The notes under the pieces were generated by a model that saw nothing but the letters and a program-made list of their open reading frames with translations, was not told where the DNA came from and made no database searches. Source: Candidatus Cloacimonadales bacterium (lineage in GTDB: Bacteria; Cloacimonadota; Cloacimonadia; Cloacimonadales; JAFGVF01). From it: a DNA stretch of 64,000 bases. The first letter of the stretch is position 1. Every line of letters starts with the position of its first letter. The stretch lies in NCBI GenBank assembly GCA_963678315.1, contig OY782781.1, positions 704,001 to 768,000 on the forward strand, written 5' to 3'. Shown here piece by piece: positions 1-64,000 of this stretch. A program made the translations under genes and the position numbers.

Positions 1-513
1 GCTATAACGTCTTACAAGCTTATCAACATTATCTTCCAATATACGAAGCTTATCATCTTGTGAATATTGCTTATCTAACTCAGACTCAATAAGATTAATA
101 TCAACCCCTTTTAGTTTAAGCTTATAGCGAATATCATTCTTACTCTTTCCTAATTCTATCATTGACCTAACATATAATTCTGTTAATCTAGCATCAGAAA
201 TAAACTTCTTATCTAGACAAAAATCTATAACTTTGCTGATAATAGAATAATGGAAATTGAGCTTTTTTAAGTATTGCTTAGACTCATATTCAGAGTGTTC
301 TTGCTTAGCTAAATAGTTAAATAGTCTTTCTCGAGCATACCTATAGAGATAGTCTTTAAGCTCAACTTCTTGGTAATCTTCAAGCTCCTCTAAATATAGA
401 TATAAAGAGAGGAGTTTTACAGGTAAAACTCCCCAAAGTTGTTGGTCTATATAGACTTCTCTAAGATATTTTACCCCTAATCTATTCCTCAGTTCCAGCT
501 TCTTCTTCTTCAT
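1..513 (-). CDS. recX: RecX regulatory protein (3' end runs off window)
   Basis: Not in the ORF track. Manual translation from ATG 513 (overlapping the recA end) gives [13 protein letters not shown]...[25 protein letters not shown]...FISDARL...[10 protein letters not shown], which is RecX-like and lies directly downstream of recA. Confidence 0.85.
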
Positions 514-1531
514 TGTTATCTTCAAAACTATCTGGTGAGATTATATGTAAAACTTTATCTTTGATTTCTGCTTGTAGATCCTCATTCTCTGTTAAGAATG
601 CTTTTGTCTTCTCAGAACCCTGACCTAATCTAATATCTCCATAAGAGAACCATGAGCCTGCTTTAGTTACAATATCATGATTAACAGCTAAGTCAAGCAA
701 GATGTCTAACTTAGAGATACCTAGACCAAAGATTATTGGGAATTCTACTTTCTTAAATGGTGGAGCGAACTTATTCTTAACTATCTTTACACGAGTCTTA
801 GCACCAGAGATTTCAGCCTCAGCTCCAGTAGTCTTAATAGAACCTGCAGATCTAACTTCTAAGCGAAGAGATGAATAGAACTTAAGCGCTACACCACCAG
901 TAGTCGTTTCAGGATTAACATAAGGTGGAGCCCCTATCTTCATTCTTGTTTGATTAATGAATATTACAGCAGTATTTGACTTAGATACAATAGAAGTAAG
1001 CTTTCTGAGAGCTTGAGACATTAATCTAGCTTGTAAGCCAACATGACTATCACCCATGCTACCTTCTATCTCTTGACGAGGCACTAGGGCTGCTACTGAG
1101 TCAATAACGATAAGATCTAAAGCATTAGATCTACATAAGTGTTCAACAATCTCAAGAGCTTGCTCACCGCCATCAGGCTGAGAGATAAGTAGTTTATCTG
1201 TATCTACACCTAATTTCTTAGCATAGATAGGATCTAAAGCATGTTCTGCATCAATAAAAGCAACTTCACCACCCTGCTTTTGAGCTTCTGAAACAATATG
1301 CAAAGACAAGGTTGTCTTACCCGAAGCTTCAGCCCCATAAATCTCAGTAATCCTTCCCTTAGGAATACCACCTATGCCTAAAGCGACATCTAAGTTTAAT
1401 GCTCCTGTTGGAATTACATCTACATCTAGTTTAGGTCTATCACCTAAACGCATTATTGCACCTACACCATATTTCTTCTCAAGTTGTTTCAACGCTGTTT
1501 TTAAGGCAGTATCTTTTGCATTATCAGCCAT
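482..1531 (-). CDS. recA: Recombinase A
   Basis: GAEASGKTT Walker [31 protein letters not shown] and FINQ RecA motifs. Confidence 0.99.
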
Positions 1532-1549
1532 AATATTTCCTCTATTAGC

Positions 1550-2095
1550 TTATATATTATATTGTTTAAGTTCTCTGTATTTTACTCCATGCTTACCAAA
1601 AGTACTTTCATAGAGTATTACTTCATCGACAGTTATATTGAGAATTTCAGTCTCACAATTCATTATTGTGTTGATATGTGGTTTCATTAACGGGACCTTA
1701 ACCCGTCCTAAAGTTATATGAGCTTTAAATTCCCTCTTTTCAAGCTCAATCCCTAGCTCTTTAAGCTTGAATCTGAGCTTCTTAACAAACTTAGCTAAAG
1801 ACTTGTCATGTTCTAATTCAAGCCAGATTAACTTTGGTTCAGCTAAAGGATAAACACTTAAATTAGCATCCTTAAAAGTCTGCCTACTTAAGTCAGGAAG
1901 TAATTCTAAAAACACCTCATCTAAATCAGAGAGAATATTCCCAGGTAAGTTTCCAAGAAACTGCAAAGTAATATGAAGATTCTCCTGCTTTACCCAAGTA
2001 ACTCCAAATGGAATATAATCAGCCAAATAGGCTATCTTTTCGCTTAGATACTGCCGTAAGGCATCATCTATAGGAAAAGCATAAAAAAGCCTCAT
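1550..2095 (-). CDS. thpR: RNA 2',3'-cyclic phosphodiesterase (2H family)
   Basis: Two HITL (HxT) motifs, MRLF N-terminus, typical position upstream of recA. Confidence 0.9.
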   Translation of the reverse strand: MRLFYAFPIDDALRQYLSEKIAYLADYIPFGVTWVKQENLHITLQFLGNLPGNILSDLDEVFLELLPDLSRQTFKDANLSVYPLAEPKLIWLELEHDKSLAKFVKKLRFKLKELGIELEKREFKAHITLGRVKVPLMKPHINTIMNCETEILNITVDEVILYESTFGKHGVKYRELKQYNI

Positions 2096-2578
2096 CTATC
2101 TTTTATATCCGATAGTTTGTAAGAACTTCTTTCTAGTCGTAATATCTGTATCTAACTCTGTACCTTTAGGAGAGAAGCCATCTATTACACCTAAGATACC
2201 ACGACCCTGCTCAGTTTGGGCGATTATAACCTCTACAGGATTAGCTGTAGCACAGAAGATATTCACAACTTCACGGCAGTTCTTTACTGCAGGAAGCACA
2301 TTTATTGGGAAAGCATTCTCTAATATTATCAAGAAAGAGTGTCCAGCGCCTATCTTTTTAATATTTCTTACAGCTTCATCAATAAGATAAACATCGTTGC
2401 CATCCTTACGGATAAGGCATGGACCAGAAGCCTCAGCAAAAGCAAGTCCAAACTTCACATTTGGCACTGAATTAACAACAGCTTCATATAAATCCTCTAC
2501 AGTTTTGATAAAATGAGACTGTCCAAGAATAATGTTTCTACCTTCTTTAACTACTATCTTTTCACTAACTAATTCCAT
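2096..2578 (-). CDS. Adenosine-specific kinase family (DUF355) protein
   Basis: [32 protein letters not shown] and [10 protein letters not shown] motifs. Confidence 0.85.
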
Positions 2579-2749
2579 AATTACATCTCCACAATAAAAT
2601 ATTAATTAATACTTAATTTAATTATTTAAATCTTTATTTAAGTGTCAATAAATTAATTTGTAAATTACTAACACTGCTTTTAAAAGCCTATTAAATGGCC
2701 TCTTCATAAATTTATTTAAATATACTTAATATTTTCAAGCATATTTATC

Positions 2750-3514
2750 TTATTCATACCAGTTCTTAAATTCTTTAACTTTTCTTCTACTAACAATTAC
2801 ATCAAAGTCAACTTTTACTTTTAAATCCAATAATAATCTATTTCCAATAAACTGATGGATTCTAGCAATAGAATAATCAGGAACTATAAACTGGCGTGAA
2901 ATTCTAAAGTAATTATTAGATAACATGCCTTCTAAATTATCTAGAGAATAGTCCAGAATATAGCGTTTTTGCTCATTAGTGATGATATAGGTTGTACTAT
3001 TATCAGCATAGAATAAGGCAATATCAGAAGAGAATATAGGAATAAAGGTAGTTCCTTTTTTCACTAAGAATTTCTGATGACTATCATTACCGCTTTCCAC
3101 AGTTGTATTAGAAAGCTCTTTAATCAGATTCTTAAATATCGGCTTAGAAATGCTCTCTTTCACTAGGTTTGTATATTTCTGAATACTATTTATCAGGTCA
3201 GCTTTTTTAATAGGTTTAAGAAGGTAATCTATGCTATTAAGTTTGAAAGCATCGATAGCAAACTGATTGTAAGCAGTCATAAAGATAATTGGTGATTTAA
3301 CATTACTATCTTCGAATATCTCAAAACTTGTACCATCACCAAGCTGAATGTCTGCAAAAATCAAATCAGGTTCACTATTTTCTTCAAACCATAACAATCC
3401 TTCTTCTACTGAGGATATTTGGGCAATGACTTGATAGTCATTATTAATATTCTCGACAATCTTTTTTATTCTATCTGAAGAAATCTTTTCATCTTCAATA
3501 ATTATCATTTTCAT
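2750..3514 (-). CDS. LytTR-family response regulator
   Basis: Receiver domain (IEDE, DIQL, TAY, LLKP) plus LytTR domain (FRISRQFIV, VSRRK). Confidence 0.93.
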   Translation of the reverse strand: MKMIIIEDEKISSDRIKKIVENINNDYQVIAQISSVEEGLLWFEENSEPDLIFADIQLGDGTSFEIFEDSNVKSPIIFMTAYNQFAIDAFKLNSIDYLLKPIKKADLINSIQKYTNLVKESISKPIFKNLIKELSNTTVESGNDSHQKFLVKKGTTFIPIFSSDIALFYADNSTTYIITNEQKRYILDYSLDNLEGMLSNNYFRISRQFIVPDYSIARIHQFIGNRLLLDLKVKVDFDVIVSRRKVKEFKNWYE

Positions 3515-3515
3515 T

Positions 3516-5303
3516 CTAAGATATCTCCCTAATAAGTGGTAATTTTACAATAAATTGGTTATCTGTTTCAGACACAACAATGTTCAATTTCTTCAACAAA
3601 TACAATCTTTGATTCAGGTTTTTTAATCCCATTTTAGAAGTTATAGTAGCCTGCTTTTTTACTTGCATATTATTGGAAACAACCAGCTGATTTTTATCTA
3701 CTTTGAAGTTTATGATTAGCTTCCTTTCTGGGGTAGCAATATTGTGTTTAATTGCGTTTTCTATCAGCATTTGAATACTTAATGGGGGTACAAAGAAAGA
3801 TTCGTATTCAGGCTTGATCTCATAATTCATTTCGATAGAATCTGAAAACCTCATTTTAATAAGGTAGGTGTAGGCATTACAGAATTTTAATTCACTGCCT
3901 AGTGTAACAAAGTCAAGATCTTGAGTATCTAGAATATACCTATAGACTTGCGAGAACTCTTGTATATAATTTACAGCCGTGTCTTGATCTGTTTCAACCA
4001 AAGCGACCAGAGTCCCTAAGCTATTAAACAAGAAATGTGGATCAAGTTGCTTTTTCAAAATACTTAATTGAGATTGCAAGTTTGTTTCAGTAAGTTCAAG
4101 GTTCTTTATCTTTTGAGAATGGAGCTCATTAATGGTCGTATTATATTGCTTCAAGAGTAAATTACCAAAGGCAAATACCCAGAACAACATACCCACACCA
4201 ATAGGGGCTAAGTAAAGTTCTATAGAAGGAGTTCTCACAAAGACAGAGAAGATTATATAGAAAAGATTAACCAAAGATGCTATAAAAAAGAGACTTTTAC
4301 TTCGGTATAGAATATCCTCATCTTTCTTAAGAAAATACAATATTGCCAGATGAAATATCAGTAGTATAGCTAAAATGAAGAACTTTGTATAAAACATAAA
4401 GTTCATTGGTATGAAGAAGAATATTAATGAAGTAAACATTATTATCGGCATCAACAAAAGAATCCTTCTTTTGAGGAATGATGAAATAAGCAGGCCAAAG
4501 AAGAACCATATTAAATGATAATTAACAAGTAGGGTTAGCATTCTCGTATGAGTAAAGTCTGAGAATATCAAAGATAATGGAGAAAGTAACCAATAAAAGA
4601 TGCCTGCTGTTCCCATTAATAAAGAGAATAGCAATAAAACTATGTTCAGCTTTTTTATTGTGACAAAGAAAATTATTAAACTTACAATACTAGCAACAAT
4701 CAGAAAACTACCAATAAAGATAAAACCAAAGTTAGTTCTCTTTTTAGAAAGTTCTCTTTCCCTAATGAAGTTGGTGATAGAACTTTTACCTCCAATCACA
4801 ATAGGAAAAAATTTAAAGATGGCTGTATCCTTAGTCATATCAAAAGAGAAATAAATATAATCTAAAGTACTAATAATTCCGTTCTTATAACCTATAGGAA
4901 AGACCTTTCCTTCAAAATTACCAGGAGCAATAAGTTTGTTTAAGTTTTCTTCTATTGCGTTTTTTGGAAAGATTTTTTCCCCATAATAGACAGCCAAATT
5001 GTTTTTTACTGAATTGATAAAAACATAATTCTTAGGGTCAATATTATTCTGTAATTTTACCCTAATCCAATACTTTCCTTCATCAAGAATCCCATGTTTT
5101 CTTAAGAAATCTATTTTTACCCAATCATGCTCAGATAAGTTAGTAAACTCGGGTATATCAAAAGCATTTTTATGAATATGACCTATGTAAAATTCAACAT
5201 CATGAATATTGTATTCATTCCTATCATTAGAACTTTCATTCCCCTTTAAGGTAAAGGCTAACATTAACACTAAAACAAATAATAGAATCTTCTTCATAAT
5301 CAA
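3516..5303 (-). CDS. LytS-type membrane sensor histidine kinase
   Basis: Signal peptide, multiple TM helices, QLDPHFLFNSL H-box, LIENAIKH N-box; adjacent to the LytTR regulator. Confidence 0.9.
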   Translation of the reverse strand: MIMKKILLFVLVLMLAFTLKGNESSNDRNEYNIHDVEFYIGHIHKNAFDIPEFTNLSEHDWVKIDFLRKHGILDEGKYWIRVKLQNNIDPKNYVFINSVKNNLAVYYGEKIFPKNAIEENLNKLIAPGNFEGKVFPIGYKNGIISTLDYIYFSFDMTKDTAIFKFFPIVIGGKSSITNFIRERELSKKRTNFGFIFIGSFLIVASIVSLIIFFVTIKKLNIVLLLFSLLMGTAGIFYWLLSPLSLIFSDFTHTRMLTLLVNYHLIWFFFGLLISSFLKRRILLLMPIIMFTSLIFFFIPMNFMFYTKFFILAILLIFHLAILYFLKKDEDILYRSKSLFFIASLVNLFYIIFSVFVRTPSIELYLAPIGVGMLFWVFAFGNLLLKQYNTTINELHSQKIKNLELTETNLQSQLSILKKQLDPHFLFNSLGTLVALVETDQDTAVNYIQEFSQVYRYILDTQDLDFVTLGSELKFCNAYTYLIKMRFSDSIEMNYEIKPEYESFFVPPLSIQMLIENAIKHNIATPERKLIINFKVDKNQLVVSNNMQVKKQATITSKMGLKNLNQRLYLLKKLNIVVSETDNQFIVKLPLIREIS

Positions 5304-5306
5304 CCT

Positions 5307-6071
5307 TTATACTATTTTTTGAGCTATATAAATAATGTTATCTGAATCAGGAGTAACATCATTAAGTTGGAAATCTCCATACATTTCAACTAGCTTATAT
5401 CCACATAGCTTTAGCAAAACTTCAAGAAAGTCAGTTCTCACACCTTTTAGACTCAGAACATGCCTAAAGACATCTCTTGATTGACTATCTTCCAAGACAT
5501 AGGTATCTTCCCATCTTGTTATCTGTGCTATTCTATCTACTCTATGAGATGTATACATAGAAATTTGTTTACCTAAATCTTTGTTCTGTCTCTTATATAA
5601 TAGTGTTTTAGCTTGATGAATAGGCAAGTCACAAGTATATGGGCATATATCAAATCCGATAAAGCCACCTCTTTCAATAAACTTTGATAAATGAGTTAGT
5701 GCTTTAATTTGCTCATCTAAAGTAAGCAAATATTGGAATGTTGAATATGAATAAAAAGCAAAGTTATACTTATCTGGAAATTCATATTCTAGCATACTAC
5801 CACAATGAATATTCTCTATAAGCATATCTTTTCTGTTTTTCCGGAACTCACATATCATCTTTGAAGACAAGTCGATAGCAGTTATATCATACCCTTCTTT
5901 AGCAAATTCCTTGCTAATCCTACCTGTACCGCATCCAAGCTCCAACACTTTTCCACCAAGTTTATTAGCAATGGCTAGCCATGCTTTATAATCACCTAAT
6001 TGATGAGAGTTAATTGCATTCAGCTCCCAATCAAATAGGTAAGAATAATCATTCCAATCTTTTATCATCAT
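5307..6071 (-). CDS. Class I SAM-dependent methyltransferase
   Basis: VLELGCGTG motif I, AIDLS motif. Confidence 0.88.
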   Translation of the reverse strand: MMIKDWNDYSYLFDWELNAINSHQLGDYKAWLAIANKLGGKVLELGCGTGRISKEFAKEGYDITAIDLSSKMICEFRKNRKDMLIENIHCGSMLEYEFPDKYNFAFYSYSTFQYLLTLDEQIKALTHLSKFIERGGFIGFDICPYTCDLPIHQAKTLLYKRQNKDLGKQISMYTSHRVDRIAQITRWEDTYVLEDSQSRDVFRHVLSLKGVRTDFLEVLLKLCGYKLVEMYGDFQLNDVTPDSDNIIYIAQKIV

Positions 6072-6089
6072 ATCCTCAGCATATTATTA

Positions 6090-9000
6090 TTACACTACTT
6101 TCACAAATTTCCCACTTACTATATACTTGTTTTCTTTCACAAAATCCATTGATTCTATAATAGAAATATAGCGATTGACCTGCTCAGAATCACTTACCTT
6201 TCCTGTCTTATAATCAATAATAGTAACTTCTTTTCTCTTATGTGAAACCATCATTCTGTCAATTCTTAATTCTTGTGAATTATCGTAAACAACTTTTTCA
6301 TTGAATATTACATCCCACTCAGTAGAAAATAAATCTGCGTTTTCTTCTATGAAGTCACAACACATCTTATAGATATATTCTAAATCAGCAAAACTTAACA
6401 AGGAGCCAAAGTCTTGCATTACCATCTTCCAGGCTAAAGATAGTTCTTCTTGACTTCCATAGCTTATAAAGGACAAGAAGTAATGAGCAACTGTTCCTAT
6501 CAGTTGTTGTTTATCTTCTAAATACACCCTCTTCATATCTACTATGGGCACATTTTCTTCGAAATCGGCACACTTTTCTTGAGAAATATAATCAGCCAGC
6601 CATATTTTTGTTTGGATATTAGTAATTTTATTATCTTCCTGTTCTGGTAAGCTTCTATCTTCTGTTGAAGAATACTTGAAGAATACTCTATCTTCATCAG
6701 AATAATTACTTGCATCTAGTTCCTGGAAATGTTGCTTATAAGCTTGAACCAATCGAGCAATTACTCTCTTATTTGTGTGCATTGTTTCAATATAGTCTTC
6801 CATTCCATTCTTGAACTTGTAATTTATAAAGAGTCCAAGATTTTTCTTTGCCCTAGTTAAAGCCACATAATATACATCAATTTCCTCTATGATTTCCTTC
6901 TTTATAGGGAAGTCTAACAAGTCTGAAAAGCCACTAGCTTTAACAATTTTTAAATCAGAAGAACTCGATTGTATCAAGAGATCATTGAAACTTTGATATT
7001 TATTGCCCTCAAATCCATATAAGAATGTAAAATTGTTAAAACCACCAGAAGAACTTAAACTTTGGTTATTAGCTAGATTCATAAAGACAAAAACATTATC
7101 AAAGCCTAGTCCTTTTGACTTATGGATAGTTAAGATAGAAATACTATCATTAAGTTTTAATCCTTGCTCAAGAATTTCACTAGTATCCTCTTTCTGTCTG
7201 CTACAATACTCTACAAAGCCATACAAATCAAATGATTCAACTTGTAGCTTACCCATCTCAAAGTTTATCAACAGTTGTTTAAAGACATAAATATTCTTCC
7301 AATCTGTTTCATTTGCACAGACATTAGCAAAATCAAATTTACCAAGAATTGCTTCAAAGAAGTCACTCATACTAGAATACTCTCTATTTATGAGTTCAAG
7401 TATTTCATTAACATAGGAATCATTTAGTAAAATCTTATAATCAATTTCCCGATAAGAATATTTATCAAAAGTATTTAACTTTTGCAGAACTAATGCCAAC
7501 TTATCTGAGCTTAGTAGAACTAAATCTGACCTCAAGAAAGATAAGAAAGAGTAATCATCCCTTAATAGTTTGTATTTAAATAGAAGATAGATTAATTTAA
7601 CTGCCCCATTGTTTAAGAGCTTTTCAGAAGATTCAATATTATTGTTAATATTTAGATTGTTTAAAGCAGTTGCAATCTGACTCGCATCCGTTTTTCTTCT
7701 TACCAAAATAGCCGTATTACCAAGATCGATTGCCCCTTTTTCTAACAAATCACTTATCTCTTGAGCAAAAACCTTAAATTCATCTGCTTCTTTGTGATTT
7801 TCTTTTGCTTTGTTATATTCCCAATAATAGACTTCAGCATTAGAATCATCTTTATAGTCCACATCTTGATAGTCCCAAGTCATATCTTGCTGAGCAAGAT
7901 CTTGCTGGAAAACTTGGTCACTGAAGGTCCTATTCACAAAAGAGAGAATATCTTTATTGGACCTATAACAGGTGCTTAAAGACTCTGGCTCTACACCTAA
8001 TACAGCTTGCATAGCAGACATCAAACCTCTTTCACCACCTCTCCAGCCATAAATAGATTGCTTACCATCACCCACAACAATAACCCCTGATGTGTCTTTC
8101 ATTGAATATCCACTAATTAACTCACTTATTATTGGAATTAGAATAGAATACTGAGTTATGGAAGTATCTTGAAACTCATCTATTAGCATATACCTAATTC
8201 TACTCACAAGTTGCTCATAAAATACATTTGTAACAGTGTTTCTGTCTCTATCAATCAAGGATAAAGACTCTTCATAAAGGTATCTATTTGTGTAATATGT
8301 AATATCATCATAAGTAAACTTAGCTAAAGACATCTTCAACCTGTCATACTCTTGACACAACAATCTCCATGCTTTTATTATATCTTCTTGTTTAGTCATT
8401 ATCCTATCAAAGATATAACAATCACATAGCTGTGATAAGACCTGATCAAATTCAATCTTTAGTTCATTTTCTATAGGCTTAATAGCCTTCTTTCTAGAAA
8501 CAGCAAATGGATAAACTTTATCAACAATTGTGCTAATATTATTCAGTACATATTCTTTATTTGCTAAGAAACTTTCAAAGTAAGCCAGTAATTCAATATC
8601 ACTATTTTCTTGGAAACTAAGTAGTGTTTTATAGTCTTTTAAGAATACTTTGGATAAGACTTTGTTCTCTTGGCTCTGTATAACTTCATCATATTTTCTT
8701 ACCAAGTTCATGTAATCTTCTTTGAATTTCACCCACATAGCATCCAATTCTTTTGTAAAACTATCTAAGCCTATTTTCATGATTCTACCAACATCTCCAG
8801 ATAGCTGACTCTTATCATAGAAATCTAGAATCCAACGATTACTAATCATAGAATCCAGATAAGTAATACTCTTCTCTACTGTTCTCAAGTTCAGCATTGA
8901 GAAGATTGGCTTGAATACAGGGAAAATACTATCAGAAAAGATATAGCTTAACAATCGTTCGTGGATCTCCATGTTAGCATTTACATCAATGGAAAAATCA

Positions 9001-9407
9001 TTTATTTTTAAGTAAGGAGCAATCATTGTTCTGAAAATATTTGTTGTAAATGAATCTATAGTTGATATTTGCAGTAAATCTTTACGTTTTAAGATATCAG
9101 GTAAGATCTTAGTTTTTATATATTCAATATCTTCATCACTTATGTCATAATTACAACTTTTTTGACAGGATTCCAATATACCTGCATAGCCTTCTCTTTT
9201 ATGTGCTATTATATCCATAAAGCCTAGAATATTTTCACGTATCTCTGCTGTTGCCTTCTTGGTAAAGGTCATTACATATATCTGACTGAAATCAAAGTCT
9301 GCATTATTCTTATTCTTGAGGAGAAGAGTTATAAATTCAAGGGATAATCTATAAGTCTTACCTGTACCAGCAGATGCCATGATTACTTTTTTGGTAATGT
9401 TTTCCAT
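6090..9407 (-). CDS. addA: AddA-like UvrD helicase with C-terminal PD-(D/E)XK nuclease
   Basis: ASAGTGKT, TFTKKA, IDEFQDT, VGDGKQSIYGWRG, TIHKSKGL and YVALTRA helicase motifs; RIDR...IIDYKTG nuclease motif. Confidence 0.85.
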   Translation of the reverse strand: MENITKKVIMASAGTGKTYRLSLEFITLLLKNKNNADFDFSQIYVMTFTKKATAEIRENILGFMDIIAHKREGYAGILESCQKSCNYDISDEDIEYIKTKILPDILKRKDLLQISTIDSFTTNIFRTMIAPYLKINDFSIDVNANMEIHERLLSYIFSDSIFPVFKPIFSMLNLRTVEKSITYLDSMISNRWILDFYDKSQLSGDVGRIMKIGLDSFTKELDAMWVKFKEDYMNLVRKYDEVIQSQENKVLSKVFLKDYKTLLSFQENSDIELLAYFESFLANKEYVLNNISTIVDKVYPFAVSRKKAIKPIENELKIEFDQVLSQLCDCYIFDRIMTKQEDIIKAWRLLCQEYDRLKMSLAKFTYDDITYYTNRYLYEESLSLIDRDRNTVTNVFYEQLVSRIRYMLIDEFQDTSITQYSILIPIISELISGYSMKDTSGVIVVGDGKQSIYGWRGGERGLMSAMQAVLGVEPESLSTCYRSNKDILSFVNRTFSDQVFQQDLAQQDMTWDYQDVDYKDDSNAEVYYWEYNKAKENHKEADEFKVFAQEISDLLEKGAIDLGNTAILVRRKTDASQIATALNNLNINNNIESSEKLLNNGAVKLIYLLFKYKLLRDDYSFLSFLRSDLVLLSSDKLALVLQKLNTFDKYSYREIDYKILLNDSYVNEILELINREYSSMSDFFEAILGKFDFANVCANETDWKNIYVFKQLLINFEMGKLQVESFDLYGFVEYCSRQKEDTSEILEQGLKLNDSISILTIHKSKGLGFDNVFVFMNLANNQSLSSSGGFNNFTFLYGFEGNKYQSFNDLLIQSSSSDLKIVKASGFSDLLDFPIKKEIIEEIDVYYVALTRAKKNLGLFINYKFKNGMEDYIETMHTNKRVIARLVQAYKQHFQELDASNYSDEDRVFFKYSSTEDRSLPEQEDNKITNIQTKIWLADYISQEKCADFEENVPIVDMKRVYLEDKQQLIGTVAHYFLSFISYGSQEELSLAWKMVMQDFGSLLSFADLEYIYKMCCDFIEENADLFSTEWDVIFNEKVVYDNSQELRIDRMMVSHKRKEVTIIDYKTGKVSDSEQVNRYISIIESMDFVKENKYIVSGKFVKVV

Positions 9408-12163
9408 TATCTTCTCCTCCTTAAATCTTCTCTACTTATCTGATTAGAATAGGTCCGTACTTTTCCTTTTTCAGGAATAAAGAATCCTTCATCAGCTATG
9501 ATATTTAAGACTTCTATTAATTTGCCCTGAAGATTTTCTATCAGTTCTTTAGAACTCTTTTTCTCTTCATCCCACAGCTGTTTATATACTTGATAAATGG
9601 CTCCCTTTATACTTTCTCCAGCCATTATATTATCTAAATAGTAAATATATTCATAAATAGTTAATTGCTGTTTATTGTAGTTACCAGTCTTGAAATCTAC
9701 TAGCCATTTCCTATCATTCTCTAAACTTTCTATACGCAAATCAGCTTTACCTCTAACCCCAATATTTAAGCCATAATCATTTCTTGAAGACTCTATAAAA
9801 TCTCGGTAAGCTTGCTCTTTCTTAGTCATGAAATCACCTTCTGGAATTAGCTTGATCTTGTGCTCAGATAGATTCAAGAAAGAGTGCATTATTCTATTGA
9901 AGAAGTGCTTCATCCCCTCAATAACAAGATCTCTGAAGACCTTATTAATAAACTGCTTTGAATAGTTATGAGGAATTTTGAAATCTTGATTTGGATAATT
10001 GCTCATGAGAGAATCAAAAACCTGGCTCAAATACTTTTCGTCTAAAAACTGGAACTTATAATATACTTCTTCATTAGGAAATGTTTGATTAATTCGAGAA
10101 ACAATATGATTAATATAATCTTGGGTCAATATACCAATAAACCTGAAATCCTGCTTAGGAGAATCATATAAATCCTGATGCCTTAATCCAGCATAATCAG
10201 ATACCAAATAGTTAAAAGGATTTTCTATTAAGTGACTCAACTGAGTATAGGATAAATCTAATCTCCCACTTCCAGCTGTTAATGAATCTTGACTTATCTT
10301 AACCTTAAAAAATTCATCATTAATCTCTTTCTTATATAGAACATCATTTTTCAATAATTGGGAATAACCCATATCATCTGTATTTATCTTATATTGACTG
10401 CTATCTATAGCCATTTCTTCTATGTAAGAAGACATTTCAGTGTTTTCATCAAGATCTACAATCGTAAACAAGTAAACTTCTTTAGAAGTTAATAAAAGCC
10501 TATAGAAATAGTACTTTTCACGGAGTCTAATATCCTCATAAGACTTTAGTCCTATAACTTCTCTTTGCTTTTCATTAAAGATGAATTGACTGGATCTTCT
10601 CTTGGGAAATTCACCTTCTACCATATTCAAAAATGCTACTGAATCATAGCTGTTATTTCTGGTATCAAGCAAGGAGTTTATACGAATACGATTCTTTCTA
10701 TCTAGTGCTTTATAACTGATTTTCTTGGATTTCAAACCATCATAAAATAGCTTATAGATAATCAAATGACTTGCCTTAGATGATAATTCAGACCAATCAC
10801 TAATCAAATCATTGAAGTTAAAGGATTTTAGGTTAGCAAGCTCTGTGTAAAAGACCTCTCTTAGATTGCTATATTTCTTTTCATAACTAGTACACAACTT
10901 ATCTATGATTATACCTTCTTCATTGTCGATAAGCTCTATCAGGTTGTTCATAGAATTTATCTTGCTTACCTTTTCGACCAAGGTCAATATCTTCTGAATA
11001 CTCTCTTTTAGTTCTGAGCTATATCTAATCTTTTCTAAAGAAAGATTCTTATCTAAATAGAGAAATCCATTATCCAATAAGCGATTGAGTTCATCTACTA
11101 ACTTCCTAGAATTAGCAAGCTCAAAATAAGCTACAACTTGCGGGTTCAAGAATGCCTTTATTACTTGGTAGGTTGGTATATAGTATCGGTTATTGTAGTA
11201 TTCATAATTGTTAAGTAAATCATTCAATATTGAGAAGAAATGAAATAAAGCACTAGAGCTTATTGGCTGAGTATATCCAATAGAAAACTTGTCTTTACTT
11301 AAGATTTGCGAATAACTTTTTTCATAGAAATCCTTATCTATTATCTGTGAAACTTTATTCTCATTTAATACCCCACACAAAGAATTCAACATTGTGAATT
11401 CATTCTTACAAACATGAACCTCTACTTTCTCATTTATACCTAAATCTTTTATATCACTAAAAGAGAAGTCCAAACAACTTAAAGTCTCCTTATCAACAAA
11501 CTTTTCAGGAATTTGATAACATAAAGTAAGCTCTTTTCCTTGCTCATGGAATAAGTTAATTATCTTACGTTCAAGACCTGTATAGTAAAATTGATTAACA
11601 AAATATATTCTTTCATATTTAGCAAAACTACTTATGTTTATCAATTCTTGCCTGAGAAAGAATATCCTGTCTGCATAACCCCTTTCTTTGAGACTTTCCC
11701 TATATCTAGTAAGTAAATCAAGAACCTTAGTAAAGTAGTCTTCTTGCCACTCAAACAGTGATACAGCTTTATTATGTAGTTCTTCAAGCAAAGTACTAGA
11801 ATCAACCATTTCTTCAGATAATTCTTCGAATAAAGAAAATATTTTGTTAGCTAAAATAATAAAATCAAAGAAGTCGCTTACGTTGAAATATTTTTTGTCT
11901 TCATCTGTTAAGACTTGATACAAAGCTACAACCCTCTTATCATCGGCTAAAAGACTCTTATCGGTAGCTAAAACAATATTCTTCAGCTCTTCCATAGAGA
12001 AGAAGAGAATATCCTCGAATTGCCAATTCTTCTGGAAAATCCCCTGCACCCTATTTGCATTATTTTTAGATGGATATACCACAATTGTCTTATCTTTATT
12101 TTCTACAAACCCCTCTATATCAAGCAAATTATCTTCAAAATTAAAGAACTTAAATTTTACCAT
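9407..12163 (-). CDS. addB: AddB-like subunit (degenerate helicase plus PD-(D/E)XK nuclease)
   Basis: LSYTQL...P, GKADL...VDFKTG...QL nuclease motifs; stop/start overlap with the addA-like gene. Confidence 0.7.
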   Translation of the reverse strand: MVKFKFFNFEDNLLDIEGFVENKDKTIVVYPSKNNANRVQGIFQKNWQFEDILFFSMEELKNIVLATDKSLLADDKRVVALYQVLTDEDKKYFNVSDFFDFIILANKIFSLFEELSEEMVDSSTLLEELHNKAVSLFEWQEDYFTKVLDLLTRYRESLKERGYADRIFFLRQELINISSFAKYERIYFVNQFYYTGLERKIINLFHEQGKELTLCYQIPEKFVDKETLSCLDFSFSDIKDLGINEKVEVHVCKNEFTMLNSLCGVLNENKVSQIIDKDFYEKSYSQILSKDKFSIGYTQPISSSALFHFFSILNDLLNNYEYYNNRYYIPTYQVIKAFLNPQVVAYFELANSRKLVDELNRLLDNGFLYLDKNLSLEKIRYSSELKESIQKILTLVEKVSKINSMNNLIELIDNEEGIIIDKLCTSYEKKYSNLREVFYTELANLKSFNFNDLISDWSELSSKASHLIIYKLFYDGLKSKKISYKALDRKNRIRINSLLDTRNNSYDSVAFLNMVEGEFPKRRSSQFIFNEKQREVIGLKSYEDIRLREKYYFYRLLLTSKEVYLFTIVDLDENTEMSSYIEEMAIDSSQYKINTDDMGYSQLLKNDVLYKKEINDEFFKVKISQDSLTAGSGRLDLSYTQLSHLIENPFNYLVSDYAGLRHQDLYDSPKQDFRFIGILTQDYINHIVSRINQTFPNEEVYYKFQFLDEKYLSQVFDSLMSNYPNQDFKIPHNYSKQFINKVFRDLVIEGMKHFFNRIMHSFLNLSEHKIKLIPEGDFMTKKEQAYRDFIESSRNDYGLNIGVRGKADLRIESLENDRKWLVDFKTGNYNKQQLTIYEYIYYLDNIMAGESIKGAIYQVYKQLWDEEKKSSKELIENLQGKLIEVLNIIADEGFFIPEKGKVRTYSNQISREDLRRRR

Positions 12164-12212
12164 ACCAACTCCTTAGCTAGACATTAAATCCAAATTTATA
12201 TTCCGTTATTCA

Positions 12213-12242
12213 ATTATAATATCTATCCTAAAAATGTTGCAA
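12213..12242 (-). promoter_or_regulatory. Candidate sigma70 promoter for the addBA operon
   Basis: Minus strand TTGCAA-N18-TATAAT about 50 nt upstream of the ATG. Confidence 0.35.
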
Positions 12243-12314
12243 GGAAAATTAAAAAGTTTTTAACAATTACACTTTCTCAAAGTGAACTCTATCACAACTC
12301 CTACTAACTCCTTG

Positions 12315-12570
12315 CTTACTTGCCTCCTTGAAAAAAAGCCGATTTTTCAAGGAGACCCTTAAGGAAGAAGGGAGGAGTGAGTGAGTTAAAAGTTGGGACA
12401 GGGCATACTGGGATCGCCAGCCTCCGAGCTGGCTTCACTTAGAACGCAGTGATAAGTGAATTTGTAGAGACGTTTGGAAAAACGTCTCAGATACAAGCTA
12501 GAAGCTTGTGCACCCAGAGGGTGATGGAGTGTAAGCATCCACCGATAGGTTGAACGAAGTTCATGCTTAC
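12315..12570. repeat. Composite REP/MITE-like intergenic repeat, copy 1
   Basis: Modules: TTGAAAAA..TTTTTCAA mini-IR (12315-12364), ACTGGGAxCGC..GC, GTAGAGACGTTT..AAACGTCTC hairpin, ACAAGCT..AGCTTGT hairpin. Near-identical inverted copy at 18872-19047. Confidence 0.85.
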
Positions 12571-12596
12571 ACAAAGATAACCACCTCCCATAAGTA

Positions 12597-12625
12597 CAAA
12601 AAAGCCCCAGAACAAGTCTAGGGCT
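12597..12625 (-). terminator. Intrinsic terminator of glnA
   Basis: Minus-strand AGCCCUAGA-loop-UCUGGGGCU followed by a U tract. Confidence 0.7.
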
Positions 12626-12649
12626 ATATATATTTTTCTTATTTAACTA

Positions 12650-14083
12650 TTAAACACTATAATATAAAGAAACTTCCATTGGATGAGGTCTATTATAAAC
12701 TTCAGCAACTTCTTTACGTTTCATAGCGATGAATGATTCAATAAGTTCTATATTGAAAACATCTCCAGCAAGAAGATAATCATGGTCAGCTTCTAAAGCA
12801 TCTAAAGCTTGAGTTAAGTTTTCAGGAACTGAGTTAAGAGTAGCTTTCTTATCTTCAGGCCAAGCGAAAACATTATCATCATAAGGACCGAAGTTATGAT
12901 CAGCTGGATTGATTTTCTTTTGAATACCATCAAGACCTGCAAGAAGAAGAGCAGACATTGCTAAGTATGGGTTACATGTAGCATCACCTGTTCTAAATTC
13001 AACACGTTTGAGTTCTTCTGTTGTTGCATATTTAGGGATTCTAATTGCAGCAGATCTATTAGCAAGTCCGAAGAAGAGCTTAGTTGGTGCTTCAAAACCA
13101 GGAAGCAATCTCTTATAAGAGTTTGTTGATGGGTTAGTTAAAGCAGCTAAAGAACGTCCGTGAAGAAGGATACCGCCCATAAACCAGATAGCTTCGTCTG
13201 AAAGGTCTGCGTATTTACCTTCTTGGAAGAAGATATTCTTTCCATCTTTCTTTAATTGAATATGGAAGTGCATACCGTTACCAGCTTCATTATAGATTGG
13301 TTTTGGCATAAATGTAGCAGTAAAACCATTCTCTAAAGAGATTCTTCTGATAAGGTCTTTGATAACTTTTACATCATCACAGATTTTAGGGAAAGGTAAT
13401 AATTCTGTTTCAATTTCTTGTTGTGAAGATAAGCCAACTTCGTGGTGGTTATATCTTACATCAATACCTAGCTCTTCAATTTTATCAGACATTTGAAGTC
13501 TTAAACCATAGAATCTATCAAAAGGATTATCCATGTGATAACCTTTAACACCAGCTTGAGCTAAGCCGTTGTAGTCGATACATTCGCTTGGGAAACAAGT
13601 TTTATCTTCTGATGAAGAGATTTGGCATTGTACATTGTATTTATCATTAGAATATTTAATATCATCAAAGATATGAAATTCAAATTCAGGAATCCAAAGC
13701 GAAGTATCAGCAATACCAGTTGATTCCATGTATTTTTGAGCTCTCAGAGCAACTGATCTTGGGTCTTTCTTAACACCAATTCTAGTATCAGCATCACAGA
13801 TTGAGCAAAGAATTCTTAGCACACCACCGTCAAAATCATAGTCTTGAACTGGGTCAAAGTGAGCAGAAGTGATATCTGGCATTAAAACCATATCACCAGA
13901 CTCAACAGCTCTCATACCAGGAATACTTGAACCATCAAACGGTACACCAAGTTTCAAAACACTTTCAAATCTTGCAGCTGGAAATGAGATATGATACCAT
14001 TTTCCATCAAGACCAGCGTACTTCAAATCAATCGCTTTGATTTCACCAGAAGCGATTAAATCACGAATTTTTTGTAATTCCAT
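12650..14083 (-). CDS. glnA: Type I glutamine synthetase
   Basis: FDGSSI, HHEV, TFMPKP, GNGMHFH, NSYKRLLPGFEAP, NRSAAIRIP and RVEFR motifs. Start set at ATG 14083 behind AGGGGG. Confidence 0.96.
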   Translation of the reverse strand: MELQKIRDLIASGEIKAIDLKYAGLDGKWYHISFPAARFESVLKLGVPFDGSSIPGMRAVESGDMVLMPDITSAHFDPVQDYDFDGGVLRILCSICDADTRIGVKKDPRSVALRAQKYMESTGIADTSLWIPEFEFHIFDDIKYSNDKYNVQCQISSSEDKTCFPSECIDYNGLAQAGVKGYHMDNPFDRFYGLRLQMSDKIEELGIDVRYNHHEVGLSSQQEIETELLPFPKICDDVKVIKDLIRRISLENGFTATFMPKPIYNEAGNGMHFHIQLKKDGKNIFFQEGKYADLSDEAIWFMGGILLHGRSLAALTNPSTNSYKRLLPGFEAPTKLFFGLANRSAAIRIPKYATTEELKRVEFRTGDATCNPYLAMSALLLAGLDGIQKKINPADHNFGPYDDNVFAWPEDKKATLNSVPENLTQALDALEADHDYLLAGDVFNIELIESFIAMKRKEVAEVYNRPHPMEVSLYYSV

Positions 14084-14141
14084 TTTTCCCCCTAATAAGA
14101 TTAGCACAATCTTATATAAGTATATATTTTTTGTTTTTTAT

Positions 14142-14804
14142 TTAAAAGAATAAGTTGATAAAGCCATACAAAATCGACCAAACTATTTGAACCGGTTTAT
14201 TGATAACTAGTCCAATTATTGAAATATTAAGAATATTACCTAAAAGCATTGCTCCCAGAATAATATACATACCGTATCTTTCTAGTTTAGAGTATTGTAT
14301 ATAAGCTTCATCAGATAAAAAAGCACCTACAACTCTTGAACCATCAAGAGGTGGCACAGGTATTAGATTAAACAGAGCTAAGAAGATATTTACTTGCATT
14401 GTTAATATCAAAACTTCAAAGATTCTAGCATTAGCAGATATCTCTAATTTAGCTAAAAGGACATAAACCAAAGCTAAGAAGAAGGCTATAACGAAATTCA
14501 TTATAGGACCAGCAGCCCCAGTAATACCCATTCCTCTCTTATAATTCTTGAAGTTATATGGGTTTATTGGCACAGGTTTAGCATATCCAAAAGCAAAACC
14601 AGCCATTGAATAAAGTATTATTGGTAATATAATTGTTCCAAAAATATCAATGTGCTTTAAAGGATTTAAGGATAATCTACCTTGTCTCTTAGCTGTATCA
14701 TCTCCCAACAAATAAGCAGAATAACCATGACTTATCTCATGCAAAACGATTGACATGAAGATAAAGACAAAGGCTAATACAGAAGATGTTAAATCTAATT
14801 TCAT
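14142..14804 (-). CDS. Site-2 protease (peptidase M50)
   Basis: HEISH and FNLIPVPPLDG motifs; hydrophobic. Confidence 0.93.
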   Translation of the reverse strand: MKLDLTSSVLAFVFIFMSIVLHEISHGYSAYLLGDDTAKRQGRLSLNPLKHIDIFGTIILPIILYSMAGFAFGYAKPVPINPYNFKNYKRGMGITGAAGPIMNFVIAFFLALVYVLLAKLEISANARIFEVLILTMQVNIFLALFNLIPVPPLDGSRVVGAFLSDEAYIQYSKLERYGMYIILGAMLLGNILNISIIGLVINKPVQIVWSILYGFINLFF

Positions 14805-14826
14805 ATATTCATACCTTAGTTAAATG

Positions 14827-16029
14827 TTACTTTTTAATAATCTTAGCAAAACGTCTTTTACCAACTTTTACTATGATTTCTTGACCTAATTCAACTTCTA
14901 AATCAGGATTATTAATTTTATCACCATTAATTGAAACAGCATTTTGTTTAAGCATTCTCTTAGCTTCTCCATTAGTCTTGCAAAGCTCAGTATCAGTAAG
15001 AAGTTTAACTATCCATAGCTTATCTTCTGCAAAGGCAAATTCAGGAATATCATCAGGAAGCTTACCTTTAGCAAAGACTTCATTAAAAGCTGTTTCTTCA
15101 GCTAAACCAGCTTCTTGACCATGATAGATAGATACTATTGCTCTAGCTAATTCTTGCTTCATATTCTTAGGATTCTCACCTGATTCAAGACGCTTTTCAA
15201 TCTCTTTAATCTCTTCAGGAGTATAGTTAGTTGCATAGTTGAAGTAGTTTGTGATAAGGTTATCAGGTATTGACATTACTTTACCATACTTATCCTTAGG
15301 TGTATCAAAGACAGCTATGTAGTTGTTGAGTGATTTACCCATCTTGTTAACACCATCTGTTCCTAATAGAATAGGGGACATGATAGCAACCTGCTCTTCT
15401 TGTCCGAAGTATCTTTGCATATCTCTACCAGCTAAAAGATTGAACTTTTGTTCAGTAGCACCAAGCTCAATGTCAGCTTCAACAGCTACAGAATCATAAC
15501 CTTGTAGAATTGGGTACATTATTTCATGCATTCCCAATGGAAGACCATTCTCATATCTTTTACGGAATGTATCATGTGCTAAGAATTGAGCAAGAGTGAA
15601 CTTACCCATAAGCTTGATTACATCAGCCATAGTCATTCCACCGAACCATTCTGATTGATATCTAACTTCTGTTTTATCTTTATCTAAAACAGTATATAAC
15701 TGCTCCATATATTTTTCACTATTAATCTTTACTTGCTCTGGAGTTAATGGTGGTCTTGTTTCGTTCTTACCTGTAGGATCTCCAATCTGTGCTGTAAAAT
15801 CTCCAATAATAATAACACCTGTGTGTCCTAAATCTTGGAATTGTCTCATCTTTCTAATTGGAACTAAGTGACCTATATGCACGTCTGAACCTGTTGGGTC
15901 AATACCATATTTTATTCTAAGAGGTTTTCCTGTCTTTTCAGCTTTCTTAAGCTTCTCAATTAATTTATCTTCGGGAACAATTTCCTCTACACTTTGTTTT
16001 AACAACTTTACTTGTTCTTCTATAGTCAT
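14827..16029 (-). CDS. tyrS: Tyrosine-tRNA ligase
   Basis: GIDPT, HIGH, GDPTGK and KMGKS motifs; C-terminal S4 domain (VGKRRF). Confidence 0.97.
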   Translation of the reverse strand: MTIEEQVKLLKQSVEEIVPEDKLIEKLKKAEKTGKPLRIKYGIDPTGSDVHIGHLVPIRKMRQFQDLGHTGVIIIGDFTAQIGDPTGKNETRPPLTPEQVKINSEKYMEQLYTVLDKDKTEVRYQSEWFGGMTMADVIKLMGKFTLAQFLAHDTFRKRYENGLPLGMHEIMYPILQGYDSVAVEADIELGATEQKFNLLAGRDMQRYFGQEEQVAIMSPILLGTDGVNKMGKSLNNYIAVFDTPKDKYGKVMSIPDNLITNYFNYATNYTPEEIKEIEKRLESGENPKNMKQELARAIVSIYHGQEAGLAEETAFNEVFAKGKLPDDIPEFAFAEDKLWIVKLLTDTELCKTNGEAKRMLKQNAVSINGDKINNPDLEVELGQEIIVKVGKRRFAKIIKK

Positions 16030-16147
16030 CTCTATACCTCTTCTTCATACGAAATTTTAAGCGAATTTTCAACAAATGCATTTTTGTTAAAAACCCTATT
16101 TATCGTCAAGCTAATTCCGAACTTACGCTATTCGATAGCCTAAACGT

Positions 16148-16181
16148 AAAAAGAGAGTACTAACACTGGGTCAGTACTCTC
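16148..16181 (-). terminator. Intrinsic terminator
   Basis: GAGAGTACT..AGTACTCTC stem followed by a U tract on the minus strand. Confidence 0.7.
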
Positions 16182-16227
16182 CTAACTAATTTATAATTTT
16201 TGTGTATTTACTTTTCTAATCTTGCTA

Positions 16228-18480
16228 CTATTTCATCAACACCATTTTCTTCATTTGGCTCTTTCCAGCATTTTTAATTTTGTAGAAGTAGAGTCCTGAA
16301 GAAACTTTTTGTCCTTTATTGTTTTGACCATTCCAAACAACATTATGAGTACCTGCTGAACGGCTATCATTAACTAAAGTTTTCACTAATTGACCTTTAG
16401 AATTATATACGTTTAGAGAAACAGGACCAGCTTTTTGAACATTGAAGCTAATAGTTGTTTCAGGGTTGAATGGGTTAGGGTAGTTTTGGTTAAGCATAGA
16501 AGCTACAGGAGTAATACTGCTATCATTATTTGGTGTAGCACCATTGAAGTGAATATCAATAGCTGAGTACATCATAGAACCTTGTGTATCTTGACCAACA
16601 CCTTGTAGTGAAGGACCGTAAGTAGAATCATCCATATAGAATAAGTGTAATCTACCAACTTTATTACCTTGGTCGTCTGTTCCGATGTAATCTATTTTGT
16701 TACCTGGGTCTGCGAAAGCAATAGTTTGACCTGCAAACTCAGTATTTCCAACAGAGCTAAGAGCCATTGGTTCTGACCATGAAATACCATTATCAGCAGA
16801 AACAGCAATCATAACTTCAGCTTGTTGAGCAAAGTCTGAATATTCAGGGTAATCTTCTGGATATTTGTTGTACATTCTAGCTTTCTTACTATCATGCCAA
16901 ACCATAGCCATCATGCCTTCTTCGTTAGCTTCAGTAATTCTTACCATGTGAAGAGCAAACATCATTTTGTTATCATCAATTGTTTCGTCCCAGTATTGAT
17001 AAGGCCAAAGAGTAGTTAAAACAGGAGAACCCCAATAGTCTGTATCTTCAGCAGTAACACCATCATCAGTACCATCGTAAGTACCATCATCAAGAATTTC
17101 ATCAACTATGCCATCACTATCAGCATCCCACCATAACCATGGAGTTTCAGTTGATAATGCATCTGTGTTGTTTGTAAGATCTATTGTTGGGTTTGAACTT
17201 TGAGGATATACTTCTGTAAGAGTAAATTCTTCAGTGTTAGTATCAAAAGTTACATCTTTGATTACATGAAGAGCTGGATAATAAGAACCTTCAAAAGTCT
17301 TTTGTGTATAGAATAAAGGAATATGTAGTCTACCTATTTCATCTACACTTACATTGAAGTGTGAAGATTGACCAATACCAATGTAGAAGTCTGAATCTGC
17401 ATGATCTTCTTGTTGGTCAAAGTATTCTTTATCGAGTTCTGTACCTTGGTGATCACCTGTTGGGTTTATATAGTTAGGGTTTGAAGATTCGAAACCTGCA
17501 TATACAGAGAATCTTTCCCATTCACCTTCACCATAATTAGAACATCTAAATACATCTAAATCAGCTTCATTGATTGAAGCGTCATCAGTTTCAATACCTT
17601 CAGCTGCAATATGATAACCAACATAATATAAGTTGTCTTCATGAACTACGAATGTGAAGTAAGGTCTTCTAAATTCGCCTGTAGAAACATTCCACTCGTT
17701 TAAAGTTGGAATAGAAGTAACTTGCCATCCTGAACTATCTAAAGATTGATATTCAATTTCTGTTTCAGTGAAATCTTTAAAATAGATAAGAACGTTTTCT
17801 GATACACCAGAACCGTTTTGAGTAGCATTCTTACCCATAACATAGATTCTTTGATGATCTGCTAATGGAGAAGGACCAATCTTAAGAGTAGGCCAGATAA
17901 ACTCATTATCATCATAAGAAGTTCCATTAACTTCAAAAGAAGCAAAGTTATCGATAACAGTGAATGGATCTGAGTTCATATCAACTACAGAACCACCAAG
18001 AACTGCATCATAACCAAAAATTGTTTCTAATTGGTCATCACTATCATTATTTCCATGATAAGCAAAGAAAGGTTCACCATTAGCTGTTAAATCAACTGTT
18101 GCGTAACCTTCACCTACATCGTTTGTGTTGAATAATGTGTTTGAAACTACGTTTCCTGTTTGGTCAACAAAAGCCTTATAAACACGTCTTTGTGATGACG
18201 GTGTAGCTTTAGCATGGTAAACAATCCAGTTACCGTTTAACATACCTTCAACTCTGCGTATTGGAGTTGAAGAATATCCACCTGGGAAATAATCATAATA
18301 ATTGTTAACTATTGAAACTGGTGATATTGCAACTTCAAAGTCTGCAACATATTTCGCGTCTGTTTTTAACATTGTTGTAGCTTTTTCATCGATTGACTCT
18401 TGCTTTTCAATCCTTTCATTAGCTAGAACTGTTGTAGAAATTAATGCTAAAAGCATTAAACTTACTAATAAACGTTTCAT
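16228..18480 (-). CDS. Secreted acidic protein with C-terminal FlgD-Ig/T9SS-like sorting domain
   Basis: Signal peptide MKRLLVSLMLL (ATG 18480 after GGAGG); C-terminal LNQNYPNPFNPETTISF...VSSGLYFY...KKMVLMK; one SxDxGxxW (Asp-box-like) motif. Confidence 0.8.
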   Translation of the reverse strand: MKRLLVSLMLLALISTTVLANERIEKQESIDEKATTMLKTDAKYVADFEVAISPVSIVNNYYDYFPGGYSSTPIRRVEGMLNGNWIVYHAKATPSSQRRVYKAFVDQTGNVVSNTLFNTNDVGEGYATVDLTANGEPFFAYHGNNDSDDQLETIFGYDAVLGGSVVDMNSDPFTVIDNFASFEVNGTSYDDNEFIWPTLKIGPSPLADHQRIYVMGKNATQNGSGVSENVLIYFKDFTETEIEYQSLDSSGWQVTSIPTLNEWNVSTGEFRRPYFTFVVHEDNLYYVGYHIAAEGIETDDASINEADLDVFRCSNYGEGEWERFSVYAGFESSNPNYINPTGDHQGTELDKEYFDQQEDHADSDFYIGIGQSSHFNVSVDEIGRLHIPLFYTQKTFEGSYYPALHVIKDVTFDTNTEEFTLTEVYPQSSNPTIDLTNNTDALSTETPWLWWDADSDGIVDEILDDGTYDGTDDGVTAEDTDYWGSPVLTTLWPYQYWDETIDDNKMMFALHMVRITEANEEGMMAMVWHDSKKARMYNKYPEDYPEYSDFAQQAEVMIAVSADNGISWSEPMALSSVGNTEFAGQTIAFADPGNKIDYIGTDDQGNKVGRLHLFYMDDSTYGPSLQGVGQDTQGSMMYSAIDIHFNGATPNNDSSITPVASMLNQNYPNPFNPETTISFNVQKAGPVSLNVYNSKGQLVKTLVNDSRSAGTHNVVWNGQNNKGQKVSSGLYFYKIKNAGKSQMKKMVLMK

Positions 18481-18871
18481 AAATCCTCCCACTTGATTTT
18501 CAGACGATATACATCTGGTTACGTTTATAAATCTAATCACATCGATACACATCTTCAGCTTGCCTTGTTAGCTTTCTAAGATGTATATCAATATTTATAT
18601 ATCTATAATTTAACTCAAAAGTCAAGTGCTTTTTAACTCAATATGTCGCTTTTACACATTTCCGCAGACAGATTGTCTTATTTATAATTTGAAATACAAA
18701 TACTGCTAAAGCTTATTATATAGTATTTTAGAGCTTTTTAGTAATTTTCTAATATTCTATTTTGTATATAATGGTTACTTTTTTAACTATGTTTACAGTG
18801 TTCTTTAAATTCAATAATTGTTACATGGAATTGGCTTTGAAGAGATGTATCCTTTTCAGGATAAAGCAAGA

Positions 18872-19047
18872 GAGACGTTTTTCCAAACGTCTCTACAAAT
18901 TCACTTATAACTTCGTTCTAAGTGAAGCCAGCACGGAGGCTGGCGTTCCCAGTTTTAGCCAGCACGGAGGCTGGCGTCCCCAGTGTCCTAACTCCTGCCT
19001 TAAGGGTCTCATTGAAAAATCGGCTTTTTTTCAAAGAGGCAAGTAAG
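18872..19047. repeat. Composite REP/MITE-like repeat, copy 2 (inverted relative to copy 1)
   Basis: Reverse complement of the 12315-12488 modules, with the GCCAGCACGGAGGCTGGCG..CCCAGT unit duplicated. Confidence 0.85.
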
Positions 19048-19143
19048 GGTGGAGTATATTTACCCTTTTAATGGAAAGATAATATCTCGGCTGACGAAGT
19101 GCTATAAGCTTATGTTGATATTAACCCAAACAATGCACTAGGT

Positions 19144-19911
19144 TTAATAATATTTCTTCCAGAGAAGTAAAAATAGGGCATGTACAAGAATTTGAAAAAA
19201 GAAGGCTGTTGTAATTATAATAAGAAGGTAGAAATACACTTCTGTCATGTTGTAGAAGATTCTGGCATTATTAAAGAGAAAGCCTAAGCCGTTATCACAT
19301 CCAACAAATTCACCTAGAATAATGATTTTTAGAGATAGGGCAGAGCAAACTAAAGTATTCATTTTGAAGACAGGGATTAGTTTTGGGATATAGACATTAG
19401 CAACAATATCCTTGAATCCACCACCAAACACGTTAACAACTTCCACAAGTTCTTTAGTGTGGTCAAGAAGTCCATTCACAGTGTTAGAGGCAACAATTGG
19501 GGTAATCATAATAACTATCATACCGATGGGTACAACCGAACCAGTGCTGTAAAAAAGCAAGAGAATTGTTCCAATTATGACACCTGGTATCACTTGAAGA
19601 AGGGATAGTAAATCTTCTATATACTCGTGTATTTTGAGGTAATAAGAGATAATCCCAATGACAGTTCCCAAGAGAAATGAGATAATAAATCCGATAGCAA
19701 GTCTAGTCAAAGTAATTTCATAATGAAGCCAGACTTGGTTAGCAGACAAAATTTCATGCCTACTTGCCCAAACATTCAATGGAGAGGGCACTATTGAAGC
19801 ATTAAAAAACTGGGAAATTACTCCCCAGATTATTAAAAAAATTATAAAACCAAAAAGGGTCTTTTTAATCGAGTTCCAGAATATAGTCAGCAAGTTTATT
19901 ATCCTTAGCAA
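19144..19911 (-). CDS. ABC transporter permease (NitT/TauT/SsuC-like); start uncertain
   Basis: VPSP, TLTRLAIGF, EAA-like loop and GE...GLG motifs. Confidence 0.8.
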   Translation of the reverse strand: MLRIINLLTIFWNSIKKTLFGFIIFLIIWGVISQFFNASIVPSPLNVWASRHEILSANQVWLHYEITLTRLAIGFIISFLLGTVIGIISYYLKIHEYIEDLLSLLQVIPGVIIGTILLLFYSTGSVVPIGMIVIMITPIVASNTVNGLLDHTKELVEVVNVFGGGFKDIVANVYIPKLIPVFKMNTLVCSALSLKIIILGEFVGCDNGLGFLFNNARIFYNMTEVYFYLLIIITTAFFFQILVHALFLLLWKKYY

Positions 19912-20758
19912 TATTTTTGAACATTGTATCTAAGTTACTATTAAGGTAATTACCACTAGAAAAGTGATAAATAGTTCTTTGAATTGTTTGAGCTGAGAAC
20001 TTCTCAAAATTAGGATACTCATTCAAATCTTGCATATTGATCTGATTGTTTATTATAGCCTTAGTTTTTGCTTCTATATTAGCAGTAAGTTCTTTGACTT
20101 TCTTCATATCTTTATCATGAGTTAAAAGTACAACCTGACATGCGTGATTATCAGGAAAGGCACTTCTATAAAGCTCATCCAGAGATAAATTAATATTTAA
20201 ATCATTAGCCTTTGTAGCAATAGTAGCAAAAGGTTCAGGCAGAAAGACTATTCCTTGATTGCCTTGTTTAAGAAGTTGTACAGATGATTGAATAGCTAAA
20301 TATTTAACATTATAATCTCTACTTGCTTGAAGATTATGCTTATTTGCAATGGCTGTAAACATGACTTCCATAGGAGCATTTTTGAAAGGAAAATAGATAG
20401 TTTTTCCTGCTATGTCCTCGATAGAATCTATCTCATGATTACTAACAAGATAAGTCAAATTATCAACTAAAGAGCAGACTAGCTTAAAGTCAGTAGCTTG
20501 TTTAGCAAAATTATTAGCAACAGATACTCCTGTAACTAGATAATCTGCTTTATTACTAAGAAATTTAGCATTAGCTTTTGAATGATTTAGATAGAATTCT
20601 ACTTGGTAAGCCGGATTATCTTTAACTGCAAGATAAGTAGCAATTCCAGAAGGTGTTTTAGGAATGAGAATCTTCTTTACACCTGAGCTTTCTTCTTTCT
20701 TTGCACAGCCTAAGCAAATTAACACTATTAAAAGTATTAGAAAATAAAGTTTTTTCAA
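19865..20758 (-). CDS. ABC substrate-binding lipoprotein (NitT/TauT-like)
   Basis: Lipobox CLGC; SIEDIAGKTI and LPEPFAT motifs. Confidence 0.75.
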   Translation of the reverse strand: MKKLYFLILLIVLICLGCAKKEESSGVKKILIPKTPSGIATYLAVKDNPAYQVEFYLNHSKANAKFLSNKADYLVTGVSVANNFAKQATDFKLVCSLVDNLTYLVSNHEIDSIEDIAGKTIYFPFKNAPMEVMFTAIANKHNLQASRDYNVKYLAIQSSVQLLKQGNQGIVFLPEPFATIATKANDLNINLSLDELYRSAFPDNHACQVVLLTHDKDMKKVKELTANIEAKTKAIINNQINMQDLNEYPNFEKFSAQTIQRTIYHFSSGNYLNSNLDTMFKNIAKDNKLADYILELD

Positions 20759-20767
20759 ATTTACACC

Positions 20768-21355
20768 TTAGATAGTAATTACATGTTTATCTTCTGTAAG
20801 AGCATCAACAATATCGTACATGTTAGAGATTGAACCAACTGCTAATTTATCAGTGAGTTTGAAGAAATCAAGACAGGTACCACAAACTAGAATTTCAACT
20901 CCCATTTTATCTAATTCTTTCATGTTTTCTAGGGTTAAAGCACCTTCAATACAGAGCTTTACTCCACCATTCATGAATATTAATTTTTCTGGGGTGTTAT
21001 CAATCTTTGTTAGAGCATAGATGAAACCTTTCATAAGAAGTTCACCAAGCTGAACATCACTAATACCTAAGTATTCACTCTTTATAAAGATAACTTTTCC
21101 TTTTGTATCTTTCTTGATTGTGTGGTCCATGATTTCACAGCAATCATTCTTTTCAATCTTAACAGAGTAATAATCATCTATCTTTTGAACTTGAGTTGCT
21201 GTATAATTGAAGTTACTTGCAAATTTAATTATATTCTCTTTAGCTGCTTCATTACCTACTAGAATAAGAATTTCATTATGTTGTTCATTAACCGCATCTT
21301 TAGCTAAAATAACTGGCCTTGGGCATGCTAATTCTCTAGCATCAATCTTTTTCAT
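20768..21355 (-). CDS. yedF: Selenium metabolism protein YedF (TusA domain plus DsrE-like domain)
   Basis: IDARELACPRPV (CPxP), LGELLMKGF, MNGGVKL, VCGTCLDFF and SNMYDI motifs. Confidence 0.9.
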   Translation of the reverse strand: MKKIDARELACPRPVILAKDAVNEQHNEILILVGNEAAKENIIKFASNFNYTATQVQKIDDYYSVKIEKNDCCEIMDHTIKKDTKGKVIFIKSEYLGISDVQLGELLMKGFIYALTKIDNTPEKLIFMNGGVKLCIEGALTLENMKELDKMGVEILVCGTCLDFFKLTDKLAVGSISNMYDIVDALTEDKHVITI

Positions 21356-21581
21356 AAATATCCCCTGTTTTATTATAAATATTATAATTTTCTATGTTAA
21401 TACTGTCTAGCTCCTGGCTTAATATCTTATTGTTAGAATCTCTGGTTAGCAGAGCAAAGCCACATTCAGAACTGACTTCTCTTGGAGTTGGGATGATTTC
21501 GCAATCAATCCCTTGTTCAGAAACATGCTTAAATGTTTTCATTGCATCATGTGACGATTCAAATATTACTAATAACTCCAT
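21342..21581 (-). CDS. DUF3343 small protein (putative Se/S carrier)
   Basis: F-x-S-x-H-x-A-M-K and IPTPREVSSECG motifs; selenium-cluster context. Confidence 0.8.
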   Translation of the reverse strand: MELLVIFESSHDAMKTFKHVSEQGIDCEIIPTPREVSSECGFALLTRDSNNKILSQELDSINIENYNIYNKTGDIYEKD

Positions 21582-22630
21582 TATACAAGTACTGTTATTT
21601 TCCTGTTCTTATCTGTAATTTGACCACATACAAAAGCATCTATTCCTGCATCTTTTAATTCTGTTAGACACTTATTTGCTTGACTGCTGTCAATTCCAAA
21701 CAACAATCCCCCTGAAGTTTGCGGGTCAAATAGAATATTTAGTATATCATCAGAAATATCGGCAAAGTTATTGATGTAACAAGATCTAAAGTTCTTGTTG
21801 TTATATGTTCCCCCTGGAACTAATCCCATCTTAACAAAGTCCATAATCTCTGGAAAAATCTCTATTTTATTATAATCAACTTCAATCCCTAACTGGCTAT
21901 CCTGGATTATCTCAACAAGATGTCCTAATAAGCCAAATCCTGTGATATCAGTAGCACAAGAAACATTATAGTTAGCGATGATTTCAGCAGGAATTTTATT
22001 GAGCTGAGTCATATACTTTACAGCATCATCTACAAGTTTCTTAGGTGCCATATCAGCCTTTAGAACTGTATTTATAATCCCAGTTCCGATTGGTTTAGTT
22101 AAAATTAAAAGATCTCCATTCCTTGGAGTATTGTTTAGATACATCTTTTTAGGATTAACAAAACCACTGACAGATAGTCCGAATTTAACATCAACATCAC
22201 TAATAGAATGACCACCAACTAAGGCTGTTTCTGCCTCGATAAGCTTGCTTAAAGCACCATCTATAATTTCTCTTAATAAGCTTATTTTTAGCTTCTTATC
22301 AGGGAAGCAGACAATACTCATAGCTGTCTTAGGTGTACCACCCATAGCATAGATATCAGATAAGGCATTACATGCTGAGATCTGACCAAAAGTATAAGGG
22401 TCATCTACTATAGGAGGGAAGAAGTCTAGTGTTTGTACCATAGCTAAATCATCATTTATACGGTAGATTCCTGCATCTTCTGCATGAGTATAATCTACTA
22501 GTAAGTCTGGGTAGCTTGGTTGAACTATTCCTGCTAATGCACGGTCCAGAACCTCTGGACTTAACTTAGCTCCTCAGCCCGAGTACTTACTGTAATCAGT
22601 AAGCTTTACAACTTTATCTTCTAATGTCAT
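21581..22630 (-). CDS. selD: Selenophosphate synthetase, selenocysteine-containing (UGA at 22574-22576)
   Basis: ATG 22630 reads MTLEDKVVKLTDYSKYSG-U-GAKLSPEVL...EDAGIYRINDDLAMVQTLDFFPP, in frame with the ORF-track product. Also NALSDIYAMGG, GGHS, TDITGFGLLGH and DPQTSGGLL motifs. Confidence 0.95.
22533..22570 (-). promoter_or_regulatory. Bacterial SECIS element of selD
   Basis: 3' of the UGA: GCTAA..GTCCAGA-GGT-TCTGGAC..TTAGC, a perfect 7-bp upper stem with a G-containing apical loop and a lower stem. Confidence 0.8.
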
Positions 22631-23768
22631 AAATAATCTCTTTTAAAGTATTTATAGTGTTATCGATTTCTTCTTTTGTAGTAAAATATCCAGGAGAAAA
22701 TCTGATTGTTCCTCCTAAATCAAAAGTATTAATAAAACGGTGTGCATTAGGTGCACAGTGTAATCCCATTCTAATAGCTATCTCTTTTTTATCAAGGAAT
22801 TTCGCTATTTGAGAACAAAAAGCCCCTTCAACATTGATAGATATTACACCTATCTGTCTTTCTAAGTCCTGATTACTATAAATAATCACTTCTTGAATAG
22901 TCTTTAATCTATCTAAGAAATAGCCTGTAATTTCCCTTTTCTTAGATTCTATTTTATCAAGTCCTTCAGATAATATATATTTCAAGGATGTTAATAATCC
23001 GTAAAAACCACACATATTAAGTGTACCACTCTCGTACTTATCAGGACAGAAGTTAGGCTGAGTAATATCTTGCGACTTAGAGCCTGTTCCTCCGAAGCTT
23101 AATGGCTCAAAAGAGAAGTTATCATTAAAGTAAAAAGCTCCTGTACCAGTAGGACCTAAAAGTCCTTTATGACCTGGAAAACAAATAGCACTGTAGTGGT
23201 CAGGGTTAATGTTTAAATGCTTGTAGCCTACGACTTGAGAAGCATCCAGAATGAAATCAATGTCATGCTTATAGCAGATAGCAGCAATATCTTGATAAGC
23301 TAATATTGAACCTGTTACATTGGAGCAAGCATTAAAAACTACCTTGTTAACCGCTTTCTGGACTAAGTCTTCTTCAAACTTATCTAAATCAATAGAGAAA
23401 TCTGAATTAAGTGCAATTCTACAGACCGATATTCCTCTTCTTTCCTTTAGATAAGAAAGAGGTCTTTCAACAGAATTATGCTCCAAAGGTGTTGTCATTA
23501 CCACATCATCTGGCTTGATAGAACCAAGTATAACAGTGTTCAAGCCTTGAGTAGCATTGTTTGTAAGGATTATATTTGAGCTCTTCTTTACACCAATAAT
23601 CTGAGCAATCAGCTCTCTTAATTCAAATATAAAAAGGGAAGATTTTACTGCTGATTTGTAAGAAGATCTCCCAGCATTACCAGCAATATTATTTAAGTGA
23701 TAAGCAATAGCCTGTCCAACGCCAGGTGCCTTTGGAAAAGAAGTTGCAGCATTATCTAAGTATATCAT
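22614..23768 (-). CDS. Class V aminotransferase, cysteine desulfurase/selenocysteine lyase-like
   Basis: IYLDNAATS, EHNS, DASQ, PGHKGLLGPTG and RMGLHCA motifs. Confidence 0.9.
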   Translation of the reverse strand: MIYLDNAATSFPKAPGVGQAIAYHLNNIAGNAGRSSYKSAVKSSLFIFELRELIAQIIGVKKSSNIILTNNATQGLNTVILGSIKPDDVVMTTPLEHNSVERPLSYLKERRGISVCRIALNSDFSIDLDKFEEDLVQKAVNKVVFNACSNVTGSILAYQDIAAICYKHDIDFILDASQVVGYKHLNINPDHYSAICFPGHKGLLGPTGTGAFYFNDNFSFEPLSFGGTGSKSQDITQPNFCPDKYESGTLNMCGFYGLLTSLKYILSEGLDKIESKKREITGYFLDRLKTIQEVIIYSNQDLERQIGVISINVEGAFCSQIAKFLDKKEIAIRMGLHCAPNAHRFINTFDLGGTIRFSPGYFTTKEEIDNTINTLKEIIYDIRR

Positions 23769-24157
23769 CTAATGATTAATTCCTTGTATTTAGTTTCTTC
23801 ATCATACTCTCTTGAGAAGCTAGTATTATCTACTTTAGCAAGGACTATCTCAGCAGTAGAATTAATGATGTTATCATCTAATAAATGCCCACCAAAACAG
23901 CTTCCTGATTCATCAGCTACAGATATATGGAAATGTCCTTCATGATTATTATTAAAGGTTCCTGTTAAGCTTACTATCTCAAAGTTCTCTGTTTTGGTCA
24001 TCTTTTGCTTAGCTGAAGCCAACCTAATGTTTAAGTGTTTTAGACTTCCTACACAAGTTACAATAAGACCAGCTTCAATGCCATTTTCAAGAGCAAAGTT
24101 GAAGATAGATTCTTTTAGCTTCTCATTGGGTTTAAGCCGAAAAGCGTATAATTCCAT
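23765..24157 (-). CDS. PPC/DUF296 domain protein
   Basis: RLKP, CVGSL, EIVSLTG, HFH and GGHL motifs. Confidence 0.88.
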   Translation of the reverse strand: MELYAFRLKPNEKLKESIFNFALENGIEAGLIVTCVGSLKHLNIRLASAKQKMTKTENFEIVSLTGTFNNNHEGHFHISVADESGSCFGGHLLDDNIINSTAEIVLAKVDNTSFSREYDEETKYKELIIR

Positions 24158-26841
24158 TAATAATTAGCCATATTTGTAGGGACAGTAAAGGAGAAGCTAG
24201 AACCTTTGCCTATCTCACTTTCAATCCACATCTTACCATGCATTCTTTCTACAAGCTCTCTACAAAGAACTAAACCTAACCCAGAACCCTTTTCCCCTTC
24301 TGTACCATAAGTTGATACTGTTTTATCAAACTCTGTTAAATAAGGTATTATCTCTTCTTTGATACCTATTCCTGTATCAGTTACCTTAATAGTGCAGTAA
24401 TGAGCATCAGTTATTGCTGTAAGCTTAATCTGACCCTTCTTTGGTGTATATTTGATAGCATTTGTTAGTAGGTTTCTGATTATAGTTTTAAACATATCTA
24501 TATCAATATATGCTTGTGCTTCACTTGAGACATCAACAGATAATTTTATATTCTTGCTTGTTGCTAAGTTTTCTGTTACTTTAATAACATTATCGATTAT
24601 AGCTTTAATCATGACTTGTTCAGGGATGAATGACAGATAACCTCTTTGATTTGAAGCCCATTTAAGAAGGTTCTCTAAGAGATCAAATGTATTTCTAGCT
24701 GAATCTGTAAGGATAGGAAGAATACTTCTAATTTCCTTTATTGGTGTTCTTTTCTCACTTGTTAGATGTTCTAACATTGCTTTGATATTTCCCACAGGAG
24801 ACCGTAAATCATGAGCAATAATAGAGAAGAATTTGTCTTTCGTAGAACTCTCATGAGCTAATTTACGCTGAGCCACAACCCTATCAGTAATATCGTAAGA
24901 GAAGACTGTAGCTCCGATTACATTGTTATTACTGTCAATGATAGGTGAATAATAGTATTGCAGAATCTCTAATTTAACTTTCTTAGTCTCTGGATATTCT
25001 CTTATACCGCTAATACTTTCACCAGCTAGAACCTTTGCGATTGTACTCTTCTTATCTTGCTTCTCACTAAGGTCTTTATATCTGATAAAATAGTTATCCC
25101 CAACACTTAGTTCAAGACCAACATGATTCTTAATATTCCGCTTATAATTCTCGTTAAAATAGGTATAATTACAATCTCTATCAATAGAGCAAATATATAC
25201 TTGAGATGCACTTTCTAGAATAGATTTAAGATGAGCATTAAGCTTTTCTACTTGCTCCTTAATTAAGTATTCTTCAGATACATCTTTTATTACAAATAGA
25301 TAACTTGTAAGTTCTTTTTCAGCATTAAATATCTTGGTTACTTCTAGATTAACCCTAATCAACTCACCATTCTTAGTTTCTAGGCAGTCAGTAGATTTGA
25401 TAGAAGATATATTTTTGGTCTTGAATTGATGCCTAAGTTTACTAATAAAATCCTTACAATCATTTTTAAATATTCTTACCCCTTTATCATATATTTCTTC
25501 AGCGGTATACTTCATTTTATCAAGAATATATGGGTTTAGGTAAGTTACTTTTAGGTTAGTATCCATCATTAGAATGCCAACTTGAGCATTATTAAAAATT
25601 GCTTCTAGTTTTTCTTTACTTTCTAGAAGTTCATTATCAAGCTTTCTTTTTTGAGTAATGTCATTGAATATAGTAACTAAACCTGAAACTTCTCCCACTT
25701 CATTATAGTAAATATCGCGATAGACATCTAAAACCTTCTTATCTCCCTTGACTTCTGTTTCTATAATTTGTTGAGTAATCTCTTTATTTTGAAGTCTTTT
25801 CTTTAAGATACTAGTGTAATCGATTTCATGTTTAGTATAGAAATTAGTAAAATGCTTATTATATATATCTTCAAATTTTACACCAAGAAAGTCTAGAAAA
25901 GCTTTATTACAGCCCTGAATATAACCCTCAATATTCATGTGATACAATGGTAGAGGAATAGTCTCTAATAATGATTCTAGAAAGCCATTTCTTTTGCTAA
26001 TATCAATGTGTTTTTGTTGTAATACTTGATTCTCTTTTTTGATAATGGACAATTCAGATTTAGTTAAATTTGCTTCTATGCTTGAAAAATGATTACTTAA
26101 CTGCTCTTTTACATCTTTATTTTTAGCTTTTCGGGTATACATGAAGCTCTTTCTTAAATATAAGTTAGCAGATTTATAATCTTCAATAGATTCATAAAAC
26201 TCAGCAAGACTATTATTGGTAGAACTTAAAACAAGAAAATACTCTTTTTCTTCTGCTATTTTAGCCACTTCTAGCAAATCATTAAGAACTTCTTCTTTAT
26301 CCCCGATGAACAGTTTATTTACTAGAAGGTTAGACTTAGCCATCAATTCTTCTTTTTCTGTAAGAAGATGATGATATTTATCATAAACTGATTTTAGAGA
26401 ATGATAGCTCCTTTGATATTCTTTGTTTTTTTGATAAAAAACAGATACGTTATTAGCTATTGATAAAGCCCCAACATTATCTTTTGCTTTGAAATAGAAT
26501 TTAAGTGCTTGTTGCTTGTATTCTTCGATTAAATGAAATTCTTTCGAATAGAAGGAAGTAATAATCAAGTTGTTATAACAGTTGCCAATTTCCTTGAAAT
26601 TGGCACATAAAATATAGTTTTTAATAGCTTCTAAATAATAGTTTTTGGCATCTACCATTTTATTATTTCTTATATATAGGTTTCCTATAAGCTTGCAAGT
26701 ATCTCCAATTACATTGGGATTATCGCAATCCTTTACCATGTTGAAAATCTCCAAAGTTTCAACTAGTGCTTTTCCAACATCAATTTCAGCAATTTCTTGG
26801 GCATGCTTTATAGCTATTTTTATTTCGTCATTAATTAACAT
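24157..26841 (-). CDS. TPR/PAS-domain sensor histidine kinase (cytoplasmic)
   Basis: TPR-like N-terminus, three PAS-like repeats, IAHDLRSP, NLLTNAIKY, DTGIG and GSGLGL motifs. Confidence 0.9.
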   Translation of the reverse strand: MLINDEIKIAIKHAQEIAEIDVGKALVETLEIFNMVKDCDNPNVIGDTCKLIGNLYIRNNKMVDAKNYYLEAIKNYILCANFKEIGNCYNNLIITSFYSKEFHLIEEYKQQALKFYFKAKDNVGALSIANNVSVFYQKNKEYQRSYHSLKSVYDKYHHLLTEKEELMAKSNLLVNKLFIGDKEEVLNDLLEVAKIAEEKEYFLVLSSTNNSLAEFYESIEDYKSANLYLRKSFMYTRKAKNKDVKEQLSNHFSSIEANLTKSELSIIKKENQVLQQKHIDISKRNGFLESLLETIPLPLYHMNIEGYIQGCNKAFLDFLGVKFEDIYNKHFTNFYTKHEIDYTSILKKRLQNKEITQQIIETEVKGDKKVLDVYRDIYYNEVGEVSGLVTIFNDITQKRKLDNELLESKEKLEAIFNNAQVGILMMDTNLKVTYLNPYILDKMKYTAEEIYDKGVRIFKNDCKDFISKLRHQFKTKNISSIKSTDCLETKNGELIRVNLEVTKIFNAEKELTSYLFVIKDVSEEYLIKEQVEKLNAHLKSILESASQVYICSIDRDCNYTYFNENYKRNIKNHVGLELSVGDNYFIRYKDLSEKQDKKSTIAKVLAGESISGIREYPETKKVKLEILQYYYSPIIDSNNNVIGATVFSYDITDRVVAQRKLAHESSTKDKFFSIIAHDLRSPVGNIKAMLEHLTSEKRTPIKEIRSILPILTDSARNTFDLLENLLKWASNQRGYLSFIPEQVMIKAIIDNVIKVTENLATSKNIKLSVDVSSEAQAYIDIDMFKTIIRNLLTNAIKYTPKKGQIKLTAITDAHYCTIKVTDTGIGIKEEIIPYLTEFDKTVSTYGTEGEKGSGLGLVLCRELVERMHGKMWIESEIGKGSSFSFTVPTNMANY

Positions 26842-26968
26842 ATAATCCTTCTTTAAGTAAAAATTATTTAACTAATATTTACTTGTAAAGTTTTTTTTTA
26901 ACTTTATGATTTACTAATATTTGCCTTTTAATTTTATTGGTCAAAAAAACTAATAATGAGAGGATCTC

Positions 26969-28690
26969 TTGATTAAACGATTCGTTAAATTCTATAAACC
27001 ACACAAGCTACTTTTTATTTTAGATATTGGAATTGCTTTTTTAACTTCAATACTAAATATTGTTTTTCCTTCTATAACAAGAACCTTATTAAAAGATTCT
27101 ATTCCTAACAGGGATACAAGAATGATCATCGTGTTTTTCTCTGTTCTTTTGCTTATCTGGATTGCTAGAGCCTTTTTTAACTTCATAAGAATCAAGTGGG
27201 GACATATTCTCGGAGTTCGCATGGAAGCAGATATGCGTTCTATGTTATTTAGGCATCTTCAAAAGCTATCTTTTACTTATTATGATAACACCAAGACTGG
27301 ACATATTATGTCTAGAATTACCAATGATTTAAACGTCATTGCTGAAGTTGCTCATCATGCTCCTGAAGACCTTATCATTTCTGTCTTTACTATTGTGGGT
27401 TCCTTTATTGTGATGTTCTCATTTAATACAAACTTAGCATTGTTTGCTCTTGCTCCGCTGCCAATTATTGTTATTTGGGGACTTACTCTTGGTAGAAGAA
27501 TGAAAGCAGGTTTCAGGAATGTAAGAAAGAAGATTGCTGAAATGAACTCTTCAGTTGAGAACTCTGTTCAAGGCATTAGGGAAGTCAAATCTTATGCTAA
27601 TGAAGAGATGGAGATTGAGAAGTTTGGTGATGTTAATCTAAACTTTCAAAAAGCTAAAGAGAAAATGTATAGCCTGATGTCCCTCTTTCACTCTGGTATG
27701 GGTTTCCTAACTGATATATATTATGGGGTTGTTTTGGCTGGTGCTACCTGGCTTCTTCTTCGTAATGAAATAGTCATAGCCGACCTTTTAGCTTTCATTC
27801 TCTATATCAACTTTATTTTAAATCCAATAAATAGACTTATCAATTTTGTTGAACAATATCAGCAAGGATATACTGCCTTTGAGCGTTTTACAGAGATTAT
27901 GGATATTGAAGCTGACATACAAGATAGAAAGGGTGCAATATCTCTCAGTTCAAAATATTCTAATATTTCAATTAAGAACTTATCATTTAGATATCAAGGA
28001 ACAGATAACTATGTCTTAGAGGATATTAATATCAATGTTGAAGCTGGTAAAACAGTTGCTTTAGTGGGAGAATCAGGTGCAGGTAAATCAACTTTAGTTT
28101 CACTTATACCTCGCTTTTATGAGCCTAACAAAGGTTCTATCCTGATTAATGATCATGACATCATGGATTTAAAGCAAAAGTTCCTTAGAGAGAATATTGG
28201 AATTGTTCAACAAAGTGTCTTCTTATTTGATACTACAATCCGTGAAAACATCTTATATGGCAAGCCTAGTGCAAGCGATGATGAACTTATTGAAGCTGCT
28301 AAGAATGCTAATATTCTTGATTTCATCATGTCTCTTCCTGATGGCTTTGATACCCTAGTCGGTGAAAGAGGTGTTAAACTTTCTGGTGGTCAAAAACAAA
28401 GAATTTCTATTGCTAGAGTTTTCTTAAAAGACCCTGATATTCTAATATTTGATGAAGCTACTTCTTCTTTAGATACAGAATCAGAGGCTCGCATTCAAGA
28501 ATCTTTAGAAAAGCTTTCAGAGAATAGAACTACAATTGTTATAGCTCATAGATTGTCAACAGTTGCCAAAGCTGATTATACTTATGTAATGCAGAATGGC
28601 AAGATAGTTGAAGAAGGACGACATACTCAATTGATAAATGAAAAGGGCTATTATTATAGTCTTTGTTCTAGAATGAATATGATAAATTAG
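26969..28690 (+). CDS. ABC exporter, fused permease/ATPase
   Basis: N-terminal TMD; GESGAGKS, LSGGQKQR, DEATS and IAHRLST motifs. Confidence 0.93.
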   Translation: MIKRFVKFYKPHKLLFILDIGIAFLTSILNIVFPSITRTLLKDSIPNRDTRMIIVFFSVLLLIWIARAFFNFIRIKWGHILGVRMEADMRSMLFRHLQKLSFTYYDNTKTGHIMSRITNDLNVIAEVAHHAPEDLIISVFTIVGSFIVMFSFNTNLALFALAPLPIIVIWGLTLGRRMKAGFRNVRKKIAEMNSSVENSVQGIREVKSYANEEMEIEKFGDVNLNFQKAKEKMYSLMSLFHSGMGFLTDIYYGVVLAGATWLLLRNEIVIADLLAFILYINFILNPINRLINFVEQYQQGYTAFERFTEIMDIEADIQDRKGAISLSSKYSNISIKNLSFRYQGTDNYVLEDININVEAGKTVALVGESGAGKSTLVSLIPRFYEPNKGSILINDHDIMDLKQKFLRENIGIVQQSVFLFDTTIRENILYGKPSASDDELIEAAKNANILDFIMSLPDGFDTLVGERGVKLSGGQKQRISIARVFLKDPDILIFDEATSSLDTESEARIQESLEKLSENRTTIVIAHRLSTVAKADYTYVMQNGKIVEEGRHTQLINEKGYYYSLCSRMNMIN

Positions 28691-28698
28691 GATACAAA

Positions 28699-29541
28699 AT
28701 GAAAGAGAAAAACTCTGCAATTTTATGGATGTTAACTTCTGCTTTAAGCTTTGCGATTATGGGAGCAATGGTCAAACTTGCTAGCGAAATACCAGTTATA
28801 GAAAAGGTCTTCTTTAGGAATTTAATCACCTTTATTTTAACCCTTTCCATATTCTTAAGAAAGTGGGAGAACCCTTTTAAACAAGGTAAAGCAAGCAAGT
28901 TCTTACTCTTGAGATCTATGGCTGGATTACTTGGTGTTGTCTTCTACTTTTATGCAATATCTAATCTACCTCTTTCTGATTCAACTATGCTGAATAAGTT
29001 ATCGCCTTTCTTTGTGATGATTTTTGCTGGTTTCTTCTTGAAAGAAGGCTTTACATTGAAGAAGTTCTCTACTGTTATTTTGGCTTTTGTAGGAGCTCTG
29101 TTAATAATTAAACCTCAGTTAGATCTATCAATTCTTCCTGCACTTGCTGGCTTATTATCAGCTATTTTTGCTGGAATAGCCTATACTACTGTTCGCTATT
29201 TAAAGGGTAAAGCATCTTCTAACATGATTGTCTTCTACTTTTCAGCTATTTCAGTATTGGGAACATTGCCTTTTGTATTACTCAACTTCAAAGTACCCAA
29301 GGCCAGCGAGTTAATGTTCTTGATTGGAACTGGCTTTTTTGCTGCTTGTGGCCAATTATCTTTAACTCAAGCTTACCACAAAGCACCAGCTTCTGAAATA
29401 TCTATCTATAACTATGCAAGTGTTGTTTTTGCTACTATTATTGGTGTGCTTTTTGTAGGTGATAAACTTCCTGATATTTACACTATACTTGGTGGTTTAA
29501 TCATCTTCATAGGAGCATATCTGAACTTCAGGAGTAAATAA
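28699..29541 (+). CDS. DMT/EamA-family transporter
   Basis: About 10 TM helices in two EamA-like repeats. Confidence 0.88.
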   Translation: MKEKNSAILWMLTSALSFAIMGAMVKLASEIPVIEKVFFRNLITFILTLSIFLRKWENPFKQGKASKFLLLRSMAGLLGVVFYFYAISNLPLSDSTMLNKLSPFFVMIFAGFFLKEGFTLKKFSTVILAFVGALLIIKPQLDLSILPALAGLLSAIFAGIAYTTVRYLKGKASSNMIVFYFSAISVLGTLPFVLLNFKVPKASELMFLIGTGFFAACGQLSLTQAYHKAPASEISIYNYASVVFATIIGVLFVGDKLPDIYTILGGLIIFIGAYLNFRSK

Positions 29542-29558
29542 TTCTTCTTATAAATAAA

Positions 29559-29587
29559 ATACCAGACATCTAAAAGACGTCTGGTAT
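29559..29587. terminator. Hairpin downstream of the EamA gene
   Basis: ATACCAGAC..GTCTGGTAT inverted repeat between convergent genes. Confidence 0.45.
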
Positions 29588-29660
29588 CAGTTCTCGCATT
29601 ATAAATAAAGGGTTAGTTTCAAATCATTGAAAAGATAACTCTTTAGCCGTAAAATTTATT

Positions 29661-29700
29661 AAAAGAGAATGTAGGGCAAGATCCTACATTCTCTTATTTT
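29661..29700. terminator. Probable bidirectional terminator
   Basis: 13-bp stem AAGAGAATGTAGG/CCTACATTCTCTT with A and T runs on either side, between convergent genes. Confidence 0.7.
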
Positions 29701-32039
29701 ATAAGAGTAGCTTTCTTAGTATCAATTACATTTCCATTTGCTTTTAATCTATAAAAATAGAGACCAGAAGCGCATTTATCTGCATTCCAAGTTATTTTTC
29801 CAGATTGTATATCTTTGTCACTAAGTGGGAGGGTAGTGATTTTTTGTCCTTTTAGGTTAAATATATCAATGGAAGCATTATTTGTCTTCTTAGAGTCTAG
29901 TGTAAAACTAATAGTTGTTTCGGGATTGAAAGGATTTGGATAGTTATTGTTTAATTTAGAAACTACTACAGGGATAACATTATCAGAATTTGGAACAAAG
30001 TCTGTTGAATAACTAATCACAGATACATTGTCAATGTTCCAACCTGGGTCAACCAGTCTAGGTTCTGCATTATCATCTTTAAGTCTAAGCTTAAAGTAAA
30101 GGTTTTCACTGTTGAAAGAATCAGGTATTTTAGCCCAATCAACGTGAAGATAATCGTGTTGACCAGATTTTGCCCATATCTCAGTCCATTCAGAATTATC
30201 AGGGCTGATTTCAATAGATGCAAAATCAAAGAACCATTCAGTGTATAACCAGTGATCTAATTTAATATAATTCTCTTTTTCTGGATTGATTGAAATAGGA
30301 TTTGAAGTTATTAATTGATAATCACAATTAGGTTCATAGAAGTTATTATCAAATCCTTGCTCAAAGTTAAAAGGTGAGTACTTAGAATCAGATACAAATG
30401 ATTCTGTCATATTTTCACTATTTTGGAAAGAAGTAATTTCCCAGTTTTCACTTGCAGTCCAGTTATCTAGATTATTGAAATCATCATCAAAGACAAGCTC
30501 AAAATCAGAGAAGTCTAATGAGAAGTTGTTAGGTCCACCACCTAGATTAATATCTTCACTATAATATCTATCTTCACTAACAAATTTAATGGTGTTATTA
30601 CCAGCATATAAGCTAAGTGTTTGAGGAGTATTATCTTCAATAGTAAATTCATGATCTAAATCATCTAAGTCATGATTAGTAACATAAAGTTTACCTTGGC
30701 CCCAGAAACCAGAAATATTAACATCTACTTGAGCTGTAGGCTCTGAAAGTGGTTGTAAAGAAATATGTTTTTGAGTCCAAACACTATATACACTAATATC
30801 TTCTGTATGAGTATAGTAACCTTCCTTCTTAACTTTTAAAGTATATTGACCACTAAGAAGAGGTCTCCAATATCTACCAGACTCTGCAAGTGACATACGA
30901 GGTCTGAAGTATTCAGGATTTCTTCCTTCAATTATGATTTCAGCTTCTAAAGCTTGACCTGTAAGAGCATCAGTGATACGTCCAGTAAGCATTGAATTTG
31001 AATCCATTTGAGGGCTGTATGGAAGTGCTCTATTAAGAAGCCAAGCTGTACCATCATTACATTCATCAATAACAAATTGAGCTTCTTCTTCAGTTTCAGG
31101 TTGTAAATTAAGTGTACCACATTCTATAAGCAATTGTATTGTTCCAAATTGTTGATATAAAGTGTTATCTTCAGAACCTTTTCTTCCTTTTCCAGGATAA
31201 CATTCGTAAGGACCTGTCTCATCTTCTTTCATGATTTGACTTGCAACACCTTCACCAAGCATTTGAGCAAAATCAAAGTCAGGAGATTGTCTTACATCAT
31301 ACCAGTACCAAGGGTAATATACTTTTTCAGAGAAGTTACCTGTACGAGATGAGTGCCATTGAACAGAGAAGATTGGCTTGTATTCTTGACAAAAATCATA
31401 AACAAGTCTAGTTTCAGATTCTGAAAGTGGAGCAGAACCACGGTAATAATCATATACCTCTGCACCTGTAGAACACATCAATGTATCTCCATGAACCCAG
31501 TTAAAAGGGAAGTTTCTGTTGTTATCAACACCATCTATATCATAGCCAACATTTGGAGAAAAGTCAAAGCTTCCATTATTATTATTATCGCGTTTATTTT
31601 TTCTATAAGAAGTGTCTATTCCATCCATTACAACTTCATAACCTTCAGGATTAAGTATTGGAATAACATATATTTGTAAATGCTCTAACCATGCATTGTA
31701 AGGACTAGCGTTATTGTTTTCTAATATATTAATTATTGTTTCCATAGTTACACTTACACCCAATATCTCCTCGGCATGAAGTGGACCATTAAGCAGAATT
31801 ACTGGTTCTGATTCATCGAAAGTATCAACATCGTTAGACAACTTAACCATGTGAATAGGCATGTTATCTTGTTGAGAATATCCAGCTATTTCAACCTTAC
31901 ATTTGTTTGGGTAATTAGCTTCTAATTCAGCTAATTTGTCATTAATTTCTTCATTTGTCCAATAAAATTGAGGTAATGTCGCTTGGGCAAATAGTGATGC
32001 ACTGATTATTAACATTAAAAATATTAAAATCTTCCTCAT
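29694..32039 (-). CDS. Secreted M14 zinc carboxypeptidase with FlgD-Ig/T9SS-like C-terminal domain
   Basis: Signal peptide; HAEE, NPEG, RKN, GVDNNRNF, SESET and WHS motifs; C-terminal NYPNPFNPETTISF. Confidence 0.88.
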   Translation of the reverse strand: MRKILIFLMLIISASLFAQATLPQFYWTNEEINDKLAELEANYPNKCKVEIAGYSQQDNMPIHMVKLSNDVDTFDESEPVILLNGPLHAEEILGVSVTMETIINILENNNASPYNAWLEHLQIYVIPILNPEGYEVVMDGIDTSYRKNKRDNNNNGSFDFSPNVGYDIDGVDNNRNFPFNWVHGDTLMCSTGAEVYDYYRGSAPLSESETRLVYDFCQEYKPIFSVQWHSSRTGNFSEKVYYPWYWYDVRQSPDFDFAQMLGEGVASQIMKEDETGPYECYPGKGRKGSEDNTLYQQFGTIQLLIECGTLNLQPETEEEAQFVIDECNDGTAWLLNRALPYSPQMDSNSMLTGRITDALTGQALEAEIIIEGRNPEYFRPRMSLAESGRYWRPLLSGQYTLKVKKEGYYTHTEDISVYSVWTQKHISLQPLSEPTAQVDVNISGFWGQGKLYVTNHDLDDLDHEFTIEDNTPQTLSLYAGNNTIKFVSEDRYYSEDINLGGGPNNFSLDFSDFELVFDDDFNNLDNWTASENWEITSFQNSENMTESFVSDSKYSPFNFEQGFDNNFYEPNCDYQLITSNPISINPEKENYIKLDHWLYTEWFFDFASIEISPDNSEWTEIWAKSGQHDYLHVDWAKIPDSFNSENLYFKLRLKDDNAEPRLVDPGWNIDNVSVISYSTDFVPNSDNVIPVVVSKLNNNYPNPFNPETTISFTLDSKKTNNASIDIFNLKGQKITTLPLSDKDIQSGKITWNADKCASGLYFYRLKANGNVIDTKKATLIK

Positions 32040-32195
32040 AAGATCTCCTCTTATATCTAAATAAATTATATTTCTCTACAACTATCTTTTTAATATGCAA
32101 GATAGAGACCAAATTGTAATTTTAAATATATTTACCTCTTTAAAGATAATTAATATGCAAGATTTAATGTTGTCTGAAAGCTTGCTTACTGCTCC

Positions 32196-32770
32196 CTTAC
32201 TTGCCTCATTGAAAAAAAGCCGATTTTTCAAGGAGACCCATAAGAGGGGAGTTAGGAGTGACACTGGGAACGCTATTGGCCCTTTAGTCTGGCGAAGACT
32301 GATCCGTGCCGGCTCTTGTATTTAAATATATGCTAAACATATATTTAAATCTCATATACAACCTAATTTCGTAGGTTTGGCCATCAGGGACGATGGCGTT
32401 CCGACTTTGCAGGATACGCTATAATGGTAAATTTTGTGTAAACTGGGAACGCTGTGCCTTTAGTCCGGCTACTGCCGGATAGCCGGCTAAAACTGGGAAC
32501 GCTATTGGCCCTTTAGTCTGGCGAAGACTGATCCGTGCCGGCTCTTGTATTTAAATATATGCTAAACATATATTTAAATCTCATATACAACCTACTTTCG
32601 TAGGTTTGGCCATCAGGGACGATGGCGTTCCGACTTTGCAGGATAACCCCAGAGAAGTAAATTTTTGTGTAAACTGGGATTGCTGTAGAGACGTTTGGAA
32701 AAACGTCTCAAATACAAGCTGGAAGCTTGTGGACCAAATGTCTCAAATACAAGCTAGAAGCTTGTGTACC
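32196..32770. repeat. Composite REP/MITE-like repeat, copy 3, containing a 229-bp tandem duplication
   Basis: Mini-IR at 32196-32244; units starting at 32263 and 32492 are near-identical over about 150 bp; ends with the GTAGAGACG hairpin and two ACAAGCT hairpins. Confidence 0.88.
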
Positions 32771-32779
32771 CAATTGTTT

Positions 32780-33298
32780 TTAAAAAGGATTAGACCACAT
32801 GACAACTCTTTCAGTAAACCAAACAATTGATATGATATACAGGATAACAAAAGTGTAAAGACCAGCCATCATATCATCCAGCATTACCCCCCAGCCTTTA
32901 GGTAGATTTTGGAGTAAATTAATAGGGAATGGTTTTAGGATATCAAAGATTCTAAAGAGAACAAATCCAATGCCTAATATCAAGAGCTTATTATGATTAT
33001 CGGCTGGTGTAAATGGAGCAACTGCTAACCAATAGCCACAAACTTCATCAATAACAATATGACCATTATCGTGTCCCATTGTTTTTTCAGCTTCTGTAGA
33101 AATCCAAGTTCCTAAAAAGAAAAATATTATTATAAATAAAATCAGGAACCAAGTATCAGACCAAACTGAATTTGGTATAAAATAAGCTATAATAGCAGCA
33201 GCAAGAGTTCCGAATGTTCCTGGAGCATATTTTATAGCACCTACTCCGAAGAAAGTAGCAATTAGTTCATATATATTTCTAATAGGTGATTTCAACAT
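32780..33298 (-). CDS. pgpA: Phosphatidylglycerophosphatase A
   Basis: APGTFGT, IVIDEV, FRIFDILKP and GVMLDD motifs. Confidence 0.93.
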   Translation of the reverse strand: MLKSPIRNIYELIATFFGVGAIKYAPGTFGTLAAAIIAYFIPNSVWSDTWFLILFIIIFFFLGTWISTEAEKTMGHDNGHIVIDEVCGYWLAVAPFTPADNHNKLLILGIGFVLFRIFDILKPFPINLLQNLPKGWGVMLDDMMAGLYTFVILYIISIVWFTERVVMWSNPF

Positions 33299-34535
33299 AA
33301 ATCTCTTTCTTTAAATCTTCAATCCATTTATTATAGTAGTTTTGTCTTTTTTCTGCACGTGCCATATCTTTAATCTTATCTCTAATTTCTTCTAACTGGT
33401 AAACACCTTGAGGTACATCTTCTAAATTAGCAAAAATATAGAACATATCTTGAATTTGAACTACATCTGAAACTTGACCAGGCTCTAGCTTTTCATAGTA
33501 TTCTTTGTATAGTGGTGGATATTCTCCATGTGGGTAAATACCAATTATTCCATCATTAAGAGATGATTCTTTATCATCAGAATAGTTTAAAGCGAGTTCA
33601 CCAAAATCTTCTCCATCCTTATAACGCTGAAGAACATTCATCATAACTTTCTTCATTGCTAAGGAATCTTTTTTAGTTGGAGTAAGGTCTTTTAGAATGT
33701 GACTAGCTCTAACTTTATTTTCTTTAATATCTTGTAGTTTAATAATATGATAACCAAATTGGGTTTCTACGATATCAGACACTTCTCCTGGTTTCATACT
33801 AAAAGCTGTATTCTCAAATTCTTTAACCATTTCACCTCTACCAAAATAACCTAAATCTCCACCAGAAGCTGATGAAGGACAATCACTATAATCTTTTGCT
33901 AGTTCTGCAAAATCTTCACCACGATTTATTCTTTCTAAAATATCCTCTAACTGACTATATCTTTCTTCTCTAGTCTTAGTACTTGGAATAATTTGAGAAA
34001 CTATCATACCTAATTTATAAGAAGGTTTTCTAAGAGGTAAATCTATAATATTGTCTTGATAATACTGTTGAATTTCATCTTCACTAATATCAATTTTACT
34101 CTCAATTTCATAGCGAACAACTTGCTCTCTAAGAGACTGTTCTTCAAACATCTCTTCAAAATAATCAAGCAAATCAAATTTATTCATTCCACTCTTCTTA
34201 AGTTCTGCAAGAAATTCAGTTTCTGATTTAAATTGAGATTCTATTTCAGCTAATCTTTTATTAGCCATCTCAGAAATCTGATTCTTATCAACAACATAAT
34301 CTAATTCTTTAGCTTTTTGAATAATCAACTTAAATTCTATCATTTGATCAAGAATATCTTCATTGCTTATTTCATCATCGATAACACCTGCAGACTTCAT
34401 CTGCATTATCTGTTTTGTAAGATCACTTTCAAGAATTATGTCATTTCCTACTTTAGCAATTATTCTATCGATAACTTCACTATGTGCTATAACAGCAAGT
34501 AACACCAACATTAACACTAATATTTTCTTCTTCAT
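33279..34535 (-). CDS. surA: SurA/PpiC-type peptidyl-prolyl isomerase chaperone
   Basis: IDRIIAKVG N-domain; two parvulin domains (FAELAKDYSD..GGDLG, ETQFGYHII). Confidence 0.8.
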   Translation of the reverse strand: MKKKILVLMLVLLAVIAHSEVIDRIIAKVGNDIILESDLTKQIMQMKSAGVIDDEISNEDILDQMIEFKLIIQKAKELDYVVDKNQISEMANKRLAEIESQFKSETEFLAELKKSGMNKFDLLDYFEEMFEEQSLREQVVRYEIESKIDISEDEIQQYYQDNIIDLPLRKPSYKLGMIVSQIIPSTKTREERYSQLEDILERINRGEDFAELAKDYSDCPSSASGGDLGYFGRGEMVKEFENTAFSMKPGEVSDIVETQFGYHIIKLQDIKENKVRASHILKDLTPTKKDSLAMKKVMMNVLQRYKDGEDFGELALNYSDDKESSLNDGIIGIYPHGEYPPLYKEYYEKLEPGQVSDVVQIQDMFYIFANLEDVPQGVYQLEEIRDKIKDMARAEKRQNYYNKWIEDLKKEIYVEITY

Positions 34536-34578
34536 AGTTTATATAATCTCACTTTTTATATTTTTATTTATTTGAAAT

Positions 34579-34830
34579 GCCGGCACGGAGGCCAGCGTTC
34601 CCAGTTTACACAAAATTTACCACAATAGCGTATCCTGCAAAGTCGGAACGCCATCGTCCCTGATGGCCAAACCTACGAAAGTAGGTTATATATTTAAATA
34701 CAGCCGGCTAGCAGCCAGCGTTCCCAGTAAAAACCGGCTAGCAGCCAGCGTTCCCAGTAATAGCCGGCACGGAGGCCAGCGTTCCCAGTATAGGCACAGC
34801 CTTCCCAGTTTTCACTTTTTACTTTTAATT
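34579..34830. repeat. Composite repeat (minus orientation) with about 30-nt tandem GCCGGC..CAGCGTTCCCAGT units
   Basis: 34595-34687 is the reverse complement of 32360-32452; tandem units at 34703-34808; heptamer TTTTCAC/TTTTTAC tail. Confidence 0.85.
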
Positions 34831-34835
34831 TTTCA

Positions 34836-36077
34836 TTAATAAAGATACGGTGGTGTGAATTTGAAGAATACTTGTGGTTTGTATTCATCAGATTCATTAC
34901 CATAAAATTCAAAGGCATTGAAAGTATCTGATTCATAAGCTGAAACAATAACTATACCAAAATTCTCTTTTTCACCAGAAGTAAATCCTTGGAGAAGAGG
35001 AGTAATTTTAACATCAAAATATGGAACACTTTCTTCGTCATCGCTTATAGTAGTGCTTGATGAACCTGTATTTGAGAAGTATTCTAAATTTTCATGGTCA
35101 ATATATTGAGCTTGGTCAATTTCTTTATCAACTCTATATGCTACAGCTGAAAGAACTTGAGCACTTGAGAAATAAGAGTTCTCTTTTATGTATAATCTAA
35201 CGTATGCTTCATTAATTGTTACATGGTTCAATTCAGCATCTGTAAGTTCTTCAATCTCATTATCTTCATTTTCATACTGAAAAACAGATTTATCAATATC
35301 AAATTTAAGATAAGTTCTTACAGGAATAAGATTATTAAGAATAAGTCTATTATCTTCTATTTTGTAGTCATCTAGCTTGTTATTTACTATATAGGTATCG
35401 CGAGCAGGGCTATGCTCATATTCGAAGCTGTCGTCCTCGTCTGCTACCGTATAAGTGAAAGTTAGCTTAGGAGCATCAGAGTGTTCTGAAGATAATAACT
35501 CCATATAGTTGTTGTCTTCTGTAGTTAACATGAGTGAGTAATAATCAAAATCTTCATGTTGCCAATTAAGTATATCTTCAGCCGGAATTTCAAATACAAG
35601 AGAATCTTGTTCTATGCCAATTGTATCAGAAATAGTAATTGGACTTATGTTGGTCGCTTCATAAAAAGTATCGTACCACGGTTCACCATCAGCTGAATTT
35701 TCCCAATCAGCCTCGTATTCATCATAACCTTGAAGAAGTTTCTTAACTGAGATAGTCATATCTCCAGCAGGTTTTAAATCTGTATAAATTGTTAAAACAG
35801 CATTTTCAACAGAAATAATATCTTCAGGGATATCAGCAAAGCTCATTAATACGTTAGATTGATATTCTTCATTATTCCCTAATAAAAGCTTGTAATTTGT
35901 TCCAGAAACAACAATATCTTTGCTAAATGAGAAATAACTTGTTAAAGAATCAATTTTGCTTTCATGGAATGTAACATCAGATTGGGTTATTTTGATTGGA
36001 TTATCTTCATTTGAGCATGCTATTAAACTAACTAATATACTCAATATGATAAGAATTTTGTTTACCTTATAATTCAT
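34836..36077 (-). CDS. Hypothetical lipoprotein (DNRLRE-like acidic beta domains)
   Basis: Lipobox LIAC; SSE..APKL and EKENFGIVI...FYG...KP segments. Confidence 0.6.
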   Translation of the reverse strand: MNYKVNKILIILSILVSLIACSNEDNPIKITQSDVTFHESKIDSLTSYFSFSKDIVVSGTNYKLLLGNNEEYQSNVLMSFADIPEDIISVENAVLTIYTDLKPAGDMTISVKKLLQGYDEYEADWENSADGEPWYDTFYEATNISPITISDTIGIEQDSLVFEIPAEDILNWQHEDFDYYSLMLTTEDNNYMELLSSEHSDAPKLTFTYTVADEDDSFEYEHSPARDTYIVNNKLDDYKIEDNRLILNNLIPVRTYLKFDIDKSVFQYENEDNEIEELTDAELNHVTINEAYVRLYIKENSYFSSAQVLSAVAYRVDKEIDQAQYIDHENLEYFSNTGSSSTTISDDEESVPYFDVKITPLLQGFTSGEKENFGIVIVSAYESDTFNAFEFYGNESDEYKPQVFFKFTPPYLY

Positions 36078-36089
36078 ATATATTACCTT

Positions 36090-36455
36090 TCTTTTTAATA
36101 AATAGATTTAGTAGTAGCTTATGTGGATATGGGGATAAGTCGTCAAGATAAATTATAAGTTCTTGAAAAATATATCTTTTAAAAATCCACATATTATTTT
36201 AAAAGCTGTGGATAAGTCTTATATTTATCCCCAATTATACACATTGTTGTGTGAATTAACCTGCATCTACAGGTCTTGTGCACACTTATCCACACCTATT
36301 CATCCACACTAGTGTATAAATTAGACATCTTTATGTATCTGTATGTAAAGGTGTAACTTAGCAATATAAAATAGGCCTGTAAAAAAAGCTTATAAAACTA
36401 GCTATTAAAGAGAAAAAATACATAAAATAAAATATTGTGGATAACTTGTGGATAA
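36090..36455. other. Probable chromosomal replication origin (oriC)
   Basis: Perfect TTATCCACA boxes at 36207(-), 36286(+), 36436(-) and 36447(-); TTATACACA at 36235; near-matches at 36122, 36130, 36225, 36276, 36300 and 36311; TAG repeats at 36103-36117 plus an AT-rich stretch; gene-strand switch here. Confidence 0.85.
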
Positions 36456-36503
36456 AGTCTCTTTTTATTTGACACTTTCTATAGCTGTTAAAATATTTAC
36501 AGT

Positions 36504-37712
36504 ATGAAAAATGAAAAAATTAAAAAGATAGTCAAGAGAATTTCAAACAAAATAAGAGATAGCAAATTTGAAAATTCAACATATTTAGTTGGAGGCTATG
36601 TTCGTGATTTGTTATTGGGTAAAATTTCAGCTGATTTAGACTTTGTAGTTAATCTACCCAATGGTGGAGTTGAACTAGCTATCTTTCTTTGGAAAAACAA
36701 ACTTTGTTCAAAGCCTATCATCTATAAAAGCTTTGGAACTGCTATGGTTGAAATAAATAAAATTAAGATAGAATTTGTTATGACGAGAAAAGAATGTTAT
36801 CGTGATAAAAACAGAAATCCGGAAGTTGCTTTTGGATCTTTAATAGAAGATGCTTACCGAAGAGATTTTACTATTAATTCTATCTACTTAAATATTTCAA
36901 GCAATAAAATCCAAGATTTAACCAATAAAGGAAGGTTGGACTTAGAAAAAGGGGTAATAAGAGCTACATCTAACCCAAGCCTAATTTTTAAAGAAGACCC
37001 ACTAAGAATCTTGAGAGGGATTAAATTTGCTGGGAGATTAAACTTTCAAATTGAAGAGAATACTTATAAAGCTATGATTGAAAATGTAGATTCTTTGCAA
37101 TTTATTTATGCTGAGAGAATAAAAGAGGAATTTCTAAAAATGCTTATTGATGATGGAACTTGCTATTCTCTGCAACTATGTTTTGAAACTTCTGCTATAA
37201 AATATATTTTTCCCAAACTTACTCATTTAAATAAAGATCTTCTGAATACTGATAGAAAAATTGAATCATTGCCTAGTGAACTTGTTTCTAGATATGTCTA
37301 TCTTTTCATGAACTACCCAGATCTTGAGGAAGTTAAAGAAAATCTAATTTACCTAAAAGTTCATAAAAAACAGATAAAAGAAATTCTAGCCATAATTAAT
37401 ATTATTGCTTACATACAAACAGAACATGAAAAATATAACGAATTTGTCTATGACTATCAAAATTATTTAGTAAAATCCATGGATATATGCCATCTTTTAG
37501 GAACAAATATATCTAATGAATCTAAAATAGTAGAGACTCTAGGACTATTTAGTAACAGAATTTATCCGCTCAATGGAAGAAAAATAATGGAATACCTTGA
37601 CTTAAAAGAAGGCAAGCTGATAGGAGAATATAGTAAAAAGGCTATGAAGATATGGATTGAAAATCCTAACCTGAAAGAAGAAGAACTGATTAATGAATTA
37701 AAAAACCTTTAG
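36504..37712 (+). CDS. cca: CCA tRNA nucleotidyltransferase (class II)
   Basis: VGGYVRD, DLD, RRDFTINS and EDPLRILR motifs; flexible loop present. Confidence 0.8.
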   Translation: MKNEKIKKIVKRISNKIRDSKFENSTYLVGGYVRDLLLGKISADLDFVVNLPNGGVELAIFLWKNKLCSKPIIYKSFGTAMVEINKIKIEFVMTRKECYRDKNRNPEVAFGSLIEDAYRRDFTINSIYLNISSNKIQDLTNKGRLDLEKGVIRATSNPSLIFKEDPLRILRGIKFAGRLNFQIEENTYKAMIENVDSLQFIYAERIKEEFLKMLIDDGTCYSLQLCFETSAIKYIFPKLTHLNKDLLNTDRKIESLPSELVSRYVYLFMNYPDLEEVKENLIYLKVHKKQIKEILAIINIIAYIQTEHEKYNEFVYDYQNYLVKSMDICHLLGTNISNESKIVETLGLFSNRIYPLNGRKIMEYLDLKEGKLIGEYSKKAMKIWIENPNLKEEELINELKNL

Positions 37713-37729
37713 TCCAGCTCAGACGGATA

Positions 37730-38020
37730 AAAAGTGAAAAGTGAAAAATGAAAACTGGAACACTGGGAACGCTCGGCCTCCGTGCCGGCTTTCAATAATA
37801 TAATAGAACACAGATTAAATTGATTAAACAGATGAAAATGATTAATAAGTGAATAATTAATAGTGAAAAATTAAAACTGGGAACGCTCGGCCTCCGTGCC
37901 GGCTTTTGTATTTAACTATATTTAAATCTTATATATAACCTACTTTCGTAGGTTTGGCCATCAGGGACGATGGCATTCCGACTTTGCAGGATAGCTGGCT
38001 TTTTCGTGCATTTCGTGGTT
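37730..38020. repeat. Composite intergenic repeat
   Basis: AAAAGTG/AAAAATG heptamers, two ACTGGGAACGCTCGGCCTCCGTGCCGGC units, an ATAGAACACAGAT unit and a double-hairpin module at 37937-37993. Confidence 0.85.
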
Positions 38021-38051
38021 AATAATAAAATAAAAATAAAAGGAGTGTGTT

Positions 38052-38717
38052 ATGTTGAAAAATTTCAACAATCAGATAGATGAAATTCTGGAGATAGGTC
38101 GTAGGGTATATAATCGAGGTTTTGTGGCAGCAAACGACGGAAACCTAAGTGTCAGAGTAGATAATGATAAGTTTCTTATCACTGCTTCTGGTAAATCTAA
38201 GGGATTCCTTACAAGAGAGGATATTCTCTTATGTGACTTAGAAGGCAATATTTTAGCAGGAGAGGGAAAACCTTCATCCGAGACAAAAATGCATATCATG
38301 GTGTATAAAGAAAGAGCAGATATCAATGGCATCTGTCACGCTCATCCTGTTTACGGAACTACTTTTGCCGTTGCTGGCATTCCTATGGATGAGCCAATTT
38401 TAGTAGAAGTAATTGTTTCAATCGGTAAAATCCCTTTAGTTGAATACGGAACTCCAGGAACTATGGATCTCCCAAATAACATTGCAAAATATGTTCAAGA
38501 TTACGAAGCTTTTCTGCTTGAACAACACGGAGTTCTGACTCTTGGAAATAGTCTGGAATTCGCTTACCACCGTATGGAAACAGTGGAACATTTTGCTAAG
38601 ATATACTTCAACTTAAAACAACTTGGTAACTACAATACTATGCCAAAAGAAGAAGTAGAAAAACTCTACAAAGCAAGAGTAAACTTCGGCGTAAGAGAAG
38701 ATATAGGGAAATACTAA
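38052..38717 (+). CDS. Class II aldolase/adducin family protein
   Basis: DGNLSVR, ITASG, PSSE..MH, HAH and HG motifs. Confidence 0.9.
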   Translation: MLKNFNNQIDEILEIGRRVYNRGFVAANDGNLSVRVDNDKFLITASGKSKGFLTREDILLCDLEGNILAGEGKPSSETKMHIMVYKERADINGICHAHPVYGTTFAVAGIPMDEPILVEVIVSIGKIPLVEYGTPGTMDLPNNIAKYVQDYEAFLLEQHGVLTLGNSLEFAYHRMETVEHFAKIYFNLKQLGNYNTMPKEEVEKLYKARVNFGVREDIGKY

Positions 38718-38734
38718 GTAAATTAAAAGATAAA

Positions 38735-39356
38735 AAATGAAAAATGAAGAATAAAAACTGGGAACGCTCGGCCTCCGTGCCGGCTTTTCAAATAAAATAG
38801 AACACAGAAAACACAGATTATACAGATTTTAAGAATATTTAAATGTTTAATAGTTTAGGGTTTTAATTTGTGTAATCCGTGTAATTCATGGATGATATTT
38901 CTTTTGTATTTTTGTGGTTTTTCGTGCATTTCGTGGTTATCTTTATTAAATTTGTGAAGATCTGTGTTATTGCTGGCTAAATAATTGAATAATTAATAGT
39001 GAAAAATGAAAACTGGGAACGCTCGGACTCCGTGCCGGCTTTTGTATTTTACTATATTTAAATCTCATATATAACCTACTTTCGTAGGTTTGGCCATCAG
39101 GGACGATGGCGTTCCGACTTTGCAGTATAGCCGGCTTTTCAAATAAAATAGAACACAGGAAACACAGATTAAACAGATTTAAGAATTTTAAGATGTTTAT
39201 TTGTTGATAGGTTTAATTGTTTAGGGGTTTAATTTGTGTAATCTGTGTAATTCGTGGATGATCTTATGGTTGTATTGTGTTTTTTCGTGGCTTTTCGTGC
39301 ATTTCGTGGTTATTTTTCTTAATAATTTGTGAATATTGGTGTTATCTGTGGCTAAA
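38735..39356. repeat. Tandemly duplicated composite repeat with GxxExxY-type arm units
   Basis: Two related blocks (about 38755-38980 and 39010-39356). Each has an ACTGGGAACGC unit, an ATAGAACACAG unit and three GTG-periodic units; the second has an extra module. Confidence 0.85.
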
Positions 39357-39592
39357 AGAATTTAGTCAGTGTCATTAATTTATTTTATGGTTAAACCTTT
39401 AATAAAAAAAATCAGTTAAGATACAAAATAGTAATATTGAGTTAACTTATAATAGGTGTGAAAATTAGATAATCGAATTGTTAAGATGATTTACATTAAG
39501 ATTTAGCTAAGACGAAAAATGGCTTGACCAGATATTAGTCATAATTGTTAATTGATACTTGGAAATGATAAGTATATTTTACGAGGAAGTAT

Positions 39593-40657
39593 ATGAATAT
39601 AACAGGAAATATATTGGTTACAGGTGGTGCAGGTTTTATTGGTGCTAATTTCATTCACTATGTGTTTGAAAAAACAGACTTTACTGGCAAAATTATAAAT
39701 GTCGATAAACTAACTTATGCTGGAAATTTGGAGAATCTTACTGAAATAGATAAGAAGTTTGGTCAAGATAGATACTTTTTCCATCAAGTGGATATTTGCG
39801 ACTATGAAAGACTAAAAGATATTTTCCAACAATACCAACCTCAAGTTGTAGTTCATTTTGCTGCAGAATCCCATGTTGATAGATCTATTCATGGACCTAA
39901 AGAGTTTATTGAGACCAATATTCTAGGAACTTTTAATCTACTTGAGTTAAGTAGACAAACTTGGGGAGATAGAAAAGACGTTTTATTCCACCATATTTCA
40001 ACTGACGAAGTATATGGATCTTTAGGTCAAACTGGTTATTTCTATGAAGATACTCCTTATGATCCTCGAAGTCCATATTCTGCTTCAAAAGCATCTTCAG
40101 ACCATATAGTTTCTGCTTACTTCCATACTTACAAACTTCCTGTTACTATTTCTAACTGTACCAATAACTACGGACCTTACCAATTCCCTGAAAAACTAAT
40201 CCCTCTTATGATAGCGAATATGCTTGAAGAAAAAACACTTCCTGTTTATGGAGATGGAAAAAATATCAGAGACTGGTTATATGTAGAAGACCACTGCTCA
40301 GGAATCTGGAAAATAATCAATGAAGGAAGAAGAGGTGAGACTTACAATATTGGTGGAGAAAACGAGTGGGAAAACATTAAGCTACTCCATGTTCTTTGCC
40401 AATCAGTAGCAAAAGAGACAGGTAAAGACCTAGATGAAATTTTAGAACTCATTACTTACGTGAAAGATAGGGCAGGTCACGATAGACGCTACGCTATTAA
40501 TTGCGATAAGATAAAATCTGAATTGGGCTGGAAGCAATCAGTAACTTTTGATCAAGGACTTACTAAGACTGTAAAATGGTATCTTGACAACACCGATTGG
40601 ATTGAGAATATTAAGTCAGGTGAGTATAAGAAGTGGATTGAGAAAAACTACGAGTAA
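39593..40657 (+). CDS. rfbB: dTDP-glucose 4,6-dehydratase
   Basis: TGGAGFIG, DKLTYAGN, HFAAESHVDRSI, STDEVYG, YSASK and QFPEKLIP motifs. Confidence 0.96.
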   Translation: MNITGNILVTGGAGFIGANFIHYVFEKTDFTGKIINVDKLTYAGNLENLTEIDKKFGQDRYFFHQVDICDYERLKDIFQQYQPQVVVHFAAESHVDRSIHGPKEFIETNILGTFNLLELSRQTWGDRKDVLFHHISTDEVYGSLGQTGYFYEDTPYDPRSPYSASKASSDHIVSAYFHTYKLPVTISNCTNNYGPYQFPEKLIPLMIANMLEEKTLPVYGDGKNIRDWLYVEDHCSGIWKIINEGRRGETYNIGGENEWENIKLLHVLCQSVAKETGKDLDEILELITYVKDRAGHDRRYAINCDKIKSELGWKQSVTFDQGLTKTVKWYLDNTDWIENIKSGEYKKWIEKNYE

Positions 40658-40659
40658 GA

Positions 40660-41863
40660 ATAGAACAGAGATAACACTGATTATACTGATAAAGATGATA
40701 GTATAAATTGAAAAGTTAAAGATGGGTGAAAGCCTTTTCTGTAGATACACACGGTCGTGTGTATAATGAAGTACATGTAAATGTACGAATAATTAAAAAT
40801 ATAACTGGGAACGCTGGCTGCTAGCCGGCTCTTAAGTCAGGCGAAGACTGATCTAGCCGGCTAAAGAATAAATATATAGTGTGAAAAATGGTGCTTCAGA
40901 AAGCCTTTCTGTAAGTCATAGGGCGAAGCATGCTTAAAAATAGATGTTTTGATAGAACACTGATGACACAGATTGAGCAGATGAAGATGGTTAAGTTTTA
41001 AGTTTTTTGAAGGTCATTCTAAGTAGGGTAAACTGGAAGAATCAAACCAGAAAAATAGAACACAGACAACACTGGATTATACTGATAATGATTTTACTTG
41101 AAGAAGAATTAATTTAATGATAGAAAGTTTTTTTTAGAAGATATACCAAGTAGAATTAATAATTATGTTTTATCAGTGGTTTTCAGTCTAATCTGTGTCA
41201 TCAGCGTTCTATATATATTTAGTAGGGAGGGTAAATGAGTGATTATCTTCATTCTGAATTAACAGATAAAATAATCAATGCATTTTATGAAGTATATAAT
41301 ACTTTAGGTTATGGTTTTCTTGAAAAGGTTTATGAAAAAGCTATGATAAATGAATTAAAATCTAAAGGATTAACTTGTTCTGAACAATATAAAATCGATG
41401 TATTCTATAAAAATAAACCTATTGGTGAATATTATGCTGATATTGTTGTTAATGATTTAGTTATATTAGAATTGAAAGCAAATGATTCTTTAGTTAAAGA
41501 GAATGAATATCAATTGATAAATTATCTTAAAGCCACAAATTTTGAGATTGGTTTGTTGTTTAATTTTGGTAAGAAACCAGAAATAAGAAGAAAAATTTTC
41601 ACAAACAATCGAAAATAGAAAGATAGAACACAGAAAACACTGATTATACAGATAAAGATGATTAAAAATATTAACTATGGACCTAAAGCAAAAGAATATT
41701 GGGAGAAATCAGATTTTCTCTGTTTAATCTGTGTCATCAGTGTTCCATATGCAGACAACACTGATCAGGCAGATAATAAGGGTTTTAATTAATCATATAT
41801 TTAAAAAAAGCTATTTAAAGAAAGCGGTGATTTTCAGTTTAATCTGTGTCATCTGTGTTCTAT
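40660..41863. mobile_element. GxxExxY element 1: array of ATAGAACAC-type direct and inverted arms around a GxxExxY gene
   Basis: Forward arms at 40660, 40952, 41055, 41623 and 41752; reverse arms at 41181-41212, 41718-41749 and 41831-41863. Mobility is inferred. Confidence 0.55.
41235..41618 (+). CDS. GxxExxY protein (PD-(D/E)XK-like)
   Basis: LGYGFLEKVY, YYADIVV..ILELKA, QLINYL and GLLFNFG motifs; GGGAGG RBS. Confidence 0.93.
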   Translation: MSDYLHSELTDKIINAFYEVYNTLGYGFLEKVYEKAMINELKSKGLTCSEQYKIDVFYKNKPIGEYYADIVVNDLVILELKANDSLVKENEYQLINYLKATNFEIGLLFNFGKKPEIRRKIFTNNRK

Positions 41864-41890
41864 ATAGAGTTTTATAAAGAAGGAGAAAAA

Positions 41891-43309
41891 ATGCAAACTG
41901 TTGTAATTCAAGGATTAGGATTTGTTGGTTTAGCGATGGCTACTGTTGTAGCAAACGTTGTGGATAAACAAGGTAAACCTTTATATAATGTGGTTGGTGT
42001 TGATTTACCAATGAATCAAGATAGAATTGATCTCATTAATAAAGGAATCTTGCCTTTTAAGAATGAAGATGAAACTTTTCCTGTTCAACTTGAAAAAGCA
42101 GTTCACCAATATAAAAACCTTCTAGCATCTACTGATGAAGAATGGTATAAAAAAGCTGATATAGTAGTTGTTGATATACAATTAGATATTAAAAAGCGTG
42201 AAGTTGGTAATGCTAGAGATTGTTATCTTGAAAAAGATGCTTTTATTGCAGCAATTCATACTCTAGGTAGACATATCAAGCCTGAATGTCTTGTTTTAGT
42301 TGAAACTACAGTCGCTCCTGGTTTTAGTCAGCATGTGGTTAAGCCTGCCTTAGATAAAGAATTTATGGAAAGAGGAATTGATGTAGTTACAAATCCTCCA
42401 AGAATTGCTCACTCTTATGAACGTGTGATGCCAGGAAAAGAATATCTCGCTTCAATCAGATCTTACCCAAGAACTTTCTCCGGTTATGACAAACTTTCAG
42501 CTGGAATGGCTCGTGAGTTCTTAGAAAATGTCTTAGAAGTAGATAAATACCCATTAAGAGAAGAAAATAATACAGAAACTTCTGAACTTGCTAAAGTGAT
42601 GGAGAATTCTTATCGTGCTGTAAATATAGCACTGGTAAATGAATGGACTCTTCTTGCGGAAAAGATGGAAGTTAATATATTTGATGTAATTGAAGGAATT
42701 AAAGTTAGACCAACCCATAAAAATATCTTATACCCTGGTTTAGGTGTTGGTGGATATTGCTTAACAAAAGACACACTTTTAGCTTACTGGTCTGGACAAA
42801 ACTTCTACGATGAAAACCTAGATTTACCTATGACTATCAAAGGTATCAACATAAACGACACAATGCCATGGCATACTTATGATCTAATCAAAGCCAATCT
42901 TCACAAAGATAACTTCAAGACTATTTTACTTGGTGTTTCTTACCGCGAAGACGTAGGTGATACACGCTATGCTCCAGCTGAAAAGCTCTACAGAAAACTT
43001 GCAAACGATGGTTTATCTGTAGATGTTCATGACCCTTATGTAGATGAATGGCCAGAATTACCTCAAGCTAAGTTTATCGAATTAATAGAAAATTTACAAG
43101 ACTATGATTGCCTAGTCTTAGGTGTGAAACACAACTGCTACTTGAATTTATCAGCTCAAGATATCATCAATGCAACTAAGGAAGATACTTTAATTGTTGA
43201 TGCTAATAATATCCTAGATGATGAGAAAATCTTGGAAATCCTTAAGAGTGGAAGAGATGTGATAGGTGTTGGGAAAGGCCATATCGCTAGGATGAAGAGA
43301 GAGATTTAA
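41891..43309 (+). CDS. Nucleotide-sugar dehydrogenase (UDP-glucose/GDP-mannose dehydrogenase family)
   Basis: GLGFVG, ETTVAPG, ERVMPG, KVMENSYRAVNIA, GGYCL and LGVSYRE..D.R motifs. Start set at ATG 41891 after AGGAG. Confidence 0.9.
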   Translation: MQTVVIQGLGFVGLAMATVVANVVDKQGKPLYNVVGVDLPMNQDRIDLINKGILPFKNEDETFPVQLEKAVHQYKNLLASTDEEWYKKADIVVVDIQLDIKKREVGNARDCYLEKDAFIAAIHTLGRHIKPECLVLVETTVAPGFSQHVVKPALDKEFMERGIDVVTNPPRIAHSYERVMPGKEYLASIRSYPRTFSGYDKLSAGMAREFLENVLEVDKYPLREENNTETSELAKVMENSYRAVNIALVNEWTLLAEKMEVNIFDVIEGIKVRPTHKNILYPGLGVGGYCLTKDTLLAYWSGQNFYDENLDLPMTIKGININDTMPWHTYDLIKANLHKDNFKTILLGVSYREDVGDTRYAPAEKLYRKLANDGLSVDVHDPYVDEWPELPQAKFIELIENLQDYDCLVLGVKHNCYLNLSAQDIINATKEDTLIVDANNILDDEKILEILKSGRDVIGVGKGHIARMKREI

Positions 43310-43868
43310 CCACTAAGACACAAAGTCTCTAAGAATTTATCCACTAATACACACTAATTGACACTAATGAAGAAAGATCTAATATATAATTTTACCACAA
43401 AGACTCGAAGGCACTAAGTTAATTTATATTTATGAGAATTATAGATATTGATGAATTAAATATTTTAAGTAAGAAGGTTGTTGATGCAATATTTAAGGTT
43501 CATAGGGAACTAGGACCTGGATTACTTGAAAATATCTATGAAAAGTGTTTATGTATTGAGTTGGCTTCTAAAAATTTAAAATACAGTAATCAAGTTGCTC
43601 TACCAGTTTTTTATAAAGGCAAAGATATTGGTTTGGATTATAGACTTGATATCTTAGTTGAAGATTCAATTATTATTGAACTTAAATCTGTTGAGAAAAT
43701 GAATCCTGTTTATAAAGCTCAGTTGTTAACATATTTGAAACTATCTAACAATAAACTAGGTTTTTTGGTAAATTTTAATGTACCTTTAATAAAAGATGGT
43801 ATTAAAAGAATTATTAACTAACTTAGTGGCTTAGAGTCTTTGTGGTGAAAAATAATTTAGTGGTCAAT
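43308..43868. mobile_element. GxxExxY element 2 with 28-bp inverted repeats
   Basis: 43394-43421 and 43819-43846 are complementary at 26/28 positions; extra left arms at 43308 and 43338. Confidence 0.6.
43432..43821 (+). CDS. GxxExxY protein
   Basis: LGPGLLENIY, YRLDILVED..IELKS, AQLLTYL and GIKRIIN motifs. Confidence 0.93.
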   Translation: MRIIDIDELNILSKKVVDAIFKVHRELGPGLLENIYEKCLCIELASKNLKYSNQVALPVFYKGKDIGLDYRLDILVEDSIIIELKSVEKMNPVYKAQLLTYLKLSNNKLGFLVNFNVPLIKDGIKRIIN

Positions 43869-43886
43869 CTTTAAAAAGGAGTAAGT

Positions 43887-45323
43887 ATGAAGAATGTTCT
43901 CTTAACAATTCTGGTAATTTTAACCCTACTATTACTATCTTGTGATAGCGATTCTACCTCATCTTCAGAGAAATATACTCTATCAGGGAATGTTAAACTT
44001 CTAGATTTAGATGGAAATGAAGTTTTAGAGGGATTATCGAATGTTTCAATTATGATTTATGATTTAGTTGAGATAGATTCTGGTTTACTTCAAGTTAAAG
44101 CAGACTACCCATTTATTGGTTCAGATGTTAATCAAGAAGTTTTCTTTGACATAAGAGATAAAAGTCCAATTAAAGAAATTAATTGTGACGACAATGGTAA
44201 TTTTACTTCCAAAATAGCTAAAGGCACATATAATATTGTTGTCTATTCAGAAGATTATGGCTACAAAATGTTCTATGATTATAACTTAGATAGTGATAGC
44301 TCAATAAATGATATTAATCTGTATGAAATACAAGAGTTAAGTGGAGCAGTTTCTAATTTTACCTTCCAAGCAGATCATGTTTATCATATTACCGATGATT
44401 TAGTGATACAAGAAAACAGCAATGTTGTTTTACAGGCTGGAGCTTATATTGATGTTGCTGATAATTCTAAAATTTACGTTAATGACGACTTCAATATAAC
44501 TGAAAATAATGGTAAAAATGTTAATTTCAATAGCATTTATTACAAAAATCAAGAGAAAAACCTTTTTAGTGGGATTGAAATTATGTCAGGTGAAAATATT
44601 AATATCTATTCTTTGATTGTTAAAAATGCAAGCAATGCTTTACTTTTTTCTAACCAACTAGCAATAACACAAGTAACTAATTCATCTTTTATCAACAATA
44701 ATCGTGGGATTATTACTCAGAATATCATTTCTGTTAATATTTCTGAATGTAATATTTTTAATAATACAAGTATTGGTTGTGAAATTGATTCTCAAAACTC
44801 CTTAAATAATAATATTGTTTATAATAATAATGAAGGTGTTAGGGTTGTTGAAGCAATATCTGATTTATCTAACTCTTATTATCTTGATAATTGGATGGGA
44901 ATTAGGTGCGCATTTTATGAAGAGGTGAATATACATAATAATGAGTTTGATAAGAATGAATTTGGAATATCAATGAGTGGTTCAAACCCAGCAATAAATT
45001 TTAATAACTTTAAGGATGATTTTATAAATATTGAATTATGTGCCCGTTATACTCAAGCTTCATATGATTATTGCTTACCAAATATTGAAAACAATAATAT
45101 TCTTTCAGTATCATGGCAAATTGGGATAAAAGGATTCAACGATTTATTTGCACAAAACAATCAAGCTTGGGCTGTCAATACAGATTTTTACTGTGGAAAA
45201 AATTTTTTTGGAAAAACTAAGAATTTTCTGGATAATAAAATATATATGTTCAATGAAGGTTTTTATGTAGTTATTGATAATGAATTCGACACATTTTTAA
45301 ACACATGCGGAATTTTTAAATAG
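43887..45323 (+). CDS. Lipoprotein with right-handed parallel beta-helix repeats
   Basis: Lipobox LLSC; Asn-rich repeats (NN.F.NN..GI). Confidence 0.65.
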   Translation: MKNVLLTILVILTLLLLSCDSDSTSSSEKYTLSGNVKLLDLDGNEVLEGLSNVSIMIYDLVEIDSGLLQVKADYPFIGSDVNQEVFFDIRDKSPIKEINCDDNGNFTSKIAKGTYNIVVYSEDYGYKMFYDYNLDSDSSINDINLYEIQELSGAVSNFTFQADHVYHITDDLVIQENSNVVLQAGAYIDVADNSKIYVNDDFNITENNGKNVNFNSIYYKNQEKNLFSGIEIMSGENINIYSLIVKNASNALLFSNQLAITQVTNSSFINNNRGIITQNIISVNISECNIFNNTSIGCEIDSQNSLNNNIVYNNNEGVRVVEAISDLSNSYYLDNWMGIRCAFYEEVNIHNNEFDKNEFGISMSGSNPAINFNNFKDDFINIELCARYTQASYDYCLPNIENNNILSVSWQIGIKGFNDLFAQNNQAWAVNTDFYCGKNFFGKTKNFLDNKIYMFNEGFYVVIDNEFDTFLNTCGIFK

Positions 45324-45332
45324 AAGGAAAAA

Positions 45333-45803
45333 ATGGATATCCAATATTATATATGTGAAAAGAATATTGATAAAAATGAACTAGAAGAATTCTTTTTTAG
45401 AATAAATTCTGAATTTACCCCTTATTTAGAAAAAAATTTAAATATATGTGAATATGCTGAAAAATTATCCAAAAATGCAATTATTTTTATAACTAAAGTT
45501 AATAATATAATTGTCGGTATGGCAGCTATATATTATAATACTGTCCCAGATTACTCTTTCGGAACATTTATGGGGGTCCTTAAAGAATATAGAAAATATG
45601 GAATAGCTCTTCAATTAGAAGAAAATTACATAGAATATTTTAAAAAATTAAATACACCTGGAATTAAATCTGTTGTAAACTGTAATAACAAAAACGCATT
45701 AAAACTACATAAATATTTTGGATTTGAGATTTTAAATAAATTTTATGATGAAATAATGAATATTGAAAAATATGAATTAATTTTGAAATTTAATAAAAAA
45801 TAA
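45333..45803 (+). CDS. GNAT N-acetyl/acyltransferase
   Basis: V.KEYRKYGIA and N..AL..H..FGF motifs. Confidence 0.8.
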   Translation: MDIQYYICEKNIDKNELEEFFFRINSEFTPYLEKNLNICEYAEKLSKNAIIFITKVNNIIVGMAAIYYNTVPDYSFGTFMGVLKEYRKYGIALQLEENYIEYFKKLNTPGIKSVVNCNNKNALKLHKYFGFEILNKFYDEIMNIEKYELILKFNKK

Positions 45804-45814
45804 GGAATTTATAT

Positions 45815-46030
45815 ATGAAAAAATTTGTTGAATTATTTAAAGAAGTTATGGAAATAGAAAATGTTGACGTTAATGGTAAAACAATATTCAGAGAATTAGA
45901 AGATTGGGATTCTTTAGCAGTTTTATCTGTCTTAGCAATGATAAATGATGAGTATGATATAACAATAGCAAGAGAAAAGTTTGAAAAAGCAAATACTCTT
46001 GAAGAGTTGTTTGCTCTTATTTCGGAGTAA
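45815..46030 (+). CDS. Acyl carrier protein
   Basis: Small acidic protein with a WDSL phosphopantetheine site. Confidence 0.9.
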   Translation: MKKFVELFKEVMEIENVDVNGKTIFRELEDWDSLAVLSVLAMINDEYDITIAREKFEKANTLEELFALISE

Positions 46031-46032
46031 AA

Positions 46033-47019
46033 GTGTTTGGATCTACTGTTGTAAAAATTGAATATTACTTGCCAGAAAAGATTTTAAGCAATGACAATTT
46101 GATGCAAGAGTTTCCTGAATGGGATGCTTCAAAAATTGAAAAGAAAGTTGGAATAAAAAATAGGCATGTGACTACAGCTAAAGAATCAGCTCTAGATATG
46201 GCAATTAAGGTTTCATCTAAGGTCCTTGAAAACTTTGATTCCAACAAAATTGATTTTATTCTTTTTTGCACTCAAAGTCCAGAATATTTTTTACCTTCTG
46301 GTGCATGCTTAATTCAAGATAAATTAGGTTTAAGAAAAAATATTGGTGCTTTAGATTTTAATTTAGGTTGTTCAGGCTTTGTATATGGTTTAACATTAGC
46401 TGACAGTTTGATTAAGTCAGGCGCAGCAAGTAATGTCTTACTAATTAACTCTGAGACTTATTCAAAACATATTCATCCTCAAGATAAGAGTAATCGTGCT
46501 ATTTTTGGAGATGGAGCAGCTGCAACTATTATTAGCACATCAAATATTCCCAAAATAGGAAAATTTGTTTTAGGAACTGATGGCTCTGGATTTAATAAAT
46601 TAATTGTGAGAGATGGAGCGTTTAGAGATGTTAACCATCAACGTGAATATGAAGTATCTAATTATAATGGTAAGTATATTTATATGAACGGTCCTGATAT
46701 ATTTAATTTTACAATGGATGTTGTTCCTAAAGTAGTTTCTGATTGCTTAGATAGTAATAACACAGAAATAGATAAAATTGACTTCTTTATATTCCATCAG
46801 GCTAATAAATACATTTTAGATTTTCTCAGAAAAAAAATAAAGATACCTAAAGAAAAATTCTATGTTAATATGGAAGAAACCGGAAATACTGTATCTGCAA
46901 CCATTCCTATTGCACTAAGGCAGTGCTTGGATAACAAATTAGTTAAGGCTGGAGACAAAGTAATGCTGGTTGGATTTGGTGTAGGATTGTCTTGGGCAAG
47001 CTGTATAATTGAGGTGTAA
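46033..47019 (+). CDS. FabH-like 3-oxoacyl-ACP synthase III
   Basis: LGCSGF, FGDGA, HQAN, GNT and GFGVG motifs. Confidence 0.92.
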   Translation: MFGSTVVKIEYYLPEKILSNDNLMQEFPEWDASKIEKKVGIKNRHVTTAKESALDMAIKVSSKVLENFDSNKIDFILFCTQSPEYFLPSGACLIQDKLGLRKNIGALDFNLGCSGFVYGLTLADSLIKSGAASNVLLINSETYSKHIHPQDKSNRAIFGDGAAATIISTSNIPKIGKFVLGTDGSGFNKLIVRDGAFRDVNHQREYEVSNYNGKYIYMNGPDIFNFTMDVVPKVVSDCLDSNNTEIDKIDFFIFHQANKYILDFLRKKIKIPKEKFYVNMEETGNTVSATIPIALRQCLDNKLVKAGDKVMLVGFGVGLSWASCIIEV

Positions 47020-48030
47020 ATGGCTCTAGTTAAATACAATAATGTTAAAATATCAGCAATCTCATGTTGTGTTCCTAAAAATAAACTTGATAACTTAAAT
47101 TTGGAAGAATATGGGTCAGTTGATGAGAGAAAGAAATATATTAATACAACCAATGTTAGGTTTAGAAGAATTGCAGATGAAAAGACTACATCTTCTGACT
47201 TATGTTATCAAGCAGCAAGTCAACTATTACAAGATAATGATATTGAACCAAATGATATCGATGTCTTAATTTTTGTAACACAAACTCCTGATTACTTTTT
47301 ACCTGCTACTTCCATAGTTTTACAGCATCAATTGGGATTGCCAATGTCTACGGTTGCTTTTGATGTTAATCTCGGATGTAGTGGTTATGTGAATGGATTG
47401 AATATTGCATTTTCTTTTTTACAGAATAATGCGTTTAAAAAAGTATTATTGTTGTGTGGTGACACTATCAGTAAAATTACTGACTTAACAGATAAAACAA
47501 CTGGTTATTTATTTGGGGATGCAGGTTCAGCAACTTTGATAGAAAGTTCTGAAAAAACTATGTCTGAGGTATATTTTTCTTTGAACAGTGATGGTTCAGA
47601 TAGTAGTTTACTGAAGACCGAGAATGGAGCGTTCCGAAATTTGGATAAAAAACCAAGTTTATATATGGATGGCATGGGGATTTTCAATTTTACGATTTCT
47701 AAAATCCCTAAAGATGTGAAAAAACTCTTTGATTTTTCAAATACTGAAATTGGTGCAATTGATTACGTATATTATCATCAAGCAAATAAGTTTATTAATG
47801 ATTTTATATCAAAAAAACTCAAATTGTCTTCTTCACAGACTCCCTTTTCAATGTATGAGTATGGTAACACTAGTTCAGCATCAATACCTTTAACCATATC
47901 AAATCATTTCACAAATAGAATTGATGAAAAGATAAAAGTAATTTTATCTGGATTTGGAGTTGGATTATCATGGGGACATTGTATATTGGATTTAGAAAAT
48001 GTAAATATTTCTAAAATAAAGGAGATATGA
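47020..48030 (+). CDS. FabH-like 3-oxoacyl-ACP synthase III (second copy)
   Basis: LGCSGY, FGDAG, HQAN, GNTSSAS and GFGVG motifs. Confidence 0.92.
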   Translation: MALVKYNNVKISAISCCVPKNKLDNLNLEEYGSVDERKKYINTTNVRFRRIADEKTTSSDLCYQAASQLLQDNDIEPNDIDVLIFVTQTPDYFLPATSIVLQHQLGLPMSTVAFDVNLGCSGYVNGLNIAFSFLQNNAFKKVLLLCGDTISKITDLTDKTTGYLFGDAGSATLIESSEKTMSEVYFSLNSDGSDSSLLKTENGAFRNLDKKPSLYMDGMGIFNFTISKIPKDVKKLFDFSNTEIGAIDYVYYHQANKFINDFISKKLKLSSSQTPFSMYEYGNTSSASIPLTISNHFTNRIDEKIKVILSGFGVGLSWGHCILDLENVNISKIKEI

Positions 48031-48791
48031 AAGTGATAGATCCATTTAGTTTAAAAGATAAACTTATATTGATAACAGGGGCATCTTCGGGTATTGGAAG
48101 ACAATGTGCAATCTCATGTTCTGAAATGGGTGCGAAATTAGTATTGGTTGCAAGAAATGAAAAGAAACTAAAAGAAGTTTTGTCTGAACTCTATGGTGAA
48201 GGTCACATCTATTTCTCTCAAGATATTACAGATTATTCAGAAATTAAGAAGATAGTTGAAAAAACTGTAGAAAAACTTGGTAAGTTGGACGGTTTTATTC
48301 ATTCTGCTGGTATTGAAATAACAAAACCATTAAAAGTAATGAAACCAGAAGATTATGAGATGATTTATTCAGTAAATGTAATATCAGGTTTTGAGTTTGC
48401 AAAACATGTCTCTAAGAAGAAAAACAGTAACGATTTGGCTAGCTTCATCTATATCTCTTCAGTAATGTCTGTAACGGGCAATTCAGGATTAACTGCCTAT
48501 TGTTCTTCAAAAGGAGCATTAGTTGCTGGGGTTAGGGCTTTAGCGATTGAGTATGCAAATAGAAAAATTAGATTCAATTGTATTTCTCCAGGTTATATTA
48601 AGACCGAAATGATGGATAATATAAAACAAAAGCTGAGTGGATCTGAGATAAATAAATTACAAGGGTACTTTCCTTTAGGTTTAGGCGATCCTAGGGATAT
48701 CGCTAACTCCTGTATATATCTTTTATCTGGTGCCTCAAAGTGGGTTACAGGCACCAATTTAATAGTAGATGGGGGTTATAGTGCAAAATAA
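48027..48791 (+). CDS. SDR oxidoreductase (FabG-like ketoreductase)
   Basis: TGASSGIG, YCSSK and VDGG motifs. Confidence 0.9.
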   Translation: MKVIDPFSLKDKLILITGASSGIGRQCAISCSEMGAKLVLVARNEKKLKEVLSELYGEGHIYFSQDITDYSEIKKIVEKTVEKLGKLDGFIHSAGIEITKPLKVMKPEDYEMIYSVNVISGFEFAKHVSKKKNSNDLASFIYISSVMSVTGNSGLTAYCSSKGALVAGVRALAIEYANRKIRFNCISPGYIKTEMMDNIKQKLSGSEINKLQGYFPLGLGDPRDIANSCIYLLSGASKWVTGTNLIVDGGYSAK

Positions 48792-48824
48792 GTTAATCAC
48801 TTTTTTTAAAATAAACGTGATAGA

Positions 48825-50171
48825 TTGCCGGGTTTTATGATTGGAGGAATAACAAGTGTAAAGAGACTATTTAAAGATAATTATTTGCGACTAGTAAATT
48901 TTTCTTTTTATTTATTAGCAACAATTGTAAATACCGTACTTATGTTGATAATTAATCCTTTTATTGCTAAAAATCTATCACATAGTGATTACGCAATCAT
49001 AGGTTATCATGGGGCCTTCCAGATTATTCTTTTACCACTAGTTAATTTTTCGTTAACTAGTTACTATTTAAGAAATTATTTCTTAACACCCAAAGATAAG
49101 TTGTTAGAATTGAGAGATACTATCAACAAAATGATTTTGTATTTCGGCGGGTTTTCTTTGATAATTTGTACTATTGGATTTTATATATATTTTAAAGTTA
49201 AAAATGTGCAAATACCTTTTTTCCCATTTTTTTTGTTTTCAATAATAACTGTATATATAAATAACTTTATAACAATGAAACAAATTGATTTCAGATTAAA
49301 TAAACAAGCAAAAAAATATTTTATTCTAACTATATTATTAAGGATTACAATAATAATTTCTACTGTCTTTCTTGTAATAGTTATTCCTTTAGGTGCTTTG
49401 GGAAGAATGTTAGCAACATTAGTTGGTACTGTAGTGTTTGGTTTGTTTTGCTATAAAACTATGAATTCAGGGATGAAAGTAAACAGAACAATTATTAAAA
49501 GTGCTTTTAGTTTTTGTTGGCCATTGGCATTAGCTTCTATTTTATGGTATTTTTTAAGCGGTGTAGACATCTTACTTCTTGAGAAATTAAACGATATTAG
49601 AAATATGGCACTGTATAATATCGCTATTGGCCTGACATCTAAAATTGCAATATTTTATGCTGCATTGGCTCAAACTTTTGAGCCTGATATATATAGAGCA
49701 ATTGCTTCAAAGAAATATATTAGAATGATATTAATAGCTTTAAGCATCATTTTACTTAATATAATTCCTAATGCATTACTTTTCATTTTTGCTAAACCTG
49801 TTGTAAATATATTAACTTACGGTAGGTATATAGAAGCATCAAAATTTATCAGAATTCTAATATTTAAAAACATATCAATGTCTCTATATTATACAGTAAT
49901 TCTAATTATTGTCGGTTTAGGATATACTAAATCTGAGCTTCTTAATAGAATTATAGGAGCAGTATTGTGTTATGTTATGTTCGATAAAATGATAAAGAAC
50001 TATGGCTATATAGGTGCTGCTTGGGGGCAAACTTTTTCATTTTTAATATTAACTACAATAGGAATATTGTTTATACTTGTGCAAAGAAAAAAGATGTTTG
50101 AGATATCAGAAAAAAACTTATACAACAAAGGAAAAAAAGATGGGTTTTCGATTACTAACTCCAAAAGATAG
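48825..50171 (+). CDS. wzx: Oligosaccharide flippase (start uncertain)
   Basis: About 12 TM helices, MATE-like pattern (G..GAA), polysaccharide-locus context. Confidence 0.75.
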   Translation: MPGFMIGGITSVKRLFKDNYLRLVNFSFYLLATIVNTVLMLIINPFIAKNLSHSDYAIIGYHGAFQIILLPLVNFSLTSYYLRNYFLTPKDKLLELRDTINKMILYFGGFSLIICTIGFYIYFKVKNVQIPFFPFFLFSIITVYINNFITMKQIDFRLNKQAKKYFILTILLRITIIISTVFLVIVIPLGALGRMLATLVGTVVFGLFCYKTMNSGMKVNRTIIKSAFSFCWPLALASILWYFLSGVDILLLEKLNDIRNMALYNIAIGLTSKIAIFYAALAQTFEPDIYRAIASKKYIRMILIALSIILLNIIPNALLFIFAKPVVNILTYGRYIEASKFIRILIFKNISMSLYYTVILIIVGLGYTKSELLNRIIGAVLCYVMFDKMIKNYGYIGAAWGQTFSFLILTTIGILFILVQRKKMFEISEKNLYNKGKKDGFSITNSKR

Positions 50172-51198
50172 TAATACGTGGAAAGATTTACTAACAGAAT
50201 TAAACTATTTTCAGCAAGATACATACTATTCTCCAGAGTATTATCAGCTTTTTGAAAACAATGGTTTTGGTTTAGCAAAGTGTTTTTATTTTTATAAAGG
50301 AAATCATTTTGTTTTGTACCCATTTTTACTTAATTCTGTGAATAATTTAGGTTATAGTTTAGAACAAAATTATTATGATATTCAAGGTGTTTATGGTTAT
50401 AATGGTATTGTTTCAAATACAACTGAGAATAGCTTTTTATCTGAGTTTTACGATACTTTTGATCAATTCTGTAGCGATGAAAACATTATTGCTGAATTTA
50501 TAAGATACAATCCTATATTAAAAAATCATGAACTTGAACAAAGATTTGAGCCTATATATATACTCGATAATGTTATGATAGATGTCTCGAATAATATTGA
50601 TGAAATCTGGAAAAATTCTTTTGATAATGGTGTTAGAAAAGCAGTCAAAAAAGGGATTCGGAATAATCTTATTTACGATTCATATACAGGTGAAGAAATA
50701 TCAGATGATTATCTTCATGAGTTTTTGAAAATTTATTATTCAACAATGCATAGAAATAAAGCAAAGAACTTCTATTATTTCACAAAGCAATTTTTTTACA
50801 ATATGCAATTTCTAATTCCAAAAAATATACATTTTTCTTATGTTAAAAAAGATGAGAAAATTATATCTGTTGAGCTAAATATTGTAAATAAATTGAATTC
50901 TTATGGCTTTTTAGGTGGGACTCTAGCAGAGTATTTTTCAATGTCTCCAAATAGTTTTTTGAGATTTGAGTTAATAAAAGATCTGAAAAAAAGAGGAGTA
51001 AAAAATTATTCAATTGGTGGCGGAATTACAAAAAATGATTCAAAATATAAGTTTAAAAAAAGCTTCTCAAAAAAAATTGATCAACGTTTCTACATAGGTA
51101 AAAAGATTCATAACAACAATATATATTCTCAAGTAGTCACTGAGTGGGAAAAGAATAGTGGACATATAAGCAATAATTTACTGAGATATAGGGACTAG
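50140..51198 (+). CDS. FemAB/GNAT-like acyltransferase
   Basis: YYSPEY, YGYNG, IIAEFIRYNP and IGGG...FKKSF motifs; start ATG 50140. Confidence 0.7.
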   Translation: MGFRLLTPKDSNTWKDLLTELNYFQQDTYYSPEYYQLFENNGFGLAKCFYFYKGNHFVLYPFLLNSVNNLGYSLEQNYYDIQGVYGYNGIVSNTTENSFLSEFYDTFDQFCSDENIIAEFIRYNPILKNHELEQRFEPIYILDNVMIDVSNNIDEIWKNSFDNGVRKAVKKGIRNNLIYDSYTGEEISDDYLHEFLKIYYSTMHRNKAKNFYYFTKQFFYNMQFLIPKNIHFSYVKKDEKIISVELNIVNKLNSYGFLGGTLAEYFSMSPNSFLRFELIKDLKKRGVKNYSIGGGITKNDSKYKFKKSFSKKIDQRFYIGKKIHNNNIYSQVVTEWEKNSGHISNNLLRYRD

Positions 51199-51201
51199 GT
51201 T

Positions 51202-52416
51202 ATGAAAATATTACTTATATGTCATTTCACAAATCAAGATATTCAAAAAAAAATTAACCCCAAGAAAAAAGTAAATGAATTCGCCCCATGGATATCTTAT
51301 TATATCAATGAATTCAAGAAACATAAAGAACATACATTCTATATCATTTCTCCTCATAGGTGGATTTCGCGGAATATTACTTATAAAGAGGAAAATATTG
51401 TATATCATTTTTATTCTTGTGGTATTCCATTCTATGGTCGACATTGGCCGAGTAAATTTAGATTCGATTATTTGACAAAATATTATTTTAATAAACGTAA
51501 GGTTAAAAAAATAGTTAATAATATTAAACCAGATGTGATTAATCTAATTGGTGCGGAAAATCCTTACTATACATCGACAATACTTCAATTTATTAAACAT
51601 TATCCTATATTGTTGACAATCCAAGGATTTGCATTTAAAACAAAAAAAAAAAAAGTTACTTCAAACTATGTTAATTATTTAATTAGTTTAGAAAATAAAG
51701 TAATTAGATTAGTTGAAAATCAAAGTATCAGAACTCATGATATGGAAAGAACAGTAAAAAAAATTAATCCCAAAGCCAAAGTACACTGGAACGATTTTCC
51801 AACTCCATATGGTAACCTTAAGGTCTCAAGTCCACAAAAGAAATATGATTTCGTTTTTTTTGCAAGAGTTACTCAAGATAAGGGAATTTTTGATTTTCTT
51901 AATGCAATTAGAGCAATAGCAAAGCTAAAAAAAGATGTTACTGCAATAATTGTTGGGCCATGTGGTCTATGTATGCAAAGAATAATTGAAAATTATATAA
52001 AAGATAATGATTTGATAGGAAATATTAAACTAATTGGTTTTCTTGATACTCAGTTAGAGTTGTTTGAGCGAGTGAGCGAGGCAAAGATCTCTGTATTACC
52101 TACGTACAATGATATAATTTCTGCCACAATAATTGAAAGTATGGCGTTAAAAATACCAGTAATAGCTTACCGAACGGGTAGTATTCCTGAAGTTAATAAA
52201 AATAATGAGAACATAATAATATGTGAGCAAGGAAACACAGATATGTTAACAGATAGTATGTACGATTTACTCATTAATGAAGATAAACAGAAAGCATTAT
52301 CAAAATCAGGTTACTTATGGGTATCAAAAACATTTGATAATAACACTAAAATGAATAAGTACTTCTCAGTGTTGGATGATCTAATCAAAGATTTTATGGA
52401 GAAAAAGTATGAATGA
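51202..52416 (+). CDS. Glycosyltransferase family 4
   Basis: AR..KG and IESMALKIPVI...GSIPE motifs. Confidence 0.85.
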   Translation: MKILLICHFTNQDIQKKINPKKKVNEFAPWISYYINEFKKHKEHTFYIISPHRWISRNITYKEENIVYHFYSCGIPFYGRHWPSKFRFDYLTKYYFNKRKVKKIVNNIKPDVINLIGAENPYYTSTILQFIKHYPILLTIQGFAFKTKKKKVTSNYVNYLISLENKVIRLVENQSIRTHDMERTVKKINPKAKVHWNDFPTPYGNLKVSSPQKKYDFVFFARVTQDKGIFDFLNAIRAIAKLKKDVTAIIVGPCGLCMQRIIENYIKDNDLIGNIKLIGFLDTQLELFERVSEAKISVLPTYNDIISATIIESMALKIPVIAYRTGSIPEVNKNNENIIICEQGNTDMLTDSMYDLLINEDKQKALSKSGYLWVSKTFDNNTKMNKYFSVLDDLIKDFMEKKYE

Positions 52417-53329
52417 GAAAGCACCTGTTTTATTAATAACATTCAACCGTCCTGATACAACAATAAAAGTTTTAGAAAAAATAAAAGAAGCTAAAGTTAG
52501 CAAGCTATACATTTTTAACGACGCTCCACGGAAAGGAAATGAAAATGACCAAAAAGCACGTTCTGAAATCAAAGAAATGTTAAATATAATTGATTGGGAT
52601 TGTGAACTAAATATTTGGTTTTCAGATATCAATTTAGGTTGTGGACCTGGTCCTTCTTCTGCAATTACATGGGCTTTTGAGAATGAAGACCGTTTGGTTA
52701 TTTTAGAAGACGATTGCGTACCAGCTATTCCTTTCTTTAATTATTGTAATGAGCTACTTGAAAGATACAAGAATGATACACGTATATGGATTGTTAGTGG
52801 CAATAATTATTCTGAAGAAAAAAAAGTTTCAGATTCTGATTACTTTTTTTCTACCTATGGCCATTCCTGGGGGTGGGCAACATGGAAAAGATGTTGGGAA
52901 AATTTTGATTTAGAAGTTAAACAATTTCCTAAATATTTCAAAGAAAAGAGGTTTTACGATGCTTTTGGTAGTAAGAAAGAAGCCAACTTTTTTGCTAAAA
53001 TTCAAAAAAAAATATTTGAAGATAAAACTATTTTTGGTCATGTTTGGGATTTTCAAGCAGGTTTTATGGTAAGAGCGAATGGTGGCTTATGTATTAATCC
53101 AAGTAAGAATCTAGTCACAAATATAGGATTTGTTGGTACACATTCAAGCACAAAAAATAAATTTCATAACAGGCCTGTGGATAAGAATTATAGAATTACA
53201 AAGCATCCAGAATTTATTTTGGTTAGCAAAGAATATGATGAGTATCATTTTAGAACCCATTGGAAAAAAATGAAACCTAGTTTGTTAGATAGGGTTTGTA
53301 TTAAAATAAGAAAAATAGTGAAAATATGA
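52409..53329 (+). CDS. GT-A fold glycosyltransferase (HlpA-like)
   Basis: FNRP, ILEDD, WGWATW and NLVTNIG motifs. Confidence 0.75.
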   Translation: MNEKAPVLLITFNRPDTTIKVLEKIKEAKVSKLYIFNDAPRKGNENDQKARSEIKEMLNIIDWDCELNIWFSDINLGCGPGPSSAITWAFENEDRLVILEDDCVPAIPFFNYCNELLERYKNDTRIWIVSGNNYSEEKKVSDSDYFFSTYGHSWGWATWKRCWENFDLEVKQFPKYFKEKRFYDAFGSKKEANFFAKIQKKIFEDKTIFGHVWDFQAGFMVRANGGLCINPSKNLVTNIGFVGTHSSTKNKFHNRPVDKNYRITKHPEFILVSKEYDEYHFRTHWKKMKPSLLDRVCIKIRKIVKI

Positions 53330-54576
53330 CAAGATTGTCAAAATTCAATTTTATTGATTACATAGTATTTGCGACTTTAACATGTACATTGTTTAATGTA
53401 ATTGTTACTAAACTACCTCCAGGGATAGGGAGCGTAAGATTTTTTTGGGGGCCATTAACTATCATTACGTTATTATTATTTGCAAATTCTATTTATAGTG
53501 TCTCTCCTGTAAAACAACTGATGCTGTTTGGTTTTGTAGTTATGCTTTTATTTAATATGATATTTTGGAGAAATTTATCAGATTGGAATAGAAGAAATTT
53601 TTTAGATGATTTCTATAATATTTTTTTATACACTATAATAATATCGTACTATATAAGATCAAAAAAAGTTGAAAACCTATATTTGATATCAAAAATATCT
53701 TTTATTTACATAATAATTACTGCAATTATGACAAATATTGGTTTATTTTTTGACCCTTTAATAATAAGGGATTCTGCTGTGGGTTTTGGCACTAACGTAC
53801 GTCAAAAGGAAATTTACAACTTATATGGGACAGCTCGCTATGGATATGCACAAGCTTTTGTTTTATTGATACCATTTTGTTTTTATTCTCTTAAACATAA
53901 TAAAAACTCTAATGTAAATAAAAGAATCATGTCAGTCTGTATAGCTTTAATTGTAATAACAACATTAAGATCACAGGTTTTTGCAAATATTATTAATCTA
54001 GTTTTTGTATTTATTTTTTCAATAATTTCAATAGAAAAACGAAAGAGTATGGTGTTACTTATCACTCCTGTAGTTTTGATTGTCATTATTTTACCTAAGA
54101 CAATTTATAGCGATATTATACGTTCATTTACTAGGTATTTTTCAGAAGATTCTAATACATTTCTCAAACTTAATGATTTTGCTGATTTTTTTATTGACCC
54201 AGAAATTGATATGTCCACCGGTACTGGTGGAAGGGCTGCAAGATATCCCTTGTTATGGGAAGCTTTTTTACAAAGCCCTATTGTTGGACACTCATACCTT
54301 GATAAAGGATTAGATATAGAAGCAGGGGGGCATTTGTTTTGGATGAATAGGCTAGCTCATTTTGGGTTAATAGGCTTCTCTATGTTAGTTCATTCTCTTT
54401 ATACCACATTCAAAACTATTAAAAGGAACATAATCAAAAACGAGGGTGTCTATTATTATTTTCTTTCTATAATGTCATTTTTACTATTTGGTTTAATGAA
54501 AAATATTGCAGGAAGAGAGATTTGGGCAATAATATTAGTTGTTATTCCTGGATTGTATTTGAGAAAGAAAAGATAG
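53326..54576 (+). CDS. wzy: Putative O-antigen polymerase/ligase-like membrane protein
   Basis: About 10 TM helices, large loop with R and H residues (GGRAARY...P..G...GGH), locus context. Confidence 0.6.
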   Translation: MTRLSKFNFIDYIVFATLTCTLFNVIVTKLPPGIGSVRFFWGPLTIITLLLFANSIYSVSPVKQLMLFGFVVMLLFNMIFWRNLSDWNRRNFLDDFYNIFLYTIIISYYIRSKKVENLYLISKISFIYIIITAIMTNIGLFFDPLIIRDSAVGFGTNVRQKEIYNLYGTARYGYAQAFVLLIPFCFYSLKHNKNSNVNKRIMSVCIALIVITTLRSQVFANIINLVFVFIFSIISIEKRKSMVLLITPVVLIVIILPKTIYSDIIRSFTRYFSEDSNTFLKLNDFADFFIDPEIDMSTGTGGRAARYPLLWEAFLQSPIVGHSYLDKGLDIEAGGHLFWMNRLAHFGLIGFSMLVHSLYTTFKTIKRNIIKNEGVYYYFLSIMSFLLFGLMKNIAGREIWAIILVVIPGLYLRKKR

Positions 54577-54588
54577 GAGAGTAAAGCA

Positions 54589-55596
54589 ATGTTCAAAAAT
54601 AAAAAATTATTAATTACTGGGGGTACTGGTTCATTTGGAAACGCAGTACTAAGACGTTTTATCAACACAGATATTGAAGAGATTAGAATCTTCAGTAGAG
54701 ATGAGAAGAAGCAGGATGATTTAAGAAAGAAGCTTAATAATCCTAAAGTTAAATTTTACATTGGTGATGTTAGGGATTTAAGTTCTGTTAATACAGTTAT
54801 GAAAGATGTGGACTATGTTTTCCATGCTGCAGCTCTAAAGCAGGTTCCTTCTTGTGAATTTTTCCCTATTGAGGCAGTGAAAACCAATATTCTTGGTTCA
54901 AACAATGTAATGCAGTCTGCTATGATGCACGGAGTAAAGAAACTTATTGTACTTTCTACTGACAAAGCGGTTTATCCGATTAACGCTATGGGCATTTCCA
55001 AGGCTATGATGGAGTTGGTTATGGTGGCTAACTCTCGTAATGGTGGCGAAGAGACTACTCTCTGCGGAACTCGTTACGGAAACGTAATGGCTTCACGTGG
55101 TTCCGTTATTCCATTGTTCGTAGACCAAATCAAAGCAGGGAAGCCAATCACAATCACAGATCCAAACATGACTCGTTTCATGATGACTCTGGATGATGCT
55201 GTGGACTTAGTCTTATTTGCTTTCGAGCATGGTAAGCAAGGTGATAGATTTGTTCAAAAAGCTCCAGCTTGTACAATTGAAGTTCTTGCAAAAGCTTTAA
55301 AAGAATTGTATAAAGCAGATAATGAAATTAAGTTCATTGGTACACGTCATGGAGAAAAGCTCTATGAATCTCTAGTAAACAGAGAAGAAATGCTTAAGGC
55401 AGAAGATATGGGAGACTATTATAGAATTCCAGCTGACACAAGAGATCTTAACTATAACAAATACTTCTCAGAAGGTGATTCTGGTATTGAAAAGATCACA
55501 GAATATACTTCTCATAATACCCACCGAATGGATGTGGAAGAGACTAAGAAGTTACTGCTTAAGTTAGAGTTTATAAGGGAAGACCTAAATCTTTAG
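54589..55596 (+). CDS. fnlA: UDP-GlcNAc 4,6-dehydratase/5-epimerase (FnlA/CapE/WbjB)
   Basis: TGGTGSFG, SRDEKKQ, HAAALKQVPSCE, STDKA..PINAMG.SK and RYGNVMASRGSV motifs. Confidence 0.92.
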   Translation: MFKNKKLLITGGTGSFGNAVLRRFINTDIEEIRIFSRDEKKQDDLRKKLNNPKVKFYIGDVRDLSSVNTVMKDVDYVFHAAALKQVPSCEFFPIEAVKTNILGSNNVMQSAMMHGVKKLIVLSTDKAVYPINAMGISKAMMELVMVANSRNGGEETTLCGTRYGNVMASRGSVIPLFVDQIKAGKPITITDPNMTRFMMTLDDAVDLVLFAFEHGKQGDRFVQKAPACTIEVLAKALKELYKADNEIKFIGTRHGEKLYESLVNREEMLKAEDMGDYYRIPADTRDLNYNKYFSEGDSGIEKITEYTSHNTHRMDVEETKKLLLKLEFIREDLNL

Positions 55597-56226
55597 CCAC
55601 AAATAGCACAGATAAGAAATAATTTTTATCCACTAATTACACAAATAACACGAATTAGAAGATAGTAAGATATTTTAGCCACGAATAACACAAATCTACA
55701 CAAATAAGAAAAATATATTATTATAATGCTAGATGTATATCATAAAGAGTTATGTTATAAAATTATAGGGTGTGCATTTGAAGTGTACAATACTCTTGGA
55801 CCAGGTTTTCTTGAAAAGGTCTACGAAAAAGCCCTATTGCATGAGTTTGCTATAAACAATCTAAATGCAGAATCACAAGTACCATTAAAGATTATATATA
55901 AAGATACAGTTGTTGGAGATTACTTTGCTGACATCATAGTTGATAACAAAGTAATACTAGAATTAAAGTCATGTACAACAATAAATAAATCTCATCAAGC
56001 TCAATTAATAAATTATCTTGTTGCTACGGGAATCAAGGTAGGGTATGTTTTGAACTTTGGTAATGATAATAAACTTGAAAATATAAGAATTGTTAAATAG
56101 TATTATTTGTGAAGATTTGTGCTATTCGTGGCAAAAAAGTCTTCTTTAAATTAGTGTAATTTGTGAAATTCGTGGATAGTTTTCTTTATTGTTTATCAGT
56201 GTTAATCTGTGCTATCCGTGGCTAAG
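55592..56226. mobile_element. GxxExxY element 3 with three nested inverted-repeat pairs
   Basis: 55593-55613/56205-56225 (19/21), 55627-55656/56149-56178 (26/30), 55678-55707/56103-56132 (28/30). Confidence 0.65.
55726..56100 (+). CDS. GxxExxY protein
   Basis: LGPGFLEKVY, YFADIIVD..ILELKS, AQLINYL and LNFG motifs. Confidence 0.93.
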   Translation: MLDVYHKELCYKIIGCAFEVYNTLGPGFLEKVYEKALLHEFAINNLNAESQVPLKIIYKDTVVGDYFADIIVDNKVILELKSCTTINKSHQAQLINYLVATGIKVGYVLNFGNDNKLENIRIVK

Positions 56227-56243
56227 AAAAAAAAGGATTTAAA

Positions 56244-57350
56244 ATGAAAATTGGCATAACAGGACAAGCTGGCTTTATCGGCTCTCACCTATACAACAAC
56301 TTAGGCTTGCATGAAGGTATTGAAAGAATCCCCTTTGAAGATGATTTCTTCAAATCTGAGGAATCATTAGATAATTTTGTTAAGCAGTGCGACGTTATTG
56401 TTCACTTAGCGGCTATGAACCGTCATAATGACCCTGAAGTAATTTATAATACAAATATAGAATTAGTAGAAAAGATAATTGCAAGTATCGATAGATGTGC
56501 AACCAATCCACATATTATAATGTCTTCTTCAACTCAAGAGACTCGTGATAATTTATATGGTAAGTCTAAGAAAGAAGGTAGAGAGAAGTTTGTAGCATTT
56601 GCTCAACAAGGAAAGTGTTATTTTACAGGCTTGGTGATTCCTAATGTTTACGGTCCTTTCGGAAGGCCTTACTATAATTCAGTAACATCAACATTTTCTC
56701 ATTTGATAGCTAATAATAAAGAAGTTGAAATTCAGATTGATGCAGAGCTTGAAATGATCTACGTTCAGGATCTGTGCCAAGAAATTATTTCTGTAATTAA
56801 AAATAAAGAATACACTGATGAAAAGCTTCTGCCTTATACAGGCAAATCACTAGTTTCAGATCTAAGAGATAAGATAAAAGCTTTCCATGAAACCTATATT
56901 TCTGGCATAATCCCAAAATTTGAAAACAGATTTGATTTAACACTTTTTAATACCTATAGATGTTACCTTCCACAGGAATATTTTCCTGTAGATTATACTA
57001 AGCATTCTGATAATCGTGGCTCTTTCGTGGAAATTATTAAGAGTTCAGGGCAAGGACAATTCTCCTTCTCAACGACCAAACCTGGAATAACCAGAGGGAA
57101 TCATTATCATACTAGAAAAGTGGAAAGGTTTGCAGTTATTTCTGGAAAAGCTTCTATCAAGCTTAGAAAAATTGGAACAGACCAGGTTATAGAATATATT
57201 CTTGATGGAGAAAAACCAGGCTATGTAGATATGCCTATTTGGTATACTCACAACATCACTAACATTGGTGATGAAGAACTTATAACACTCTTCTGGATTA
57301 ATGAGTTCTATAATCAAGAAGATCCTGATACTTTCTACGAAGAAGTTTAG
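56244..57350 (+). CDS. fnlB: UDP-2-acetamido-2,6-dideoxy-hexulose reductase/epimerase (FnlB/CapF/WbjC)
   Basis: TGQAGFIG, HLAAMNR and YGKSK motifs; C-terminal cupin (DNRGSF, RGNHYH, THNI). Confidence 0.9.
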   Translation: MKIGITGQAGFIGSHLYNNLGLHEGIERIPFEDDFFKSEESLDNFVKQCDVIVHLAAMNRHNDPEVIYNTNIELVEKIIASIDRCATNPHIIMSSSTQETRDNLYGKSKKEGREKFVAFAQQGKCYFTGLVIPNVYGPFGRPYYNSVTSTFSHLIANNKEVEIQIDAELEMIYVQDLCQEIISVIKNKEYTDEKLLPYTGKSLVSDLRDKIKAFHETYISGIIPKFENRFDLTLFNTYRCYLPQEYFPVDYTKHSDNRGSFVEIIKSSGQGQFSFSTTKPGITRGNHYHTRKVERFAVISGKASIKLRKIGTDQVIEYILDGEKPGYVDMPIWYTHNITNIGDEELITLFWINEFYNQEDPDTFYEEV

Positions 57351-57363
57351 TGTCATACTTTAG

Positions 57364-57413
57364 CCTTAAGGGTCTCCTTGAAAAAAAGGCGTTTTTTCAA
57401 AGAGGCAAGTAAG
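57364..57413. repeat. About 50-bp mini inverted-repeat element (4 copies in window)
   Basis: CCTTAAGGGTCTCCTTGAAAAA..TTTTTCAAAGAGGCAAGTAAG; also at 12315, 18998 and 32196. Confidence 0.85.
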
Positions 57414-57436
57414 GGCCTAGTAATAAAGATTAAAAC

Positions 57437-57694
57437 TAGCCACAGATAACAAAGATAAAAAAAGAAGAAAATATTTTAGCCACAGATAACACGGATTTGC
57501 ACTGATAAAATGCTTAATAAACATCATAGCTTGTTTCATGTTATTTATAGTTAATTTACGAGTATTTTTTTACAGAAAGTTATGTTGGTATTAATTTACT
57601 ATCCATATTTGTCTTTATCTGTGTTTATCAGTGTTATCCGTGGCTAAAAGATGGATTGTCTTATTTGTGAAGATTTGTGCTATTTGTGGCTAAA
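57437..57694. repeat. Gene-less copy of the GxxExxY-type nested hairpin
   Basis: 57474-57509/57614-57649 complementary at 30/36; outer arms at 57437 and 57661-57694; about 100-nt AT-rich loop. Confidence 0.8.
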
Positions 57695-57707
57695 TAAAGG
57701 AATTATT

Positions 57708-58826
57708 ATGAATAAAATAAAAGTTATAACAATTGTCGGAACCCGTCCTGAGATCATCAGACTTTCCGAAGTAATGAAATTATTAGATAAACACACGAAT
57801 CACGTGACTGTTCATACAGGACAAAACTATGATTTCGAACTGAACGAGATCTTTTATCGCGATTTAGAATTAAGAAAACCAGACTATTATCTTGGAATCA
57901 ATACTTCTTCTTTAGGTCATGTTTTAGGTGAAACCCTTATTAAAGTGGAAGAAGTTTTTAATAAAGAAAAACCTGATGCTGTCTTAATTTTAGGTGATAC
58001 TAATGCATCTATAGCTGGAATTATTGCTAAAAGAATGAAGATACCAGTATTCCACATGGAAGCAGGTAACCGTTCTTTTGATTTCAATGTTCCTGAAGAG
58101 ATAAACAGACGTATCATCGACCATGTTGCGGATTTCAACTTAGTTTATACTGAAAATTCACGAAGACACCTTCTCTCTGAAGGACTTCCTCATAGACATA
58201 TCTATGTGACTGGTTCTCCAATGTTTGAAGTTTTAAATAAGAATATTGAGAAAATTAAGAATTCTGATATTTTAAAGAAATTAGAACTCAAGGAAAAAGA
58301 GTATTTTATAGTTTCAACCCACAGAGAAGAAAATGTAGATAATGAGGAAAATCTAAAAGAGATTGTAAATACTTTAAACGCTCTTACTGTAAATTATGAC
58401 CTTCCGGTTATTGTTTCTACTCACCCAAGAACTAGAAAGCGATTAGAGATGCTCAAAGATATTTCTATAGATAGTAGAATTCAATTCCTTAAACCATTTG
58501 GTTTCTTCGACTATAATAAATTACAAATGTCTTCTATCTGTGCAATCTCCGATAGCGGAACCATAAGTGAAGAATCATCAATGCTTAAGTTTCCTGCCGT
58601 GACTATCAGAAACTCACTAGAAAGACCAGAAGCTATGGACTATGGCTCAATTATCTTGACAGGTTTGAAAGCTGATGTAGTTCTTAACTCAGTAAAACTT
58701 GTACTTGAGGAACCAATGAACTTTAATAAATGTCCAGAATATCAAACAGATAATACATCATACCGTGTCCTCAAGATAATCATGGGACTAAGCGGATTGA
58801 AGAATAGATGGATGGGGATTAAGTGA
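57708..58826 (+). CDS. fnlC: Non-hydrolysing UDP-sugar 2-epimerase (FnlC/CapG/WbjD)
   Basis: GTRPEIIRL, HTGQNYD, GDTN, HMEAGNR..D..VPEE.NR, HREEN and SDSGT..EE motifs; start ATG 57708. Confidence 0.9.
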   Translation: MNKIKVITIVGTRPEIIRLSEVMKLLDKHTNHVTVHTGQNYDFELNEIFYRDLELRKPDYYLGINTSSLGHVLGETLIKVEEVFNKEKPDAVLILGDTNASIAGIIAKRMKIPVFHMEAGNRSFDFNVPEEINRRIIDHVADFNLVYTENSRRHLLSEGLPHRHIYVTGSPMFEVLNKNIEKIKNSDILKKLELKEKEYFIVSTHREENVDNEENLKEIVNTLNALTVNYDLPVIVSTHPRTRKRLEMLKDISIDSRIQFLKPFGFFDYNKLQMSSICAISDSGTISEESSMLKFPAVTIRNSLERPEAMDYGSIILTGLKADVVLNSVKLVLEEPMNFNKCPEYQTDNTSYRVLKIIMGLSGLKNRWMGIK

Positions 58827-59980
58827 AGAGAATTACAATTATTACAACTTGTTGCTTCCCTTATGGAGGACCAGCTGAAACATTAGTTCGAAATCTATCA
58901 ATTGGGATTTCTGCTAATGAATGTAATGTCAATGTAGTAAGATTTAGAGGAAAAAGATACACAAAAAAAAATGATGTTGATATAGAAGATAGTAATTATC
59001 TATTTAACAAACCTTTTGATAGTGAACTAGGTAAAATTTTAGAATTAATGCTAAATATACTATACATTCCGATATTTTTGCTTTATCTTAAATTTTTTAA
59101 GAATAAACAAGCAATTATTTTGTATGGTTTTGAGTATACTTATCAAATAATTCCTTTCATAATGTTCTCGAAAATACTGAAGATAAAATGTATTAGGTTT
59201 ATAACTGATCATTATAGAACAACATCTATAGTACCTGTTTGGTGGAAATATCCTAAGTTTATTTCATATATGATTCAAAAAAAATATGTTGACAAATTTC
59301 TTGATGGTGTTGTTGTTTTAAGCTCTTTGCTTTATAAACAATGTCAGGCGAGAGGAGTAAAAAAGGGAAAAATTATTTTGATTCCACATTTCATTGAGAT
59401 TCTAAAGCATACTGTAAAAAGGAAAACATACAATAATAACGTTAATGTTTGTTTTTGCGGAACAGTTGTTGAAGCTAATGGGATTAGTGATTTAATAGAG
59501 GCAATGAACATTGTTCAAAAGAAGTATCAAAATGTTACACTTAAGATAATTGGTAGAGTTGATAAGCAGTATAAAAATAAGTTAGTAACTTTATCAAAAA
59601 AAGAAATACATTTTACTGGGTATTTACACAAAAAAGAAGTAGAAGAAGAACTTGAGAATAGTGATATTTTAATTAACCCTAGAAAATATAGTTTAGCTGC
59701 TGAAGCAGGATTTCCAACAAAATTGGGTGAATATTTTTCATCAAAGAAAGCAGTAGTATCTACAAAACTTGGAGACTTAAAAGACTATTTTATTGATGGT
59801 AAAGAGCTGGTATTTGCTGAACCTGATAAGCCTGTTTCATTAGCTGAAGGTATTATGAAATTGATAGAAGATGAAAATTTAAGAACATATATTGGTCAAA
59901 ATGGTTATAATTGGGCAATAAAAAATCTAAATAACATAACTAATTCAAAGAAATTATTAGACTTTATTGACAAATTGTAA
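58823..59980 (+). CDS. Glycosyltransferase family 4
   Basis: GFPTKLGEY..S.K.VV motif. Confidence 0.85.
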   Translation: MKRITIITTCCFPYGGPAETLVRNLSIGISANECNVNVVRFRGKRYTKKNDVDIEDSNYLFNKPFDSELGKILELMLNILYIPIFLLYLKFFKNKQAIILYGFEYTYQIIPFIMFSKILKIKCIRFITDHYRTTSIVPVWWKYPKFISYMIQKKYVDKFLDGVVVLSSLLYKQCQARGVKKGKIILIPHFIEILKHTVKRKTYNNNVNVCFCGTVVEANGISDLIEAMNIVQKKYQNVTLKIIGRVDKQYKNKLVTLSKKEIHFTGYLHKKEVEEELENSDILINPRKYSLAAEAGFPTKLGEYFSSKKAVVSTKLGDLKDYFIDGKELVFAEPDKPVSLAEGIMKLIEDENLRTYIGQNGYNWAIKNLNNITNSKKLLDFIDKL

Positions 59981-59990
59981 AGGAGCAGAA

Positions 59991-60689
59991 ATGAAAGCAG
60001 TAATTCTTGCGGGAGGTCTTGGAACTAGATTAAGACCATTTACAGAAGTAATACCAAAACCACTGTTACCTATTGGGGAGAAATCAGTATTAGAAATTCA
60101 AATAGATGCATTAAAAAAACATGGATTTGATGAAATATATTTAGCGACAAACTATAAATCAGAATATATAGAGAACTTTTTTGGTGATGGTACTAATTTT
60201 GGAGTTAAATTGACTATTAGCAAAGAAACGAAAAAATTAGGAACAGTAGGACCTTTAACTCTCCTAAAAGATGTACTTACAGAACCATTTTTAATGATGA
60301 ATGGAGATATATTAACGCAGCTTGACTATAAAAAGATGTATGACTTTGCAATGTCAAAAAATACAGACCTAACTGTTGGGATTAAAGAGATTGTTACCCC
60401 ATTTCAATATGGTAATATTTTTTATGAAGGTGACTATGTTACAGGTATTCAAGAGAAGCCTAAGATAAAGACAAAAATTTTAGCTGGTATATATATTTTT
60501 AAGCCAGAAATTTTTATAAGAATTCCAGAAGATACTTATTTTGGAATGGATAATTTAATTGAATCTATGTTAGATTCTAAAGAAAATATTGCCAAATACG
60601 AGATTAATGAATATTGGTTAGATATTGGTCAAGTAGCTGATTATAAAAAAGCTCAAGAAGTTTATAAAACTCATTTTGTCAAGGAATAG
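59991..60689 (+). CDS. Sugar-phosphate nucleotidyltransferase
   Basis: ILAGGLGTRLRP...PKPL, LGT.G, NGD and WLDIG motifs; start ATG 59991 after AGGAG. Confidence 0.9.
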   Translation: MKAVILAGGLGTRLRPFTEVIPKPLLPIGEKSVLEIQIDALKKHGFDEIYLATNYKSEYIENFFGDGTNFGVKLTISKETKKLGTVGPLTLLKDVLTEPFLMMNGDILTQLDYKKMYDFAMSKNTDLTVGIKEIVTPFQYGNIFYEGDYVTGIQEKPKIKTKILAGIYIFKPEIFIRIPEDTYFGMDNLIESMLDSKENIAKYEINEYWLDIGQVADYKKAQEVYKTHFVKE

Positions 60690-60691
60690 TA

Positions 60692-61678
60692 ATGAAAAAA
60701 GTATTAGTTACAGGAGCTGATGGTTTCATTGGCTCACATTTAGTTGAAAATTTAGTAGATCAGGGATATAATGTAAGAGCTTTTGTCTATTATAATTCTT
60801 TTAATAGATGGGGATGGCTTGATAACTTTTCGAAAGAAAAATTAAATAAAATAGAAATATTTTCTGGTGATATTAGAGATCCAAATGGGGTTAGGGTAGC
60901 AATGGAAGGCATTGATATTGTTTTTCATCTAGCAGCTTTGATTGCAATCCCATTTTCTTATCATTCTCCAGATTCTTATGTTGATACAAATGTAAAAGGA
61001 ACTTTAAATGTCTTACAAGCTGCTAGGCTTTTAGGAACCCCAAGAGTGTTGGTTACTTCTACATCTGAAGTTTATGGTACTGCTCAATTTGTACCTATAA
61101 CAGAAGAACACCCTTACCAAGGTCAATCACCATATTCTGCAAGTAAGATAGGTGCTGATAGAATGGCTGAATCGTTTTATAGATCATTTGATTTGCCTGT
61201 AACTATTGTCAGACCTTTTAACACTTTTGGGCCAAGACAATCAGCCAGAGCTGTTATTCCTACGATTATAACTCAACTATTAAGTGGTTTCCAAGAGATA
61301 AAGCTAGGAGATTTAACTCCTACCAGAGATTTTGTTTATGCTAAAGATACTGCTCAAGGTTTCATTGAAATATCTAAATGTGATAATACTATTGGTCAAG
61401 AAATTAATATAGCAACTCAATCTGAAATATCTATTGGGCAGTTAGCTCAAGAGATGATTAATCAGATTAACCCAAAAGCTAAAATTGTGTGCGACCAACA
61501 AAGAATTAGACCTGAGAAGAGTGAAGTTAATAGACTCTTTGGTTGCAATGAAAAGATAAAGAAACTCACAGATTGGACACCTAAATATACTTTAGCAGAA
61601 GGATTAAAGGAAACTATTGAATGGTTCTCAGACAAGAAGAACTTAGCTCAGTATAAACCAGGTATTTATAATCTTTAA
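60692..61678 (+). CDS. legB: NAD-dependent 4,6-dehydratase, LegB-like
   Basis: TGADGFIGSHL, YNSFN.WGWL, HLAALIAIPFSY, TSTSEVYG, YSASK and RPFNTFGPRQSARAVIP motifs. Confidence 0.8.
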   Translation: MKKVLVTGADGFIGSHLVENLVDQGYNVRAFVYYNSFNRWGWLDNFSKEKLNKIEIFSGDIRDPNGVRVAMEGIDIVFHLAALIAIPFSYHSPDSYVDTNVKGTLNVLQAARLLGTPRVLVTSTSEVYGTAQFVPITEEHPYQGQSPYSASKIGADRMAESFYRSFDLPVTIVRPFNTFGPRQSARAVIPTIITQLLSGFQEIKLGDLTPTRDFVYAKDTAQGFIEISKCDNTIGQEINIATQSEISIGQLAQEMINQINPKAKIVCDQQRIRPEKSEVNRLFGCNEKIKKLTDWTPKYTLAEGLKETIEWFSDKKNLAQYKPGIYNL

Positions 61679-61686
61679 GATTTTTT

Positions 61687-62278
61687 CACCACAAAGACAC
61701 AAAGAACACTAATAGTTGAAGTAACACAAAAAGAGATTAAACACGGAAGCACAAAAATTCACAAAAACACGATTTATAATAACGTAATGTATATCAAAAG
61801 AGATTGTTATGGAGTCTGTAGATAAACAAAAGATGGCACGTCTAAATAATCTAAGTAAGAAAATTGTAGATTGTTTGTATTGTGTGCATAGAGAACTAGG
61901 TCCAGGTCTGCTTGAAAGAGCCTACCATCTTAGTTTATGCCATGAGTTAGATTTACGGAATATAAAATATCAAAATGAAGTTTATGTTCCAATAAACTAT
62001 AAAGATATGAGAATTGAATCAGCATACAGATTAGATTTGTTAATTGAAGATGAGATAATTATTGAGCTGAAAGCTGTGAAAAAATTAAATCACTATTTGC
62101 ATCCCAATTATTGACATATTTGCGATTAAGTAATAAGAAATTAGGTTTGTTAGTAAATTTCAATGTTAGCAATATTGGCAAAGGTATTAAAAGAATTATT
62201 AATTGATAAAACTCTTACTAAATATGCAAGAGACTTTTTTGTGTCTTATAGTATTTTTTAGAGATTTTTTGTGTTTAA
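61687..62278. mobile_element. Degenerate GxxExxY element 4
   Basis: Left arms CACCACAAAGACACAAAGAACACTAA (61687-61712) and 61737-61767; only short complementary remnants on the right (62235-62247, 62265-62278). Confidence 0.45.
61809..62206 (+). pseudogene. Frameshifted GxxExxY gene
   Basis: LGPGLLERAY..YRLDLLIE..ELKAV in frame 0. The C-terminus ([37 protein letters not shown], stop 62204-62206) is in the -1 frame, with the shift at about 62076-62084. Confidence 0.85.
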
Positions 62279-62296
62279 ATAATTAAAGAAGGAAAT

Positions 62297-63475
62297 ATGA
62301 AAGAAAAATATCAAAAAATTATAGATTTCATCCGCTCAATCTACAAAACAGAGGACTTTCTCCCTCTTCATGAACCAAGGTTCTGGGGAAATGAGAAGAA
62401 GTATCTAAACGAATGTATTGATTCTACCTTTGTGTCTTCTGTAGGAAAATTTGTAGATAGAATAGAAGCGGATGTTGCAAAATATACTGGAGCTAAAAAA
62501 GCAGTTGCAGTGGTAAACGGTACAGCAGCTTTACATATTGCTCTTAAGCTAGTAGGAGTTGATGAAACTTGTGAAGTTATTACTCAACCTCTTACTTTTA
62601 TCGCTACAGCAAATGCAATTTCATATTGTAAAGCAGAGCCTATATTTGTAGATGTAGATAAGGATACGTTAGGAATGTCTCCTAAATATTTAGAGACATT
62701 TTTACAAGAAAATACAGTATTAGTCCATGATAAAAAACAATGCCTAAATAAATTAACCAATAAGATTATTAAAGCTTGCGTACCAATGCATACCTTTGGT
62801 CATCCATGCAAGATAGATGAAATTGTTGAAATATGTGACAGATATTATATCACCGTGGTAGAAGATTCTGCAGAATCTATAGGTAGCTATTATAAAGGGC
62901 AACATACAGGTACTTTTGGAAAACTAGGAGTATTAAGCTTTAATGGCAACAAAACTATCACTTCTGGTGGTGGTGGTATGGTTATTACTGACGATGAAGA
63001 TTTAGCAAAGAAAGCCAAATATATTACAACTACGGCAAAAATCCCTCATAAATGGGAGTATAGGCATGATATGATAGGATATAATTACCGGATGCCCAAT
63101 ATTAATGCAGCCCTAGCCTGTGCTCAATTAGAGCAATTGGACGGCTTTGTTGAGAAGAAAAGAGCTTTGGCTCAGAGATATAAAGAATTTTTCTCAAATC
63201 AACAAATCAACGAATCAACAAATCAACTAGAATTTTTTATAGAACCAAAAAATTCTTATTCAAATTACTGGCTTAATGCCCTAGTGCTAAAAGATAGAGA
63301 AGAAAGAGATAAGTTTTTAGAATATACTAATTCTAATGGAATAATGACAAGACCTATCTGGACTTTGATGAATAAATTAGAGATGTTTAAAGGTTGCTTC
63401 AAAGCAGACCTAAGTAATTCTGAGTGGCTTGAAGATAGAATAGTTAACATAACAAGTAGTGTGGTGATATTGTGA
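62297..63475 (+). CDS. legC: LegC-family DegT/DnrJ PLP aminotransferase
   Basis: LHEP, FVSSVG, NGTAALH, EDSAES.G, SFNGNKTIT.GGGG and GYNYRMPN motifs. Confidence 0.88.
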   Translation: MKEKYQKIIDFIRSIYKTEDFLPLHEPRFWGNEKKYLNECIDSTFVSSVGKFVDRIEADVAKYTGAKKAVAVVNGTAALHIALKLVGVDETCEVITQPLTFIATANAISYCKAEPIFVDVDKDTLGMSPKYLETFLQENTVLVHDKKQCLNKLTNKIIKACVPMHTFGHPCKIDEIVEICDRYYITVVEDSAESIGSYYKGQHTGTFGKLGVLSFNGNKTITSGGGGMVITDDEDLAKKAKYITTTAKIPHKWEYRHDMIGYNYRMPNINAALACAQLEQLDGFVEKKRALAQRYKEFFSNQQINESTNQLEFFIEPKNSYSNYWLNALVLKDREERDKFLEYTNSNGIMTRPIWTLMNKLEMFKGCFKADLSNSEWLEDRIVNITSSVVIL

Positions 63476-64000
63476 CAACTTCAGTTTTTGGTGGAGAGCA
63501 CTACTTTACTTTTTCTGACCTAATCTCAAAAAAGAAATTTAATATTGATAGCTTTCTTAAAGAAAAATATCCATTGAAAAATTATACCTTTACGGGGGGA
63601 GGGTATTATTCACTGTATAAAATTATAGAGAATATTAAGTTTGCTAAAGATGATGAAATTTTGTTTCCATCGTATTTATGCCCTACTATACTAATTCCAT
63701 TTAAGAGATGTAATGTAAAATATAGTTTTTACAACGTAAATCAGAATCTAAAAATCGATATTAATGATATAAAAAAAAAGGTTACTAGTAAAACTAAAGC
63801 CATTTTTTTTATTAACTATTTTGGTTTTAAGCATACTGTTGACTTTTATAACTTGATTTCTGAGTTAAAATCTGATGGGATTATAATTATAGAGGATTTG
63901 GTTCAGAGTTTTTTTTCTAATCATGAGATTGTTGGAGATTATGCTTTTAATAGTTTTAGAAAATTTCTACCTGTAGATGGTAGTGTGATTATTTCTAATG
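63472..64000 (+). CDS. DegT-like PLP-dependent protein (3' partial)
   Basis: Not in the ORF track. GTG overlaps the legC stop (GTGA). Manual translation shows PSYLC, INYFG, IIEDLVQS and NSFRKFLP; open to the window end. Confidence 0.75.
   Translation, partial: MTTSVFGGEHYFTFSDLISKKKFNIDSFLKEKYPLKNYTFTGGGYYSLYKIIENIKFAKDDEILFPSYLCPTILIPFKRCNVKYSFYNVNQNLKIDINDIKKKVTSKTKAIFFINYFGFKHTVDFYNLISELKSDGIIIIEDLVQSFFSNHEIVGDYAFNSFRKFLPVDGSVIISN

Follow-up and report, generated by a model that had tools for sequence, protein, structure and literature searches.

Heptad-bearing inverted arms around GxxExxY genes in a polysaccharide operon of a Candidatus Cloacimonadales bacterium vary with the protein clade

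The window, that is, the whole stretch of 64,000 nucleotides analysed here (Candidatus Cloacimonadales bacterium, GCA_963678315.1 OY782781.1:704001-768000), carries four PF13366/TIGR04256 “GxxExxY” PD-(D/E)XK genes, designated c1 to c4, among polysaccharide genes; a fifth copy is located outside the window, elsewhere in the same genome. PF13366 is the sole family match of the window copies, with Pfam scores of 93–147 bits (cut-off, 22 bits), and a profile search with TIGR04256 yielded 130.9, 151.5, 140.2, and 94.5 bits for c1, c2, c3, and c4, respectively (cut-off, 35 bits). As reported in an earlier note on this DNA, all four genes lie on the plus strand, co-oriented with the polysaccharide operon, and each is preceded by an array of repeat arms which starts 0–10 nt past the upstream stop codon (4/4). 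The genes and repeats are arranged as follows (positions counted from the first nucleotide of the window).

38790..39360, plus strand: gene-less composite upstream of the operon, in two tandem copies, each with one forward and three reverse heptad arms
40660..41234, plus strand: composite repeat region upstream of c1, with forward arms at ~40660-40699, 40952-40991, and 41055-41092 and a reverse arm at ~41170-41214
41235-41618, plus strand: c1, GxxExxY PD-(D/E)XK gene (clade I; 127 aa), preceded by a strong Shine-Dalgarno sequence, GGAGG
41619..41890, plus strand: two hairpins downstream of c1, one with forward arm 41623-41662 and reverse arm ~41710-41750, the other with partial forward arm 41752-41791 and reverse arm ~41825-41865
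43306..43431, plus strand: forward arms of c2, at 43310-43333 (CACTAAG, CACAAAG, CTCTAAG), 43341-43368 (three CACTAAT), and 43395-43418 (CACAAAG...CACTAAG)
43432-43821, plus strand: c2, GxxExxY gene of clade II, 129 aa, without a clear Shine-Dalgarno sequence
43822..43870, plus strand: reverse arms of c2, at 43822-43848 (CTTAGTG, CTTAGAG, CTTTGTG) and, partial, at 43857-43867
55593..55725, plus strand: forward arms of c3, A (55593-55618), B (55627-55662), and C (55675-55707)
55726-56100, plus strand: c3, GxxExxY gene of clade I, 124 aa, without a clear Shine-Dalgarno sequence
56101..56228, plus strand: reverse arms of c3, C' (56103-56136), B' (56143-56178), and A' (56193-56225), ending in GTGGCTAA
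57436..57695, plus strand: ORF-less hairpin with forward arm 57476-57509, reverse arm 57614-57647, and a loop of ~100 nt; partial forward arm at ~57438-57460 and solo reverse arm at 57662-57693
61685..61808, plus strand: degenerate forward arms of c4 (two CACAAAG, CACTAAT, CACAAAA...)
61809-62114, reading on to ~62205, plus strand: c4, GxxExxY gene of clade II, frameshifted
62206..62285, plus strand: degenerate reverse arms of c4 (TTTTGTG units)

The peptide motifs by which the earlier note had paired the copies were all recovered: GFLEKVY, Y(Y/F)ADI(V/I)V, QLINYL, and NFG in c1 and c3, and GLLExxY, YRLD, QLLTYL, and GIKRIIN in c2 and c4. The reading frame of c4 changes by one base near position 62090, after the ExK motif, and the C-terminal part (...GIKRIIN) continues in the other frame to ~62205, so that c4 is either a pseudogene or affected by a sequencing error. 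With sequence identities of 49% (c1–c3), 59–70% (c2–c4), and 42–44% (c1–c2 and c2–c3), the copies are divergent, as had been stated. The five gene-bearing copies of the genome share 42–70% identity, a divergence that gives no indication of recent transposition of gene-bearing cassettes in this genome. Near-identical GxxExxY copies occur in related genomes, adjacent to each other in G014 and separated by 2.7 kb in G005.

In each arm, a TTARC end precedes about three CACNRAN heptads, which are spaced 9–10 nt. The arms of the window copies are either inverted around the ORF or form complete hairpins beside it. The latter arrangement is found at c1, which has separate upstream and downstream hairpins of the type ATAGAACACAGA-AACACTGAT-TATACAGAT. 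The ORF of c2 lies inside a 42-nt inverted repeat (86% complementary) with the heptads CACTAAG and CACAAAG, and c3 is enclosed in a nested A-B-C-gene-C'-B'-A' arrangement of 41 nt (88%), 36 nt (83%), and 21 nt (90%), the heptads of which read CACAAAT, CACAGAT, CACTAAT, and CACGAAT. The stop codons of the genes upstream of c2 and c3 fall within the TTAACCAC end and within TTAGCCAC, respectively. The proposed division into two arm subtypes, one for copies 1 and 3 and the other for copies 2 and 4, was thus borne out by CACAGAT and CACGAAT among the heptads of c3, by CACTAAG/CACAAAG at c2, and by degenerate CACAAAG/CACAAAA at c4; the single TATCCACTAAT module that had been ascribed to c2 is also present. 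The region upstream of c1 (40660..41234) additionally contains unrelated repeat modules. Two gene starts are affected by the arms. The GTG start listed at 41846 is inside an arm, and the true start of the dehydrogenase gene is likely the ATG at ~41891, behind AAGGAG; similarly, the arms of the ORF-less hairpin encompass the ATG listed at 57651, and the epimerase gene likely starts at ~57708.

In an alignment of 34 sequences, conservation is complete or at least 90% at G28, G30, E33, Y36, D73, E83, and K85, and the nearly invariant residues E33, D73, E83, and K85 make up an E...D...ExK site. The nearest folds to an AF2 model (pLDDT 96.4) are those of Cas4 and lambda exonuclease (Foldseek E = 5e-3, TM 0.51), both of which are PD-(D/E)XK nucleases. 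Matches to the PADLOC Cas4 profiles were weak (E = 6e-4 to 3e-3). Identity with Cas4 was rejected, based on these weak matches, the lack of an invariant cysteine of the Cas4 kind in the 34-sequence alignment, and neighbouring genes for polysaccharide rather than cas functions. No match was found among 50,697 phage records.

Enclosing arms are a property of the family at large. When upstream flanks were compared with reverse-complemented downstream flanks, 83/129 GxxExxY loci from many phyla, a sample drawn with the clade-I pattern only (clade II being represented in related genomes only), scored above all of 20 shuffles, with about 6 expected by chance; the other 46 showed no significant enclosing repeat. 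At least one strict module was present in 52/80 loci from many phyla, and three-heptad arms are present in almost every one of 30 loci from related genomes. The AT-rich heptads are kept even in genomes of 60–64% GC, and in 88 modules of unrelated genomes a conserved TTARC stands ahead of the first heptad. The heptads are much more constrained than the spacers between them: in 27 arms, the two arms of an element mismatched at 31/581 heptad columns (5%) vs 39/129 spacer columns (30%; Fisher p = 5e-14), and the six heptads within an element vary together. In 108/118 loci, the GxxExxY gene has its upstream neighbour in the same orientation, as compared to a genome baseline of 0.79 (p = 2.4e-4); co-orientation of the downstream neighbour (91/113 loci) is not above baseline. 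Occupancy of a given junction varies among genomes. Of the fnlA-fnlB junctions compared, those of G007, G023, and G031 carry no insert, that of the genome studied here holds the c3 cassette, and those of G003 and G010 contain hairpins that lack an ORF and have related arms. Comparison of empty with filled junctions revealed no unambiguous target-site duplication; the ends read TTAGCCAC...GTGGCTAA.

Heptad types are specific to protein clades. On a tree built from 135 GxxExxY proteins, of which 40 lacked a clear arm type (33 with none, 7 with mixed types), the remaining 95 arm-type labels required 31 changes, whereas 300 rounds of label shuffling gave a mean of 64.9 and a minimum of 56. For 59 labelled loci from unrelated genomes, the corresponding values were 18 changes and a shuffled mean of 37.4 (minimum 32). 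Mantel tests agreed (r = 0.24, n = 56, and r = 0.36, n = 37; both p ≤ 5e-4). Clades dominated by one arm type extend over several phyla (ACAGGAT in 12/14 rows, CnCnGAC in 9/12, and CACnGAG in 6/6). Gene and arms are inherited and transferred together across phyla. Physical linkage alone yields some co-variation of genes with their flanks. The suggestion of the earlier note that every protein clade is accompanied by arms of its own is upheld by the tree and the Mantel tests, arm types being clustered rather than randomly distributed; its parallel with RAYT transposases holds as an analogy of logic and no further, since the proteins are of the PD-(D/E)XK and not of the HUH/Y1 type. An identity with RAYT was rejected on the same grounds, the PF01797 genes being located elsewhere in the genome.

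ORF-less hairpins and solo arms are scattered through intergenic DNA. Single heptads are not enriched genome-wide; runs of at least three spaced heptads, by contrast with controls, numbered 126 in the genome vs 2 in a shuffled genome, and 123 vs 1 in a reversed-pattern control, and 122 of the 126 modules are outside long ORFs. Across 41 related genomes, module counts followed PF13366 matches (Spearman 0.56, p = 1.6e-4; median 19.5 with the gene and 2 without), and were not correlated with PF05635. The commonest ORF-less type, CACGAAA (AAA-type; 52/126 modules), flanks none of the five resident GxxExxY genes. Twenty-six of these modules ride in a ~190-nt element whose palindromes are the REPs of a RAYT gene, and that RAYT may have spread them. 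Among the rows listed for G021, the dominant dispersed type (CACnGAC) likewise matches none of the arm types assigned to the genes of that genome.

Taken together, the GxxExxY gene and its arms very probably constitute one co-inherited mobile unit, and the package looks like an undescribed selfish DNA cassette; a gene-plus-heptad-arm cassette was not found described in the searchable literature. With its anatomy and mechanism taken as a whole, the reading in which a small selfish cassette moves horizontally with each GxxExxY gene as its cargo is one that we favour with some reserve. Such a cassette would be bounded by inverted arms with TTARC...GYTAA ends, each holding about three direct 7-nt repeats (mostly CACNRAN). 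The encoded PD-(D/E)XK nuclease, its site being intact, would bind to the heptads arrayed in its own arms and cut at or near the conserved ends, thereby driving spread or retention of the cassette, a logic resembling that of a transposase with subterminal repeats or of a RAYT with its REPs. Whether the protein, as the earlier note had suggested, reads its own heptads we regard as evenly balanced; the conservation of heptads over spacers, the concerted change of heptads, and the module counts that track the gene point in this direction. Cassettes would insert between genes, usually on the strand of the upstream gene. Once transcribed with the operon, the arms would pair to form a long stem enclosing the ORF, an arrangement known from ORF-bearing 23S rRNA intervening sequences (IVS), whose stems are removed by RNase III; this folding may be what makes the insert tolerable to the host operon. 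That processing at the RNA level also occurs is plausible, at somewhat less than an even chance.

RNA-level behaviour might also be the whole explanation: the arms would pair in the operon transcript, RNase III would cut, and the ORF would be freed or silenced with the neighbouring cistrons left intact, the arms being unread and the nuclease having an unrelated role or none. This appears unlikely, despite a close architectural match. A report on Coxiella describes an ORF-bearing 23S rRNA IVS with a 28-bp terminal stem, a small ORF, and three tandem heptamers (GACAGAT) adjoining the ORF, cut by RNase III within the stem, and presents ORF-bearing 23S IVS as scattered, horizontally transferred, and regarded as selfish (PMC4990558). 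Genes of PF05635, the IVS-protein family, are boxed in analogous inverted-repeat cassettes in 21/26 loci, and in G007 and G021 they even sit at the identical fnlB-fnlC junction. In the genome studied here, each of the four 23S genes contains a helix-45 IVS, and two of these IVS hold a GIY-YIG ORF. Strong stems are predicted for the cassettes (z = -10.95 for c3, z = -3.06 for c2), c2 and c3 start next to the stem and have no clear Shine-Dalgarno sequence, and the prevailing co-orientation with the upstream gene fits as well. Pairing alone, however, leaves unexplained why one heptad is repeated three times per arm, why heptads and spacers differ so much in mismatches, and why TTARC is conserved across phyla. 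Moreover, the transcribed strand shows no excess of G:U-compatible mismatches (47 vs 47), arm spacers are often unpaired, and many arms are solo or form same-side hairpins which do not enclose an ORF. None of the loci L001–L186 lies in a 23S gene, and the window copies sit between protein genes.

Alternatively, the modules may be one class of mosaic intergenic repeats, spread by another enzyme such as a RAYT, or retained by the host because they stabilise mRNA or allow recombination among polysaccharide gene modules, with the GxxExxY genes as passengers or frequent neighbours. We consider this more improbable still. The genome does hold nine Y1/RAYT-like genes, each with its own, quite different REP palindromes, and the ~190-nt element in its 26 copies joins REPs to the CACGAAA module; modules also occur in genomes without a PF13366 match (75 in G017, 49 in G037, and 24 in G022), the same junction holds GxxExxY, PF05635, or no cargo depending on the genome, and the cassettes concentrate in polysaccharide loci. 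Yet hosts from unrelated phyla, with unrelated GC backgrounds and necessarily other repeat repertoires, show the same association, and the arm type tracks the protein tree, not the host. The flanks of RAYT genes lack CAC triple-heptad modules, except for one module ~220 nt downstream of one gene. PF05635 arms consist of contiguous 7–8-mers, unlike the spaced CAC heptads, so that arm style goes with the cargo family, and module counts follow PF13366 and not PF05635. As for chance or low-complexity sequence in AT-rich spacers, the lack of over-representation of single heptads and the noise of a simple k-mer count against shuffles would be in keeping with it; the shuffled-genome, reversed-pattern, and flank-shuffle controls and the fold z-score of c3 refute it, and its probability is negligible.

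Returning to the selfish cassette, a wider proposal may be put forward tentatively. GxxExxY proteins would be the enzymes of an unrecognised, cross-phylum class of prokaryotic mobile element, in which a nuclease of ~125 aa reads three heptads per arm and cuts at a universal TTARC, with ORF-less hairpins and solo arms as non-autonomous offspring. Together with the PF05635 cassettes, with their contiguous heptamer arms, and the ORF-bearing rRNA IVS, these elements would form one “ORF-in-a-hairpin” superfamily; its members would spread as DNA and be tolerated since processing would free host transcripts of the arms. If true, this would provide a function for two very abundant families of unknown role, and a source for the long-unexplained rRNA intervening sequences.

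Among known systems, free-standing homing endonuclease genes of the phage T4 type share with the cassettes a small nuclease gene wedged between conserved operon genes; in contrast to these genes and to Cas4, the GxxExxY insertion sites are many and unrelated, and the arms have no counterpart. Like DNA transposons and MITEs with subterminal binding repeats, the cassettes have conserved terminal letters, short motifs repeated inside the ends, ORF-less derivatives, and presence/absence at orthologous sites, but they lack a recognised transposase fold, a clear target-site duplication, and identical dispersed gene-bearing copies in this genome. In REP/RAYT systems, a gene is flanked by its own inverted short repeats, many ORF-less copies are scattered, and the repeat type co-varies with the protein clade. 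REPINs are treated in PMC3116915. GxxExxY genes similarly have their own flanking repeats, inverted in the 83 loci mentioned above, of a type that varies with the clade. ORF-less heptad modules lie between genes in the genome studied here, but those of the most frequent type correspond to none of its GxxExxY genes and are carried by the REP-bearing element. The differences are the PD-(D/E)XK protein in place of an HUH/Y1 transposase, and arms that are arrays of three direct heptads and not single palindromes.

The closest known architecture is that of the ORF-bearing 23S rRNA IVS (S23p/PF05635) of Coxiella and Leptospira. Unlike these, GxxExxY cassettes are located in mRNA operons and not in rRNA, their cargo is a PD-(D/E)XK nuclease instead of a four-helix bundle, and their arms have three spaced CACNRAN units behind TTARC instead of contiguous tandem heptamers. 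RNase III excision is a feature of 23S IVS stems, and for GxxExxY cassettes a proposal only. Both place a small ORF within terminal inverted repeats forming a long stem, with heptameric repeats in the arm near the ORF, and both have a scattered, horizontally transferred distribution; in the genomes compared here, PF05635 genes show the same boxed-in layout, at junctions common to GxxExxY cassettes.

From 39.6 to 64 kb the window holds a polysaccharide operon on the + strand, with dTDP-glucose dehydratase-like, UDP-sugar dehydrogenase, KAS-III-like, flippase and glycosyltransferase genes, an FnlA/B/C-like trio, and genes coding for a nucleotidyltransferase and an aminotransferase. Four small ORFs between these genes (c1–c4) encode PF13366/TIGR04256 “GxxExxY” proteins, and elsewhere in the genome (a single contig, C1, of 2.99 Mb) there is only one further copy, c5. 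The repeats flanking such genes, termed arms, also occur twice in the window without a gene:

41235–41618, + strand, c1
43432–43821, + strand, c2
55726–56100, + strand, c3
61809–62114, + strand, c4, interrupted by a frameshift near 62090
C1:1942482–1942817, c5
38.8–39.4 kb of the window, arm set without gene
57.4–57.7 kb of the window, arm set without gene

c1, c3 and c5 form one deep clade (clade I), sharing the motifs GFLE, QLINYL and NFG, and c2 and c4 belong to the other (clade II), which is characterized by GPGLLE, YRLD, QLLTYL and GIKRIIN. This agrees with the earlier note, which had separated copies 1 and 3 from copies 2 and 4 by peptide motifs; c5 joins the former pair. The copies are also divergent, as had been proposed, sequence identities among the compared pairs covering 42–70% (c1–c3, 49%; c2–c4, 59–70%; c1–c2 and c2–c3, 42–44%).

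Arms are not plain palindromes; each consists of about three 7-nt units in a row, mostly CACNRAN. Start-to-start spacing of the heptads in the genome under study is 9 nt in 156 cases, 10 nt in 98 and 8 nt in 6. In 88 such heptad runs, or modules, taken from unrelated genomes, T-T-A-R-C precedes the first heptad, giving TTAGCCAC...GTGGCTAA as the full element. A 42-nt inverted repeat with 86% complementarity surrounds c2, c3 is nested inside three arm pairs (A-B-C-gene-C'-B'-A'), c1 and c5 have whole hairpins on each side in place of enclosing arms, and the arms of c4 are decayed. RNA folding predicts one long stem, with interruptions, enclosing the ORF of the c3 cassette (z = -10.95); for the c2 cassette, the predicted fold has a z value of -3.06. 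The hairpin-flanked genes c1 and c5 are preceded by strong Shine-Dalgarno sequences (41215–41234 and C1:1942445–1942467, respectively); the arm-enclosed genes c2 and c3 are not, and their starts adjoin the predicted stems (43410–43431 and 55705–55725). Arm-bearing spacers mislead gene callers: two listed ORF starts in the window, at 41846 and 57651, lie within heptad arms, the likely true starts being the ATG codons at ~41891 (behind AAGGAG) and ~57708.

When arms with a placeable three-unit chain were compared (27 of 56 strong-repeat loci), mismatches between the two arms of an element affected 31 of 581 heptad positions versus 39 of 129 spacer positions (Fisher p = 5e-14), and it is therefore the units, not continuous pairing, that are conserved. 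Mismatches compatible with G:U pairing numbered 47 on the coding strand and 47 on the opposite one, and this lack of asymmetry gives no sign of constraint acting on the transcript alone. Rfam searches returned no match at gathering score in the window and none at E ≤ 1 in 38000–64000; three repeat-rich loci gave just sub-threshold miRNA and Acido-Lenti-1 hits. DNA contigs from four sequencing runs, short metagenome pieces only, were mapped to the window. One contig of run X2, with a 30-nt side, joins 55677 to 56143 and thus omits arm C, c3 and arm C'; this joint may stem from another organism or from a repeat and is left out of the evidence. A stretch of ~52 nt just 3' of the fnlB-like gene (57363–57415) showed ~6-fold the surrounding depth in contigs of run X1 and many loose contig ends on both sides, and is therefore a multi-copy repeat. 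A conserved motif of ~46 nt at 40890–40935, consisting of GGTGCTTCAGA, a variable hairpin and TCTGTAAGTCATAGGGCGAAGCATGC, occurs once in the genome and at nine places in GxxExxY loci of relatives; its inner hairpin changes in sequence with pairing kept, and the motif has no Rfam match.

The earlier note had also proposed that each protein clade travels with its own arms. Labelling genes heuristically by the dominant heptad class in their flanks assigned 95 of 135 genes (the remainder being 33 without a class and 7 mixed), and label changes were counted on a FastTree protein tree built from 129 alignment columns. Labels were clustered rather than random: all 95 genes together required 31 changes (300 shuffles: mean 64.9, minimum 56), and the 59 labelled loci of a cross-phylum set required 18 (shuffled mean 37.4, minimum 32), kin being counted in these statistics though not independent. 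Well-supported clades spanning several phyla carry a single arm type, namely ACAGGAT (12 of 14 rows), CnCnGAC (9 of 12) and CACnGAG (6 of 6). Protein identity correlated with the 6-mer similarity of the arms (Mantel r = 0.24, n = 56, and r = 0.36, n = 37, both p ≤ 5e-4, again with kin included), and high arm similarity was confined to protein identities above ~60%. Part of this co-variation arises from linkage by itself. What goes beyond linkage is that an element's six heptads are all of one type, stable within a protein clade, while the spacers between them have drifted.

The association is not confined to the genome under study. PF13366 matches were found in 26 of 41 related genomes, mostly as several copies per stretch of ~40 kb, which in three of the 26 likewise includes fnl genes. 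The curators' text on TIGR04256 and TIGR02436 reportedly also refers to numerous copies per genome. Nearly all of the first 30 loci from these relatives have three-heptad arms, the heptad varying by locus (CACAGAG, CACGAAA, CACCGAA, CGCAGAT, CACAGAT, CACTAAT and others). For a wider scan with one genome per species, a degenerate peptide pattern was derived from the clade I alignment, the two-clade alignment being too diverse; the wide sample thus represents clade I, and clade II was sampled in the relatives. At least 597 relatives matched this one pattern, including the cultured carriers Propionigenium maris DSM 9537 and Pelotalea chapellei DSM 13688, and for 52 of the best 80 among them one or more strict modules were detected up to 250 nt away. 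The best 80 loci span more than a dozen differently named groups, among them Pseudomonadota, Planctomycetota, Anaerolineae, Dehalococcoidia, Blastocatellia, Bacteroidales, Cloacimonadota, Fusobacteria, Nitrospinota and Omnitrophota, and AT-rich heptads are present even at a genomic GC content of 60–64%. Counting 7-mers in the neighbourhood proved too noisy against shuffles in AT-rich flanks, so chain detection and inverted-repeat alignment were used instead. When the 150 nt preceding each gene were aligned to the reverse-complemented 150 nt that follow it, 83 of 129 loci scored higher than the best of 20 shuffles per locus, the chance expectation being ~6. Matching records numbered 8 among 72,556 plasmids and 0 among 50,697 phage records. 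The upstream neighbour was co-oriented at 108 of 118 loci, as compared to a baseline of 0.79 in the genome under study (p = 2.4e-4); co-orientation of the downstream neighbour (91 of 113) did not exceed that baseline.

Junctions within the fnl trio are occupied differently from genome to genome. Between fnlA and fnlB, the spacer measures 9–14 nt in two relatives (G007, G023) and the frames overlap in a third (G031); the genome under study has the c3 cassette at this junction, and G003 and G010 have ORF-less hairpins with related arms. The fnlB–fnlC junction contains an ORF-less hairpin in the genome under study, a GxxExxY gene in G010 and, in broken form, in G003, and PF05635 genes in G007 and G021. 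The ORF of 23S rRNA intervening sequences (IVS) belongs to PF05635. Genes of this family are enclosed by inverted repeats at 21 of 26 loci, and these arms consist of contiguous 7–8-mers (e.g., GAGTGAC, AGGTGCT, TTGATAA, GAGAGGTC), unlike those of GxxExxY genes; arm style therefore follows the cargo family. The only PF05635 gene of the genome under study (C1:995100–995700) lies within inverted, contiguous heptamer arms of the TTGATAA type, and a ACTGGGAACGC REP adjoins this cassette.

Counts of single heptads over the genome indicated no enrichment, and runs of spaced heptads were counted in their place. Runs of at least three spaced heptads number 126 in the genome under study, of which 122 lie outside long ORFs, and 2 after shuffling of the genome; a second pattern search detected 123 modules versus 1 for the reversed pattern. 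Over the 41 genomes, more PF13366 matches went with higher module counts (Spearman 0.56, p = 1.6e-4), the median being 19.5 modules in genomes with PF13366 and 2 in those without (p = 0.0026); module count showed no correlation with PF05635 matches (0.25, p = 0.11). Against a tie between module and gene, G017, G037 and G022 contain 75, 49 and 24 modules yet have no PF13366 match, and none of the five resident genes is flanked by the type that is commonest in the genome under study (AAA-type, 52 modules). Twenty-six of the AAA-type modules ride in near-identical copies of a ~190-nt element whose palindromes belong to the REP type of the Y1/RAYT-like gene at C1:1107183. At its 26 sites (e.g., C1:1215555–1215735, L184), the element comprises three short palindromes and CACGAAA-CACGAAT-CACGAAA, with the terminus GGACTGGACA; its predicted RNA fold has a z value of -4.77, and no Rfam family matched at threshold.

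The residues E33, D73, E83 and K85 (c2 numbering) are nearly invariant. The closest solved folds to the AF2 model (pLDDT 96.4) are Cas4 SSO0001 (E = 5e-3, TM 0.51), lambda exonuclease and other PD-(D/E)XK nucleases; a sequence search of the PDB yielded no solved relative, PHROGs gave no match, and PADLOC reported weak Cas4 hits only. A 2012 superfamily survey lists the function of PF13366/GxxExxY as unknown (PMC3424549). In the openly searchable literature, which leaves subscription journals and curators' notes outside, we found no description of the genomic context of GxxExxY, PDDEXK_3 or PF13366, and no mention of TIGR04256, TIGR02436 or IPR026350.

Gene and arms make up one unit, which is conserved across phyla and horizontally transferred; its heptads are clade-specific and selected for, and the ORF-less modules are probably derived from it. 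Such cassettes account for the GxxExxY genes and the odd long spacers that litter polysaccharide loci. For this very widespread protein family, the clade-specific repeat architecture around the gene offers a concrete, testable candidate substrate of the nuclease. We infer that the PD-(D/E)XK protein would read its own heptads and act at the TTARC ends. By analogy with rRNA IVS, the arms might also render the insert harmless at the RNA level.

Through its repeat architecture, the GxxExxY family is linked to rRNA intervening sequences as well as to REP/RAYT-type biology. The sole relevant case in the openly searchable literature on IVS and heptameric repeats is the Coxiella IVS, which is described as having a 28-bp terminal stem enclosing the S23p ORF, three tandem GACAGAT heptamers adjoining this ORF, and cleavage by RNase III within the stem (PMC4990558). 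Among loci L001–L186, no GxxExxY gene was located within a 23S rRNA gene. All four 23S rRNA genes of the genome under study have an insert in the helix-45 region (~position 1196), which in two of them (C1:1142650–1142950 and the twin 23S gene at C1:2786550–2789737) is ~320 nt long and contains an 85-aa GIY-YIG ORF (Pfam E = 9.4e-17) preceded by the ribosome-binding site AGGAG; the inserts of the other two are ~115 nt long and have no ORF. The genome also encodes nine Y1_Tnp (RAYT-like) proteins (genes at C1:599462, 796211, 1104316, 1107183, 1110583, 1115151, 1121498, 1126000 and 1688425), six of them clustered at 1.10–1.13 Mb, each gene with its own palindromic REP type. Palindromes of the form ACTGGGAACGC...GCCGGC, located in the window at 38757–38784, 39012–39039 and 40804–40829, are of the REP type found around the genes at 1110583 and 1115151. 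CAC triple heptads flank none of the nine Y1_Tnp genes, one of which has a module ~220 nt downstream. Since these genes have their own REPs and lack flanking CAC heptads, the heptad arms and the REP/RAYT pairs are separate systems, yet they are intermixed in mosaic spacers.

Follow-up and report, generated by a model that had tools for sequence, protein, structure and literature searches.

A GxxExxY nuclease gene enclosed by phased inverted word arrays between FnlA-like and FnlB-like genes: one copy of a candidate two-part selfish unit

In the 64,000-nucleotide stretch of DNA analysed here (the window), positions 55592-56228, between an FnlA-like and an FnlB-like gene, hold three left and three right repeat modules arranged in mirror order around one GxxExxY gene. 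We propose, with moderate confidence, that this cassette is a copy of a selfish unit that recurs and has two parts, namely (i) a GxxExxY nuclease gene and (ii) its own cognate arms, which the Cas4-like nuclease would recognise. By analogy, the layout is best read as resembling both the intervening sequences (IVS) of 23S rRNA and the REP/RAYT systems.

The combination of a defined, phased word with this architecture gives the large, functionally uncharacterised GxxExxY family a hypothesis that can be tested at the bench, since the sequence itself supplies the substrate, the mutants and the controls. If it does act on the arms, the nuclease would represent a new enzyme class among the few systems by which hairpin repeats are spread through bacterial genomes; many intergenic repeats that lack annotation, in a wide range of phyla, would be accounted for; and the 23S rRNA IVS would join a wider family. 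If it does not, the cassette still marks operon junctions that tolerate insertion.

Layout of the cassette

An inverted-repeat search returned the three mirror-ordered arm pairs that a sequence-only reading of this DNA had described: an outer pair at 55593-55613 / 56205-56225 (21 nt, 90% identity), a middle pair at 55627-55662 / 56143-56178 (36 nt, 83%), and an inner pair at 55667-55707 / 56103-56143 (41 nt, 88%). Cross-pairings between modules were shorter or weaker than those between partners (70-86%). As that reading had also noted, the sole ORF within the arms is that of a 124-aa GxxExxY protein, and the TAG stop codon of the FnlA-like ORF (55594-55596) lies within the outer left arm. The outer right arm ends approximately 16-18 nt before the ATG of the FnlB-like gene (56244), with AAGGA between them. 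The modules are as follows.

55592..55621, + strand: left module L1 (outermost); two inward words, CACAAAT at 55598 and CACAGAT at 55607; the FnlA-like TAG lies inside
55625..55662, + strand: left module L2; three inward words, at 55631, 55640 and 55649
55667..55712, + strand: left module L3 (innermost); three inward words, at 55680, 55689 and 55699; the gene's ATG follows 14 nt on
55726..56100, + strand: GxxExxY gene; 124 aa, PD-(D/E)XK nuclease fold, with E30, D69, E79xK81 and Q93xxxY97
56103..56143, - strand: right module R3 (innermost; partner of L3); three inward words, at 56130, 56121 and 56111
56143..56178, - strand: right module R2 (partner of L2); three inward words, at 56174, 56165 and 56156
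56193..56228, - strand: right module R1 (outermost; partner of L1); three inward words, at 56220, 56211 and 56201

When the upstream flank was locally aligned with the reverse complement of the downstream flank, the pairing score was 84; 500 dinucleotide shuffles reached at most 35, and 500 random genomic pairs at most 34, which excludes chance as the source of the inverted arms.

Arm words and their recurrence across phyla

While the earlier reading had treated the arms as halves that merely complement each other, each arm is an array of a conserved word, phased and specific to its cargo. In the cassette this word is the 7-nt CAC-N-R-A-T, repeated at a spacing of 9-10 nt, with eight inward copies on the left (+ strand) and nine on the right (- strand); no copy faces outward, and none lies inside the ORF.

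The same arrangement was surveyed at GxxExxY loci from many phyla, 74 of the 80 retrieved being testable. An inverted-repeat score of at least 30 was obtained at 36 of these loci, whereas none of the 74 shuffles and a single one of 123 neighbour ORFs reached it. Inward phased C[AG]CN[AG]A pairs were present on at least one side of 60 loci and on both sides of 31; outward pairs numbered 8 upstream and 10 downstream, and reversed-sequence controls of the same survey yielded 1-11. Word spacing over the surveyed loci was 10 nt in 103 cases and 9 nt in 35. These data support the proposal, already made in the earlier reading, that gene and arms constitute a self-contained unit, and show that this unit is recurrent rather than a chance flanking.

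We also considered coincidence, in which a common intergenic repeat simply happens to flank an unrelated small gene. The module is indeed dispersed, with 12 matches in the window (0.5 expected) and 59 profile matches, in 24 clusters, genome-wide; the arms are thus not unique to the 124-aa gene. Set against this are the mirror order, with the best identity found between partner arms, the strict inward polarity of the words, and, in other phyla, the recurrence of the arrangement (36-60 of 74 loci, versus 1 of 123 neighbour ORFs). Contradicted by this cross-phylum survey, coincidence is scarcely credible.

No published description of a GxxExxY gene boxed in phased inverted arms was found in the literature searched, which covered the GxxExxY family, the proteins of intervening sequences and short tandemly repeated repetitive sequences. 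To this extent the statement of the sequence-only reading, that no characterised function is known for the architecture, still stands; it overlooked, however, the 23S rRNA IVS that carry an ORF and the REP/RAYT systems.

Constraint on the words and the RNA-level alternative

A fairly unlikely alternative is that the cassette is a purely RNA-level intervening sequence, whose arms would form a stem in the transcript that RNase III trims, separating or stabilising the fnlA, cassette and fnlB messages, the nuclease being unconnected to the arms. A long and stable stem is indeed predicted: RNA of positions 55585-56235 folded at -169.6 kcal/mol, relative to -117.5 +/- 6.5 for 20 shuffles (z -8.0), and the MFE structure pairs L1 with R1, L2 with R2, and L3 with R3, so that the long-stem folding proposed in the earlier reading is borne out in silico. 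Also in favour of this alternative, the gene was co-oriented with its upstream neighbour at 69 of 75 loci (80% baseline in this genome, p 0.005), RNase III is encoded in the genome (246.9 bits, cut-off 166), the same junctions are taken up in relatives by sister four-helix cassettes, and the ORF-bearing 23S rRNA IVS, in the excerpted text of PMC4990558, provide an exact precedent.

A stem, however, needs neither a word shared across phyla nor a 9-10-nt phasing. Left and right arms mismatched at only 15 of 395 fixed word letters (3.8%); the free fourth letter mismatched at 14 of 78 positions (17.9%), and the spacers at 135 of 900 (15%). As mismatch is low at the fixed letters and high in the spacers and at the fourth letter, this pattern favours sequence recognition over mere pairing: the constraint on the arms lies on the words and not on their pairing. 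A comparison of wobble tolerance, as expected of RNA, was negative: on the sense strand of 36 loci, G-U mismatches (23) were not in excess of A-C mismatches (33; 108 other mismatches, p 0.23). Further, downstream co-orientation (58 of 67 loci) did not rise above baseline (p 0.13), and the invariant catalytic residues of the protein imply that it does something. There was no Rfam match at E<=1 in positions 36000-64000, and in positions 55400-57800 neither promoter-like sites (12, with 11.8 expected) nor terminator-like sites (1, with 1.0 expected) exceeded chance.

A minimal PD-(D/E)XK nuclease

The 124-aa protein matched both TIGR04256 (GxxExxY; 140.2 bits, cut-off 35) and PF13366 (PDDEXK_3; 143 bits, cut-off 22). 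Its motifs are intact (G27-F-L-E30-K-V-Y33, D69, E79-L-K81 and Q93xxxY97), including the D..ELK catalytic-like motif that the earlier reading had pointed out. Over 79 sequences, G27, L29, E30, Y33, D69, E79, K81, Q93 and Y97 were invariant, and this invariance of the catalytic residues indicates that the protein has some role; in the same set, none of the columns that were invariant or conserved at >=90% was a cysteine.

The structure model of the protein (pLDDT 94.3) was closest to Cas4 SSO0001 (PDB 4ic1; Z 9.6, rmsd 4.2 over 100 residues, Foldseek E 1.8e-4), a modest match, with the next structures right behind at Z 7-8; nearly all of the best 50 matches (Z 9.6 to 5.8) were PD-(D/E)XK nucleases. 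Sequence matches to Cas4 were weak (Pfam E 0.0046, PADLOC E 6e-4), PADLOC returned only these weak matches and assigned no defence system, and a sequence search of the PDB with a profile of six GxxExxY proteins gave only a chance match (S100-A8, E 0.47). E, D, ExK and QxxxY make up the motif list of the Cas4/RecB family, with QxxxY marking the clade, and an Fe-S cysteine cluster is a feature of Cas4 and AddB. The GxxExxY protein has all four motifs, as do SSO0001, lambda exonuclease and the AddAB nuclease domains; unlike Cas4, it is half the size (124 aa), lacks conserved Fe-S cysteines and is paired with repeat arms. The modelled nuclease adopts a minimal PD-(D/E)XK fold, of the restriction-endonuclease-like alpha/beta type, with enzymes of the Cas4/RecB type as its closest match.

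Among the best 150 relatives, approximately 24 are 250-290 aa long and fused in tandem, with the catalytic residues kept in the first half but not in the second; the one fusion modelled was compact and two-lobed (pLDDT 93.9, pTM 0.85). These tandem-fused relatives suggest that the nuclease works as a dimer. The family is large: at E<=1e-3 it comprises 15,987 cluster representatives, and at the stricter E<=1e-10 it comprises 4,188. The only function listed for GxxExxY/PDDEXK_3 in the excerpted text of PMC3424549 is 'Unknown'. Matches were absent from 50,697 phage records and present in 8 of 72,556 plasmid records, all eight rated non-mobilizable; by these counts, GxxExxY is no typical mobilome gene.

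Four-helix cassettes and intervening sequences

In relatives of this genome, true four-helix-bundle cassettes (TIGR02436, at 131-133 bits) occupy the fnl junction next to fnlA-fnlB, and 26 cassettes of this family were compared across the relatives. Inverted repeats flank 18 of the 26 and the CAC word none; their arms repeat in units of 7 nt in 12 cases and 8 nt in 5, while the GxxExxY arms in this comparison have periods of 10 (18 cases) and 9 (9 cases). Within these relatives, arm type is specific to the cargo: 7-8-nt units accompany the four-helix gene, in contrast to the 9-10-nt phased CRCNRA words of the GxxExxY arms.

As described in the excerpted text of PMC4990558, the 23S rRNA IVS form a stem from terminal inverted repeats that RNase III cuts in mid-stem, and in Coxiella, Leptospira and Salmonella they carry an S23p / four-helix-bundle ORF. 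The cassette would resemble them, on the same excerpt, in being a unit of approximately 0.4-0.6 kb with one small ORF between inverted repeats at its ends, which pair into a long stem in the transcript of the host, and in its sporadic distribution; IVS are there regarded as selfish (PMC4990558). It differs in its location, between FnlA-like and FnlB-like protein genes rather than in 23S rRNA, and in its cargo, which is a PD-(D/E)XK nuclease rather than S23p / a four-helix bundle. Among the matches listed for the IVS-protein and S23p literature, no description of cassettes outside rRNA was apparent from titles and the beginnings of abstracts.

Other copies and dispersed arms in this genome

Four further elements of the window carry the gene, the arms, or both.

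41235..41618, + strand: third GxxExxY gene; flanked by complete small hairpins of CACAGA/CACTGAT words, with no single enclosing loop
43394..43847, + strand: second GxxExxY cassette; gene 43432..43821, with inverted arms of another flavour (CACAAAG / CACTAAG)
57431..57696, no strand assigned: gene-less sister element at the FnlB-like / WecB-like junction; a doubly nested hairpin of the cassette's modules
61851..62200, + strand: fourth GxxExxY copy; split into two frames, with weak CACAAAG-type arms

The gene-less sister element has four words on the + strand (57441-57500) and six on the - strand (57623-57688), enclosing a loop of approximately 100-135 nt without an ORF (DNA fold z -5.2). Phased word pairs numbered 138 genome-wide, and the reversed control gave 2. 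Just 4 of the 59 arms fall inside long ORFs, although these make up 87.6% of the genome; the arms are thus strongly extragenic.

We compared the flavour of the dispersed arms with that of the resident gene's arms in two genomes, and found that they match. In this genome, the gene's arms are of the CACRRAT type, and the pattern CCACRRATNNCACRRAT has 46 matches (reversed control 0) but only 1 in the relative G014; conversely, the gene's arms in G014 are of the CACCGA and CGCAGAT types, which have 73 and 91 matches there (controls 7 and 0) and none here. Across 41 genomes, the count of a single word flavour relative to GxxExxY copy number was uninformative, as flavours differ between genomes.

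REP/REPIN-RAYT systems are similar in several respects. REPINs are hairpin doublets dispersed in extragenic space (excerpted text of PMC3116915), and in these systems, as excerpted in PMC3116915 and PMC3337134, one protein gene lies between inverted copies of a short repeat, while gene-less hairpin doublets and mosaic arrays of the repeat are far more numerous and extragenic; the cassette and the dispersed arms share both traits, as well as the identity of flavour between dispersed repeats and resident gene. Unlike those systems, the cassette has a PD-(D/E)XK nuclease instead of a Y1 HUH (IS200/IS605-type) transposase and phased multi-word arrays rather than one palindrome, and the GxxExxY gene is present in several divergent copies that are restricted to one locus.

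This similarity raises the alternative that the arms are ordinary REP/REPIN sequences moved by the genome's own Y1 (RAYT-like) transposases, the GxxExxY gene being an enclosed passenger. The genome has nine Y1_Tnp matches, CAC-word arms are mixed with other repeats in mosaic arrays, some of them near Y1 genes at 1.10-1.13 Mb, and extragenic dispersal of hairpin doublets is what the excerpt of PMC3116915 describes for REPINs. None of the nine Y1 genes, however, has the phased word within 250 nt on either side, and they have GC-rich flanking repeats of their own; moreover, the word accompanies GxxExxY genes at 60 of 74 loci across phyla, and its flavour follows the resident GxxExxY arms in the two genomes compared. 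We regard this alternative as very improbable.

Proposed mechanism

Returning to the two-part selfish unit, we infer binding, cleavage, a mechanism of mobility and RNA processing along the following lines. All words face the gene, and their spacing of 9-10 nt is about one helix turn. At both arms, the protein may bind a single face of duplex or fold-back DNA, through the phased words, and then cut there. Cutting would allow the unit, and gene-less arm pairs in trans, to be gained, copied or lost at intergenic junctions. The simplest origin of the mirror order would be the insertion or duplication of hairpin modules inside older ones. Lying in sense orientation in a co-transcribed operon, the cassette would be expressed by read-through, and its arms would form a long double-stranded RNA stem in the transcript, which RNase III could trim by analogy with the 23S rRNA IVS. 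Such trimming would leave the insertion nearly harmless.

Several observations argue against this explanation. The GxxExxY copies are clustered rather than dispersed as the arms are, which fits poorly with free transposition, and recent copies are absent, the paralogues of this genome sharing only 38-49% identity. Arms persist where no GxxExxY gene was found, as in two relatives with nine arm matches each, namely G017 (90 contigs, fragmented), where neither a GxxExxY nor a four-helix gene was found, and G022 (40 contigs, fragmented), where no GxxExxY gene was found; in both, the arms sit in multi-copy composite repeats. The CACNAAG flavour, which surrounds the intact gene at 43432, has not been amplified, with no phased pair of it occurring elsewhere. 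Six gene-less loops are mutually unrelated and showed no GxxExxY remnant when compared with 79 proteins (blastx best E 0.17), which gives no support to an origin as decayed genes. No target-site duplication was seen: inspection by eye of the sequence beyond the arms at three junctions (55592/56228, 57431/57696 and L008/L010) revealed no direct repeat. Because arms and gene are inherited together, common descent of two lineages, instead of recognition, could account for the coupling of cargo and arms.

The ends of Tn7 and Mu are inverted and each carry several directly repeated, inward protein-binding words, and TnsA shows that a PD-(D/E)XK nuclease can take part in DNA transposition. The cassette ends are likewise inverted, each with several directly repeated inward words; unlike Tn7 and Mu, the cassette has no DDE or other transposase partner and no visible target-site duplication, and as a whole it spans no more than about 0.6 kb. 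Free-standing homing endonuclease genes lie between conserved genes, for example in T4-like phages, and similarly the cassette is a small nuclease gene between conserved genes that shows presence, absence and replacement among relatives. We know of no homing gene with flanking phased inverted arrays or gene-less copies, and, unlike the homing genes of T4-like phages, GxxExxY had no match in the phage records.

More tentatively, and as a possibility only, GxxExxY proteins might be the enzymes of a third REP-like system across phyla, in which (i) a minimal Cas4-like dimer would read 9-10-nt phased CRCNRA words on inverted arms and mobilise both the cassette and the more numerous gene-less hairpins, (ii) the four-helix 'IVS protein' cassettes, with their 7-8-nt units, would be a parallel sister system, and (iii) the 23S rRNA IVS would be one landing site of a wider operon-dwelling class.

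Junction turnover and the surface-polysaccharide locus

Comparison of the fnl junctions among relatives, another check suggested by the earlier reading, revealed empty, gene-less, GxxExxY-filled and four-helix-filled states. At the fnlA-fnlB junction of eight relatives, three were compact, two held a gene-less CAC-word element, two a short hairpin of other words, and one a different GxxExxY gene (45% identical). The fnlB-fnlC junction, compared in seven relatives, was compact in three, held a GxxExxY gene in two (one of them frameshifted), and held a four-helix gene in two. Over 41 genomes, 10 of 79 family matches have internal stops, and about 10 more are fragments.

GxxExxY copies are concentrated in one 21-58-kb region per genome. 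Five of the six matches in this genome lie within 21 kb, and the seven relatives with at least two matches and an assembly of no more than four contigs each have their whole set of copies inside a stretch of 35-58 kb; in G003, G007 and G010, the GxxExxY-bearing region also holds fnl genes. This concentration in surface-polysaccharide loci may bear on the reshuffling of those loci, and it suggests an unlikely but distinct alternative, a role that serves the host. The nuclease and word arrays would then be recombination or break sites for the exchange of sugar genes (antigen variation), or homing-endonuclease-like drivers that spread with incoming polysaccharide genes. The finding of different GxxExxY genes at the same junction in different relatives is in keeping with this role. 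On the other hand, it leaves the genome-wide gene-less arms unexplained, one copy in this genome lies outside the locus, at 1.94 Mb, and the clustering may merely mark tolerated insertion sites or the entry of foreign DNA.

A weak hint in favour of the polysaccharide role comes from metagenome contigs of related strains, taken from four runs of DNA contigs; these contigs are short and of mixed strains, and their joints with 26-30-letter sides at repeats are unreliable. In them, the cassette piece 55795-56172 differs at 2/378, 2/378 and 9/381 positions, less than the adjacent fnlA end (15/215, 18/324 and 11/161). Also consistent with it is the distribution within the window, where the elements flank conserved nucleotide-sugar genes, while the junctions of the glycosyltransferase block at 45-54.5 kb are compact.

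The cassette and its neighboring genes

The study genome (2.99 Mb, single contig, 32.8% G+C) carries the cassette (55592-56228) within a same-strand run of surface-polysaccharide genes, where a single ORF, encoding a GxxExxY protein, lies between FnlA-like and FnlB-like genes. The sequence-only reading had described three inverted-repeat pairs in mirror order around this ORF, and a repeat search of the window recovered them.

Genes, arms, and words of the cassette region
54589..55596, FnlA-like UDP-GlcNAc 4,6-dehydratase/5-epimerase (TIGR04130, 574.5 bits, under the equivalog cut-off of 730)
55593-55613 / 56205-56225, outer arm pair (21 nt, 90% identity)
55627-55662 / 56143-56178, middle arm pair (36 nt, 83% identity)
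55667-55707 / 56103-56143, inner arm pair (41 nt, 88% identity)
55598, 55607, 55631, 55640, 55649, 55680, 55689, 55699, plus strand, eight left-side words
55726..56100, GxxExxY gene, 124 aa (TIGR04256, 140.2 bits; PF13366, 143 bits)
56220, 56211, 56201, 56174, 56165, 56156, 56130, 56121, 56111, minus strand, nine right-side words
56244..57350, FnlB/WbcJ-like reductase (NF047837, 281 bits, under the cut-off of 500)
from 57708, WecB-type 2-epimerase (TIGR00236, 265.5 bits, over its cut-off)

The flank-versus-flank alignment score was 84, whereas 500 dinucleotide shuffles reached at most 35 and 500 random genomic pairs at most 34, and cross-pairs among arm modules were shorter or weaker than the mirror-order partners. 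The predicted RNA fold pairs the arms in mirror order (-169.6 kcal/mol, z -8.0), in agreement with the long stem proposed earlier; also borne out were the placement of the FnlA-like stop codon (TAG, 55594-55596) inside the outer left arm and the end of the outer right arm just 5' of the AAGGA and ATG of the FnlB-like gene.

The arms are arrays of a short word, CAC-N-R-A-T, in modules of the approximate layout TTAGC-CACRRAT-N2-3-CACRRAT-(N2-3-CACRRAT)-AAG. No outward-pointing word was found in the cassette, and none of either orientation in its ORF. The window holds 12 module matches (0.5 expected).

GxxExxY genes and phased-word arms across phyla

We surveyed 80 GxxExxY loci on genome contigs from many phyla, of which 74 had flanks long enough to be tested and six did not. 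The expectation that such genes would be enriched for flanking inverted repeats held: 36/74 loci had an inverted-repeat score of at least 30 (at least 40 in 24, at least 50 in 14), compared with 0/74 shuffled flanks and 1/123 neighbor ORFs. Across the survey the arms consist of words of the general form CRCNRA (e.g., CACGGAT, CGCGGAT, CACGAAA, CGCAGAC, CACCGA), spaced at 10 nt (103 cases) or 9 nt (35 cases). Inward phased word pairs occurred on at least one side of 60 loci and on both sides of 31, while outward pairs occurred upstream of eight and downstream of 10; reversed-sequence controls gave 1-11. Relative to the 80% baseline of the study genome, the gene was co-oriented with its upstream neighbor at 69/75 loci (p 0.005) and with its downstream neighbor at 58/67 (p 0.13). 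No published account of this pairing of gene and phased arms was found in the literature searched.

Selection for base pairing and recognition of the words within each arm could both maintain such arms. We counted left/right mismatches at the 36 loci with inverted repeats, defining words as the union of both arms to reduce circularity. Of positions at the five fixed letters of the word, 15/395 (3.8%) were mismatched, compared with 14/78 (17.9%) at the free fourth letter and 135/900 (15%) in spacers (Fisher test: fixed letters versus spacers, p 4e-10; fourth versus fixed letters, p 4e-5). Because the fourth letter, though within the stem, is as mismatched as the spacers, recognition is favored over pairing selection; the pattern is the one that per-arm word recognition would predict, with some circularity, as the words are pattern-defined. 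Arm mismatches showed no sense-strand wobble bias (23 G-U, 33 A-C, 108 others).

Arm type follows cargo

Junctions in relatives are often occupied by another small gene, encoding a four-helix-bundle protein (TIGR02436, 131-133 bits) that is weakly similar to the diversity-generating-retroelement (DGR) protein Avd. The family originally became known through 23S rRNA intervening sequences. It is present in 27/41 relatives, often in the GxxExxY regions. Of 28 four-helix cassettes analyzed, 26 were testable (two had short flanks), and 18 of these had inverted repeats scoring at least 30. Their arms are tandem units of varied sequence, 7 nt (12 cases) or 8 nt (five cases) long, whereas the period of GxxExxY arms is 10 nt in 18 cases and 9 nt in nine, and phased CRCNRA pairs were found in 0/26. 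Given the absence of the word and the different periods, arm type tracks cargo, not host, among the closely related hosts compared. The inverted arms of the single TIGR02436 gene of the study genome (C1:995271-995597) are built of TAATTGA-type 7-nt units, and the arm core recurs at 18 sites elsewhere in the genome (at most two mismatches; one in the reversed control).

The GxxExxY protein

Nine residues (G27, L29, E30, Y33, D69, E79, K81, Q93, and Y97) are invariant among 79 GxxExxY sequences, and the family numbers 15,987 cluster representatives at E<=1e-3. The AlphaFold model of the 124-aa protein (pLDDT 94.3, pTM 0.87) gave Cas4 SSO0001 as its best Foldseek match (4ic1, E 1.8e-4), followed by lambda exonuclease, RecE, AddAB nuclease domains, and Hjc. 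VIA-align likewise returned 4ic1 (Z 9.6, rmsd 4.2 over 100 residues) and 3ijm (Z 8.2), above a plateau of restriction enzymes, CinB, and Hjc at Z 7-7.6. As modeled, the protein is a minimal PD-(D/E)XK nuclease closest to the Cas4/RecB clade, although it lacks conserved cysteines.

About 24 of the best 150 relatives are tandem fusions of 250-290 aa (e.g., P0001, P0004-P0009) that retain the catalytic residues in the first half and have lost them in the second; one that was modeled is compact and two-lobed (pLDDT 93.9, pTM 0.85). The fusions and this model suggest that the working unit is a dimer. The fusion itself would amount to an asymmetric dimer in a single chain, which may be a nicking form.

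Clustered genes and scattered arms

The study genome has six TIGR04256 matches, representing five genes, four in the window and one at 1.94 Mb; five of the six matches lie inside 21 kb. The paralogs are merely 38-49% identical to the 55726..56100 protein.

Other GxxExxY copies in the study genome
41235..41618 and 1.94 Mb, between complete small CAC-word hairpins, not in one loop
43432..43821, enclosed by inverted arms of another flavor, or word variant (CACAAAG/CACTAAG)
61851-62200, broken copy in two frames (model positions 2-83 and 76-116) with weak arms alone

The last of these looks like a decaying cassette. In all seven relatives with at most four contigs and at least two family matches, every copy lies in one region: G001 (3/3 matches, 51 kb), G003 (5/5, 58 kb), G005 (4/4, 40 kb), G007 (5/5, 40 kb), G009 (4/4, 35 kb), G014 (10/10, 41 kb), and G027 (2/2, 36 kb). 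The region includes fnl genes in G003, G007, and G010. Within the window, elements cluster by conserved nucleotide-sugar genes (38.7-43.9, 55.6-57.7, and 61.7-62.3 kb), and the glycosyltransferase/polymerase block (45300-54600) has compact or overlapping junctions without repeat elements.

A genome-wide profile search found 59 module matches in 24 clusters, just four of them within long ORFs, though these make up 87.6% of the genome; phased word pairs numbered 138, versus two in the reversed control. One gene-less, doubly nested hairpin of the cassette's modules lies at the FnlB-like/WecB-like junction (57431-57696; DNA fold z -5.2). The listed ORF 57651..58826 begins within its right arms (MDCLICEDLCYLWL...). 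When the ORF is started at 57708 instead, the WecB model aligns from its residue 4 onward; thus ATG 57708 is probably the true epimerase start, the repeat making a spurious N-terminal extension.

GxxExxY genes are therefore concentrated in the polysaccharide locus and gene-less arms are scattered, a distribution that fits free transposition poorly and is better explained by spread with, or tolerance in, a locus that frequently exchanges DNA. Local amplification is also apparent. In G014, CGCAGAT-arm cassettes stand in direct tandem next to several gene fragments (L157, 13600-14600; L158, 1100-2700), with gene starts ~470 nt apart and identical flanks, which indicates, as read from these arrays, that whole cassettes undergo local tandem amplification and decay. 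Outside the window, a unit bearing a CAC-word arm is tandemly amplified at C1:2076230-2077285, where five copies follow one another head to tail (260-nt period).

In the two genomes examined, the dispersed flavor matches that of the resident gene arms.

Matches to arm-word patterns in two genomes
CCACRRATNNCACRRAT, flavor of study-genome gene arms: study genome 46 (control 0), G014 1
CACCGARNNCACCGA, flavor of G014 gene arms: study genome 0, G014 73 (control 7)
CGCAGATNNCGCAGAT, flavor of G014 gene arms: study genome 0, G014 91 (control 0)

Against dependence of the repeats on the gene, G017 (99% complete, 90 contigs) has neither a GxxExxY nor a four-helix match, and G022 has no GxxExxY match, yet each has nine word-pattern hits, located in multi-copy composite repeats. 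The CACNAAG flavor, found around the intact gene at 43432, shows no amplification in the study genome.

Relation to known repeat systems

The study genome has nine matches to Y1 (RAYT-like) transposases, and no phased words lie within 250 nt of them. Several Y1 genes are bordered by their own GC-rich repeats. Hairpin repeats of this type (CTGGGAACGC...GCCGGC) adjoin CAC-word arms in the window (38740-39140) and flank the Y1 genes at genome positions 1110583 and 1115151, so that classical REP/RAYT elements share these intergenic "junkyards". The genome thus has three parallel gene-plus-repeat sets: (i) Y1 with GC-rich REPs, (ii) GxxExxY with 9-10-nt CAC words, and (iii) one four-helix gene (995 kb) with 7-nt units.

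The data best fit a selfish cassette in which nuclease and phased-word arms belong together. The nuclease would bind and cleave, the unit would be mobile, and RNase III, whose gene is present in the genome, may trim the arms. In layout the cassette resembles ORF-bearing 23S rRNA intervening sequences (PMC4990558), and its genome-wide behavior resembles that of REP/RAYT systems as described in two reports (PMC3116915, PMC3337134). However, it lacks a Y1 transposase and, unlike 23S rRNA intervening sequences, lies outside rRNA and has no four-helix ORF; because these defining features are absent, the cassette is a variant rather than a member of either system.

Junction turnover in relatives

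Both unfilled and filled fnlA-fnlB junctions, which the sequence-only reading had proposed comparing, occur among eight relatives.

States of fnl junctions
fnlA-fnlB, compact (<25 nt): 3/8 (L011, L014, L025)
fnlA-fnlB, CAC-word element lacking a gene, its two sides differing in number of arms: 2/8 (L008, L010)
fnlA-fnlB, short hairpin of four-helix-type words: 2/8 (L009, L013)
fnlA-fnlB, another GxxExxY gene (45% identical): 1/8 (L015)
fnlB-fnlC, compact: 3/7 (L011, L014, L025)
fnlB-fnlC, GxxExxY gene: 2/7 (L008, frameshifted; L010)
fnlB-fnlC, four-helix gene: 2/7 (L009, L013)

The outer left module behind the fnlA stop is common to the study genome, L008, and L010, and part of the element therefore predates these genera. 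Internal stops occur in 10/79 family matches (41 genomes), and about 10 more matches are fragments. A 46-kb metagenome contig, ~93% identical to the window, is collinear from fnlA up to 55584 and continues with four other letters and 55661-~55708; it resumes at 56192 after ~480 letters that do not match. This relative thus lacks the two outermost left modules and has other content between. In three metagenome runs (short contigs, mixed strains) there is a hint that the cassette is less diverged than its flanks. Directly 3' of the FnlB-like stop lies a ~52-nt palindromic repeat (57363-57415) with 134 blastn matches in the study genome (~100 sites, many matched on both strands), at which related metagenome runs show a depth spike (787 versus ~20 in run X2).
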